A stretch of DNA of 52,315 nucleotides from Girardia tigrina (taxonomy: Eukaryota). The translations under genes and the position numbers were made by a program. Shown piece by piece: positions 1 through 52,315 of this stretch. The number at the start of each line of letters is the position of its first letter. Within the stretch, counting starts at the first letter, position 1. The notes below the pieces were generated by a model. That model had not been told where the DNA came from, did no database searches, and was given only the letters and a program-made list of their open reading frames with translations. The stretch is from the NCBI GenBank assembly GCA_001938485.1, contig MQRK01250436.1, forward strand, positions 1 through 52,315, in the 5' to 3' direction.

Positions 1-839
1 TCTTTCAAGCATCTCTCTCAGACCTTTGACCATTTTCATTGTAAGCTACGCGACTATATAAACATCAGCTTAGTTTGATTCGGTGAATAAATTTATTTTT
101 CGCCACAGGTAATTTTATCCTTGAAAGGAATAAATTTATTTTTCGCCACAGCAAAATTCCTAATTCTGATAAACCTCGGTATCGAATACAAATTCAATCG
201 CGTGGAGATCNNNNNNNNNNNNNNNNNNNNNNNNNNNNNNNNNNNNNNNNNNNNNNNNNNNNNNNNNNNNNNNNNNNNNNNNNNNNNNNNNNNNNNNNNN
301 NNNNNNNNNNNNNNNNNNNNNNNNNNNNNNNNNNNNNNNNNNNNNNNNNNNNNNNNNNNNNNNNNNNNNNNNNNNNNNNNNNNNNNNNNNNNNNNNNNNN
401 NNNNNNNNNNNNNNNNNNNNNNNNNNNNNNNNNNNNNNNNTAATAATTTTTATTTATAACTTAAACCTTTGGTAACTGGAGAACGGTGTTTCCCAGTTCC
501 ATAATATCCTCGCATCACACACAGTATATTGTTATATTTTCTTTTATCGTTAAATTGTAATTTGTAAAAATTTTTTTGTAAAAATCTTAATAAATATTTT
601 TAAAGAAAAGTCTTACGTTATTTTGTTCATCTAATAATTCTAAGAGTTATTAATTGTTCATTGATTTATAAATCTTGAGAGTCGATAGATCATAAATTTT
701 AATTTATAAAAAACTTGACTACGAGGAGACCTATTTATTCTTCCTTTGTTACGACGTTTGGGGAATATAAAATTGACCCTTGAGCGTAACACTTTCAATT
801 TATTGTAAGATGCAAAATATTTCTGTAACACAATTTCTT

Positions 840-1213
840 TCAGAATCTTCCATCAGCTCTTTTCCCTTTCGAAGTCTTGCAGTAGTCTGGCAATAGATTT
901 ATTGCATTTACCCTCTCACTGACAAAACACTGCCTTGCTGCTTTTGTATTATGTATTGGTACATCATTATGTGGGAAATGCATTCGATTTCCTGCATACA
1001 TAAAATTAAGCATCCGTACCTTCAAAATTTTCTGGTAGGTAGACATCTTCACAATGGTTTCTGAGGGTAAAACCTTAAACCTTGTTTCGTAACAGTTTTG
1101 TGGTCATATGATAAACTCATAGACCCGTGGGAAACGAGACACAATGATTTATTTTTGTTAAATCCATTTAATTCTCTCCTCAAGAGGGCATCGTTTCGAC
1201 ATTTTATTCATCT
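840..1213 (-). mobile_element. Highly decayed Tc1-like transposase remnant
   Basis: Minus-strand FPHNDVPIHNTKAARQCF resembles the Tc1 FQQDNAPxH..K region; upstream part has stops and frameshifts. Confidence 0.4.
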
Positions 1214-2851
1214 GTAAATAAATAAGAATAGTCAATGTTAAAACGTAAATATTAATTTCCGCGAAATAAAATGCCTTTCTGGAGATAGATTAAAACAATC
1301 ATCCTCCAATTACTTTTGTATCTGGTTTTTGTTGCTGAAATTGTGGTATGTGAGATGAAAACTGTTGGTAGCGTTTATACCACTGTCATTGACAATAAAA
1401 TCGCCATTCATATTCAACACAAAAATTTATTAACATAAAAACATTGTTTTTAAACAAATTTTCGTTAAATAAATGTTTCATTCTCCCAAATCTTTAATTA
1501 ATTTCGTTTAAATTATTATCCTAAATTTTATTCTAATTTTAATTTTATCAATTTAATTTATTACATTTTACAACATTTTTTGAAATTTTATTTAATCAAA
1601 CTTTTTATTTTGGAAATTTATTTATAAAATATATTTTAATTACAAATAAAATTAATTTATATAATTTTTACGAAACTCTAATTTTAAAATTATTTTATTA
1701 AAATTATTTTATTAAAAATTATTTTATGTAATCTAATTTTTAATTATTTGAAAAATAATTTCGTAGTGACCTTTTATTATAAATTTAAGTTATAAATTTT
1801 ATTTCGTTTATTATTTATTTTCAAATTCTTATTTTAAAAACGTTTACTGATTATTTCCCTATTAAAATATATTGACTTTATTTAATGTAAGCTTTTTTTT
1901 AGATTTTAAACTCTGTTTTTTTGTTTTATATAATTATTTATTTTTTGTTAAAATTTTTAATTATAAAATTATAAATTATTCGGAGAATTGAAAATTTTAA
2001 CTAACTCCTAAAAAAACATAAGTATTTTAAAGTGATCATTTTAACAATATAAGTCATTTTTCCTTTGACTATTCAACAATACCAATCTGCTCAATGATGT
2101 GGGAAATTTTTTTAATAAAAAATGACGCATTTTAATTAATTAAAATTACATCTAATTTCAATTAAAGAAAAAAGATACATTTGGATTATAGTAACACGCA
2201 TTGCAGCCATCTTACTTCCAGATTGTAAGCTCAAAATCTCTTTGTTCTAAAAGATTTTCAATATTTTTATTTTTCCATGTTACACTTAATGAGACCTGTT
2301 TATGGGGCATGGGATACTTTTTGAATTCTAATGAATCGATATAAACAAATAAATACAATAACACTTTTTCGTATGAGAAAATGCTTTAATAATAAATTTT
2401 ATTACGTTTAATGCTTAAAATTTTTCTTCAATATGTTTTATTTATATTATAATTCTCTAATATTTAGTTTTTTAATTTTTCTTTAATTTTTTAATATATA
2501 TAATGTATTTTAATTTCCTAATAATTTCTAATGTTTTATATTTTTTTTAATTTCTTTATAATATTATTAATGAAAATTTTTAAAAATATTTTTTTAAGTC
2601 AATTAATAATATTCTTAATTGGATAATATCGATTTTATGTAATTAAAATTCATTTTTAATTGAAATAATTATTTAGAGTATTCATAATTAAGATCATTCA
2701 TAAGTGACTCAGAAAGGAAATTCCTTGGTAAAAGAGAATAAAAAGAATGTATATCTAGCATTTATTTTTTTATTATCAAAGAATTCAGGGGTGCATTTTT
2801 GCGAAAGCTGTTAACTTTATTATTGAAAATGAGGGTTTCTGTCAACAAATA

Positions 2852-3270
2852 ACGGATAACATCAAATAGTAGGTGGACATGAAATAGTAGGTGTAATGAA
2901 GTTTTCAAAAAATTTTCCACCTACTATTAAAATAGTAGAGTCGATTAATGCAGCAGGCTTTTCTGCCAATTGTTTAGAATGGCATATTTCGAAACATGAT
3001 GTGTATGGTGAACGTTTTGTAAAAAAGTATTTGTCGGAATCCCAAAAAGAAACTGATNNNNNNNNNNNNNNNNNNNNNNNNNNNNNNNNNNNNNNNNNNN
3101 NNNNNNNNNNNNNNNNNNNNNNNNNNNNNNNNNNNNNNNNNNNNNNNNNNNNNGACAAGTTCAAAACAAAAGCACCAAATAGTAGGTGTAAACCAATATT
3201 GGGCGCCTTTTCAATTTTTTTTCCACCTACTATTGAAATAGTAGGTGTCCTACTATTTCATGTTATCCGT
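2852..3270. mobile_element. Tc1/mariner-type MITE
   Basis: TIR ACGGATAACAT(C/G)AAATAGTAGG at both ends, TA on both flanks, internal AAATAGTAGG subterminal repeats; internal N gap. Confidence 0.85.
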
Positions 3271-3289
3271 TAGTATAAATTAAAAATTG

Positions 3290-3415
3290 TGTTACAGTCA
3301 AGGAAGCTGAGAAAGAAGAGAATATTCTGTAACTAGGACTTTTTATGCATGTCAGCAATTCTTTACCATTATCCCCTATCACCATGTCATTCCTACCTTC
3401 AGCTCTTATGTAACA
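3290..3415. mobile_element. Possible short solo LTR
   Basis: 126 bp bounded by perfect TGTTACA...TGTAACA inverted termini; no TSD recognised. Confidence 0.35.
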
Positions 3416-4360
3416 ACGTCTTTAACTATTTAAAGAAATTTTTAGTGGTTAATATTTCCTTACGAAAGAATATTTGAAGAGTATCTTCAGAAAAATGGCC
3501 GCAGGATAACTCGTCGCAAAATTAATTTTATGACAATAATTGTTTTGTTTGATTGTACAAATTGTTAATTAAATTTTAAAATTAATTTTATTGTTTGTCA
3601 CATTTAATTTCAACTTTAAACATTAAATTTCATTTTTGTTTTAGTTACATAAAATTTACTTTAATTTTATTCATGATAAAATTTTAATTTCATTTTTTTA
3701 TTAATATTAATTTTACTTTTATAAATTAAATTAATACTTATAATAGTACTAAAATATTTTAAATTTGATTTCAATTCCAAATAATTTTTAAAATTTCGAT
3801 CAGCTAACTGAAGATTAACTAACTCCTCATAACTTGAATTTTTATTTATGATTAAACATTAAATAGGCTTACAATACGAGCTTTAATTTACTAATCCTTA
3901 AAATTTTATTTTTGTCATTGTGATCAAACTTGATTTTTGATCTTTAAAAATTAATTAAATAAATTTTACTACAATCCTTAAATAATTTCATAGAATAAAA
4001 ATAATTATTTTACTATAATCTTTGAATAATTTCTTAAAACAAAAATTATAATATTACTACTGTTTCGCTGATCGAATGTTTGATTCGATTGAGTGATACA
4101 ACAGACAAATAATTAAAACAAGTCACTCACAACAGAAGAGAAATGAAAATCAAAATCACAAAAGGAAGAAAAAGAAACACAAAGCAGAATATACCATTCA
4201 GCATCAAATAACAATCGAGAAAGAAATTAAATCGAAATTACCGAAAATATCCGTTGAGAATGCCGAATAAAAAGAAAACAAAGCATATTGGACAGGAAGC
4301 CGTGTCTCCATGTTTTGGAATGAGAAGAACTGTCTTTCAATTTATTATTTAAAGCACTCA

Positions 4361-5894
4361 ATCGTTTTTCACAAAAAATAAGGTAATTCCTTCATTTATT
4401 TCCAAAATCATTGTCATCTTATTAACTCTTTTTTTACAAAGAAAAATTTATTTGAACAAATCATAAACAATGTTTTCCTTTCAAATTGTACAAAAACAAA
4501 ATTAAAATATTTTTCGCCATGAACAAAATCAAATTCAAAAATATTGATTCAAACTATCAAAAAAATTCATCTAAACAATTCTTCCAACTTAACAATTGAT
4601 TAAAAAAACAATTTCGATCGATATTCATAAATTCTTTTACAAAAAAACCATACCACAAAAAACGGTAACTATAAACGACTACATCAAAATTACATTAATT
4701 TTCTTATTTAATTTGGCAACAATTTTCATTAATTTTTTAAATGATTTTTTTACTTCTATTTATTTTTTTAATTCAATCAATTATTCGATGGATTTTCGTT
4801 AATTATCAATTTTTCCGCGGAATTTTCGAACAGAATTTCAATTTTTTCATTTTCGATTTTTGATATGTGGAGCGGAGAATTGCTGATTTGACCGAACATT
4901 TTTGCTAGTTTCAGGAAAATATAAATAAATTAAGAAATTAAATGAAATAATTAAATAACTTTAAAAAAAATTAAACAATAAATTAAATAAAGGCTCTATT
5001 TGAAAATGTTTAACAGAGAAGTTGAGTGTGAAGCTTGGATATTAATTTTTGGATCCATGGATCTTATTAATAAGGCCTCACACGTTACTCTCTCCCAGTA
5101 ATNNNNNNNNNNNNNNNNNNNNNNNNNNNNNNNNNNNNNNNNNNNNNNNNNNATTACTGGGAGAGAGTAACGTGTGAGGCCTTATTAATAAGATCCATGG
5201 ATCCAAAAATTAATATCCAAGCTTCACACTCAACTTCTCTGTTAAACATTTTCAAATAGAGCCTTTATTTAATTTATTGTTTAATTTTTTTTAAAGTTAT
5301 TTAATTATTTCATTTAATTTCTTAATTTATTTATATTTTCCTGAAACTAGCAAAAATGTTCGGTCAAATCAGCAATTCTCCGCTCCACATATCAAAAATC
5401 GAAAATGAAAAAATTGAAATTCTGTTCGAAAATTCCGCGGAAAAATTGATAATTAACGAAAATCCATCGAATAATTGATTGAATTAAAAAAATAAATAGA
5501 AGTAAAAAAATCATTTAAAAAATTAATGAAAATTGTTGCCAAATTAAATAAGAAAATTAATGTAATTTTGATGTAGTCGTTTATAGTTACCGTTTTTTGT
5601 GGTATGGTTTTTTTGTAAAAGAATTTATGAATATCGATCGAAATTGTTTTTTTAATCAATTGTTAAGTTGGAAGAATTGTTTAGATGAATTTTTTTGATA
5701 GTTTGAATCAATATTTTTGAATTTGATTTTGTTCATGGCGAAAAATATTTTAATTTTGTTTTTGTACAATTTGAAAGGAAAACATTGTTTATGATTTGTT
5801 CAAATAAATTTTTCTTTGTAAAAAAAGAGTTAATAAGATGACAATGATTTTGGAAATAAATGAAGGAATTACCTTATTTTTTGTGAAAAACGAT
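4361..5894. repeat. 742-bp inverted duplication (palindrome) around a 50-N gap
   Basis: 4361-5102 is the reverse complement of 5153-5894; identical 68-aa ORFs on opposite strands. Confidence 0.95.
5153..5258 (+). mobile_element. Penelope-like GIY-YIG endonuclease C-terminus (mirror copy about 4997-5102)
   Basis: YWERVTCEALLIRSMDPKINIQ matches the PLE E-A-L-x-I...P-x-I/L-N motif; homologous to 20341-20440 and 32060-32200. Confidence 0.75.
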
Positions 5895-5987
5895 AATTTT
5901 TATAAATTTTCGACTCCAAATTTTTTTATGGAAAAAGAAAAGTCTCTGGAAAAAGGTTCAATTAAACATCTTCTATCAGATGGTTTT

Positions 5988-6407
5988 AGTGGAAAGTTGA
6001 CACTAATTCATCGATTTTAAGAAAAACATATGGTCAAAATGAAAAGGACGGAGATGGCTGTTTCGGGAAGAAAGTGTTTTTGAACGGTGATTATGGTTGT
6101 TTGCAGTTGATTCGTGATAATGGTGTTGAACCATCTGAATGTCAGTTTTCTAAATGAGTCGACTGCTTGATATTTGTATTCAGTTTGGAAAAAGAGGAAA
6201 GCCTAAACGTTCTTTATAAATTTCATGAGCAAATTTTCAAGTTAGGAAACAGCATATTCGGTGTTGAACTTCCATTTATTCTTGGTGGAACACAGTAAGT
6301 GAATCAAATTCTCGAGTCATTGATGATTCCAGAGTCGTAAACTTGCTGCAGATTTAGAAATGAGTGCCTATTATGAAACATGTGCCAATTATGGATTAAA
6401 TGTTGAA
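5988..6407 (+). pseudogene. AGAP: AGAP/centaurin-gamma GTPase-like domain fragment
   Basis: SGKLTLIHRF..GCFGKKVF..LIRD..QFSK*VDCLIFVFSLE..LPFILGGTQ..RVIDDSR..YYETCANYGLNVE parallels the AGAP GTPase-like domain; stops and frameshifts. Confidence 0.85.
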
Positions 6408-6559
6408 ATAAAATATTTTTATAGTCATTTTTAAACATTAATTTGATTTTAATTATTTAAAAATTTACAAAAATAAAGTCAATAAATTTATTTAAAAGTT
6501 GCAATAATAAAAATTAAAATTTTGAATATTAAATCTAAATTTAAATAAATTAGTTTCAG

Positions 6560-6681
6560 ATTATAAGAAATTAAATATTGATAATCCATCTGGTTAGGAG
6601 AGGCAAAATCACAAATCAACATACAACATTTAAACATGCAAACACTACACAAAAACATCCACACATCAAATATTCCTCACA
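6560..6681 (+). repeat. Dispersed repeat family A 3' end (probable LTR end)
   Basis: ATCTGG.TAGGAGA...CAACATAC...ATATTCCTCACA shared with 8290, 16264, 21404 and 40123. Confidence 0.65.
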
Positions 6682-6704
6682 GTTATCACATGGTCAATTT
6701 TCAT

Positions 6705-7010
6705 CGTCAACTCCAAAATCCAACGTTCATGGTCAAAAAGTTCTGTTAGATGTGTGGTTGGGAATGAATGGGATTATTATTTTTGAACTACAGAAACGTG
6801 TTGAAACAGTTACCTCGGATATTTATTGCGCTCAATTGTCACGCCTGATAGAACAAATGTCTTTTAAACTTCCTGCAATAGCAAATGGGGAAAATATGAC
6901 TTTGCAGCACGACAATGCAAGGCCGCAAGTTGTAAAGAACACTCGCAGCAAAATCCAGGAGTAAGGTGGGAAATTCTACCAAATCCACTCTACAGTCTGG
7001 ACATTATTTA
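6705..7010 (+). mobile_element. mariner transposase internal fragment
   Basis: KVLLDVW..GII.FEL..TVTSDIYCAQL..LQHDNARP, followed by a degenerate W..L.HP.YS.D. Confidence 0.85.
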
Positions 7011-8289
7011 ATTATCTTGCAAACTTCTTATGCTAAATTTACTTATTCTTATTTTACTAAAAAGCGATTTCATTTATAATGAGTAATAAAAATAAGAAAG
7101 ATAATCATTTCTGACGAATCCACTCTTTTACTAAAAATATATTTAGGCAAAGAACATTACAAATATTCTATCAGATTTTTATCAATTTGAGTTTTGGAGC
7201 ACGATAGAAAATATAATCAAACTCGTGAATCAAAAAAACCAACGAAGGAAAATCCTCAAAATCGGATTGTCAAAATCAATTACTGCCAGTGGTGGAATTT
7301 CATCCCAAAGCTTGATGAACGAATTCTCAGTGAAGTCATTAAAGTAAGCCCATTTAACACAGTGTATTATTTAAAATTGATTGTCTCACAATTCTTTTAC
7401 GAATTATTCAATTATTTAACAAATCAAATTTTTGTATTACATTCGTTAGTACTAAGAAACCACTCAAAAAAGACCAGAGGAAAAAAATTAATCTTAACGA
7501 ACTCTATGGCAGTCACGTACGGATGTAAAAGAGCATTTCATAAACAATTATTATGACTGACCCTCCTAGGAGTTATTTTATATATTTTTTCTGTAAACTA
7601 AATTAACAAGCAAAGATTGAGGTATATGCCTATCAACACATCTTTGGCAACGATGGTTTGAAAACTGACACTCTATAAACGAGAGAAAGACGAAAAAAAT
7701 GCGATTCCTGATTAAGTTTTAAATCATACTTTCGAAAAGGCGATGAATATGTTGATGTTTAACTTTGATCACATTTATAAGATTCTTGAGAAACTCAATC
7801 AAGTACCCCTTGAAGGGGGACATTATATTCACAAAATGAGAGAACATTAGCTAATCAAGCAAAAATATATAGCGAAATGTTACATATAGATGACATATTT
7901 AATATCAAAGAACGATTATTTAATTTATGTGATTTTGTATAAATATTTTCGTATTTGTAAAATTTTTTAATACATGCCAAACATCTTAATTGAATTTCAT
8001 TTTTGCAAAATTATCTCACGTTAAGAAAAAAATATGTTCTCTGAAAACATTTGTTCAAGGAAAAAAAAGGTAAAATTTTTGTTTTTAAAATGAGTTTAGC
8101 AAATCTAAACACGGTTAAAGAGTATTTAAAACTTATGTTAGTATTTGTTAAATTATTTACATTATGTGAAAACGAAAAAATAGCAGAATTACAATTATTC
8201 CAAAAATACTTTCAAAAAAGAGATTCGAAGCATATCCGAGAATATTGATGACCGTATAAAGGATTTTTAAAACTATTGGATAAACTGTC

Positions 8290-8400
8290 TGCGAGGAATG
8301 TTTTGAATTGTGTGCTGATATTGTGCATGTTGTATGTTTATTGGGATTGTGTCTCTCCTACCCAAATGAATGATTGGCATTTTCTTTGATTCTTACTAAT
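8290..8400 (-). repeat. Repeat family A 3' end
   Basis: TGCGAGGAATG...TGTCTCTCCTACCCAAATG is the reverse complement of family A. Confidence 0.6.
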
Positions 8401-9325
8401 TAAAAATAATTTAATTTAATTTTAAAGTAAAAAGATTTAAAATAATTTTTGAATGTATTATTTATTTTTTAATGTAATTTAAAATTTTAATATATTAATT
8501 TAATTGGTTCTTTTTTTAAAAAATGTTTAGATTTAATTTTAATTAATTAGATTTTTTATAATTAATAAATTTTATTAAAAGATTTTCATTTATTGAAAAA
8601 AATTAGTATAAATTCAGAAAAAAATATTAATCGAGAAAATGTAAAATAGCGAGTCTTTTGAATAATGGCTGTCATAACAATTCTACTTGTGTTGTTAATG
8701 AATGTTTGTGTTCGATTCACATGGGGGGCATATCGAAGTGAACCCAAAAAGAAAAAATTAAAATTCGTCAAAAGTTGCAACTTATGAAGAGTTCAAAATC
8801 AGCAATAAATCGGACAAATTTGTTATTTGGAATTAACTCCAATTCAATTTAAAATTGTGTTTGAATAATGAAAACAGTGATTGATCAAATATTTTGTTTG
8901 TCTTTTGTTAAAAAATGATTAAAATGATAAAAAATTTAAATAAAAAAATATATGTAAAAATGTTAAAAAGCAAAAAAAAGAAAAAGGTTTTTCGAAATTG
9001 TAAAAAAAAACTAATTAAAAAAATGATTCGATTTGTTTTATAGAATAAAATAAAGAAAAATGTGTTAAAAAGCGATTTGTTTAAATAGATTAGTTTTGTT
9101 TATGATTTTTTGGCGTAATTTTAAAATTTGATGAAAAATAAATGCGATTTGTGAAGTGGAATTTTTTTTGTGATATTATTGTTATATTTTCACATATTAT
9201 GGATTTTAAGTGTAATATTGACGATGCTGATTTCTGCTAATGTTTGAGTTTGAGAATTGCATGTTTACATAAAGAGAAAGGACAAATCACAATCATCGAT
9301 CACCACAATTTAAAAAAAAGACTTA

Positions 9326-9936
9326 ATGATTTTCGGCAGCTCTTCATATAGTAAATGCGAAAGTTATAAAGACTACATTACGATATGGAAATCGTCTGTT
9401 TCCGACCAAAATTCTATGGTAAATAAAATCGCTCGAAAAGAATACATTTCCGAAGACGAATCGATGTTACGAGTGACGATCATCGACGATAAAGTGAAAG
9501 ACGACTCAGAACTAATCGTGCTTCTATCGGATTACGTGAGATTATCAAATGAGAAAGATAGTACAAAGGAAATAATCGAAACAGCCAGAGAAGATCGATC
9601 GGAGATTAAAATTAAACGAAATTGAATCGTTCAGGATTTGTGCGTGACGATAGTCGATCGATCGTATCGAAATGAGGAATTTCACGCTCAATCTACCGTA
9701 ATTGATAAGGTTTATGATAAGGAGATTTCAAGTGCGTGACCGCCGATGGTCGAATTTTGTATGAGTTGACGAGTGGGATGTTGGAGTTTGTTGGACCGAG
9801 TCGGGGTCGATTTGCGTGAGTTATGGGTGGTGTGAAGTCAAATGAAGTTGTGATGGTGAAGGAGATTAATGAGGTCCTAGGAGCGGCGACTGTTGTTGTT
9901 AGAGCCGATGATTATGCATCTGATGATGACGAATAG
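9326..9936 (+). pseudogene. GPKOW: GPKOW/Spp2-like C-terminal KOW region
   Basis: *IVQDLCVTIVDRSYRNEEFH..VIDKV..FKCVTADGRILYELTSGMLE..acidic tail SDDDE* parallels GPKOW WLxxDLRVRFVDxxYKGG..CRTDEGRVLEGLREDMLE; internal stops and one frameshift. Confidence 0.75.
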
Positions 9937-10026
9937 AGACTTCAGAACAAAAAAATGAAATCGAGATTGATGAGCGGCAGGCGAATGACGGTAAGATTGG
10001 TTTTTCCGCTCCCTCTCGTCCCGGAA

Positions 10027-10071
10027 GCACTGATTTCCCAACCCCGGGACGCTGCACCCGCTATCGCAACA
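10027..10071 (-). other. Insulin-family A-chain-like motif (exon fragment)
   Basis: Translates CCDSGCSVPGLGNQC = CCx3C[S]x3[L]x3C. Confidence 0.4.
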
Positions 10072-10186
10072 GTTTGAAAAATCATATTGCTATTGTTAAT
10101 ACTGTTAAAGTCTTTTTAAGATTGTGCAAATTAAAATATAATTTATAATCTTTAAATTATGATGTTATTAATATAATTTATTTATT

Positions 10187-11511
10187 TAGTGCGTTCCAAA
10201 AGTCTGTTCGCACCCATAAAAATCATCACTTATACAATTTTTTTAAGTAAAAGGCGATGAAGTGGAAGAAAATATTATATTTACAAATAAAAATGTTATT
10301 TTTAATATTTTGTGTGGTATCCTTTCATCTTGATGATTGAAGACACCCTTCGCGACATTGAATCGACAAGTCGACGACATAAAGAACTTGGTATATTGTA
10401 CCATAACTTTTGTATTTCTATCCACATTTTCTCTGAATACAAAGTATCCATATTATTTATTTTTCTCTTTATAATACCCCTCAAATTCTCAATCGGGTTT
10501 ACATCTGGTGAGTTGGCAGGCCAATCAAGAATATTTATCTTCTTTGTTTTCAAAAAAGACACTGTTGATGCTGATCGATGACAAGGCGCATTGTCTTGCT
10601 GAAATATAAAATTTGGAAGAGGGAATACCAATCATTGCCCTGTAATGTCTATGTTATTGACAATTAGATCTTGATAGTTCTTCGAATTTAAATTTCCGTT
10701 TATCCGTTTTAAGATACCAACACCAAATCTGGAGAAAGATCCCCATACATGAACTTGGGCACCGTGTTGGAGGACCTTCTTAGTACAATTGTGACTAAGC
10801 CTTTCATTGTCAAACGTTCTAACGATTTCGCTACGAGTGTGGCTATATGTGCGGAACATATATTCATCGCTAAAAACTACATTCGATACTTATCGATTTC
10901 CCAATTTTGTTTATCCCGAGCCCATTCAACTCTTCTTTTTCGTTGCTTTCTAATCAATAAAGGCTTGCAAACAGCATAATGACTTTTTAAGCCGTACTTA
11001 ATCAAAATTCTATTCACTGTACTTCGTGATGCATGTATCATTCCAGCTGTATTGAAAGCTCCTGTTATTTTACTTATCGACATGCGCCTATTTTTCAAGC
11101 ATTTACGACGAATAATTCTTTCAGAACGTTTTGGTAATTTTGAAGGTCGTCCACTACGTTTTTTATCTTCATATGTACCTAATGTCTTGAACTTATGTAC
11201 AATTTTTTGAATGCCCCGCTTTNNNNNNNNNNNNNNNNNNNNNNNNNNNNNNNNNNNNNNNNNNNNNNNNNNNNNNNNNNNNNNNNNNNNNNNNNNNNNN
11301 NNNNNNNNNNNNNNNNNNNNNNNNNNNNNNNNNNNNNNNNNNNNNNNNNNNNNNNNNNNNNNNNNNNNNNNNNNNNNNNNNNNNNNCTTGATATTTCAAT
11401 TTTAAATTTACTAAAATTATTTAAATTAAAGCATTTAAACAAATTAAAAAATTTAATAAATAGTATAAATCAAAATTTCAATGGGTGCGAACAGACTTTT
11501 GGAATATAATG
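10187..11511 (-). mobile_element. Tc1 (DD34E) DNA transposon, disrupted transposase
   Basis: TIRs TTCCAAAAGTCTGTTCGCACCCAT at both ends; GRP, FSDE, VWG, QQDNAPCH and WPANSPDVNPIEN motifs; in-frame stops. Confidence 0.95.
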
Positions 11512-11519
11512 TTTTTGGT

Positions 11520-11760
11520 ATATAATGTTTAATACATGATGGTTTATGAAATTTTTTAAATGCATCGATCTTTGTTTGGTCTGTTTCTATGCCATTCTTA
11601 TTGGCAATGTATACTAAAAATTTTGTTCCTTCTGTTAAGAATTTACACTTTTCTGTGTTTACTTAATCTGCTTCCTTAATTTTCTCTACTCTGTTTTATT
11701 CGTTGAATTTGTTATACTTTATTTTTCGAAAAATCAAGTGGCTACTATCTCGAAAGATAT
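11520..11760 (-). mobile_element. Gypsy reverse transcriptase C-terminal fragment
   Basis: EKCKFLTEGTKFLVYIANKNGIETDQTKIDAFKKFHKP resembles the Ty3/gypsy KCxF..FLG..GI..DPxKI.AI..P motif. Confidence 0.65.
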
Positions 11761-12417
11761 TCTTTCAAATATCTAAATGGATTTTGTGAAATACTTAAAA
11801 GGTAAATAATTGCTTGCCAACATTTGATAAGGATCTTTGTCCAAAGAAACATCCAGAGTCTAAAGTTTAGATTTTTCATTCAAGCCCAAATCATGACAAT
11901 AAAAATGGTATTGTAGAAATATAATTTAAAACTATCAAAAATGTTATTAAAATTACAAAGAAGAATGAAGAACACAGAGAAGAAACTTTGTCCAACAAAT
12001 TAGCCTTGTCCCTTAAGTTTTGTGAAATACATTGATCAGGAAAGGAAGACTATCCTGTAAATTAGCTCATCTAAGAGATAATTTAAACTCTCATTTAAAA
12101 TTATACTGAAGTAATAAAAATACTTTGTATACATTCGGGAAAGCCTGGTCAAGTATTTAAATAAAAAAGGATTTTGTTGACTTGAATGATAAGTTTGTGG
12201 AATCTTTAACATGAATAAGGAATTGATCCATGAAAATCTTTGTTTGATTATCCAAAATTGAATTTTTAAACATACGAAATTTATTTTTAAATATTGACAT
12301 TTTAACACATCATAGTTAAAAATTTACAAATAATCAGAAAATTAAAAAAATATATTTAATAAAATTTTGCTTAAAACGTTTGTCTAATCTAATCTAATTT
12401 CGTAAAAAAAGGAAAAT

Positions 12418-12765
12418 TCAATAACATTTTGGTTTTTTTATCAAAATACTGTGTAATCTCATTAGGAGGTTATCAATTTTGTTAATATGTGCACTCAGTT
12501 TCGGAGTCAAATATTTGCTTAAAATATCTTCGCAACCATAAATAATGCCGGATAACGCACCAACTATTATCGGACAATAATTTGAGGGCATTGCGAACGC
12601 CTTGCTTGTCTCCACAGCTTCGGAAAATGAGTTTGTGCTCGAAATGAAGTATATAGAGGCTTTGATAACATCCGTACAGTAACTTCCTCGACTCAGGTTA
12701 GCTCGGGATTCTAAGATAAGACCTTCTTCCAAAGCATTTTTAACCGGAAAAGTAAATTTTACCTT
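12418..12765 (-). pseudogene. ADP-ribosylglycohydrolase-family C-terminal exon
   Basis: GSYCTDVIKASIYFI..SFSEAV..FAMPSNYCPIIVGALSGIIYG..I; candidate AG acceptor just upstream; no upstream exons recognised. Confidence 0.65.
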
Positions 12766-12885
12766 AATAAGAAAATTAGCTAATTAAAACTTTAGATTAT
12801 TTTTACAATAATTAAGAAAAATATATTTATTAAATTTTATTCAATTCTTTATATTTAGAACAATATATCTTAAAATAAATATAAT

Positions 12886-12948
12886 GTATCTTTGTATCGT
12901 GTAAAGGACAATAAAAAACTGACTTTTTTCTTTGTTAATGTGGACTGA
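12886..12948 (+). repeat. 63-bp direct repeat, copy 1 (copy 2 at 15102-15165)
   Basis: GTATCTTTGTATCGTGTAAAGGAC...AATGTGGACTGA, one indel between copies. Confidence 0.9.
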
Positions 12949-12949
12949 T

Positions 12950-13608
12950 CGTTCAACAATCTGCCTAGCGAGGCTGCCGCGCTTCGACTTTGGAGTTACT
13001 GAATTCGCTCGGAGACAAATTATTCCGTCGCTAACCTTAAGCTAGCAAAGGTGCTAAAAAGTCCGCCGCAACTCTGCACTGTATAGCTCTCAATCGTCAA
13101 TTGTGGTCCTTAAGAGGACCGTATTTCTTTCGCAATTATTAGAAGCACTTGAGGAATCACCGATGAAATAATCTTGTTGAAACAATTTCCCTAGATTCGA
13201 ATTCAGTACGTAATCGAGAGTGGTACTATTCAATTCAACCATGAAGCTGATCGGCACACACTTTCCATGAATTCCAGAAGTAAAGTAAATATAAATTCTC
13301 TGTAATTGTAAATCACTGTCGCCTTCGTAAACACCAGTGGTCGGTTTGATTCCGTTTTCATTGGTAATTATTTTCTAAAACTTCGTTCCAATACTGTTTC
13401 CACAACTTTGAAATATTCTCATTAATTCATACCATTGATCATGAATGTCTTCACAAATTTTAGTAGGTGCTGAAATCTCGTCAGTTTCTTTGATATGCAA
13501 TCTCTGATCGGGAATCCTTACATGATTATCTTCAAATGTCTTTATAAAATAATCTACATTAAAAATATAGCCCAACGGCAAAGTCATCTGTTCTTTTAAA
13601 TTAGACAT
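12950..13608 (-). pseudogene. TUBB: Divergent beta-tubulin fragment with N-terminal extension
   Basis: [57 protein letters not shown]..ASNN matches beta-tubulin [40 protein letters not shown]; later KVSD and RQIVE remnants. Confidence 0.85.
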
Positions 13609-13752
13609 TCAATGTCAGTTAATGAATATTTTTCTTTAATGAAAAGAAATCGATATCACCAGCAATAATTTTATTCGATATCATAATCATATAACAATAA
13701 TTCGATTAAACAAACGAATTCAATTAACCAATTTTTAAATTCCTAATATATA

Positions 13753-14105
13753 TTAGGGGTACCCAAATGTTATGTCGTTTTTTATTGATTTTTAGAAACA
13801 AAAATAAAACCATATAAAACATTTATTTAATCAGAAAAATAGTCCCCATCGCAATCGATGACCTTTTCCCAACGTGATATAAGTTTTTCTATGCCATTAG
13901 AAAAAAGGATTCGTCCTTGGATTCGAAAAACTTCTCCAGTCCATTTTGGACATCATCCATTGATAGGAATTTTTTACCATGAAGACAATGTTGCAAAGAT
14001 CTAAAGAGATGGTAATCCGAAGGGGCCAAGTCAGGAGAGTATGCCGGATGAGGTAGAACTTCCCATCCCAATTCTTTCAATTTTTGCTGTGTTTTCTTTG
14101 CAGCA
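13753..14105 (-). mobile_element. mariner (DD34D) 3' part and TIR; remainder in gap
   Basis: LGWEVLPHPAYSPDLAPSDYHLFRSLQ; end TTAGGGGTACCCAAAT after TA. Confidence 0.92.
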
Positions 14106-14958
14106 NNNNNNNNNNNNNNNNNNNNNNNNNNNNNNNNNNNNNNNNNNNNNNNNNNNNNNNNNNNNNNNNNNNNNNNNNNNNNNNNNNNNNNNNNNNNNNN
14201 NNNNNNNNNNNNNNNNNNNNNNNNNNNNNNNNNNNNNNNNNNNNNNNNNNNNNNNNNNNNNNNNNNNNNNNNNNNNNNNNNNNNNNNNNNNNNNNNNNNN
14301 NNNNNNNNNNNNNNNNNNNNNNNNNNNNNNNNNNNNNNNNNNNNNNNNNNNNNNNNNNNNNNNNNNNNNNNNNNNNNNNNNNNNNNNNNNNNNNNNNNNN
14401 NNNNNNNNNNNNNNNNNNNNNNNNNNNNNNNNNNNNNNNNNNNNNNNNNNNNNNNNNNNNNNNNNNNNNNNNNNNNNNNNNNNNNNNNNNNNNNNNNNNN
14501 NNNNNNNNNNNNNNNNNNNNNNNNNNNNNNNNNNNNNNNNNNNNNNNNNNNNNNNNNNNNNNNNNNNNNNNNNNNNNNNNNNNNNNNNNNNNNNNNNNNN
14601 NNNNNNNNNNNNNNNNNNNNNNNNNNNNNNNNNNNNNNNNNNNNNNNNNNNNNNNNNNNNNNNNNNNNNNNNNNNNNNNNNNNNNNNNNNNNNNNNNNNN
14701 NNNNNNNNNNNNNNNNNNNNNNNNNNNNNNNNNNNNNNNNNNNNNNNNNNNNNNNNNNNNNNNNNNNNNNNNNNNNNNNNNNNNNNNNNNNNNNNNNNNN
14801 NNNNNNNNNNNNNNNNNNNNNNNNNNNNNNNNNNNNNNNNNNNNNNNNNNNNNNNNNNNNNNNNNNNNNNNNNNNNNNNNNNNNNNNNNNNNNNNNNNNN
14901 NNNNNNNNNNNNNNNNNNNNNNNNNNNNNNNNNNNNNNNNNNNNNNNNNNNNNNNNNN

Positions 14959-14994
<36 letters not shown>
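14959..14994. repeat. (TA)n microsatellite
   Basis: Direct observation. Confidence 0.9.
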
Positions 14995-14997
<3 letters not shown>

Positions 14998-15894
14998 ATA
15001 TAGATGTTATATTAATAATTTTTATTAAAACATTTTTTTGACATAAATGTAATTTTTTATTTTCCAATTTTTAATAAATTTTTTTAATTCATTCTGAAAC
15101 AGTATCTTTGTATCGTGTAAAGGACAATAAAAATACTGACTTTTTTCTTTGTTAATGTGGACTGACAAATATTCTTTATTCATAGGTTTGCTGAATAGTT
15201 TTACTTATTATTATTTCGTATAATGATATGTATATAAGTATATAGTAAATTTAATAATTTAAATTAAGTTAATTAAAGAACAGATAATAAAGTTATTAAA
15301 TATTAAAGAATTAAAAAAATAATTATTAATGTTGAGTCCAATTCAAATTAATTATTATTGAAATCCAGACAGAGAGAGTTGAGGAAGGATGTGATTTTAA
15401 AATCACTTCTTTAATGTGTTAAGATTATTTTTATTTTATGAATTACGCATAAAGAACCAAATTGTGTAACGAATTATTTTGCCAAGTATAAAAGAATTTG
15501 TGATTTAATTAAGATTTAATTGTGAAAGATATCTGATCTGTTTTTATTGACAAACAATATAATTTTTGAAAATGAATTTGATTTTCTCATGATTATTTTG
15601 AATTTCGATTTTTTTAACGCATTATTTGTTGAGGAATTTACCAATTATAAAACAATCTGAATAATTGTTAACAATTTAAAAAATTAATGAACAACCAATT
15701 ATCTAAACAGTAGGTCAAGCAAGAACCGCACAAACACCATGACTCTTCTACCACCGGCCAGTATCTAGGGCGATTGAAGACTGCACCAAACAGATATTAT
15801 GAATAATAACAAAGAAGTGAGTAAAGAGAGATTAGACAATGGTTAATCTAATTAACTAACAGTTAATTTTGATTAGGAATATTTTGATTAATAT

Positions 15895-16227
15895 TTTGAC
15901 CCCTCCCCCTCTTGTCCCTTTATGTCCCTTTTTATGAGACACCCCCCTCCGGGGGACATCCCACCGAAAACAGATTTCCCTTATATTCAGAAGAATGTAT
16001 AGAACATTGAATTTCTAGCTTTAAAGATTAGCTTTTATATAATTTTATTTTGGCTGTAATTTAAGTCACATTAAAAAATAGAATAAAAAAATAGATTTTA
16101 ATGAAAGGCGCTGCTGGGGGATGTCCCCTTAACAATTAGACCCTCCTCCCTATTGTCGCCAAATGTCCCCCTTGTGGTGACCCCTTCCCCCCCCTTAGAA
16201 GGGGACGTCCTTAATGGACGCTCCCTT
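15895..16227. mobile_element. PIF/Harbinger-like MITE right half
   Basis: End ...GGACGTCCTTAATGGACGCTCCCT with repeated GACCCCTCCCCC/TGTCCC subterminal motifs; left TIR not found. Confidence 0.55.
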
Positions 16228-16263
16228 AGGTTAGAATTTAACTTCAATCTTGGTTAACAACAT

Positions 16264-16846
16264 TGTGACAATTATTATGAGAACATTTATTAATATCAAA
16301 ATTAGAGTCATCATAACTCTCGGAAGATCGTTCACAGTTTGACATTATTCTAATAATTTTTTATTTCTGTCTTTATAATAATGATTATTCGAACAATTTT
16401 TATAGTTATTTAAAATTAAAAATTTTAACCATTTCGTTATAAGTACTCGAATTAAATAAAAATATTTTATAAAATTGTAAAAATTAATTTAAATTTAAAT
16501 TTCATCATATTAAATTATGTAGACACAGATATATTGTAACCTGTATTATAAATTTTTCTAAACTGATAGAAATATCTTTTAATTAAAATATTTAAATTTG
16601 ACTAATTTATTTTATATCTATTTAAATACTTTCCTTTTTTAAAAATATTACATTTTATTTTAATTGCTCATTTAAAAAATTTAAACTTTTCAGATTATTA
16701 TTATTTTGTTATTATTATTTTAATTATATTCGAATAGTCAATTACTGTAAATACAAAAATACTAATCTGAGTGGGAGAATCACCATTCTAAGTTCAACAT
16801 ACTTAAATCAACATACACATTCATACAATTTAAAATATTTCTCATA
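16264..16846 (+). repeat. Repeat family A, longer copy (probable solo LTR)
   Basis: Begins TGTGA; colinear with 21404-21869 (GAGTCAT.AT.ACTCTC, ATGATTATTCGAACAATTTTT, CGAATAGTCAAT, GGGAGAATCACCATTCTAA). Confidence 0.65.
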
Positions 16847-18318
16847 AATCATAATTTTATCAACTATAAATCCAGTACCTCGTAATTATTTTTTCTGAAA
16901 TCTGATTATTTAATACATAAATACGATTGATAATTGTTAAGTCATTAATATTCATATTTACTGCTTGGATGGAAAGCACGATTTCCTCAGTACTAATTTG
17001 CCGCTAAAAGAATTCTAAATTGTTCTTAATTGAATTATGTATTTTTTGTAAAAATGTATTGATTATTTTAGATGGAAGCGGTTTTACATTTTCATGTTTT
17101 AATTCTTTACATCTATAAAAAATAATCATAAAATAATACATTTCTATCCGATTCAATCAGTTCAACTGTAACAAATAACAAGGAATATTATCTTTCTTTC
17201 TTTGTTTTTTATAGTTTTAAATGCTTTTTAATGTAATTAACAATTAAAAAATAATATTTGTTAGAAATTTCAATTATATTTTTTCATTTAATTTTTATGT
17301 GATAATTTATTTTATATTTATTTCAAGATCATAAATAACAAAATCTTTACTGGTCATTTTTATGACCTTCAATACAATTTTTTAAAATATTTTTATACCA
17401 ATTAATTTTTTTAACTTATGTTTGGGAAAATTATTTTTACTTTTATTGATAAAACTGGCTCAGGTTTCAACTGTTTCCATTTCTTTGTTAAATTTCCAAC
17501 CTATTTTAATATATTTTTATATTGTTTTATCAATAAAATAATAACATTTATTTAAACATTAAAATATCATATCAAAATTAAATAAAAATTATATATTTTC
17601 ATGAAATTAACAGTTATTTTAAAATTGTTAAATTGTTAAAAAATTCAGTTATTTTATTTGTTTTAAATACTTTTTCAATAAATCAGACAGTTTCCTCCCT
17701 GAAAGCAGTTCTCAGACCCACTTATATACCACTCAGAAAGACTAAATCAATGAAAACTATCATTTCAATAAATGAAATAGATTTTTAAACAGAAGGTTAT
17801 AACAAAAATAGAAATAAATTCTAAAAATGATCAATTTTAAGATATTAATGTATAAAATATAATATAAAAACCTATATTTGAATTTCCATGAAAAATAATG
17901 TGATTCTTCAAGCAGGAAAAGTGAATACAAAAGTTAAAATTATCTTTAAAAAACTACAGAGTATTAAATTTTCGATGCATCATCTTCTATAAAAGTAGAA
18001 GGTTAAGTTGTAGTAAAAAGATAGTAAAAATCAACTTGAATTAATTTTAGTGGTTTTAAAGTTTTGTCAAGATTAAATAATTCCAAATATTGTATTCACG
18101 AGTTCTTACAAAAAATCATTTTAATACACATCTAACAAAACTTTTCGATATACATTTTTTACTCTATTCTCGTAAGGTTTGTGTACTTATGAATGATTAA
18201 AGTCGTGTCGAATTTCGAACTCCGGAAATTTTATGATTTTGAAAATTATATTCGAATTATTATTGAATGAAAACACAAACTATTTTATTATCAAATAAAT
18301 AAGCGTCTATAAATTTAA

Positions 18319-18539
18319 CCGTTAACCTCATACTACCGGCCGGAACGGCCGTGTCCACTTTTATATATATATATATCTTTTCCTAGAATTAATAAACGTT
18401 TAATTTAATTTTTAATGAAAAATATTATTATTGATAATTTTATTCAATTTAACTAATCTAAATATCGTATAAATTGATACCGGCCTCTCAGGCCGGTAGG
18501 CGAAGGATAACTGTAAAAACAGTAGTATGAGGTTAACGG
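18319..18539. mobile_element. piggyBac-type MITE
   Basis: TTAA on both flanks; perfect 18-bp TIR CCGTTAACCTCATACTAC; internal CCGGCC hairpins. Confidence 0.88.
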
Positions 18540-18943
18540 TTAAACAGAGATTTTCAATTCAAAAAATAAAAAAAATACGATTAAATATTTATTTATTTTT
18601 ACAATCAAAATTGTGAAAAATAGTCAGGTAGAAAATTAAATAAATTAATGTATTTAAACAAAAACAATAATTTAAAAATTTTTATAATTCATTTCTTTTT
18701 CTTTTTAATTATTTTTTTTTATTTTATTCCTTATTCTTTTTTAACATACAATTTATTATAATTAATTGTTAGTGAAATTACAGATAAAGCAAAATGTCCA
18801 TATTTGCTTGAATTTTAAATTATAAACATTCAGACCTTTCAAAACATTTTATAAACCACGGATAATACGACAACGGTCGATTTGCAAAGGCACGAAAATA
18901 CTCGCTTAGTATAATAAGATAATTAATTAATTTTCTTTTTATT

Positions 18944-19155
18944 ATCAAAACTTGAAAGCCAATTAAAAACGTTTATTAATTTCGACGGTTTAACCGTCAT
19001 CGTCAGAACAAATGATTTTTCAAACGAAATTGACTTGTATAGTGTAGTTGATGATTATGCAATCAATACGTAATCAGTACATCATTTAAAAACTCTCAAC
19101 AAAGTTGTAGAGAGTGCAGTTTGAACGTTAATTTTAGGATCAAAGATCTAATATA
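18944..19155 (-). mobile_element. Penelope-like 3' end, inverted copy
   Basis: Reverse complement of 20374-20585 with a few substitutions. Confidence 0.8.
18980..19006 (-). ncRNA. Hammerhead ribozyme-like core
   Basis: CUGACGA-U-GACGGU(UAA)ACCGUC-GAAA on the minus strand. Confidence 0.55.
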
Positions 19156-20330
19156 CAGGGTGCGGCAGCTATTTGAGAACACGTAATATAGACACCATAT
19201 CTTTTTGTGTGTTAGAATTACATAATTTTATTTTTACTGGTAGACATGGCAGAAGCTACTCTTACGAATGAAATGAAAAGGCATGCAGTTATTGTGTCAT
19301 TAGCTGCANNNNNNNNNNNNNNNNNNNNNNNNNNNNNNNNNNNNNNNNNNNNNNNNNNNNNNNNNNNNNNNNNNNNNNNNNNNNNNNNNNNNNNNNNNNN
19401 NNNNNNNNNNNNNNNNNNNNNNNNNNNNNNNNNNNNNNNNNNNNNNNNNNNNNNNNNNNNNNNNNNNNNNNNNNNNNNNNNNNNNNNNNNNNNNNNNNNN
19501 NNNNNNNNNNNNNNNNNNNNNNNNNNNNNNNNNNNNNNNNNNNNNNNNNNNNNNNNNNNNNNNNNNNNNNNNNNNNNNNNNNNNNNNNNNNNNNNNNNNN
19601 NNNNNNNNNNNNNNNNNNNNNNNNNNNNNNNNNNNNNNNNNNNNNNNNNNNNNNNNNNNNNNNNNNNNNNNNNNNNNNNNNNNNNNNNNNNNNNNNNNNN
19701 NNNNNNNNNNNNNNNNNNNNNNNNNNNNNNNNNNNNNNNNNNNNNNNNNNNNNNNNNNNNNNNNNNNNNNNNNNNNNNNNNNNNNNNNNNNNNNNNNNNN
19801 NNNNNNNNNNNNNNNNNNNNNNNNNNNNNNNNNNNNNNNNNNNNNNNNNNNNNNNNNNNNNNNNNNNNNNNNNNNNNNNNNNNNNNNNNNNNNNNNNNNN
19901 NNNNNNNNNNNNNNNNNNNNNNNNNNNNNNNNNNNNNNNNNNNNNNNNNNNNNNNNNNNNNNNNNNNNNNNNNNNNNNNNNNNNNNNNNNNNNNNNNNNN
20001 NNNNNNNNNNNNNNNNNNNNNNNNNNNNNNNNNNNNNNNNNNNNNNNNNNNNNNNNNNNNNNNNNNNNNNNNNNNNNNNNNNNNNNNNNNNNNNNNNNNN
20101 NNNNNNNNNNNNNNNNNNNNNNNNNNNNNNNNNNNNNNNNNNNNNNNNNNNNNNNNNNNNNNNNNNNNNNNNNNNNNNNNNNNNNNNNNNNNNNNNNNNN
20201 NNNNNNNNNNNNNNNNNNNTGTAGAGGCCGTTATTGCCGCTAATGGCGGTTTCATTGAATGATGTAGTCCTTTATGTACGTGTTAATATATGTAAAATTT
20301 TAAATTGTAATAAATGTTATTTTTCTGTTG
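19156..20330 (+). mobile_element. Tc1/mariner superfamily element, probably DD37D (maT); mostly gap
   Basis: TA|CAGGGTGCGGC left end; ORF start MAEATLTNEMKRHAVIVSL; C-terminus VEAVIAANGGFIE*; right TIR absent. Confidence 0.7.
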
Positions 20331-20334
20331 TATA

Positions 20335-20585
20335 TTTAAAAATTATTGGGAGAGAGTGACATGTGAAGCGTTATATATTAGATCTTTGATCCTAAAATTA
20401 ACGTTCAAACTGCACTCTCTACAACTTTGTTGAGAGTTTTTTAATGATGTAATGATTACGTATTGATTGCATAATCATTAACTGCACTATATAAGTAAAT
20501 TTCGTTTGAAAAATCATTTGTTCTGACGATGACGGTTAAACCGTCGAAATTAATAAACGTTTTTAATTGGCTTTCAAGTTTTGAT
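20335..20585 (+). mobile_element. Penelope-like 3' end (GIY-YIG C-terminus plus pLTR)
   Basis: YWERVTCEALYIRS..DPKINVQ (frameshifted), then a hammerhead-like core. Confidence 0.8.
20523..20570 (+). ncRNA. Hammerhead ribozyme-like core
   Basis: CUGACGA-U-GACGGU/ACCGUC-GAAA, then a palindromic stem III AUUAAUAAAC/GUUUUUAAU; stem I weak. Confidence 0.55.
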
Positions 20586-21403
20586 TTTAATAACTTGCCA
20601 ATTTTATTTCAATTTATTCACAATTTCTTTTTATTATTTACAATTTTTAAAATTTAATTTATTTATTTTATTTTCTTCCATTTAAACTTTATTTAATTAT
20701 TTAAAATTTTTGTACTATTTATTTTACCTAATTATTTATTTAATTACTATTTATTTATTATTTTTTTCTCCAATATTAGCAAATATTTGGTCAATCCATA
20801 TCTTATTTCTTCTCCAATTGATGTTGCTAGTGCTTCATAAATGTTATAAAAGTTAAATAAATAATTGCAAGAGTCATGATATATTATAATAAATTTCAAT
20901 TAATAATAATTATAGACAACAATAATAATTATAGAAAACAAATATAAAAAACTAATTAAAATATTGAAAAATAACATTAAAACTACCTAAAAGTTATAAA
21001 AGAGAAATTGGCTTTCTTCTGTTGTTTGATTTTGATATTAACGAAGAAATGTTTCTAAACGATTGTACCAAGAAATTTTCCAATTAAAATCAATCTAAAA
21101 CAAACAATCCTATTCAGAACTAAAGAAGTCATTTTCCAGTTGAAATATGATTTACCACGTTGCAGAAACCGTATCTTTTAAAACGAAGAAGAAAACGAAT
21201 TTTATTTTGCATCCGATCTTCTAATTTCACTCGATTATCCACAGGAATCCGATCATAGTCAATCATTTTCATATTATTTTTCAGAAACAAAACTCTTTTA
21301 TTCGACACCTTATTCTGATTAAATATTGAATGAAACTCATCAAATGGATTATAATGATTATCTATAATGATCCATATTTATCAATTTAAATGCCTCTATG
21401 ATA

Positions 21404-21869
21404 TAGTGAGGCATTACTGAGTCATTATGACTCTCAGAAAGTCTTTCATCGTTTGTCATCATTCTAATTGGTTTTCTTATTTCTATTTTTAATCATGATT
21501 ATTCGAACAATTTTTCTTAAGTCATTTTTTAAAATATTTAACTTCTAAAAATTATTAATTAAAAATAATAATTTTTAACATTTCTCAATAAATCCCAAAA
21601 TAATAAAAATGTCATCAAATTATTATAAATGCATTTAATTTAAATTCTACTAAAAATATTAAACTTAATTTTAATTATTACATTAAAAATATGAACTTTA
21701 TAAAATGATTATTTTAATTATGTTCGAATAGTCAATCACTTTAAATTTACATAAAAAAATACCAATTTCCATCTGGGTGGGAGAATCACCATTCTAAATT
21801 CAACATACTTAAATCAACATTCATCATCCATACATTTACACATTCAAACAATTTAAAATATTCCTCACA
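21404..21869 (+). repeat. Repeat family A (probable solo LTR)
   Basis: Termini GTGAGG...CCTCACA are inverted-complementary; colinear with the 16264 copy. Confidence 0.65.
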
Positions 21870-24589
21870 ATAATGATTACATAAATATTGCTTAGGTATA
21901 GAAATGTAAAAATATCATTGTAAGTTTAGTCTGAAGATGACGGTTGATAAATCAAAATAAATAACAATAAATAAGTGTATTGAAAAGTATTTATCTTCAA
22001 ATAAAACTTAGTATTACAGCATTATATTTTTTATGTAGAGAAATAGAAGAAAACTAAATGGGAAATAAAATGGTCTGACTAAAGTCGTTTCTTATTAAGC
22101 GACATAATAAAAAAGAGATAATAAAATATGATATCAATCATAGAGGTACTTTGTGGATAGAAATTAATCAAATGTGAAATGGAAATGTCATTTCGATATT
22201 TGATGAATTTTTGGTTGATAAATCAGGCAAAATTAATTAAGGAGGAATAGAAGAACAAATCGATCAGATATTAAAATTCAATTAACAAATCCTCTAAAAA
22301 TTAATTTTGTACTTAAAAATTAATAAAATAATAATTTCTCTTTTTCTAATTATTAAAAATTTTTTTCTTCATTAAAAAATAAATAAAATATATTTTATTA
22401 TTTAATCAAAATCAAGTTTTATAAAAAATTCAATAAAATTTAATTACAGATTAATTTATTTTTCATCGAATTTATTGATTTATAAATATTTTTTATTAAT
22501 TTAAAAGTAATTAATTTTTGTTTAAAACTAAATTATGGGGAAAAATTAATTTGTGAATAAATAAAAAAATATTTTTTTTAATATTTAAAACAGAATGTTT
22601 CTTTAAATATATGTTATTACAATAATTAATAATTTTTTAAATTCAAGCTACTAATTTATCATATTTTATTGTACAATTTTATTTATAATATTTTAAATTA
22701 AATTTATTTATTATATTATTTTATATTATATTTTATATATAAGATTAAATTGCAAATAAAACTAATCTAAAAAATATAAAACGAAAATATTATTTTCTTG
22801 AAAAAGTAATATTTAAGTAGATTAAAATTATTTTTATTAATAATTCAATTACTTTAACCATTTATGAATGGAAATATTCAGAGCATTCAGACTGGAAAAT
22901 ATATTGTTTTATTTACATAAAAAATAATAAAGTATTTAATTTAACTATTCCATTATAATTAGTTAAATTGAAAAAAAATAGAAATTTTTTTTGGTCTTTT
23001 AAAAAAAATTAAATAAATTTAGTGGCTAAATGTGCTGCAATTAAAAGAAAAATTAAATTTGTATTTTAAGGGGTCTGTACCTAGGTACGGAGAGGGACCC
23101 ATATGCACTGGAAAATTTAGAATTCTGACCTTATTTTCTATTCTTAAATTTAACATAAATAATATTTATAATTATAACTATGGACTGGGGTTTCAAGGAT
23201 TATTTTATATAAAAATAATCTGTTATCAGACTTTTATCATACATTTAAAACTTTGAAAAATCATATATTAAAAAAACTGTCTTTTTAAATTTATTAATTT
23301 AATTTATTATATCTTACAAATAAATCGCGAATCGAAATTTTATTTCTTATTGTAAAAAATGTAATGTTTCAAATTATCAGTTTTAAATAAATAGCAAAAT
23401 AATAATGGAAAATTGTGCCTATTAAAAATAGCTTTTTATATAAAAAATTCTCAATTTTGTCCATTAATTGCGCCAGAAACCGTTTTTTATAATATAAAGG
23501 AAAACTCTAACTGAGACCTCAGTTATTAAATATTTCCTAATTACTTTGTATAAAAAATAATTTATTTATATATAAATATAATCAGTGTATTCAAAATAAA
23601 ATAATTGATTATAAAAACTTTTTATGTACAATATCCAATTTTATACACAATACCAAATACTTTTTATTGCTGAAATAATATTTTTCAATTTCTATTTCTC
23701 TGTTACATTCTTCATCCTGTAAAGTTTTTACAAAAGAAAAGATTTGGAACTGCTGCAAATTAAACGAAAAGTTAAGGGAATTTGACTTATAATTAATTAA
23801 GAAATTATTGCAAAAATGTAATACAAATGTTATTGAAAGAAGCATAGTGAGATTCTTCAGAGTTTGACTTTGATTAATAAAGATTTGGAAGGCTTTCTGA
23901 AATAAAATTTTTAGACAAATTGAATTATTCTATCATCGAAATCATTCTTGGTATGAAAGGGTTCGTTCTTGAAAGGTTTTCCAAATGAGAGGCAATCAAA
24001 TTATAATTCTAAAGGAAGTATAACTACATTTGAAATTAGTGGACCTTAATCGTATAAATTAAAATTGTACTTATATAAATAATTAACATTTTACCATTCA
24101 ACAATTGAAGATTTTTTTACCTCAAGAATATAGATAAAGGTCGACATAAATATCAAAATAAGGAACAAAAACGATATATACAAAGCAAGAAATACGTTCC
24201 GCAGTATAAGACGATTTAAATTGTTTTATTATGTTTATTATTATTTGCTATCGTTATTATATCAAATCCCGATCAGATCAACAATTATTTTCTGCTAGAT
24301 TCAAATCGACATTATTGTGAAGATCTTTAAATGACAATCTATGATAATTTATTTGCTTTCTTTATATATATATATGTGTGTGTATGCAAATATGTAAATA
24401 AATAATAAAATTAATAAAAAAGAAGTTAAAAGATTATAAAATAATTAGAATTAAAAACAGAAATTAAAATAAAAAATAATTAAGTTTCAAAACTAAAATT
24501 AAATAATTAATAAAAAATTGAAATAAGGAATTGAATAGATATTGAACTTTGTTCAATTTCTCGTTTTTTTGTTGAGTTATGTAACTCAT

Positions 24590-24978
24590 TGTTTCCATTT
24601 GGCGAGCAGTGGTATATGTAGGAGCCAATGATAAATCGAGAAAATGTATCAAATATGTGTGTGCCGGTTTGATAAGCCGAAAATTTGATGGCCATAATAT
24701 TCAGAGAAAGGGGTCCGCCGAATGAACTATCATGAGACAATAGTAAGTGTTTTCGATCGGATAAACTGCAACACCTGTGCAGCACGTGGAATGTCATAGT
24801 TAGGTACCGCTGTGCTTACAGACCATCCGGGAACGGTATCGTTGAGAGGAATCATCGGACGATAAAGAGAATGGCAGCAAGGACTAAAGGTGATGTGTTT
24901 GATATGGTGTTCAACCACAAAATAACACCAAAAAACGAGACGGATGACAAGTCAGCTACCAGTAATGGAACCTATCGG
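24590..24978 (+). mobile_element. Gypsy integrase core (not in ORF track)
   Basis: IFRERGPPNELS*DNSKCFRSDKLQHLCSTWNV..RCAYRPSGNGIVERNHRTIKRMAAR, the D..35..E region. Confidence 0.92.
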
Positions 24979-25026
24979 TGTTTCCGAATTGCCCGAAAGA
25001 AAAGAGCATCTGGACCCATAGAGATG

Positions 25027-25642
25027 CCTTCGGACTCCAGGATACACAAAACGCATTCGATTTCTGATTTATAATATCGATTTTGTTTTCTTTCACACAA
25101 CACAATGAGACTGTATCGTTCAAAACCATTAAAAACGACTCTTTCTCATTTAGATGCCACCGCAAATTGACCAACTGACTCTCGGTATTCGGTTTATATT
25201 CACAAAATTTCGATTCTTCATTCTTCAGCAGCGATCTCTCGACACGGAACAGCCGGACAGTCACCAATAGACAATAATCGGTCACCAAGGCGACCAGCAG
25301 AATCGATCCACCGCAACTGAACTCGATCCAGGCGACACTCAACCGGAATTTGATCGAGAAAATCGGATCGACACTCACGAGTTTGTCTTTCAAGTCGACC
25401 GATTCAACACTCGCTCTCTCATTCGAGGAGATTTTGCAGAAATTCACATCGTTGTTGGTAATCGACACCAATAATCCGGCCCGACAATCGATTGCATTAT
25501 ATCGGATGTTTTTCGTGTATTTAGTCGATGTCGATTTGAATGGATGAAGCGTTTGAAAAACAGCATTTAGCGAATTCGATTTGTCGTTAAATCTTTCGAA
25601 TCTTTCACAGAATACTTTAACCATTTTTGTATCGATTTTCAT
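25027..25642 (-). pseudogene. NUP214: NUP214/Nup159 N-terminal beta-propeller, 3'-truncated
   Basis: About 205 uninterrupted codons with IEFSCGGSILLV, LVNLRWH..FLMVLND..L and FCVSWSPK (Nup214 CWSPKGKQL), then abrupt loss of homology. Confidence 0.75.
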
Positions 25643-25896
25643 ATTGATTGATTCCCATTTCGCTAAAAAAACCAATCTTATTAGAATAATTCTCTATTCG
25701 CCGATCACACAGAAACACTGCGCCGTTTATTTGATTATTTCTATTCAAATTTCGATTTAAAATCGATTCGAGTTTGATAATATCGACGAGAAGACTCAGC
25801 GCATCGAAAATCGTATCATTCAATGTTTTTATAATTTTAATATTTGCGGTCTTTTTTAACATCGCGATTAACACAATTCAGTATCCAGAAAAGAAA

Positions 25897-26302
25897 TTCA
25901 CTTTTTTTAATCAATTGAAAACGATAACGTCACGTATCAAATTTACTTTCATCAATAATCAAAACTCTGTCGTATTTACAGGTCATTCAATTCAACACAA
26001 CAAAACAAAACTCAAGGTCATTTTTTTGAGTTTTAAATTATCAAAAATATCATTTTTCAATCTCAAAATAAAATATTACAATTAAACTGGATTTTTTTTC
26101 ACTTTTTTTAATCAATTGAAAACGATAACGTCACGTATCGAATTTACTTTCATCAATAATCAAAACTCTGTCGTATTTACAGGTCATTCAATTCAACACA
26201 ACAAAACAAAACTCAAGGTCATTTTTTTGAGTTTTAAATTATCAAAAATATCATTTTTCAATCTCAAAATAAAATATTACAATTAAACTGGATTTTTTTT
26301 CA
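25897..26302 (+). repeat. 201-bp tandem duplication
   Basis: Two copies starting 25897 and 26098, one substitution seen. Confidence 0.92.
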
Positions 26303-26438
26303 AGAATGGAACGATTTTTCCCCTTTTTAATTACAATTATCACAATAATTTTATAAATATATATATAAAGATTTTTTCTACTATACTTTTAACAACAAAA
26401 AAATTAAATATATACAAATATTCGATCAATTCGTAACA

Positions 26439-26812
26439 ATCGGTACGATTGGCGATTCCCGATGGTTAAGCCGGAAAAAGGATGCTATGATGAGAGTGAG
26501 TTCAAGGTTTGTGAGCAGGTTTATGTGAAGCCCGGTGGGACACGGTGTACAGCTCGATGGCAGAGAGGAGTTGTGTCGCGGTTTCACTCCGGATCGTCGG
26601 TTGACTCGGACGGTATTCCAAGGAATATTGCAGACTTGAGGCATGTGTCGCCTGAGCGATGACTTACGGAGATTGGAGAGGCATCGGAGCGGGAAGACGA
26701 GTTGGTGTCTGTGGCGAAGAGATGTACTTCGACGGCACCGCGGACGGTTCGAGTAATCCTGCCTTACTGGGTAGACCACTATGTAACATGTGATGTGGAT
26801 ATCACGGGGGCG
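26439..26812 (+). mobile_element. Gypsy integrase C-terminus and polypurine tract
   Basis: RYDWRFP..FKVCEQVYVKPGGTRCTARWQRGVV..DGIPRNIADLR; purine run CACGGGGGCG then TGTGATAA (3' LTR start at 26813). Confidence 0.8.
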
Positions 26813-28522
26813 TGTGATAACGAAATTAATGATAAATAACATTGTTGTTTTAATAAACTAAACTTTGGCGCGAGTGGCGAATCGAGTATATTTTGGCAAA
26901 TAAATTTTTCTCCTATCGTTATTTTTAGTTTTAACCACATTTTCAATATCCCAATATGTAGCAATCAAACGAAAAAAAACTGAGCAATAAAATGTCAAGT
27001 AATTGTCAGATTATAACTATTTGAATTTATTGTAATCATACTAACATAATACATTCTTGACAACATATTTATATGAATTAATATATAATTTTAGAGAAAG
27101 AAATAAATGACCCTAAAACAAATCTGTTTGAAAAAATACCTAAAAATCAAGGTAATATTAAAACATAATTAAAATCTTTTATTAATTATTATTTTGAAAT
27201 AGCAATTGCTAATTGAATAAATAAAATTTTATTGATTTAATATTTAATATATTTCTTTTCTTTAATATTTTAAATGAATATTCTATATCCGTGCTTTCTG
27301 AGCTTCTACAAAAACATTTCTTTCTGTTTTACTCGACAAATAAGAACTATTTGATTTTATGTCTTTTTTGTTCTTTGTCAATAAATCATAGTTGCAAAAA
27401 TAATTAAATTTAATTAACTACGACTGATTAAATTTAAATAAATCATTTTTATAATTTTTACAGAAATTTGAAATATTTTGTAAAATAATTTTTTACTAAA
27501 AATTATTAGTTTATTTTAGGACTTCGAGTATACCAGGATGCTGGTGTAATGAAGTGGAGATGTGATAACGCCATTCAAGAGGTGAGTTCGGTGTCAACAA
27601 AAAGGCAGGTGTTCTAGTGGTGTGGGCAAATTTAAATTTAAATATATTTATTTTAAACATTTGAAATTTTGCTTTTAATATAAATTTTATGAATATTTTT
27701 ATATAATCGATGGAGCGGAAAGTAAAAGGATTGGTCTAACATATGCCGAGATGATATAAAGTAAAAATAACTTTAAATAAATTAAATTTAAAAAAAAATA
27801 ATAAACTAAATACTTTTGTTTATTTTGAATATTTTGTGTCAAAATTTTTTTTTCAATGTGGGAGTGCTCTTTTTGATTACACGTTATTTGAACTTTTCAC
27901 TGTCATATTGGCCGTTTTCAGTTGATCAATTTGAATAATTATAAATACAAAACTGTTCTTGATTTGTTGCTGTTGAAATCTGGTAATGAAGAATTGTCAT
28001 TGAATTTTGAAGAAATCGTTTTATTTTGTGTGTGAATTTGTGTATGTGTGTGTAAAAATTACGTTGTAATATGTGCTTGTGTGTGTATTTTGGTGTATTT
28101 GTGTTTCTTTGTTTTGTTACTATTTTTTGTTTGAGTTTTGCTTTGATTATTTAAATTAATGTGAACGTGATCGAATGTTTTGTCACAATTAACCACCTCA
28201 GACCTGAATTTTCATTTTTGGTTGAAAAAATATTTTTCAAAATTTTCTTGTAAAATATAAAAATGAAAAGCTAAACATATTTTTTGGATTTTTAAAACTT
28301 TATTTTTGCAAAATACAGAAAGTATATTATAATGTACAATAGGGCACGAGTAGCTTTGAAAATGACTTTGAAAGAAGGATTGAAATTTATGTACATTACA
28401 ATGTGCACTGGGTTTGAGGAGGTTAAAAAATGATAATCAAATGAAAAACGGAGGTCATTTGAATAAAATAAAATTTTTGAAAGTCCTCTTTTCGCTAATT
28501 TGAATTAATAATATAATTTTCA

Positions 28523-28640
28523 ATGACTGATGATATTGAGATAATAAAATGCCAAACTTTTGAAATGGAACTGAGAAATATGGACTTGAATTATATCAGA
28601 GGAAGCGCTTTCGGAATGGTGACTTCAGTATATGATTATG
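28523..28640 (+). pseudogene. ERK: ERK-type MAP kinase first-exon fragment
   Basis: MTDDIEIIKCQTFEMELRNMDLNYIRGSAFGMVTSVYD versus ERK [33 protein letters not shown]; G-loop degraded; no downstream exons seen. Confidence 0.75.
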
Positions 28641-28856
28641 GTATATTCTATGCCAAAGAACAGATTTAGTGTTTAGTAATATATATACCCTTTTAAATAC
28701 AATGACAAAAGAAAAATTTTATTTACCATTAATTCATCAAACATGATTTAATATGGATATCCACAGGGTAAATATGATCCTGGTTCTTAATAACTTGTTA
28801 AATTGTATACGGTTGGAAACAACGTTTGGTTAGCCGTAAATTTTATATTTAGTCTG

Positions 28857-29150
28857 CAGTGGTGTGCGGTCCATCGAAGGAAGGGAAGCAACGTTGAATC
28901 AGATATGATCTAAGTGAGTCTTGCTACTGAAAACGATAAAAGTATTGCTTACTTCGAACCAACAAAACATAGAATGAACGTTCATGAAAGCGGATATAAA
29001 AAGTTATTGAATAATTTTTTTATTTTTAATGACCTTTTGTGAAAATTTTATTAAATATTTATGTACATGGGCAATAAAAATTCAAAAAATTATTTTCTTA
29101 TGTCTTTGGTTTATTGCTTCCCCTATATCAAAATCCAGCGCCAGCCACTG
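28857..29150. mobile_element. hAT-type MITE
   Basis: CAGTGG...CCACTG termini; 8-bp flanks TTAGTCTG / TTAGACTA (6 of 8 match). Confidence 0.7.
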
Positions 29151-29835
29151 TTAGACTAAATAAAATATCTATGATAAAATATTTGGTCAAATAAGTTTTC
29201 ACACATTTATGCATAAAATATTTGACAAAATATTATTCTAAATTATATCATGACTTTCAATCGAATCGACTTTGGAACTATGAGGGGTTAGTTTTAAGTT
29301 TCGCCAAAATAGTTTATTGTTTTTTTAATTTGAAAATTTATAAATAATTATAAATTAATTTGAAAATTAATAAATACTTATTTAAAATATTTTTACAGTA
29401 ATAACAATTAACATATTTTAATAAAAGTAATAGAATAAGCTAAATAAATTTTAATTAACGGATTAATATTTTCAGAAATAATTTTTTTAATAAAATGGTT
29501 ATTGTAAATTTAAATTAAATAGTTTTATGATTAAGTTTTGTAAGAATGTGAAAAATTTGGTTACATTAAAAATTTATAAATTTTTTGTAAGAAAATGTAA
29601 ATTATTTAAGGGTAAAATTTTTGTATATTTTCAAAATTTAATCGAAAAAAATTAATGAACTAATTTTGGGCGAAATAATTGAATTAATAAGAAATTTGTT
29701 TAAGTATATGAATTGTAAATAGTAATAAATTTTTGGTGGTGTTAAATTATGGCTTTAGAATGTGATAATACTGAAAGTGGCATAAACGCTACTTACAGGA
29801 ACATTTATTATATTCATTACTGTTTAAAATGTTAC

Positions 29836-30292
29836 TTATTGAAACAACCTTTTCCACAGAGAAATATTTGACTCTTTGGGTACATCCATTGAATGAATTA
29901 GATGCCGGAAATAATTGAAGAGGTTCAATGAGATTGAATTCATTGTAAATGAGTAGGGACAGTCAGGATGACTTTCCCAAGAAATTAACGACCGCACACA
30001 AAACTTGTTTAAAACTACAAGAAAGCTATTATGAAATGGTATAACATCATCTCTAGAATAGTACGTTGTCACACCATTTCAATAAAAAAAGAAATTATTT
30101 CCGAATCGTAAAAATTATAGCATTCAGCTGCAAACCAAATAGGAAATTTTTGACATACTTAATCAGATTGTAGTGTTCACTAAATCGTATCATCAGCAGC
30201 AACCAATTAAGAGTTTTTTTCCACGTGATATTTAACTGAATTTTTGAATTTTTTTCAATTAATAAAAAAGCCTTAATTGGATTTGCGATCAC
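29836..30292 (-). pseudogene. Unidentified decayed coding-like fragment, head-to-head with the bromodomain fragment
   Basis: Two adjacent protein-like ORFs in different frames; family not recognised. Confidence 0.3.
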
Positions 30293-30583
30293 TGAAATTT
30301 TTGAGCTGGAAAATTCCAGACTTATAATTGATAATTTCTAGATAAAATTTCAAGAAAAAATAACGGACAAAAAAAACAATTTACCGTTAAAAAATTAATT
30401 AACAAAAAATAAAAAATAAACGGAATAACAATGTTCAATTTTGTTTTACTACTGTGTCTAAAATAAAAAATTTTGATTTAGCTTTCTTTTCACCATTTTC
30501 AATATTATTTTCGATTACGACTTTTCGGTTTCTCTAAAGCCGATTTTCGAGTGCAATTCATCGATTAGTAATCAAAAAATAAA

Positions 30584-30930
30584 ATGCTCGTTTCGAATGA
30601 TCGTGTCGAAATCACGAGAAAGCTCGATGAACTTGCCGATAGTTCCGGTCGGCCTCGTCCGGTCGATGATCCTACCAACCGGTTCCAATTCGTAAAAAGG
30701 AAAACCCTTCCGCAACTAATGCGACATAAATATTCCTTTCCGTTTCTCCATCCGGTCGGTCACACGGCGCTCGGCATCCAAGATCATCCGAAAATCGTGC
30801 ACTATCCAATGGATGTCATTTCCATCATAAATCGATTGATCAAGAAATTCTACTACAACACTGATCAGTGCATTTCCAATGTGATACTAGTGCCCCAGAA
30901 TTACTGTATCTTCAATCCGACCGCTGAATC
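30584..30930 (+). pseudogene. BET-family (BRD2/3/4/fsh-like) first bromodomain fragment
   Basis: TNRFQFV..LMRHKYSFPFLHPV..LGIQDHPKIVHYPMDV.SI..RL..FY...QCI......NYCIFN; several conserved residues altered; homology ends after BD1. Confidence 0.85.
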
Positions 30931-31934
30931 AAACACCATCTCGGTTGTGATGATGAAATTGAGTTCCCGGTCCCCGAGCACTTTGATCACTCTGGGCCAG
31001 ATGCCGGCATTTATATTTACGTCAAAATGCCACCCATTAAAGGTAAACTAATATTTTCATCAACATATTCGCGAGATCTCATCTCGCAGATAAACCACGC
31101 CCACATCACAGATATTAACAATGGAATTTCTTCGCGCTAATCATAGGGAGTGGGAAGAATACAAATACTTAATTGTGAAGTGTGAGCAAAAAATCTGTTG
31201 TTTCATAAAGTACTAAGCAAAAATATTTTCCTTGATTTACTCTTCCTAATTAAACAACATTAAATTAATTGATTTCGTATTAATTAAGACACATGTCTAT
31301 CTCTTGTGTTATTATTTTCTTCCATAATAGGGTCTCTGCAGGTAGCTCTGTAACACAGAAGCTCTGAAGTTTACTTCATTTTCAATGGAAATTTCTGGTT
31401 CGATAACTATATACCAATCATCTCTGTATCCCATGTACAATAAGTTCTCTATTTCAAGAAATATTATGAGTTTAGCAATTAATTTTAGTCTTTCAAATCG
31501 TTTAAATGAGATTTATCTAAATCTACAATGTATTTTGTATTTAAACAAGTATAAGACACAGTGCTTATTATTTTATTACACTTCCCATGATCTCACTAAA
31601 AATTCACATAATCAACTAGAAATTTAGGGGGTTTTAGTACCAGCATCGGTTGATAATTGTTAGAAAAACGAAAGCGATGAATGAAAAAACAAAAAGAAAA
31701 AAAATTAAAACCGATGAAGATAGAAATTACCAAAACAATTAAAATTTTAATTTATTTATATTTTTTGACAATAAATTGTAAATAAAACAATTATGCGATA
31801 TTCTTTCATGTGAAAAAAATCCTCAGAATTTTCGACTCACATTTACTTAGAACATAGAAAAGAATGTTTTTTTAAAAAATAAACTTGAAAAAAGATGGCA
31901 ATTTTTTTATTATAAACAAATAAACACCATTTAA

Positions 31935-32204
31935 AAATATATTTTGTGATAATATATTTCGACGGTTTAATCGCCATCATCAGATCCCTGATTATGTTCT
32001 TTTTTATTGCTTTGATATAAGAAATGAATGATTATGCAATGACTTACGTAAGTCTAATCGAAAACTCTTAAATAAATTTGTTGAGAGTGCTGTTTGAACA
32101 TTGATTTTAGGATCACATGATCTTATCAACAATACTTCACATGACACTCTCTCCCAATAATTTTTAAAATGCTTGCACAAAATCTTACAATCATTTATGC
32201 TCAT
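31935..32204 (-). mobile_element. Penelope-like 3' end with hammerhead-like core (31957-31983)
   Basis: CKILCKHFKNYWERVSCEVLLIRSCDPKINVQ; CUGAUGA-U-GGCGAUUAAACCGUC-GAAA. Confidence 0.8.
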
Positions 32205-33457
32205 ATTACATTTACACGTTTTTTATGCTCAGCAATATTACTCTTTCCCCCTTTTATATTTTTTAAATTTTCTTATTTATGATTACATTTTTCTATGTAC
32301 TTTGTAATAATTGTGTAAATTAAGAATAAACAATTTAACGAGGGATTATTTATAAAATGTTATTGAACGAAAGGATGAAGACATGTCCTATAAAAGTGTG
32401 ATTAATATGCTTGGATTATCGAAACTAAGCTCATTTATAGTTGATATATTAAATAATGCTATGAGATGAGTTTTTGTTCAAATTTTAATACCTAAATTTT
32501 GAAATTTTATTAAGATTATACTTATAGTTCGAAAAACCAGTTGAGTCAACTCAGCCTTGGGCCACTTCGCTGTGGATAACATCATCCGTCGTGAGTGACG
32601 TTTGGAGGTTGCATCGGTTCTGGAATATTGCTCTGGTTCAGCTTCGGTTGGCTGAACTAGCGCGAGTTGACCAACTTTGTTTTAAATATCGCTGTTGCAG
32701 CATGAAAACGGTTTCGTCACACAAAGAGTGCCAAATTATAAATTTTCAAAATTACGATCAGTAACTGAAAATACTTCAGTCCTGACTTTCTGGGAACGTA
32801 CTCTAATTGCTGATAAGAAGTTTACCAGTACAAATTGATATAAATTCAAAGACTGAAATAACAAAGAATTTACGAATTGCCAATGTTCAATACACATTTT
32901 AAAACTTGCCAAATGATTGTTCGATAAAACCAATTGTTATTCTTTTTCACTTTATTTTAATTTTTTGTTGTACATAATAAAAGATTTTCGGTATTGATAG
33001 AAAATCATTGATAACGTATCTTTATTTTGTAAAGTATCGGTTACAAATCCAAGGAATAAGACAGATGTTTTATCAGGTATTTCAAACCGAAAGAATTTAT
33101 TGAAGTTGTTAATTTAAAAACAGCTAATTGAATATAATAAGATTACTGATAAGATCAGTAATCCTTTAGTACTTTCTATGCCAACCAAGCCGACTGAAAA
33201 TTTCCCCGAAAGCAAATTTTCAAATTACTCAAGGAAAATGAACGATAGATTAAAATAGTTTAGTTTTATTAAGTTTTGCATTGAAATAAGAAATGCAGTT
33301 TATCATAAAATATTAATTTTTCTGTATGACTAAAAAAATGAGTTTTGCTAAATAGAAAAAATATCAATTAATTTTATATGTTATGACAAACAAAATATAA
33401 TAAAATTTATACAAAAGTAAAATTTTTAAAAATATTTTCTATAAATTTGAAATTTTA

Positions 33458-33524
33458 TATATATATATATATATNNNNNNNNNNNNNNNNNNNNNNNNNN
33501 NNNNNNNNNNNNNNNNNNNNNNNN

Positions 33525-33572
<48 letters not shown>
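33458..33572. repeat. (TA)n microsatellite spanning a gap
   Basis: Direct observation. Confidence 0.9.
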
Positions 33573-33576
<4 letters not shown>

Positions 33577-34339
33577 ACATATAAAGAATACAGAAAAAAC
33601 GCATTATACTGCAAATAAACAAATTATTTTTTTATTTGTATACATTGTCTAATGATTTCTAATTAAAAATTAATTATTACTATTCATATAAATTCTAACT
33701 AACGTTAATAATATTTACTAGAAATATATCAAATTATAAGAGATTTTTTGCAAAAAACTTCTCAAATCGTAAACAGAAATAAATTTAGAACAATAAAATT
33801 TATAATTAATCAAAGATTAGGTTTACCAAGTTTGCATAACTAAAATTAATATGTGAATAATAAGTTATTATTAATAACTGTTAGGAAGATTATATTTAGT
33901 TTTTATTAATTAATCAAGGTTATTGCCATTCAAATATATAATAATTTATTAAAGATAAATAAATTTGGTTTCAAATAATTCTTTATTGAATGTCAAATTT
34001 AATGTATTTTATTTTCATAATAAAAGCGTATTTTTAATAATTAAATTTTTTCAAATTTTATGTATTGAATAAAACTAATAATATGCAAAAATAACTAGGC
34101 CATCCGAAATGTTCTTAGCTTAACACAGATGTGGCGCCTTAAACTGCAAAAAAGGTATGTTAAAATGTCATATATGTTATATGAACACATGTTAAATATT
34201 ATTACGATTTGTCATTTGTTTAAAAGCTATTTAAAATTGACTTGACATTGAATTTTAAGACATCGATAAATTCAGGAATTTGGCGGTAGATGAATATTTA
34301 TTTATGAAAGGATTAAAAGAAGAATAAATTCATCTTGCC

Positions 34340-35240
34340 ATGTGAATATGTTACGGGGGACACTGTCGCAGGTGCCCTCATAATGAGGAAACTTTGGTCC
34401 ATGTACTTACAGGATGTATGTACAGTGAAGGGTTCTGGAATTATAGGCACAACTCGGTCCATTATTGTGTTGGGAAGCAAATAACTCAGTATTTGGACTG
34501 CAAAGTCGACATAAATGTTGAGTATCGATATACTCCTTCACAAGACCAAGTGGATCTTCAGGTATACGTTCAAGGATCTAAGATGCTATACCTGATAGAT
34601 GTCAAGTGTCCATTTGACACGAAGAAGAATATGGAGAATAACAACAAGGAGAATCTCTATCATTACCAGGCTCTTGCTGTTGCTTGCAGGGTAGCAATGC
34701 CAGAGACGACTGTGACAGTGCTCACCCTCCAGGTAGGGTGCCTAGGGACGTGGCCGAAAAGGAGCACTGACATACTCACAACTCTAAAGATCCAACCAAA
34801 AGTGATAAGACAGATTGCAATTGGCTGCTCAGTATCGAATGTGAAATACTCAGCAGCACAATGGTCTTATCACCAAGATGGAATAGTTCCAAGCGGGATC
34901 CAGAGAATAAATAGGATTAATGTAGAAGAGATCCAAGAACCTCAGAAAGGCATGTTAGCGATGGAAGAGATGGAATATGAACATGCTGTTCCTGAGGGAG
35001 AGAAGAATTTGATCCCACCGCCTTGGAAGCACTTGTACAATCTTATAGCTATAGAGTAGGAGTGCAACAGGGGGGAGTATTAGACATTGAGGATCAAACA
35101 GATAATGATCCATCTGAAGATGGGCAGGTCTCCAATCTATATAGGACGAGGATTGGAGATTCATCTGACGATGAAGACAGCTCATCATGGGAAGAGGACT
35201 TGATCTTCGATGATGAATTGTTAAGGCCAGGTGTGTGAAC
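34340..35240 (+). mobile_element. 5'-truncated RLE-type non-LTR retrotransposon (R2/R4/NeSL group), C-terminus
   Basis: CRRCPHNEETLVHVLTGC CCHC knuckle, RHN, VDL...LIDVKCPFD restriction-like endonuclease, VGCLGTW. Confidence 0.88.
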
Positions 35241-35303
35241 AAAAGTGTCAACTAGTTTATATTATTCAACGTTTTATCTGCAGATCTTCCTCGATTAATG
35301 GAT

Positions 35304-35900
35304 TTATTGAGCTAACTTTGTTCCAGCTCTCAATTTCATCGGTTTTGAATCAAAATTGACTAGTCTAATTGGTATTTTTCCACCTCTGAATGATGCTACA
35401 CTTGATACAACGGAAAGGTCGTTTTTAGATTCGAACGATGTTTCTGGTTCAAAGTAACTATTTTGCATATCTTCAATAGACGTATCAGCATTACAAACCA
35501 TTTCGGAATGTTCTGGTATCTCAATTGCTGCCGATATGAAAACATCAGTTTTTTATATATATTCTTTTCTTTTTCTTTAGATTTTAGTTGTCTGCTAGTA
35601 AAGCCAAACACAAGTTCTTTCATCTGATTCAGAACATCCATACCTACTACTGCTTTATATGGACATTGTTTTATAATTTTTACTCAATGTCATAGACAAA
35701 GATTACCAATTTCTACTTTACAATATAGTTGTCCTATAATATTCAACTTATTACTAGATAATGATTTTGATTCGGTCTTTGAGACTATTTTATGTCAATC
35801 TGTTTTTGAAATTAGAGCTTCATCGATTATTGTTATATCTGACCAGGTATCTATTAATGCTGCTACTTCTAGAGTCTAGAAGTCTGGAATCTAGACCATT
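35304..35900 (-). mobile_element. LTR-retrotransposon aspartic protease plus PR-RT spacer (decayed)
   Basis: EVAALIDTWSDITII (DTG mutated to DTW, 35843-35851)..LNIIG..CPYKAVVGMDVL; spacer IPIRLVN....MKLRAGTKLAQ. Confidence 0.8.
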
Positions 35901-36760
35901 TATTTTATCTTTTGTAAGCATTTTTTTTCTGTTTCTGGATACAACATTAACCGTATTTTCTTTAGGTGGTACCGGGTCTGTACGCTCCATGTATTTACGA
36001 TCCTCGGCCGATACTATACCCTCTTCTAATTTATCACATATATTATCTGTTTCGATTTTGATTATACTTCCTTTCTGTTCATTCGCATTTGTAAACTGAC
36101 CTTCATCCTTTGATTTGAGATCTATACTCTTTTTGAATTTTTTAATTTCTTTACTTTGATGGTTCATGATTACAAATTTTGCTAAGAATGGTATACATCC
36201 GGTAATTAACTTCTATGTAAAACCTACTGCCTTGTATAAAGTATTTGTAGACACCAATTGCAGTAAAACTGCTTTGACAACGATTAAAACCGCATATATT
36301 CCAATTAAACCTGCTACAAAAGTGACAAAGCTTGTACATCGCTCCCATGTTTTACGAATTACACTCATAGCTATCTTTTGATAATGGTCTACTCCAAACA
36401 ATAACTCGTAATTAGGCTGCTCAAAATTATCACTCATTACTGTCTCAAACAAATTTTTGATAACTCTTTCTCTCTTGTTTGGAAACAATATATTTCTTCG
36501 AGTTTCTTCTATTTCTTCTTCTGTATAAAGACCACTTTTTTCAAAAGTTTCAACGTTTTCGAATTGAATTTCATGTTCTAGTTTTACCATCTCCCAATTT
36601 TCTATTCTTTGTATCCTTTTTCTGTTAGGTAATATATATGTTACACATATATCATTTGATATTTGATAAGCTGGAGCCATTAACATATTATACTTCAGAA
36701 ATCTAGGTTGTCGATTTGATTGTAATAAAATTCGTGTAACTGGTTCCATATACCCAGAAA
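35901..36760 (-). mobile_element. Chuvirus/gB-like (class III) envelope glycoprotein, C-terminal half
   Basis: MEPVTRIL..PAY..GLYTEEE....ILFP..RE.VI..W......AGLIGIY....K.......LYKAVGF(T*)KL pattern with a TM segment; one in-frame stop. Confidence 0.7.
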
Positions 36761-37109
36761 TTATATTAATAAAAATAAAAATAATAATATCAATCAAGGA
36801 ATATGTATTTCAAAAATTTAAAACAATCACCTGTGCGCATAAATCAAAAATCAATACAAATGAAAATCCAGTTATTCGGTTTTATACCAAAAAAAACAGA
36901 CAGAGATTGACGATGAGAATTACAACCGAAAATCGGATATGGTCCAAAAAAGGACCATGTGAAAATGAATTCAGAATCAATTGTTAAAATATTAATCAAT
37001 TAATATTTTCAATTAATATTTTTTAATCAATTAAATTAACCAATTATTAAAATATATTAAAGTTATTGAAAGTTTATTTTTTTTAAAAAAGTTCTTTTTC
37101 GAATTTTTC

Positions 37110-38140
37110 CGATTACCAACAAAAGTGATCCTTTATATGGCACAGTAAAAAATGGAATTTCGGAATTTAAACGTTGTCGTAAAAGCATTGAAGATAAACC
37201 ACGTAGTGGGCTTCAAAAACTGCGCCAACACAATAAATCGTTGATGAAGTGCATGATATGGTGTTAGATTATCGGCGTGTCAAAGTACGTGAAATAGCTG
37301 ATGCCATGAGCATCTCAAAAGATAGAGTTGTATATATTTTGCATTAAGAATTACACATAAAATAGCTTTGTGCAAGATTGGTGCCACTTTGTTAATGATC
37401 AATCAAAAATGCTTTCGAATGAGAAATTCTCAAGCTTGTTTGGATCGTTTTAGACAAAATAAAGTTGTTTTTAAACATCATTTCATGACTGTTGATGAAA
37501 CAGGGATCCACCATTATACACCAGAAAAAAACAACAGTCAAAACAATGGATTGAAGCTGATGAAAGTGCACCAAAGAAGGTTAAAACAGTTCAATCAACC
37601 AAAGAGGTTAAGACAACAATTCTATGGGATTACAAAGTTGTTTTATTGATCGAGTATCTTGAGAAAGATAAAACGGTCAACTTAGAATATTACTCAAGAC
37701 TTTTGTATCAACTGGATGCAATAATTCGTGAGAAAAGACATGGTTTGACGAAGAAAAAAAAATCATTTTTCATCAAGACAATGCACCTGCTCACAAAAGT
37801 GGTTTGACGATTGCTAGATTGAATGAATTGAAGTACAGATTAGTTGATCATCCACCGTATTCACCAGATTTGGCTCGTAGTGACTATTATTTGTTTCCTA
37901 ACCTAAAAGAGTGCCTTGCTGGAAAGCGTTTTACATCAAATGATGAAGCTATTTAAGCTGTAAACGGTTATTTTGCAGAGCTCGAGGAAAATCTTTTTAA
38001 TCAAGAGATAGAATTGATAGAAAAACGTTTAAATAACTGTATTAATATTTTGGTAGATTATATTGAAAAATAAATATATATCTTCAAACTTAACTTTTGT
38101 TTTTCGTTGTTAGGCTAAGAACTTTTCGGATAGCCCATGC
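37110..38140 (+). mobile_element. mariner (irritans/Himar-like) transposase, decayed
   Basis: ARLVP.LL, TVDETGIHHY, HQDNAPAH, HPPYSPDLARSDYYLFPNLK, G.YIEK*; many frameshifts. Confidence 0.92.
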
Positions 38141-40122
38141 ATATTATTATTTTAATTTTTTTTTGATATCAAATAATTTAAGAAACAAAATTTGTGTAAA
38201 TTTATTTTCTCGGTGAATATTATTTCTTTTAATTAAATTTTATATTCCATAAAAAATAAATCAACATATTTGCACATTTCTTCGTTTTCTCTGTTTCATT
38301 TATCACACAAAATTTTATCAAAATGTTGTTTTTTAGTCTGAATCGATTTTACGAAAAGTGTTCGGAATAATGAAAATGAATTTTTCGAGGGTCAAATGTC
38401 AACATCTGTAAATAATCTTTTGATAATTTAATATGATTTAGACAATAATTTGAATAAATACTTTACTATTTTATTCTGAAGTGATTTTATTTCCTAGTAA
38501 TAAAAATATCAGTAAAAGATGCTTTAAAATTTTAAACATTTCAAAAATAATTAAATATTAATACATATTTTTATTCATTTTAGATTATATAATTATATGC
38601 AAATTTACAAGATTACAAACGATAATAGGAAAATAAAATTTCGTTTGGTATAAATTTTCATTGCTTGAACATAAAATCTCTTAAGACCAAAATAATAACC
38701 AATTTATTCAAAGAAATGTGTATATAATTGTATAATTTGAAATGGATCAAGGGAAGTATTAATATTTAATTATTTTTGATTTGTATATGCGCAGAAATAA
38801 AATGTTTAAAATATTTTTTTTCAATAATAATAATATAAATAATAATAATTATAATAATAGTTTTGGAATTTCAAGCTTCGTTTATATTTATATTTGTTGT
38901 TTTTTTATTTATATACCAAAAATATCTTTTAATGTCCAAAGACAATTTTTCAATTTCGATGAAATAATACGTAAATAATATTATAATAATTAAACGAATT
39001 TAAATAACTAAAAAATAAAGAAATTAATATTAATAAAAAATAATTATCACAATAATTTAATTCAAATCCAGACAAAGACTTCTTTTTCTGTATCTGAGTA
39101 TTGATCGAGCTTAAAAAGTTTGAAGTTGGCAATGACTTATCGAATCGATCGAGATATCAAATGACTCCCTCTGATTGGTTAGCCAATCAGATTGAGTGGT
39201 CAATCATTCGAATTTATAACAATTAAATGAATTTGTGATATTTGAACGATCTGAATTAATGATTGAAGATTTTTGATAATTTTTGATGATCTAAATTATT
39301 GCTGACTAATTTAATATTTGTTGACGATCTGAAATTTTGAAGAAAATATATTTAATCGAATTAACAAATTTTGTTTGAAAGAATTTAAAACTGCTTTTTT
39401 TGTATGTGAAAGAAGCTTTGTCAAAAATATGCAAATAAATTAATACAATGAATTACCAATAACTTAAAAATAGACGCAGCGCCACGAATACCATAATTCT
39501 GGTAACATTGATAAGTCGTTTTGGCAACTTGGAGACTGCTGAAGAGATAATAAATAGAAGAGTAAAAAGAAAAAAGAAAAAAAATGAAAGGCAAATTGCA
39601 GCAACAATTTATTATTTTTTGAAAATTTATTTATGTTTATTTGTGGTTTTTAACGGCCATGTCATTGCAAATGAATATAACGGTTTTGAAATCAAAGTAT
39701 CTTTAAAAACTATAATAATCTTGAAGATTTATATCCATTACACTTATTTTTGTAAATGAGATCCGAATAAAGTAATTATGGCGATAAAAATTTACTTATG
39801 CAATAATTTTTGAACATTCTTCAAGTTTATTCTGTTAATGGAAAACTTTTTTAAGAGTTAATAATCTAATAATGATCTAATGTGATACAATTATCTTTCT
39901 TAACACTTTATACTTTCTACGTTTATTATCAAATTGGATTGATTTGACTTTAAGTTGTTATATACGATTCTTGATAAACATATTAATAAATAACTGATAC
40001 ATACGAAGCTGTCGAATTCACAGCAAAGATGATAAATGCGTTTGGTATTTGATCTTGAGGTTTCAAAAACTTGTATAAATATTTTATTTATATTCATCAT
40101 AAAACCATTTTATATAAGGCAT

Positions 40123-40235
40123 TGTGAGGAATATATTGAATGTTTGATATTTTGTGTGAATGTTGTATGCTGATTTGGAATTGTGTCTCTCCTACCCAGA
40201 TAGATGATTAATATTTGATTTCTTATTATCTAAAA
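40123..40235 (-). repeat. Repeat family A 3' end
   Basis: TGTGAGGAATAT...TGTCTCTCCTACCCAGAT. Confidence 0.65.
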
Positions 40236-41569
40236 ATATGTAATGTTTAAATTTATTTCTAATTTTAAATAATTGTAAAATTTTAAATAAGTTTATTAAT
40301 TTTATTTACAATTTTCTAATAAATAAATTGAATTAATATTTTTTAAATAAATAATAATCATTTAAATTTTTTATCCCATAAATTTTGAGTAAATATTTTA
40401 ACAATTTATTTAATTCTCCATTTACTCAGATAATAAGATTAAAGCCAATTATTAATAGACTGATGCAATCGTACGAAAGCGTTTTCAAAGATTGTCCTGA
40501 TGACAAACAAAACTTGAGACAATAACAATGTTAAGTCATATTGGTGTTCTAATAGACATATTTTTCGCATTTTCAACAATAGATTTATTATTTTATGGTT
40601 GTCATTTTGTTACTTGAAAATAATTGCTTTATTTTTTAAAGTTTATACGATTTTTTTAAATTTTAGTTGGAAAGCAGAGATCATTTGATTGTTTATATTT
40701 TAATTTTAAATTAAGTCAAATTTAAAAATCAATTTTTAGTTCTTCAAGGTATTTTTATTTGCAAAAATGTTTTATAGTTTAAACGTTTTTGTTTGAATTT
40801 TATATATTGAATATTATTTTTGGTCATAATTTTTCATTTTCAATTCGGTAGTTTTATTAATACTTTAATACTTTATTGAATAACTTATTTAAATTACTAC
40901 GAAATTAGCTCAATATTACTACATCAATAATTTATTTTTCGGAACTATTAGAATGTATTATTGGTAAATGTGAAATTTTATTTATTTTGATACTGAATTG
41001 CAAATATTCTTCATTATATTTTTGAAATAGTATTATGAATATTATTATTTACCTTCATAAGGTAAAATCTGTAGTTTTTGACATTATAAGTCTAACAATC
41101 AATGTTGTTAATATTAATAATTTATCAAAAATGTACGTCGGCGTATTTAGTATTTGATAAACACAGGAAATGTAATATAAATTATATAAAATTGTCTTCA
41201 AAGATAATTATTTAATAATAATATTATAATTTCAATTAGCAAATAACATTGAATCTGAGTAAATTACAAAAAATGATGAAAGTCATAATTTAATTATTTT
41301 AATAAAATTTTATTATTTTATCGTTATATGTATTTGTGCATCTTTCAATTCATTTTTTTGTTTTAGAAGGGAAAAAAGACGTTAAAAATTTATATATATA
41401 GTTTTTTATTTACAATTTGTCATAATATAAAATGAGACATGTGCAAAAAATGTTTTCGTTACAAAAATATATAATAAATTTAAAGCTTTTTTTATATTAA
41501 AAAAAACAATTAAAAAACAAACATTTAAAAAACAATTAAAATAAGAAAATACTGAAGAATACAAACAAA

Positions 41570-41763
41570 TCATTAAAATTCCATATTCTGAAGGATTTAG
41601 AGGGTTTAAGAAGAGTATTTGTAGAACAATAAGTAGTTCTAAAGTAGTCTCTGTCACATCCAAAGTTCAAAGTTTCCTCTCAAACAAATCGAAAACAGTT
41701 TGTGATTTGGAAGCTAATCTGGTATATAAATTTAATTGTAACAGGTGTCAAAACTCGTACATT
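41570..41763 (+). mobile_element. Penelope-like RT-EN linker and GIY-YIG start, cut by the LINE
   Basis: IKIPY..KVQSFLSNKSKT..LEANLVYKFNCNRCQNSYI. Confidence 0.8.
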
Positions 41764-41771
41764 ACTTACTT

Positions 41772-41885
41772 GGGATATAATGTCGCTCGCCTCCCCGTGG
41801 TGTATCCTGGGAATTAGAAAGAGGGTCTCCTTCCTTTCTAGTAATAGAAGGGGGGGTCCCCTTGATCTAGGCTAAATGAGTGGAC
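41772..41885 (+). ncRNA. HDV-like self-cleaving ribozyme
   Basis: P1 GGGAUAU/GUAUCCU with G1.U wobble, P2 GUCGCUC/GAGUGGAC, P3 GCC/GGU, L3 UCCCCGU, P1.1 GG, long P4 with GUAA loop, J4/2 GCUAA. Confidence 0.85.
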
Positions 41886-44300
41886 GGATCGACGGGGCTA
41901 GCAACCCTATCCTTCGCTAAGACATAGCTTTTAAAACTCAAACAAGGGGTCTGGAAGGACCCGAAGTCATTAANCTCCCGAGAGGGGGATCCCTCGTTAA
42001 GGATTCCACTTGCAGTGGACTGAGGGTTGGAACCTGGAATGTTCGAGGCTTAACCGATGAAAAGATACTAAACATCGTCAGTATCTTCGAAAAACTGAAA
42101 ATTGATATGTGTCAGAGACGCACTGGACCGGAACCGACATTGCCTCTTTCGGGGATTGGAGGATCCATCATAGTGGCAGTACGAGTAGCATAAGGGAAAA
42201 ATCTGGGGATTCAATGAACATCGAATTTGAAGCGATCAGTGAGAGTGTTCCTCTGTCATATACCCCAAAGGTCGATCACAGTGGTGGGGATATACGTTCC
42301 GACTGACAGCGGACACTCAAGTGAAGAAAAGGAAGAGTTCTTCGCATTACTGCAAGAACACGTCGAAAGGGCGACGACTGAGGCTGAAAAGAGGAAACAC
42401 GAACTGATAGTTGGAGGTGACTTCAACTGTCGACTTAATCGGACGGAGGAAAACGGAAAGACTGTCGGGTGTTACACTAGTTCAACAGTAACATCAGAAA
42501 ACGGAGATCTTTTAATAGATCTTGCTGACGCGTGCAACTTACGGGAACAGAACACCTTCTACAAACATAAGTTGGCACAGAGGACTAGCTGGACACACCC
42601 GTCAACGAGAAAAAGACTACTACTGGACTTATTCCTGTCGCAAAAGAGCAGATGCAACAGGATAAGCAATGTCAAAAGCTACCAGAATTTTGACTGCGGC
42701 TCTGACCACGACTTAGTCGTGTTAACGCCAACAACAATAAGGTACTCAAGTTGGCGAATGATAAAAGAAAGAAAAGAAAAGGAAAAATTGACAGATTCTC
42801 CTTGGAGAACAACAAAGTGGCCATTAGTAGTGACATAGGACAGGCTTGTCCAAATGTCGAGAGCTGAGATGATGTGGAGAAGGTCATTTTGAAGACCTCA
42901 GAAAGATACAGAAAGAAAAAAGTCCCGCTCAATCAGAGGTGGCTACAGGGACATCTAGAATGGCTGAAATCACTATTGCAGGAAAAATGGAAGCGAAGGA
43001 AAGAATACATTCAGAATAGATGTGAAAGAACATATTCCACGTGGAAGGCTACAAGACTGAACACCTTGCGGCATCTCAGGAAATGGAAAAGAGAGAGGAT
43101 TGAGGGAATTGGACAAGAAATAGAAAGAATCCTCAACAGAGAGTGTATGGGCAAGACTTCTGAGTTATGGATCACTCATAACTGGGGCGGTTGTCAGTTG
43201 ACTGAGAAGATACAGCAATGTTTCGTGGACATGTGGGAGGAAAGAGCAGAATTCCTGGAGGCCTGGAAAACGGCGAAAGTCGAGATCCTATACAAAGGAA
43301 AGGATTCCAAGAAGGAATTGAATAATTATAGAGGTATATTCCTACTTGATGTAGGAGGAAAGATCATGGCCCGAATCATTGCAAATAGATTACTGCCACA
43401 TCTCGAAAGGATACTGGACGACTGGCAATTTGGTTTCAGACCAAACAGAAGCACCGCGCATGCGATTGGTATCTTACGAAAGATACAAGAAGAGGCCAGA
43501 TACCGGAACATAAACGTATTTGCAATTTTTATCGATCTTGAAAAGGCATTTGACAGTGTACCCAGGAAAGTTCTCTGGGATTGCCTTCAAGGAATTGGAA
43601 TACAGGATCGGATGCTAAGTATCATCATGAAATTTCATGAAGGTTTCACGGGAAGNNNNNNNNNNNNNNNNNNNNNNNNNNNNNNNNNNNNNNNNNNNNN
43701 NNNNNAGCATTGGAAAGGATAAATTCAGTATGGACAAAGGAGTCCATCAGGGTTGCGTATTGGGTCCTCTACTATTCAACCTTGTCTTTGATCATGCAAT
43801 TAAGACCGCGATCAAAGAAGGACTTATCAAGTGGTGTGAAACTAAAATACAATGGGGAAGAGCTGACCGTGAACAGACTTGCTTATGCAGACGACCTGTG
43901 TTTACTGGACGAAGACTATGGAAATATCAAACGGAATCTCACGTGTCTCAATACTGTGTTCTTGAATATGGGGCTCAAAATCAACATTGGGAAAACAAAG
44001 ATCCTGAATCTCAATGGAGCAAAGTACATTACGGCAAGAGACGAGCTGAATGCCGGAATAGAATGGGTGGACGAATTCTGCTACCTGAGATCGATAATTG
44101 AAAGTGGAGGAAGCTCAGGTACGGACATCAAAGCCAGAATTCAGAAAGGAGCAGCAAAATTACGGACGATCAGACCAGTGTTGAAGAACAACAAATTGTC
44201 TCTCCGGAATAAGAAGAACATAATTAACAGCTGTGTCTTCCCGGTGGTTTACTACAGCTGTGAAAACTGGAGGACAAATGAAGTACACGTGAAAAAGCTA
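41772..44300 (+). mobile_element. RTE-like LINE (APE endonuclease plus RT), frameshifted, 3'-truncated
   Basis: VGTWNVRGL, SETHW, GDFN, SDH; YRGIFLL, QFGFR, FIDLEKAFDSV, GVHQGCVLGPLLF, YADD, GLKIN..KTK; short 5' UTR, no ORF1. Confidence 0.92.
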
Positions 44301-44496
44301 AAAATTAAAAGCTAATTATAAGTGTTAGGTTGGGAATTAACTTCCATTCTAAATCAAAAAGAAATTAAGACTTGCAAAAATTTATTCAAACTACCAAAGG
44401 TTAAATTTGTTATTTAAACAAATTTTCATTTTTTATTTTCTTTTTTTCAAATTTATTTTTCCAATATTTTTTATTTTCGATTATAATTCGAAATTT

Positions 44497-44880
44497 TTAA
44501 GAAACAAATTTCATCTCTTCATCCTGTTTTGATATTGCTAATAACGTAATGTATTTACTGAACTGATCAATATTTCTTTTCCCAGAAGTCTCTTTCAACG
44601 GTCCACAAATATCCACATAAAGACATTCAAAAACCTCAGCAGCTTCTAATTTTATCGTGTTCTCTTTTGCCTTTGCCATATATGTTTCATACTTTTCGCA
44701 TGATTCACAACTGAGTAGAATCTCTTTGATCTTACCTTTCAGCTTGTCAAAATACTTAGAGTCGCTTAAATAATACTCAACTTTTCTTGCACCCGCATGT
44801 GCCAACATTCGATGGGTTTCCCAGATAATATCTTCGAGTGACTTTGTGGTTTCATCTTCTGATACAACGTCCAGTGCACG
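44497..44880 (-). mobile_element. Gypsy integrase zinc finger and start of core
   Basis: H....HAG....CESC, VDICGPL, IDQFSKY. Confidence 0.85.
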
Positions 44881-46178
44881 TGTCTTGATTTTTTCTTATT
44901 TAAGTGATCCGTCGAAATTAATCACATTTTTAAAAATAAAAATTTTGAAAATTTTAATGGTGTTTTAATTAAATGCTAATATTATTGTGTTAATGTTGTC
45001 TTTCTTCGCTTCTTCATGTCTCATATTGATAGATAATTCGCAAGAATTTCTATAAATTGCATGTCTTGACCTCTTCCAATATTCCAATTTCATATAAAAA
45101 ACATGTAAACTTCATCGATTTCTGAACTTATGACGTTATTATAGTTTTATAGTCGTCATAAGAGTGATTAAAAATATATCAAAAAAATCTTTTTATCACA
45201 TTAAAAGCGTTTAAAAATTGTTTGAAGAAGTAAATTTGAAAAAAAAAACGAAACAGATCGTTTCATGTAATAAAATATCCAAGTTTGTGTTTTCTGCAAT
45301 CTTCATTCACTCTTTCTTTTCCATAAGTCTTTATTTATTTAAAATAAATAATTTATCAAGACCAGAATTTGTCAAAATTGGTGCTTCAAAAATTGTTTTT
45401 CTTTTAATTAAATTAAAAAATTAAAATTTAGAATTATTTTGTTTTTTATTTCTAAACCAGAAATAATTAATGATTAAATTTATTAATCATAAATGTAATT
45501 TTAAATATTTTTTTATTTTTTTAAAGGAAAACCTGTATTTTCTTATCTTTACATATGCTGATCGCCATCGATGCAAAATACATATAATAAATCCTTAAAA
45601 ATAATTAATTTATTTTTTCTTTAATAAAAAAATAAATTGCATTTTTTTTAATGTTGATAAAAATAAAACAGTTATTTGTAAATTTTGCTGTTTATATTCA
45701 TGCTCTTTTTTGTTCACATGTAAATTAAACAGTAAATTAATAACTTAGTATTTAATTAAATTATTATTTTCCTCTAACCCTGTCTAGGTCATTAAAATAT
45801 TTACTTTATTTGTCGAAATAATGACACAGAATAACTAATTTAATTATATTATATTTTATTTTTTATAACCGTATCTTTAAGAGTATGCATATATATTATA
45901 ATTTCTTATCTTTTAAAGATATTGATTTTATCATTATCATACAAAAATGTAGAAAAAGAACCATTGAAGATATAAATAATATATAATCAACTGTTCATAT
46001 GAACGTAACTTATACTTTTGTGGGAAGAATATAACATTGTCGAATGATTAAAGAGAATGGATGTCTGCATAACATAACAGTCATTGTAATTTAATGATAT
46101 TTTTAAAGTTATCATTATTTAAATGGTTGAATTAAGCGTATTTCTTTTACACATTTTCCTAGGAAAAGAATTAAACTA

Positions 46179-47492
46179 ACGGGTGCGCAGGCAAAATCTG
46201 GACAAATTTTAAACCACCATTGTGAAAAGACGAAATAAAATTTCCAGAAGCTGTTTATATTTTATTGAAGGGCAAGATGTAAGGAACAAAAAATGTTTAC
46301 AGAATAATTGAAAGTGGTCCGTCTCTATACACTTATCGAAGGCGTTTCTTAATCCCTTTGAAGTCCTTCCGCAACGTGGACTGATCCATTGTTTTCAATA
46401 TTTTCTTAATCCGTTGTTGTAGTTGATGGATTGTTTGAGCCTCCCAGCCTCCCTCATACACTTTCGCCTTTAGAACGCCCAAAAAGTTCTCAATGGGGCG
46501 GTAGTGTGGGACGTTGTGAGGATTACACTCCTTGTCAACGAAGGGGATGTTGAGATGATGGAGAAGTTTGAGAGTGCTGTTGGCATAATGTGCAGAAGCC
46601 AGGTCCGGCCAGAAGAGAATTTCGTCATCTCGATGATATTTCATGATAAACTTCATCAGAACTTGTCTGATTCACTGCTCTTGATAGAAATCGGTATGTA
46701 CACTGTTTGGCCTCTGCAAAAATATAGGATCACTGATGTGGTCTGCGGAGACACAAAGCCAAACCATCAGCTGAACAGGGAACTTTCTTTCTGTTCTATA
46801 TTTGACTTGTTCAGTAGCAGATTTAGGACTCGAAGTAAAGTAGGGATCATTTCCTGGTAGATAATCACATTTCAATTTGATGTAGCTCTCATCGTCCATG
46901 ATGATTTTTTTATCACTCAAACTTCGGAGTAATTTCCCTGCTCTCAGCTTCACTGGCTTTACTGGCTCCTCTGAGTACTGAAGAGCCTTCTTTCTCTTTC
47001 GGCATTTTAGACCGCCATCCTTGATAATATTCCTCATCGTCGTGGCACAGACACCATACTTGCTGACTTCACGTCTGAGAGATACACCACGCTTTTTTTG
47101 AATCCATCTCCGAATACTTGCGCGCTGTTGATTTGTTAACTTTTTATTTTGGCCTCCATTCCTGGCTTCCTGTGCTCATTTGAACTCTTGGAGAGGTTTG
47201 AGTGAAGCGTATAAATGGTAGACCGTGCACAACCTTCATTCACAAAGTAGTTTACAGTGAAGGCTTTCCCATTTAAAAAGTTCAGCTACCAAAAGTTGCA
47301 AACTCTCTCACGGAGCTGTTGCTCTGTCGTGTCTTTTCTGAGAAAATGAATGCCGAGAGGATGAAGAAATATTATGCCAGAAACCCCCTACCCAATGTGA
47401 TTCATGCTGCAATTTGATTGGATGTTCCATTTATTTTTAATTTACTGATAGTATGCATTTTTCATATGTCCAGATTTTGCCTGCGCGCCCGT
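46179..47492 (-). mobile_element. DD37E-type Tc1/mariner transposon, disrupted
   Basis: TIR ACGGG(T/C)GCGCAGGCAAAATCTGGACA, TA flanks; MDDESY, FWPDLASAHY, NPHNVPHYRPIENF. Confidence 0.92.
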
Positions 47493-48430
47493 TATGTTAA
47501 ACTATGTTAGCGTGATCAATGTTGTATGAAGTTCTACAGTCCAAACGACATTGTGTATCTAAAGCACATCTTTTCTATAGTTATATTTAATAAATGGTGG
47601 TTGATCCGGCCGATCCCCAGGTTTCGCCGAAGACCGGTCGATGGGGGAGCAAGGGAAATTAATGAAGGAACATTGTCTCATAGTGCTATTATTATATTTT
47701 TTTGTATTCAAAAAATCTTCAAAAAGTATTTTTAAAAGAAAAAACTTTGTTTTATTTATAAATTGAATTTTCTATATCTCAATTACAACTTTCAATAATA
47801 CAATTGGTATATAAAAAAGCTCCAAGAAATAATAATACAACAATTTTGATTTCGTTCTTTATCATAAAAATATTTAATTTCTTTATCGTTCAGTTCAGAT
47901 ATTCTTTTATTCAGATTCAGTAATTAAATCGTTCAGATTCAACGATTTTATCAATTCAAATTCAACAATTTCAGCCTTTTCATTAATTCAAAAAATCTGA
48001 GATGCAACCAAAAAATATTTCAAAATAAAATAATTGTAACCATCAAAAAAGAATAAAATTTTCGATAATAAAATTTTCAATCGATTCGCATAAATTTTTC
48101 GACAAATAATTCATTAAAATCTCTCTTGTCACAAACCCAAAAAACCTTCAAATCAAATCATCTTTTAGAAAAATTTAAAGTAACAGAATCACTATTTTCC
48201 CACTCTCGCTCTGATTAGTGAACCAATTAGAGCGAGAATTTCACAGATCCGGCCAGTAATTGACTCACATACATATGCTGGCTCAATCATTCGCATTCGA
48301 TCATTCATGCTCAGTTATCCGACACGAATCTGGCAATATCGGAACACGCCATACAAACTGGTGGAGAAAAAATTAATATTCGATATTTCGAACAAATGAG
48401 TCACGTGACTCAATAAAATTGATTATTTTA

Positions 48431-49588
48431 TTAGGTGTACAAGTATGAAATGCGGATTTCAGAAAACGGATTGTGCACAATGCAAAAAGTAGGTCAATGG
48501 TTAGGCAATGATGTCATAATATTGAGTAATTATGTAGTGTNNNNNNNNNNNNNNNNNNNNNNNNNNNNNNNNNNNNNNNNNNNNNNNNNNNNNNNNNNNN
48601 NNNNNNNNNNNNNNNNNNNNNNNNNNNNNNNNNNNNNNNNNNNNNNNNNNNNNNNNNNNNNNNNNNNNNNNNNNNNNNNNNNNNNNNNNNNNNNNNNNNN
48701 NNNNNNNNNNNNNNNNNNNNNNNNNNNNNNNNNNNNNNNNNNNNNNNNNNNNNNNNNNNNNNNNNNNNNNNNNNNNNNNNNNNNNNNNNNNNNNNNNNNN
48801 NNNNNNNNNNNNNNNNNNNNNNNNNNNNNNNNNNNNNNNNNNNNNNNNNNNNNNNNNNNNNNNNNNNNNNNNNNNNNNNNNNNNNNNNNNNNNNNNNNNN
48901 NNNNNNNNNNNNNNNNNNNNNNNNNNNNNNNNNNNNNNNNNNNNNNNNNNNNNNNNNNNNNNNNNNNNNNNNNNNNNNNNNNNNNNNNNNNNNNNNNNNN
49001 NNNNNNNNNNNNNNNNNNNNNNNNNNNNNNNNNNNNNNNNNNNNNNNNNNNNNNNNNNNNNNNNNNNNNNNNNNNNNNNNNNNNNNNNNNNNNNNNNNNN
49101 NNNNNNNNNNNNNNNNNNNNNNNNNNNNNNNNNNNNNNNNNNNNNNNNNNNNNNNNNNNNNNNNNNNNNNNNNNNNNNNNNNNNNNNNNNNNNNNNNNNN
49201 NNNNNNNNNNNNNNNNNNNNNNNNNNNNNNNNNNNNNNNNNNNNNNNNNNNNNNNNNNNNNNNNNNNNNNNNNNNNNNNNNNNNNNNNNNNNNNNNNNNN
49301 NNNNNNNNNNNNNNNNNNNNNNNNNNNNNNNNNNNNNNNNNNNNNNNNNNNNNNNNNNNNNNNNNNNNNNNNNNNNNNNNNNNNNNNNNNNNNNNNNNNN
49401 NNNNNNNNNNNNNNNNNNNNNNNNNNNNNNNNNNNNNNNNNNNNNNNNATCCACAATTTGAGATATAGATGGGACAAATGTATCATTAGTAATGGAGCAT
49501 ATTTTGAATAAAGCTTTTTTTATCGTTCTTTTGTTTTTAACGTATTTCCTTTCAAAATTTAATCCGCATTTCATACTTGTACACCTAA
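48431..49588 (+). mobile_element. mariner element, mostly gap
   Basis: 28-bp perfect TIR TTAGGTGTACAAGTATGAAATGCGGATT, TA TSD, C-terminus RWDKCIISNGAYFE*. Confidence 0.93.
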
Positions 49589-50532
49589 TATTTGACTCAG
49601 TTTTGGTTCAAAATTTTTTAAAATTATTTATTTAAATTTTTACATTGATTTATTCTTTTTATATTTTAATTAATTATTTTGTTTTTTAAATTATTTAAAT
49701 AATTTCTTTTACTTATTTAATCTTTAATGTCATATTAATTATTTACTTTTTACATATATGCAATCAAAAGAGTGATACAATAAATCAGTTAGGGCAAATA
49801 AAAATATCAGTGATTGCCATTTAAAATTTTTTTCATTTAAATTGTCTTGAGGAGATTCTTGATGAAGGGTTAGAATTTAAATTTGAAATATAAATAATGA
49901 TAACAGCACATAATAAAAATAATTTAAATTCCGAACAGTGATCTTGTGTTTTTTGAAAATATTTTTAAAGTTCATGCTTGTAATTGACTTTTTGAATATT
50001 TGTTTTAACTATAAGTATAACATATATTTATATATTTAATGAAATATATTTAATGAAAATTCATATTAAAAATTTTTTATGTTAAATTAATATTAAATTA
50101 TGTTAAATTAATAGTGATTTTACAACTTTATCATTACTTTTTTTCAGTTTTGATTTGTCAAATCGACCTAGAAGCATTTTAACGGCTAAGGAAAATCCAA
50201 TACATGAAAATTTTTTTGTAAGTTAATCCTACATCACCCTCATGTATCAGAAAGAATATTAAAAAAAATATATGAATTCGAAGCAAACATTTAATACATT
50301 TCCAAAATAATGCCTCTTACCACTAGTTACATAACGTCTCATATCGACAACAGATATGATAGTGGTCCCTTCAAATGGAAAATTGCCATAAAAGAGGACA
50401 TTTCAAACTAAATTTCAAATGGAAATAAGAAATTTAAGAAATGTAAAAAATGTAATGAATGATGCTTTACTGTGGACAGAAAAAAGTTTGATAATTAATA
50501 TTTTATAAAATTAATTTGAGGTTGATGGCCCT

Positions 50533-50860
50533 AGGTCTGACCTGTCAACCATGCCACTTTTGATATTTCTGCTTAAATAAAACGAAGAACATTTTTATTA
50601 TATATAAATCAATAAATAATTACGTGGAATTTTATAAATATAAAATTTTGTTCATGGGTAATATAATATAATTCAATCTTCTTTGGCGTGATAATAGGGA
50701 AACACATATCTGTTATTAATGAAATACCATATGGCGCGTGTCCTCATTTCTAATAAAAGAATTAGTTGAACACTAATTTGGTAAAAAACGTAGACTTCTT
50801 CAAAAATGATAGAATTTGTAAAAATACATATATTTTAAATATATTTTAAAGAGGAAAACC

Positions 50861-50902
<42 letters not shown>

Positions 50903-51669
50903 TATAACAATTAACGATTTTATAAAAAAATTATGAGGAACTATGTTTTCTTATTTTGCACAAACCAGATAATAAAATTGCTAAATAAAATATCAATACA
51001 AAAAATTTAATTAAATTATAAATATTTATACTTTATTTATTACAAATTTTAAGATTATAAATTAATTTGCACATTATATTATAATTGTCGATGAAGGAAA
51101 ATGAAATTAAAAAACATGTTCAATAATCGATGTCTCTAAAAACTTAAACAAAATTATTTTTCAAAAATATAAAATTAACCATCACAAAATTTTATATTAT
51201 ATATATGATGTTATCTTTGTCTTATATTAAATGAAACGTTATTTAATTTTTAAATATTGAAATATTTATTTTTCATCTTTAATATTATGAACAAATATTA
51301 AAAGAAAAATAATCTTCCATTTCAGGAAGATCTTTTTTAAAACACCTGCTGATACGTTTAAATCTCGTAGTGAAGGTAAATTATATTGTGATTTTTTTTA
51401 AGCTTGACAACATACGCTTCTGCTATATACATCAATTTTGTTTCAACTTGTTAAGTTTTCATTTAAAAGAATCCTTGAAAGTGAATCAAATGACGATTCG
51501 GTGAAGTATAAACAATGATATTAAAAATTAAAATGCGTAAAATTTCGTTTTTTATATATTGAAACTCCCTTTAATGTTTGTAAAGATCATTCTTTATCAT
51601 AATATCAATAATATAATTCACCTTATTAATAACGAAGATCAAAAATGACATGGCAGATAGGTCAGACCT
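50533..51669. mobile_element. Non-autonomous TIR element of unknown superfamily
   Basis: About 32-bp imperfect inverted repeats AGGTCTGACCT.TC..CCATG.CA.TTTTGAT; internal (TA)n at about 50864-50900; TSD not resolved. Confidence 0.55.
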
Positions 51670-51799
51670 CGACATATTAAGCCAAACTAATGTGTTTTAA
51701 AATTTATTACCTTGGTGTTTTTCTTTTATTAGTAAAGCATCATAAAATTTACTACAGTTGATGTTCTTATCTTATATTTGGCATTTCCTGAATTTATTA

Positions 51800-52315
51800 T
51801 TAGGTGTACAAGTATGAAATGCAGATTAAATTTTGAAAAGAAATACGTTAAAAACAAAAGAACGATAAAAAAAGCTTTATTCAAAATATGCTCCATTACT
51901 AATGATACATTTGTCCCATCTATATCTCAAATTGTGGATTTCTCGCCAGTAAAAGTCTTCCTTTTTTTCCGTGAACCATTCATCGACCAATTTTTGCACA
52001 TTTTCGTAAGAATCAAAGCGCTGCTGAGCAAGTGCGTGACCCATCGATGCAAAAATGGTAATCTGAAGGAGCCAAGTCTGGTGAATAAGCCGCATGAGGT
52101 AAAACTTCCCAATTCATTTCCTCCAACATGACGCGAACCGGTTTTGATGTATGTGACGAAGCGTTGTCATGGAGAAGAATAACCTTGTGTTGCTTTTTGA
52201 GGTATTCAGGTCTTTTTTGAAGCAGCGAACGGTTTAAATCAACCAACTGTTGTTTCTAACGTTCAGTATTCACCGTTTCACCGGGTTTTAATAGTTCATA
52301 ATAAATTACATCCTT
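51800..52315 (-). mobile_element. mariner, same family as 48431-49588, runs off the window
   Basis: Same TIR after TA; LLHDNASSH, WEVLPHAAYSPDLAPSDYH, frameshift. Confidence 0.93.

What the first reader, a model, noticed from the sequence alone, without database searches (positions are those of the whole stretch)
5988..30930. Archive of short decayed fragments from many unrelated conserved host genes
Seen: within about 25 kb lie pieces (45-660 bp) of AGAP, GPKOW, an insulin-like motif, ADP-ribosylglycohydrolase, beta-tubulin, NUP214, ERK and a BET bromodomain, none complete. Several are 5' ends with upstream DNA (NUP214, ERK, BET, tubulin). Two keep apparent neighbours: BET is head-to-head with another fragment, and GPKOW is tail-to-tail with the insulin-like motif. 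Inference: these look like DNA-level captures from gene-dense loci rather than poly(A) retrocopies. That points to a systematic fragment-capture process (Pack/Helitron/LTR-type transduction or break-repair filler) or a small-RNA-producing or germline-restricted compartment.
Basis: partly seen in the sequence, partly recalled or inferred. Interest (0 to 1): 0.8.

Follow-up and report, generated by a model that had tools for sequence, protein, structure and literature searches.

The report
Gypsy LTRs carrying host mRNA pieces
Most of the gene scraps here are passengers inside repeated ~1-kb mobile units. The bromodomain unit is the end repeat (LTR) of a gypsy retrotransposon whose copies carry different host-gene pieces, and two other units hold pieces with their introns removed. 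These elements likely copy host messenger RNAs into their own end repeats and scatter them through the genome.

Summary
The fragments are mostly real, but this is not a special archive. BET, NUP214, GPKOW, beta-tubulin and AGAP each lie in a dispersed, multi-copy unit of 0.9-1.5 kb; the complete ones run TG...CA, and three in the window have 5-bp target-site duplications. The BET unit is a solo LTR of a Ty3/gypsy family: the same LTR follows pol plus a polypurine tract in one contig and precedes a primer site plus gag in another. Its left end has 1,284 exact matches, and the same arms and internal region carry other cargo (midasin-like AAA, ubiquitin-conjugating enzyme, WD40 and more). Against their parent genes, the AGAP and tubulin pieces lack introns exactly, so capture went through spliced mRNA, not DNA. 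The 'insulin-like motif' is the antisense frame of GPKOW coding sequence. The ADP-ribosylglycohydrolase piece is single-copy and looks like a real last exon. Likely mechanism: reverse-transcriptase template switching puts mRNA pieces, mostly 5' ends, inside the LTR. Caveat: the gypsy link (BET family) and the splicing proof (AGAP, tubulin units) come from different unit families. Known LTR capture places cargo between the LTRs; swapped mRNA cargo within LTRs was not found in my paper searches.

The parts
30169..31108 (+). Solo LTR of a Ty3/gypsy family: ~160-nt shared left arm, BET 5' UTR plus first 114 codons (30404-30918), right arm. TG...CA ends, TSD CAGAT.
   Evidence: 86% and 88% identical over full length to the 5' LTR in L341 (then primer site, gag) and the 3' LTR in L342 (after pol and PPT).
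24979..26438 (-). TG...CA unit with NUP214-like 5' piece, TSD ATCGG, a 201-bp internal tandem duplication, inserted in a gypsy integrase frame. Likely a solo LTR; no PBS or PPT found.
   Evidence: Exact 5-bp TSD in 13 of 14 other copies with both ends in view. The same 3' end also carries an LRR cargo (L231).
8709..10071 (+). TG...CA unit with the GPKOW C-terminal half, TSD GTTTG. The 'insulin-like' reading is its antisense frame.
   Evidence: A related right end is shared with AGAP copies and with a protein-kinase cargo (L237).
5700..6408 (+). Truncated unit with spliced AGAP exons 3-4-5 (5988-6408). Right end replaced by another repeat; left end runs into the palindromic scaffold joint.
   Evidence: Parent gene G000:C216797 minus strand.
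12946..15101 (-). TG...CA unit with a spliced beta-tubulin piece among other unassigned pieces, interrupted by a mariner (~13756-14958, partly N). Flanked here by a 63-bp duplication (12886-12948 / 15102-15165) instead of 5 bp.
   Evidence: Parent G000:C242522 minus strand, intron 1 absent from cargo. 5-bp duplication in 5 of 5 other copies with both ends, allowing 0-3 nt offset and one mismatch.
28514..28653 (+). ERK-like 5' piece in an older repeat. Copies turn into the same non-ERK sequence at the same point; unit ends and parent not found.
   Evidence: (11 loci printed, the window's own included).
12421..12762 (-). Single-copy open frame from an AG acceptor to a stop: likely the last exon of a resident ADP-ribosylglycohydrolase gene, not cargo. 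No upstream exons detected in the window.

Best explanation
The BET piece sits inside a solo LTR of a gypsy retrotransposon family whose LTRs keep their two arms but differ in a central host-gene cargo, and the AGAP and tubulin pieces are spliced mRNA copies in similarly built units that are likely solo LTRs of sister families; the cargo likely entered by reverse-transcriptase template switching onto co-packaged host mRNA. Inferred steps: after priming, minus-strand synthesis would copy the short right arm, switch to a host mRNA, run towards its 5' end, and jump back to the element's left arm. Both LTRs of the new copy would then carry the piece, the chimeric element would multiply using family enzymes, and LTR-LTR recombination would leave solo LTRs with 5-bp target duplications. 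Repeated rounds would give the stacked cargos seen. The window is a nest of such independent insertions.
For: LTR identity: 69 distinct contigs among the 100 rows listed (of 102; reversed control 0) have a conserved purine tract plus 4 nt directly before the BET-type left end. Upstream lies a protease-RT-RNaseH-integrase region (Pfam) that is 88-95% identical among 10 loci compared. A TGGTGTCAGAAGT-type primer site follows the right end in L344 and, decayed, in L341, whose 5' LTR carries BET. Scale: 1,284 exact matches of the left 18-mer, control 0. Cargo swapping: 69 of 96 left ends in hand had enough sequence; they fall into 11 multi-member cargo clusters plus 24 singletons. Named cargo: AAA_5 (midasin-like), UQ_con, WD40-type propeller. 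PPT-preceded LTRs carry different cargos. Stacked cargo: 5 of 28 midasin-type ends continue into a second gene piece and a second right end. RNA route: exact intron loss in AGAP and tubulin. TSDs: BET 7 of 8, NUP 13 of 14. Identified cargos read in the left-to-right sense.
Against: The two key proofs come from different families. BET cargo lies within one parent exon, so splicing is untested in the family tied to gypsy. No PBS was found beside the NUP, tubulin or GPKOW/AGAP ends. Searches allowed only a 0-2 nt spacer whereas the BET family uses 2-3 nt, and PPTs with the right spacer were not searched for these families. No single element was seen with the same cargo in both LTRs: in L341 and L344 the 3' LTR is cut after 42 and 130 nt. 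Not all cargo is 5'-anchored (GPKOW, kinase and UQ_con pieces are internal; 4 of 8 AGAP copies aligned, the window's among them, start at exon 3). No clear microhomology at the BET 3' junction. The cluster sample is biased by my searches, and singletons include LTRs broken by later insertions. No expression data were obtained.
Confidence: 0.78

Rival explanations
1. 5' transduction: an element inserted inside a host gene is read from the host promoter, and the spliced host 5' exons are joined to the LTR's right arm at the RNA level before reverse transcription.
For: Explains spliced, sense, 5'-biased cargo equally well. SVA 5' transduction is a precedent (PMC13317346, passages).
Against: BET and AGAP cargo end mid-exon, not at a splice donor. 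This would need an exonic insertion for every cargo, and the parents found carry no such element at the breakpoint. Internal cargos (GPKOW, kinase) do not fit.
Confidence: 0.12
2. The NUP214, GPKOW, AGAP and tubulin units are not LTRs but Pack-type non-autonomous DNA transposons (Ginger2/TDD-like TG...CA ends; recalled) that took up cDNA; only the BET family is gypsy.
For: No PBS was found for these four families. The NUP ends show a weak ~20-nt imperfect inverted similarity by eye.
Against: No terminal inverted or direct repeat clearly above shuffled controls in 8 units tested; the one score over the 95% level came from a mis-cut unit. They share size, TG...CA ends, 5-bp TSD and the modular arm-plus-cargo build with the proven LTR family. 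In that family only ~5% of ends have a PPT, so my small samples could miss junctions.
Confidence: 0.15
3. One reading: DNA-level capture from gene-dense loci into a dedicated archive (piRNA cluster or germline-restricted region).
For: At least five cargo units lie within 25 kb; the genome-wide density was not measured.
Against: Exact intron loss. Dispersed copies with private TSDs and flanks. The neighbour pairs are not real. Similar repeats occur in the other contigs fetched.
Confidence: 0.03
4. Assembly chimera of unrelated contigs.
For: Nine multi-base N gaps and a perfect 767-bp palindrome around one gap.
Against: The BET, NUP and GPKOW units lie in gap-free sequence with their own TSDs and recur with the same ends in many contigs.
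Confidence: 0.02

Closest known systems
LTR-mediated retroposition (Tan et al. 2016, PMC5131818; passages read)
   Same: Partial, spliced, poly(A)-less mRNA copies made in LTR elements by template switching; multi-gene chimeras; secondary amplification.
   Different: There the retrocopy replaces part of the internal ORFs between two LTRs, and cases number 15 in Drosophila and a handful in mammals. Here the cargo is inside the LTR, survives as solo LTRs, and one family has >1,200 left ends with at least 11 recurring cargo classes.
Cassandra, Helenus and Ajax TRIMs (PMC10886601; abstract read)
   Same: Host-gene-derived sequence inside LTRs; 4-5 bp TSDs.
   Different: They hold one fixed small-RNA (5S or tRNA) Pol III promoter in non-autonomous minis. 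Here the cargo is exchangeable protein-coding mRNA in LTRs attached to gag-pol.
BARE-2 and Veju chimeric LTRs; SVA 5' transduction (PMC13317346; passages)
   Same: Abnormal template switching can put foreign sequence into an LTR; host 5' exons can be carried along.
   Different: The BARE-2 donor is another retrotransposon, and SVA is non-LTR. Neither is an LTR family sampling many host mRNAs.
Pack-MULEs and Helitrons (PMC6431247; passages on Helitron capture)
   Same: Many unrelated gene fragments amplified by a TE.
   Different: Those are DNA-level captures (Pack-MULE TIRs and 9-bp TSDs recalled). Here introns are lost and the ends are TG...CA with 5-bp TSDs.
Ty3/gypsy CsRn1-like clade (clade label recalled from motifs, not tested)
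   Same: PR-RT-RH-IN order, DUF7041 gag piece, ~4-kb internal region, 4-nt spacer after the PPT.
   Different: LTRs of 0.7-1.7 kb with variable host cargo. Not Burro, whose remnant at 35300-36810 is unrelated to these units.

Membership tests
Ty3/gypsy LTR (BET unit family) | TG...CA ends with short TSD | tested here: met
   Window TSD CAGAT; 7 of 8 other BET copies.
Ty3/gypsy LTR (BET unit family) | Polypurine tract before the 3' LTR | tested here: met
   69 distinct contigs in 100 listed rows, control 0; BET cargo after the PPT in L342.
Ty3/gypsy LTR (BET unit family) | Primer-binding site after the 5' LTR | tested here: met
   L344, L342, L349 and decayed in L341. Its tRNA-Leu identity is recalled; ARAGORN on the fetched loci printed nothing.
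Ty3/gypsy LTR (BET unit family) | pol order PR-RT-RH-IN | tested here: met
   Pfam asp protease, RVT_1, RT_RNaseH, Integrase_H2C2 and rve in that order in L359.
Ty3/gypsy LTR (BET unit family) | Two near-identical LTRs on one element | tested here: inconclusive
   L341 and L344 have both LTR starts, but the 3' LTR is cut after 42 and 130 nt (93-95% identical over that part).
Ty3/gypsy LTR (BET unit family) | RT phylogeny placing it in a named clade | not tested
   No reference RT set was fetched.
Solo LTR (NUP214, GPKOW, AGAP, tubulin units) | TG...CA ends with 5-bp TSD | tested here: met
   NUP 13 of 14; tubulin 5 of 5 with 0-3 nt offset; GPKOW in the window and 4 copies by eye. AGAP window copy is truncated.
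Solo LTR (NUP214, GPKOW, AGAP, tubulin units) | PBS/PPT and pol beside some copies | tested here: inconclusive
   PBS patterns gave 0, 11, 6, 3 and 0 hits with no PBS among them. The spacer was too short in three searches, and PPT was not searched genome-wide.
LTR-mediated retrocopy (Tan 2016) | Intron loss, no poly(A) | tested here: met
   AGAP and tubulin; not testable for BET (single exon).
LTR-mediated retrocopy (Tan 2016) | Cargo replaces internal ORF between two LTRs | tested here: not met
   Cargo lies within the LTR: after the PPT, before the PBS.
LTR-mediated retrocopy (Tan 2016) | Microsimilarity at switch points | tested here: inconclusive
   No cargo-free ancestral LTR in hand; the BET 3' junction shows none obvious.
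Pack-type TIR DNA transposon / Helitron | Terminal inverted repeats | tested here: not met
   Inverted scores within the shuffled range in 8 of 8 units.
Pack-type TIR DNA transposon / Helitron | Introns retained in cargo | tested here: not met
piRNA cluster / germline-restricted region | Small-RNA output or tissue-specific depth | not testable with these tools
   No small-RNA or tissue data were obtained.

The most novel reading that the evidence does not exclude
Several planarian gypsy families routinely rebuild the transcribed part of their LTR from host mRNA 5' ends, so the genome holds thousands of promoter-linked fragments of housekeeping genes: a fossil sample of the stem-cell transcriptome. 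The cargo works for the element as camouflage or hostage, because piRNA/RNAi silencing of the LTR would also hit BET, nucleoporin, tubulin or midasin mRNAs; conversely the LTRs feed small RNAs that tune those genes.
Probability: 0.25. Interest if true: 0.9.

Novelty: new variant of a known kind. Interest (0 to 1): 0.74.

Why it matters
It shifts LTR gene capture from a rare accident between the LTRs to a family-wide, repeated exchange inside the LTR, the part that survives as solo LTRs and carries the promoter. That gives many datable capture junctions for testing how strong-stop transfer picks templates. It predicts many false gene models and RNAi or probe off-targets for essential genes in this kind of genome. 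It also makes testable whether captured host sequence shields a retrotransposon from piRNA silencing in an animal whose stem cells depend on PIWI (recalled).

Tried and rejected
PPT search with a 0-1 nt spacer: 3 hits, about chance. This misled me until the 4-nt spacer was seen. PBS search at the left end in reverse orientation: 57 hits, 15 read, none a PBS. Five midasin-type ends with a shared downstream sequence first looked like an internal region but proved to be a second cargo. Burro as the master: the window's env-protease piece and 5 relatives are short fragments without these LTRs. NUP214 parent not found (family search empty; protein search gave only a cargo-like 398-aa protein and one chimera). 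GPKOW parent not found (G-patch hits were another gene). ERK parent not identified among 11 other loci fetched. ARH: no longer homolog, and a profile of 54 relatives found no upstream exon in the window. Sequencing runs: 9 of 12 rows hold at most 0.23 of the words; nothing was laid, so no evidence on expression. Earlier scan notes: none. Paper searches: (listings); none listed a report of swapped mRNA cargo within LTRs. The original Burro paper was not held, subscription journals and Repbase were not searchable, and no supplements were read; an existing repeat-library annotation cannot be excluded.
Full report
Setting. The window is a 28%-GC scaffold with N gaps from a 1.43-Gb, 255,254-contig animal assembly. 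A fusion-glycoprotein, protease and dUTPase-like piece at 35300-36810 has the domain order described for Burro elements of dugesiid planarians (PMC6431247, passages). I therefore infer a planarian-like host. Tc1, mariner, gypsy and LINE remnants fill much of the rest.

The observation. Seven of the eight named pieces are real gene-like sequence, NUP214 being the weakest. The insulin-like motif is the reverse strand of the GPKOW coding region. The ADP-ribosylglycohydrolase piece is single-copy, open from an AG acceptor to a stop, and a relative's predicted protein starts at the same residue. I read it as a resident last exon, although no upstream exon was detected in the window.

The pieces sit in dispersed units. 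BET: 30169-31108, TG...CA, flanked by CAGAT; other copies align end to end with unrelated flanks and their own 5-bp duplications (7 of 8). NUP214: 24979-26438, flanked by ATCGG, splitting a gypsy integrase frame; 13 of 14 copies have exact duplications. GPKOW: 8709-10071, flanked by GTTTG. Tubulin: 12946-15101 with a mariner inside; 5 of 5 other complete copies have a 5-bp duplication if a 0-3 nt offset is allowed. AGAP is a truncated copy whose relatives end in a motif like the GPKOW right end. ERK lies in an older 29-match repeat with a shared 3' junction but undefined ends. The search tool scores only 40 candidates, so its candidate numbers are not copy numbers.

The arms are shared and the cargo is swapped. 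The first ~150 nt of the BET unit also begin units with other interiors. Its left 18-mer has 1,284 exact matches, reversed control 0. Of 96 such left ends in hand, 69 had enough sequence: 11 multi-member cargo clusters and 24 singletons, in a sample biased by my searches, with singletons including broken copies. Pfam names AAA_5 (midasin-like), UQ_con and a WD40-type propeller. SPEN-like, HSD17B-like and UBE2G2-like starts are recalled identifications. The GPKOW-type right end also carries a protein-kinase piece, and the NUP right end an LRR piece. Five of 28 midasin-type right ends run directly into a second gene piece and a second right end; one of them shows the target duplication around the whole. 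No terminal inverted repeat beat shuffled controls in 8 units.

Capture was through spliced RNA. The AGAP parent (C216797) was found through its ArfGAP domain. Sister copies join five exons and drop introns of about 50 nt, 4.7 kb, 60 nt and 8.3 kb; the window copy joins exons 3-4-5 at 76-93% identity. The beta-tubulin parent (C242522, 88% identity) has a 55-nt GT-AG intron after codon 19 that the window piece lacks exactly. The BET parent (C230377), found through its ET domain, matches the cargo at 80% from ~175 nt before the ATG to codon 114, ending mid-exon, so it gives no intron test. No unit has a poly(A) tail. Most named cargos are 5' ends, but GPKOW, kinase and UQ_con pieces are internal.

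The BET unit is a gypsy LTR. Two copies shared an upstream integrase tail and purine tract with a 4-nt spacer. A targeted search then found this junction in 69 distinct contigs among 100 listed rows of 102. Upstream lies a ~4-kb region with DUF7041, protease, RT, RNase H and integrase, 88-95% identical among ten loci. In L341 an LTR with BET cargo is followed by a decayed primer site and gag; in L342 an LTR with BET cargo follows pol and the purine tract. The window unit is 86% and 88% identical to them over its full 940 nt. PPT-preceded LTRs carry different cargos. So one family, one internal region, many LTR cargos.

Mechanism. Shown: integrase-type ends, LTR status of the BET family, cargo exchange, splicing of AGAP and tubulin cargo, and sense orientation. 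Inferred: template switching during minus-strand strong-stop synthesis, duplication of cargo into both LTRs, solo-LTR formation by recombination, and LTR status of the four other unit families. Two gaps limit confidence. The gypsy link and the splice proof come from different families, and no element was seen with both LTRs intact. PBS searches for the other families were negative, but three allowed too short a spacer.

Comparison. It works like LTR-mediated retroposition (PMC5131818, passages) but fails one of its described features, since the cargo is within the LTR rather than between LTRs. Host sequence in LTRs is known as fixed small-RNA promoters (PMC10886601, abstract) and as TE-TE chimeras such as BARE-2 (PMC13317346, passages). 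A planarian genome comparison mentions gypsy expansion but has no occurrence of 'retrocop' or 'pseudogene' (PMC11410931, passages). Ten searches of the held library listed no report of this arrangement (see Tried and rejected); subscription papers, Repbase and supplements were not seen.

Verdict. It is a new variant of a known kind: gypsy LTRs with exchangeable host-mRNA cargo at genome scale. Interest 0.74. Any function of the cargo, such as camouflage or small-RNA regulation, is untested.

Noticed in passing
window 4361-5894: Perfect 767-bp inverted duplication around a 50-N gap; most likely a scaffolding artefact.
   Followed up: no
window 35300-36810 (-): Fusion-glycoprotein (Pfam Monjiviricetes_fusion E=2e-19), protease and dUTPase-like remnant in Burro order; relatives are ~66% identical, and the 5 fetched are 1-2 kb fragments.
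   Followed up: partly
window 28189-28427: ~240-bp MITE with terminal inverted repeats and TTAA flanks (piggyBac-like, recalled), multi-copy.
   Followed up: partly
window 10188-11504: Tc1-type element with TIRs and a DDE_3 frame, ~95% identical to other copies.
   Followed up: no
window 12886-12948 / 15102-15165: The tubulin unit is flanked by a 63-bp direct duplication instead of 5 bp; unexplained.
   Followed up: no
tubulin units L058, L060, L063: 2-3 extra A's lie between the terminal CA and the target duplication, like the spacer before the PBS in the BET family; possibly unprocessed ends.
   Followed up: no
window 24585-24955 and ~26444-26940: Small gypsy integrase tail with a probable short LTR (by eye), split by the NUP214 unit; no tblastn match to the BET-family pol.
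   Followed up: no
window 16236-16858, 21419-21972, 6406-6685, 8286-8772, 40118-40580, 18936-19308, 20306-20726, 31847-32269: Further abundant unclassified repeats seen in many fetched loci; not checked for cargo.
   Followed up: no
L350, L352 (G000:C230383, C170315): A left arm of ~100-120 nt runs straight into the RNase H-integrase part of the same element, then PPT and 3' LTR: internally deleted derivatives.
   Followed up: no
window 24959-25693 and protein P0001: The NUP214-like frame stays open for 245 aa here and 253 aa in L031; a 398-aa predicted protein 82% identical to it exists in a public assembly. It could be mis-annotated as a gene.
   Followed up: partly
first ~120 nt of BET-type LTRs: Two CCAAT motifs in inverted orientation around a T-rich spacer, promoter-like by eye.
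   Followed up: no

Follow-up and report, generated by a model that had tools for sequence, protein, structure and literature searches.

Solo long terminal repeats (LTRs) are TG..CA units flanked by a target-site duplication (TSD) and arise by recombination between the two LTRs of a retrotransposon. Open reading frames can overlap LTRs, as do MMTV sag and HIV nef in retroviruses, and the Ty1 gag gene starts in the LTR, with the Gag frame crossing the primer site. Host gene capture by LTR elements has been described as LTR-mediated retroposition, in which, according to the accessible text of Tan et al. 2016 (PMC5131818), the retrocopies are internal and flanked by retrotransposon sequence; the same text cites maize Bs1 and includes one BEL example from a mosquito. 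The available portion of Gao et al. 2016 (PMC4717578) describes plant TRIMs with exon-only gene fragments in the internal region and 5-bp TSDs, as well as Cassandra, which holds a 5S-rRNA-like sequence within its LTRs. For the BEL/Pao retrotransposons, LTR sizes of 0.2-1.2 kb are given in the accessible part of de la Chaux and Wagner 2011 (PMC3118150). In pestiviruses, as far as the accessible text of PMC8310069 goes, host hydrolases can cut at a captured ubiquitin, even one that lacks its first residues, and thereby release a protein with an authentic N-terminus. Here we describe a BEL/Pao family of Girardia tigrina in which captured host sequence lies inside the LTR itself.

The starting point was a 52,315-nucleotide stretch of the genome (contig MQRK01250436.1, positions 1 to 52,315 of the forward strand; hereafter the window), in which an earlier note had described a TG..CA unit inserted with a 5-bp duplication into a Gypsy integrase. 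The unit occupies 24979-26438, with TG at 24979 and CA at 26437-26438 just inside the two copies of ATCGG that the note had reported on its sides, read at 24974-24978 and 26439-26443 (plus strand). When the flanks were aligned separately to uninterrupted relatives of the surrounding element, the left and right matches overlapped by exactly 5 bp, and the 5-mer was present once at the empty site in 18 of 19 relatives (L032-L050, from genome G000). Thus ATCGG is a true target duplication and the insertion is confirmed; the alternative that the two halves share ATCGG as coding homology, which the note had proposed to check against intact relatives, does not hold. The decayed left half of the interrupted integrase, aligned to relatives that carry rve, extends over 24689-24978 and the right half with the 3' internal region over 26444-26812 (both plus strand), the right flank half being 79% identical to one relative; from about 26813 follow a purine tract and a 3' LTR, both belonging to the interrupted element. 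Its relatives match only from 24689, and not from 24590, the first position of the piece that the note covers. They show rve and weak RVT_3 domain matches, and judged by domain order the interrupted element is likely Gypsy-like. The imperfect inverted repeats ascribed to the ends of the unit are present but weak, with 7 of 12 bases matching without a gap.

A genome search with the unit yielded 1442 first-look candidates, and the 40 that were scored, the window copy itself excepted, were 87-95% identical over most of the unit length. From the fetched loci we extracted 161 LTR ends, some of them redundant. The TSD was determined in the 55 copies with two ends that lack a primer site as well as a purine tract; their starts had been picked from a few candidates, those next to a TSD or purine tract being preferred. 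The TSD was exact in 40 (39 different 5-mers), had one mismatch in 10 and more in 5. Eleven further copies follow a purine tract, and one of the loci (L020, without a TSD) is placed, in the sense of the window minus strand, after a DUF5641 open reading frame (E 2.3e-9) and GGGGAGAGGA. At the other side of the element, the pattern of LTR end plus primer site gave 33 matches versus 0 for the reversed control. The primer site is followed by an AT-rich leader, a piece of the HSP90 middle domain, ubiquitin ending in GG, a DUF1759 Gag and a protease; some copies extend to RT-like, Peptidase_A17, integrase and DUF5641 sequence and others lack most of pol. The order found, DUF1759 Gag, protease, RT, Peptidase_A17/RNase H, integrase and DUF5641, is that of BEL/Pao elements, and Pao domains are present in the G000 copies. 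Furthermore, one database protein of 1709 aa comprises the HSP90 piece, ubiquitin, Gag and Pol in a single frame, with a Gag 95% identical to that of the family; the best named Gag matches are DUF1759/A17 polyproteins with 22-23% identity. Identity between 5' and 3' LTRs was 98.9% over 90 bp and 95.7% over 371 bp, with gaps and truncation elsewhere, and no copy with two complete LTRs was recovered among the fetched loci. A tRNA-like 3' half gave 14 genomic matches, 13 of them complementary to one primer-site variant and one locus (L368) with a CAT triplet upstream; the tRNA would be initiator-Met, and ARAGORN and Rfam called no tRNA at the places that match the primer site. Since the same unit is seen behind the purine tract and DUF5641 and also before the primer site and Gag, the window copy is a solo LTR of a BEL/Pao element; that it is one with mRNA-derived cargo is almost certain. 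The family copies bear out the expectation of an integrase-mobilised, multi-copy unit with 5-bp TSDs, and the search for other copies with such TSDs and different host cargos, suggested in the note, returned both. Among the elements with reduced interiors, the internal regions of L141/L214, L139, L148 and L264 hold ubiquitin-Gag-protease, a glutamate-rich stretch and DUF5641, with most of pol missing. One 5' LTR (L234) of 289 bp, a minimal or deleted form, has no recognisable cargo and no AATAAA, and its leader is open to ubiquitin.

The solo LTR in the window is 1460 bp long and reads on the minus strand (24979-26438), as do its parts described below; the labels U3, R and U5 used for these are presumptive. 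The AT-rich 5' part (25942-26438), putatively U3/R, overlaps a perfect 201-bp tandem duplication (25897-26298) that comparison with the family finds in this copy only, and sister copies without it measure about 1250-1290 bp. The site resembling a poly(A) signal reads AGTAAA here (26143-26148 and 25942-25947) versus AATAAA in sister copies. Next comes an upstream piece (25700-25862, lower boundary approximate) with its own ATG at 25862, which is out of the Gag frame here and in frame in L240 and in P0001-P0004. It resembles the coiled-coil-like proteins P0016 and P0019 (54-60% identity over part of the frame), and an Atlas search with it gave nothing. A spliced NUP214 beta-propeller piece, placed by Pfam and native exon matches, covers 25028-25546 (5' boundary approximate) and is followed by the conserved LTR 3' end (24979-25027), a presumed U5 remnant, with an in-frame ATG at 25009; in 5' LTR copies the frame of this end runs across the primer site towards ubiquitin-Gag. 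What had been taken for upstream DNA of the cargo is the LTR's own AT-rich 5' part and the private duplication.

Copies of one family differ in what the LTR contains. In 18 3' LTR copies the internal 3' end is 84-100% identical to that of L020, yet the LTRs share little beyond their termini, and one family, defined by this common internal 3' end, carries at least seven LTR interior types with lengths of 289-1460 bp. A tree of this internal 3' end leaves most of the branching unresolved, and we do not derive an order of captures from it. We scanned 120 stop-free segments, taken from both strands of 29 LTRs picked to cover the types, against Pfam; this gave sense matches to NUP214, NCKAP1, CCT1, PSMD5, a PHOSPHO-like phosphatase, HUS1, HSP90 and an LRR protein, together with one antisense NDUFS4 match and two weak matches that we disregard as noise. 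Where a gene name says more than the Pfam family, it is our own reading. Several cargos form nested mosaics, in which CCT1 is followed by an NCKAP1 remnant, NCKAP1 by a NUP214 remnant, and HUS1, HSP90 and an LRR remnant occur together. All this cargo sits between the LTR's own termini, the HSP90 middle piece and ubiquitin being the only such sequences in the internal region. The antisense NDUFS4 piece (L107:1692-2228, Pfam E 1.7e-7) is joined to an NCKAP1 remnant at a locus where the LTR 5' end is not visible, and is either cargo or flank. A 184-nt stretch in one LTR copy (L229:2313-2496), skipped by contigs of sequencing runs, does not come from a host gene: it derives from the element's own gag and is inserted in this copy alone, which suggests that template switching acts on the element's own RNA too. 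Several types (L059, L081, L182 and L244) have a palindrome about 45-55 nt before the LTR AATAAA, at LTR positions 130-200, which we take to resemble an RFX X-box, and L088 has a seeming array of such palindromes upstream.

The earlier note had also seen the unit as a possible vehicle behind the other gene fragments of the window, which finds no support: no second LTR of the family was seen there; window matches to the family beyond the unit are short and scattered and were attributed, not each being checked, to flanking repeats. The decayed fragments of a bromodomain (30572-31051, plus strand, E 1.5e-6) and of an ADP-ribosylglycohydrolase-like protein (12418-12783, minus strand, E 0.005) lie outside family LTRs as far as seen. 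The window also contains, on the minus strand at 36213-36809, a fragment of a Monjiviricetes-type fusion glycoprotein (PF24664, E 1.7e-19), either an endogenous viral piece or a retrotransposon envelope. The region 9301-9900 is CpG-rich like host coding DNA and is possibly another gene fragment, its open reading frame 9314-9625 having no Pfam match, and a perfect 767-bp palindrome without spacer (4361-5894) is likely an assembly fold-back.

The cargos are biased to the reading frame of Gag. At least 100 aa are open back from the LTR end in the Gag frame in 49 of 161 copies, versus 4 and 9 in the other two frames. Counted per cargo, after removal of 13 duplicate or short entries and with a cargo match in 140 of 148 LTRs, the last match lies in the Gag frame for NUP214 in 69/78, NCKAP1 in 25/27, CCT1 in 21/24, PSMD5 in 4/4, HSP90 in 2/3, HUS1 in 1/2, LRR in 1/2, the front of PHOSPHO in 5/10 and its middle in 3/11. 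LTR copies are not independent, and therefore junction and deletion events were counted instead: in a hand count, which was not blind, the Gag frame was kept in 19 of 22 events and lost at the main PHOSPHO junction, in L100 and in L107; L101 and L244 were excluded as probably private shifts. We lean slightly towards selection for the Gag frame in the captures. The principal competing explanation accepts the same solo LTR and RNA capture and regards the frame bias as a by-product, with Gag starting near the LTR end and ubiquitin being an unrelated older capture; we consider it unlikely. Codon bias works in its favour, as short matches between unrelated coding pieces are in frame in 45-57% of cases, yet 19 of 22 still exceeds this null (p 7e-5 to 0.003, the latter against 57%). 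Moreover, in most LTRs an in-frame ATG of the LTR itself stands 30 nt from the end, and with it an ATG in the cargo may be unneeded for Gag, in line with a by-product; nevertheless, the frame is kept in the CCT1 type and in L240, which lack this terminal ATG. The leaders point in the direction of a by-product as well: 11 of 17 are shifted, mostly by 1-2 nt in AT tracts, the other 6 being fully open from LTR end to ubiquitin with lengths of 329-638 nt that differ by multiples of 3. A recurring 10-nt deletion just past the primer site breaks the frame in at least 3 separate insertions, and one 1-nt leader loss is common to two copies. In addition, the near-neutral pN/pS of the cargo (0.62 for shared and 0.70 for private changes) indicates little extra peptide constraint, as a by-product would predict. 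Against the native genes pN/pS was 0.24-0.36, a value that cannot tell the two lineages apart and is given no weight here. Two further observations are harder to reconcile with a by-product. In the main PHOSPHO type the off-frame junction is paired with a common upstream +1 shift that reopens the Gag frame, which is open in the less decayed copies. Furthermore, shared indels are rarer in the cargo (5 shared and 46 private) than in the non-coding 5' part (23 shared and 30 private; Fisher p 1.3e-4), a control that is inflated by homopolymers.

The ubiquitin domain between leader and Gag (PF00240, E 7e-27) has no start codon at its normal place, and the GG-Met at its border with Gag is kept in 12 of the 13 copies read, from 15 loci. 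By analogy with the pestiviruses, ubiquitin might be an enabling linker through which host hydrolases free Gag from any leader, a role that we propose only tentatively. Contigs from sequencing runs, with small word shares and one run on record as RNA, cover cargo and Gag, and one of 542 nt spans Gag, ubiquitin and the HSP90 piece. All four runs hold the window-type deletion; none of their contigs was seen bridging the primer site, and there was no cover at 1213-1414. The leader after the primer site, for example in L248, is very AT-rich and gives a hydrophobic run when translated in the Gag frame, possibly a membrane anchor or a mere open spacer.

Comparison with native genes identified the material that was captured. 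The native CCT1 gene (L210) has introns in the 5' UTR and in the coding region, both of which are absent from the LTR copies (93% identical), and between the native NUP214 exons (in L254 and L256) lies an intron, about 2.2 kb long in L254, that is absent from the window LTR. Here 25224-25045 matches one native exon (90.6%) and 25044-25027 the next, the exon-exon join being reproduced base for base at 25045/25044. Thus the cargo, which lacks introns in both genes where this could be checked, is spliced mRNA and not, as had been assumed, captured genomic DNA with upstream sequence. The NCKAP1 cargo (L060) is 94% identical to the native gene L359; the match begins 96 nt ahead of the native ATG, DNA from further upstream being absent, and covers a stretch that spans no intron. 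In the LTR this cargo starts at position 252, the LTR AATAAA standing at 249. AATAAA occurs at LTR positions 140-340 in 70/75 LTRs versus 41/75 on the other strand, and at least 5 unrelated sequences begin directly behind it. G000 contains two divergent CCT1-like genes (L210/L222) and two divergent NCKAP1 genes (L352/L359), and the cargos match L210 and L359. NUP214 is the likely name of the window piece on the strength of sequence similarity: PF16755 matches with E 0.0012 in the window and with E 1.6e-6 in copy L002 (28.1 bits, the cut-off being 29.6), and Pfam backs only about 160 of the roughly 205 codons claimed before. The two native exons were located via a sequence-motif pattern; a Pfam family search for native NUP214 in G000 was empty, and further upstream exons were not found on the two contigs examined. 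With the cargo as query, Atlas returned generic beta-propellers only and a PDB search gave no match.

Spliced, sense-oriented 5' ends of genes would also result from read-in transcription, in which a host promoter drives the transcription of a copy lying in an intron and splicing places host exons in the LTR. However, the three junctions checked against native genes (CCT1, NCKAP1 and NUP214) all lie mid-exon and not at splice donors, that of NUP214 about 17 nt before the donor. Two of the three have short shared sequences, 8 of 9 nt for CCT1-NCKAP1 and 8 nt against one NUP variant for NCKAP1-NUP214, and such read-in transcription is in our judgement quite improbable. LINE-made processed pseudogenes that had landed in existing LTRs and then travelled with them would likewise be intron-free, and open reading frames named from their sequence as LINE-type reverse transcriptases occur in the window; nevertheless, the cargos are front or middle pieces nested at one place where they replace each other, and no poly(A) tail or duplication of their own was seen by eye in the LTRs read, so that this origin is scarcely credible. 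The self-contained, non-autonomous Ginger-like or Pack-type DDE element with captured genomic DNA, suggested by the TG..CA ends, the 5-bp TSD and the lack of a transposase open reading frame in the unit, is refuted by the copies in which this unit is one LTR, either closing a DUF5641 element behind a purine tract or standing on the 5' side of primer site and Gag, and by the spliced cargo, and deserves next to no weight.

The sense orientation of the cargo, its position between AATAAA and LTR end, its start in the host 5' UTR where checked and the joins at short matches fit uptake by a strong-stop template switch, and the host pieces were probably acquired in this way. Reverse transcriptase primed at the primer site would copy the 3' end of the LTR and, during minus-strand strong-stop synthesis, jump at a short match onto a co-packaged host mRNA, which it would copy towards the 5' end; the first strand transfer would then take it back to the element RNA, close to the AATAAA there. 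Each of the two resulting LTRs would consist of U3/R, host piece and LTR end. Repeated rounds would put the newest piece upstream, with older pieces staying as trimmed remnants, and LTR-LTR recombination would then probably leave solo LTRs like the window copy. Least certain are two further points: a supposed advantage in propagation for captures whose single open frame leads from a cargo ATG across the primer site to Gag, and cleavage behind the ubiquitin GG by host deubiquitinases, which would rid Gag of the peptide that precedes it. As a whole, with only slightly less confidence than for the template switch itself, we favour a solo BEL/Pao LTR whose host mRNA was captured in strong-stop synthesis, in which frame-keeping captures were favoured and ubiquitin frees Gag. 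It is quite possible, though less likely than not, that such an LTR acts as a rolling collector of host mRNA 5' ends that swaps the translation leaders of Gag like cassettes. Any strong-stop jump could then equip Gag with another host 5' UTR, start codon and N-terminus, and the captured ubiquitin would make in-frame leaders tolerable by having them cut off.

With the BEL/Pao elements, as far as they are described in the accessible part of PMC3118150, the family shares the order Gag-PR-RT-RH-INT, DUF1759, Peptidase_A17, DUF5641 and overlapping LTR sizes. In contrast to those described, its LTR interiors vary within one family and hold host-type exons, and its Gag is fronted by an HSP90 piece and ubiquitin, a word absent from the main text of that paper. 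The process works like LTR-mediated retroposition and differs in the position of the cargo, which is not internal. Common to both, by the accessible text of PMC5131818, are partial copies of spliced mRNA, short junction matches, multi-gene chimeras and further rounds of transposition; unlike the cases described there, the cargo lies inside the LTR, is doubled each cycle and is left in solo LTRs, pol-bearing copies also carry it, and it is biased to the Gag frame. Plant TRIMs resemble the family in exon-only cargo and 5-bp TSDs and differ, in the portion of PMC4717578 available, by their internal cargo, whereas the Cassandra LTR of the same source holds one fixed non-coding RNA instead of changing protein-coding mosaics. 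The pestivirus of the accessible text of PMC8310069 is an RNA virus with NS3 downstream of ubiquitin, while in the element described here cleavage before Gag would follow from the kept GG-Met. A literature search covering mostly titles and abstract starts, outside Repbase, subscription papers and supplements, found neither the serial capture of mRNA within LTRs nor a ubiquitin-Gag of BEL/Pao elements reported, and the accessible text of PMC7084138 and PMC5408684 has no bearing on this. Unlike the serial host captures seen here, the sequences of MMTV sag, HIV nef and Ty1 gag are fixed genes of their elements.

Gene capture by LTR elements is already known, and in the published cases compared, within the accessible text of PMC5131818 and PMC4717578, the cargo lies between the LTRs. 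Cargo within the LTR is doubled per cycle, remains in solo LTRs, where a promoter probably precedes it, and gives rise to in-frame mosaics of several genes. It is a rapid means of shuffling exons and can make gene families look falsely expanded in annotation, given the number of first-look candidates in this genome; if the proposed mechanism is true, hundreds of promoter-linked, exon-shuffled gene fragments would be scattered as solo LTRs. Moreover, in their nested order the cargos keep a record of the template switches that followed one another and of the mRNAs that get into the particle. Should the ubiquitin linker act in the suggested way, a mobile element could change its translation leader without harming Gag, and the limits on host-gene capture would become directly testable.

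Follow-up and report, generated by a model that had tools for sequence, protein, structure and literature searches.

The analysed stretch, hereafter the window, comprises 52,315 nucleotides of Girardia tigrina DNA (contig MQRK01250436.1). The DNA is gapped and animal-like, and its AT-rich composition (about 25% GC) is compatible with several invertebrate groups. Transposon debris is scattered through it: Pfam identifies pieces of mariner/Tc1 and LINE elements and scraps of gypsy integrase. Rfam gives no match anywhere in the window. A relic of about 1.4 kb lies on the minus strand between 36765 and 35307. It carries the C-terminal third of a glycoprotein with its membrane anchor, followed by a charged tail, the remains of a retropepsin and finally a spacer that is dUTPase-like (Table 1). 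The translations quoted in the initial annotation, which described an envelope-like glycoprotein fused in frame upstream of a retroelement protease, are present on this strand. A stop-free frame of 198 codons (36809–36213, minus strand) ends in one TAG and is followed by a frame of 130 codons (36212–35820). Four stops and two frame changes interrupt the copy, and its catalytic motif is altered. Three of these stops, all in the protease frame, the second of the frame changes and the dUTPase-like nature of the "spacer" are additions to the initial annotation. The copy is dead and can make none of the polyprotein products proposed below.

Table 1. Features of the retroelement relic in the window
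Feature	Position	Strand	Evidence
Chuvirus-like (Monjiviricetes-type) class III fusion glycoprotein, C-terminal third, 5' side cut	36120..36765	-	PF24664, profile, relatives
Main membrane anchor	36234..36341	-	Kyte-Doolittle peak 2.58, P0001 residues 157-192; aligned with anchors of 12 relatives
In-frame TAG (break 1) in conserved membrane-proximal stretch	36213..36215	-	Alignment, Pfam
Second, weaker hydrophobic stretch with basic residues	36165..36221	-	Hydropathy 1.51
Charged, poorly conserved envelope-protease linker	35896..36119	-	Alignment
Four-copy tandem array, TC[TC]AGA unit of 7-8 nt, frame change (break 2)	35867..35895	-	Sequence
Ty3/gypsy-type retropepsin relic, catalytic Asp codon 35851, stops 35797, 35692, 35686	35567..35875	-	Pfam, relatives' profile
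dUTPase-like spacer, 81-codon piece, end of relic	35307..35549	-	Pfam, relatives' profile, tblastn

The relic begins near 36765, beside very AT-rich DNA, and ends around 35300, where its neighbour is an ORF on the plus strand (34346–35059). A scan of the window with profiles of the relatives detected no RT–RNase H, integrase or Gag match adjoining the relic. Our repeat check in the window revealed neither a repeat flanking the fragment nor an adjoining LTR of the element. The ends of the fragment are lost, so the missing flanking repeats are uninformative on the LTRs of the parent element. Other gypsy scraps in the window (integrase at 24691–24876 and 44808–44542, RT at 11686–11525) were considered as parts of the same element and rejected, as they are far off, one of them is on the opposite strand and nothing links them to the relic.

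Several neighbouring features were observed in the window. The plus-strand interval 34346–35260, which abuts the relic, has the look of a 3' end with a zinc knuckle and an endonuclease-like part (Pfam zf-RVT, E 0.1). From its motifs, we take the ORF 34346–35059 to be the end of a probable site-specific non-LTR element. An acidic Ser/Asp-rich frame follows this endonuclease-like ORF within the same interval, and the interval as a whole is richer in GC than its flanks. About 550 bases upstream of the relic, a mariner-type transposase fragment is located at 37326–37807 on the plus strand (Pfam Transposase_1, E 3e-17). A LINE (APE-RT) fragment is found at 42218–44315 (plus strand) and a weak ADP-ribosylglycohydrolase-like frame at 12418–12783 (minus strand, E 0.005). 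The intronless bromodomain-like frame at 30572–31051 (plus strand, Pfam E 1.5e-6) has a degenerate look and is a pseudogene or element cargo. At 24691–25693, a gypsy integrase scrap on the plus strand abuts a beta-propeller-like frame of 245 codons on the minus strand (Pfam NUP159/214, E 0.001), for which a word-indexed search returned no homolog among longer proteins. A perfect inverted repeat of 767 nt without spacer surrounds a gap (4361–5894), and a perfect tandem pair of 201 nt is present at 25897–26298. Both repeats are probably assembly artefacts.

The envelope part of the relic matches the Pfam family PF24664 (Monjiviricetes_fusion) over residues 18–246 when the TAG is read as X (E 5.1e-24), with a score of 84.6 bits against a curated cut-off of 27. 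The part before the stop alone scores 66.6 bits (E 1.5e-18). The score thus rises across the TAG, which places the stop inside the gene, as had been proposed when the glycoprotein end and its transmembrane segment were read through one TAG into a charged tail. In a profile of nine full-length relatives, the window piece matches columns 418–631 of 635 (197 bits); the first two-thirds of the glycoprotein are therefore missing. Its identity to six polyprotein relatives is 29–36%. In a protein language-model atlas, the piece is assigned to PF24664 clusters at 0.92–0.93. The Pfam match and the atlas clusters led us to reject both gag and a host membrane protein as identities of the region. The weaker hydrophobic stretch that follows the main anchor contains one to five Lys/Arg residues in the window and in nine relatives, and it probably lies along the cytosolic face of the membrane.

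The fold of the glycoprotein was approached through a natural relative with a whole ectodomain, P0009 (E 4e-26 to the window piece). Its predicted fold (pLDDT 78.5) has herpesvirus gB as the top matches in the PDB (E 1e-13) and chuvirus-type G as the top matches in a viral library (E 3e-44). This model supports a class III (gB-like) fold for the glycoprotein family, as seen on P0009 and not on the window piece itself, and agrees with the earlier proposal of a chuvirus-like class III fusogen. A sequence search of the PDB with the window piece or its alignment gave nothing significant, and the full-length G profile retrieved only weak gB rows from PDB sequences (E about 0.5–0.8). For P0008, folding from the single sequence gave a poor model (pLDDT 39.8), and a fold search started from it is meaningless.

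The first frame change lies within an array of TC[TC]AGA units, which start at 35895, 35888, 35880 and 35873. It had been interpreted as a 22-nt TCTAGA-bounded insertion whose removal restores the reading frame. The length is correct, as it equals the 22 nt from the start of the first unit to that of the last. The array looks like the result of local slippage rather than foreign DNA, which is the likelier origin in our reading. Beyond it, the active-site motif of the protease is not intact in the window copy. Pfam matches to this region remain below cut-off (Asp_protease E 0.008, RVP E 0.03), and a profile of the relatives' proteases matches it with E 3e-19, in favour of the retropepsin that had been expected after the envelope. 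A second frame change, near 35570–35550, separates the protease piece from the spacer piece. For the spacer, dUTPase is the sole Pfam family at E≤10 (E 0.084, below cut-off), and a profile of six relatives at the same place matches it with E 3e-19. In intact relatives, a dUTPase-like spacer sits between the protease and RT.

The glycoprotein (G), protease and spacer were each compared separately, not as a joined translation. With profiles from the relatives they score 197, 72 and 58 bits, respectively, versus at most 0.7 bits for reversed frames. Furthermore, tblastn of the natural relatives P0006, P0007 and P0020 against the window matched G, protease and spacer in order, with collinear protease and spacer matches (sum E 2e-14 to 2e-15). 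The continuation into protease and spacer beyond the frame change, which the initial annotation had read after removing the 22 nt, is upheld by this collinearity and by the profile scores. The catalytic Asp codon is 451 nt (about 150 codons) from the anchor. Of 13 relatives, 12 have a corresponding distance of 116–199 residues, and the remaining one has 376.

An exhaustive protein search with the stop-free G piece yielded 85 proteins at E≤0.001, 20 of them at E≤1e-10. Sixteen of the 85 reach at least 110 residues past G; a protease is present there in 13 of these 16 and before G in none of them. Among the top 20, all nine proteins of sufficient length have the protease after the glycoprotein in the same open frame. 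The three long relatives without a protease are weaker matches, placed on the opposite side of the tree. Some of the proteins counted here also went into the protease profile; Pfam separately found protease matches in the long relatives. The order G-PR-RT-RH-IN is observed within a single protein in P0006, P0007, P0091 and P0093, and G-PR-RT-RH in P0020. These five proteins, with cluster members counted, extend through RT and RNase H. The Env-PR(-RT) order deduced earlier from the window thus recurs in its relatives as Env-PR-RT-RH-IN in one open frame. Gag marks are found ahead of G in P0010 (CCHC) and P0032 (Retrotrans_gag), and also in P0007 and P0013. For the RT-RH-IN region of P0094, a cluster-mate of P0014/P0093, the best match among solved structures is Ty3 Gag-Pol (E 2e-122).

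A tree was calculated from 69 of 88 rows, with 19 short rows dropped; it is unrooted, drawn at the midpoint, and 25 of its 64 inner branches are open. The window G groups with all 14 protease-fused rows kept, on a branch that separates 22 rows from 47 with support 99/94. The 47 rows on the other side are mostly stand-alone chuvirus-like proteins.

Our searches for further copies had the following outcome. A scan of the genome contig collection with P0008 gave 0 loci. An RT-led alignment scan of the genome contigs gave nine loci, and none of the eight examined contains this envelope. The word-indexed homolog search found no homolog of the window G piece among longer proteins, and P0007 returned only itself. 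To be noted, P0007 (HBK71150.1), an Env-Pol polyprotein of 2,627 residues, is filed as a protein of a Flavobacteriaceae MAG and almost surely comes from animal DNA that was placed in a bacterial bin. The loci L002–L009 are likewise gypsy pol in bacterial MAG contigs.

Very probably, the relic is what decay and internal truncation have left of a Ty3/gypsy (Metaviridae) LTR retroelement that had Gag-Env-Pol order in a single frame, of the Burro / flatworm GAG-ENV-POL type. This class is assigned through relatives at 26–32% mean identity, the window itself being without RT, IN, gag or LTR. A different origin of the open glycoprotein frame would be exaptation, in which the host keeps, as a small membrane protein, the 178-codon piece that runs without a stop between the ATG at 36749 and the TAG, while pol decays. 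None of the six breaks falls in this piece (chance 0.06) and one of the six falls in G plus tail (chance 0.04), both values being post hoc and calculated under a uniform model. However, the window G is 32% identical to its relatives versus 44% among the relatives, with no sign of extra conservation, whereas PR (29 vs 30) and spacer (26 vs 26) are as near to the relatives as these are to each other. The piece also lacks a signal sequence and two-thirds of the ectodomain, and the exact protein is absent from the protein collection searched. We regard such a host-kept protein as very unlikely.

Chance neighbourhood of a chuvirus glycoprotein EVE and an unrelated gypsy pol fragment is most improbable. 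Stand-alone chuvirus-like G proteins are indeed common among the matches (the 47 of 69 tree rows mentioned above), transposon debris is present throughout the window, and the G and pol parts are in different frames. But the window G groups with the protease-fused and not with the stand-alone proteins, and G, PR and spacer match the same relatives in the same order with similar spacing. Collinearity and the tree together largely refute this reading. It is likewise hard to believe that the TAG was a genuine end of Env in the live element, leaky or read through, giving Env and Env-Pol in different amounts. A short Env could end at this place, directly behind the main anchor, and P0009 also stops soon after its anchor. 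But the stretch around the TAG is conserved, with an open frame, in 12 of 12 aligned relatives, and the Pfam match extends about 45 residues beyond the stop.

For the intact form of a Gag-Env-Pol retroelement of this kind, the relatives suggest a mode of synthesis. In each of the ten long relatives that were aligned, a signal-like hydrophobic stretch directly precedes the ectodomain, and a single strong anchor follows. The topology is read purely from hydropathy, and a weak second hydrophobic stretch follows the anchor. No R-x-K/R-R site is found in the ectodomain of the polyprotein relatives scanned. The polyprotein would enter the ER via an internal signal sequence after Gag, with Gag staying in the cytosol. 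Signal peptidase would free the N-terminus of the class III ectodomain in the ER lumen, and the single anchor would bring the chain back to the cytosol. PR, the dUTPase-like domain, RT, RNase H and IN would then hang on the Env tail, and this topology would make the protease a membrane-tethered one. It may dimerise and then cut the tethered Pol domains free. Gag, Env and Pol would be made 1:1:1 without frameshift or splicing, and Env could deliver Pol to the budding membrane. Membrane-threaded polyproteins are known from flavi- and hepaciviruses. The proposed threading would work in the same way, here with Gag, Env and Pol in equal amounts.

Additional features are found in the relatives. Two to seven retropepsin domains with D-T-G motifs are present in 8 of 15 protease-bearing relatives or 6 of 13 clusters (P0005, P0006, P0010, P0011/P0091, P0014/P0093 and P0032), counted with a profile partly from the same proteins; Pfam also lists several stretches in six. 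Some of these domains are located after the integrase. P0093 (4,844 aa) contains ankyrin and C2H2 pieces too. In addition, all four relatives that extend past the integrase have, at the C-terminus, a second signal-like stretch and an anchor, 250–350 residues apart, with cysteines. The post-integrase regions of P0006, P0007, P0091 and P0093 are not alignable to one another. From sequence features, this region is predicted to be a second type I membrane protein, and the atlas gives fibronectin-type-III (FN3) membrane proteins as a weak lead for it (0.80–0.85). The entry route of gB-carrying elements is described as unknown, as herpesviruses need partner glycoproteins (PMC13524379). With the route of the gB-type fusogen unexplained, the post-integrase protein becomes a candidate attachment factor, which could serve a fusogen without gD/gH/gL. 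These features may tentatively be taken to mark a wider, little-described branch of Env-first Ty3/gypsy elements to which the fragment would belong, a suggestion we consider less likely than not. In its members, a single membrane-threaded polyprotein, with a length of up to 4,800 residues, would supply the entire particle and include a cascade of two to seven retropepsins and a post-integrase signal-plus-anchor protein. The window copy has a single protease and ends before RT, so neither extra feature is visible in it. Our literature search, whose scope left the original Burro and nematode papers aside, retrieved no paper on extra proteases or a second membrane protein.

The locus itself is of little weight, as the fragment is dead and its kind of element has been described. 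Some weight would be added by a host other than a flatworm, nematode or bryozoan, which would extend the known range of the GAG-ENV-POL order. Two questions arise from the wider family, one about the threading, processing and packaging of a single Gag-Env-Pol polyprotein and one about the way in which a lone gB-type fusogen finds its cells. Intact elements, not the relic, are the material for these threading and entry questions.

The initial annotation contrasted the Env-first order with the usual position of env 3' of pol and implied that it was a surprise. The surprise is not supported, since the order has been published for the Burro elements of planarians (PMC6431247) and for Ty3/gypsy elements of nematodes, bryozoans and flatworms (PMC13524379). 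The window fragment is a new decayed copy of an arrangement already known. According to the description in PMC6431247, Burro elements have env in frame between gag and pol, an order presented there as the first such case, and their env resembles the fusion glycoproteins of mononegaviruses from arthropods and fish. Burro also has a BCL2-like piece ahead of env and a dUTPase-like domain between PR and RT, and fragments in decay, interrupted by stops and frameshifts, are noted in Dugesia japonica (PMC6431247). In our set, residues 9–70 of P0009 form a Bcl-2-like piece before the envelope (Pfam Bcl-2, E 0.001), as in Burro (PMC6431247). The Burro / GYPSM1 giant gypsy elements of dugesiid planarians resemble the window in the gB-type env directly upstream of the protease, and the window spacer after the protease (Pfam E 0.084) is of the same kind as their dUTPase-like domain between PR and RT. 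Unlike Burro, the window relic is without giant size, LTRs and accessory domains, and the two are likened by description, not by sequence. A dUTPase between PR and RT is also described in rotifer elements (PMC5408684).

Non-canonical nematode ERVs (Sacco et al. 2022, doi 10.1099/jgv.0.001739, as cited in PMC13524379) have ENV before POL and a glycoprotein related to RNA-virus G. Both properties are shared with the element described here, again by description only. The elements of that study are said to hold a continuous gag-env-pro-pol ORF. Mosquito BEL/Pao elements carry a Chuviridae-like glycoprotein (PMC7642597, also cited in PMC13524379). Their glycoprotein is of the same family but their retroelement superfamily is another one, as the relatives found here have Ty3-type RT-RH-IN.

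The GAG-ENV-POL order with gB-type ENV is further described for Ty3/gypsy "ancient errantiviruses" of Nematoda, Bryozoa and Platyhelminthes, which do not form one clade (PMC13524379). Gene order, HSV/gB-type envelope and Ty3/gypsy pol are common to these and to the element class of the window, whereas extra proteases or a second membrane protein are not among the features described in the available text of PMC13524379. Six Schmidtea elements are listed there with 1–215 copies (PMC13524379). In the six Schmidtea rows "Platyhelminthes_C1a" of PMC13524379, the N-terminal ectodomain resembles by eye that of the window's long relatives. A YQE motif near the start is present in 9 of 10 long relatives and in all six Schmidtea rows, versus neither of two stand-alone proteins; five other YQE occurrences in the ectodomain file of PMC13524379 are at other positions. 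The closest characterised envelope subtype thus appears to be the flatworm one of Schmidtea, a likeness drawn by eye and through the relatives, as the window is without that part of the ectodomain.
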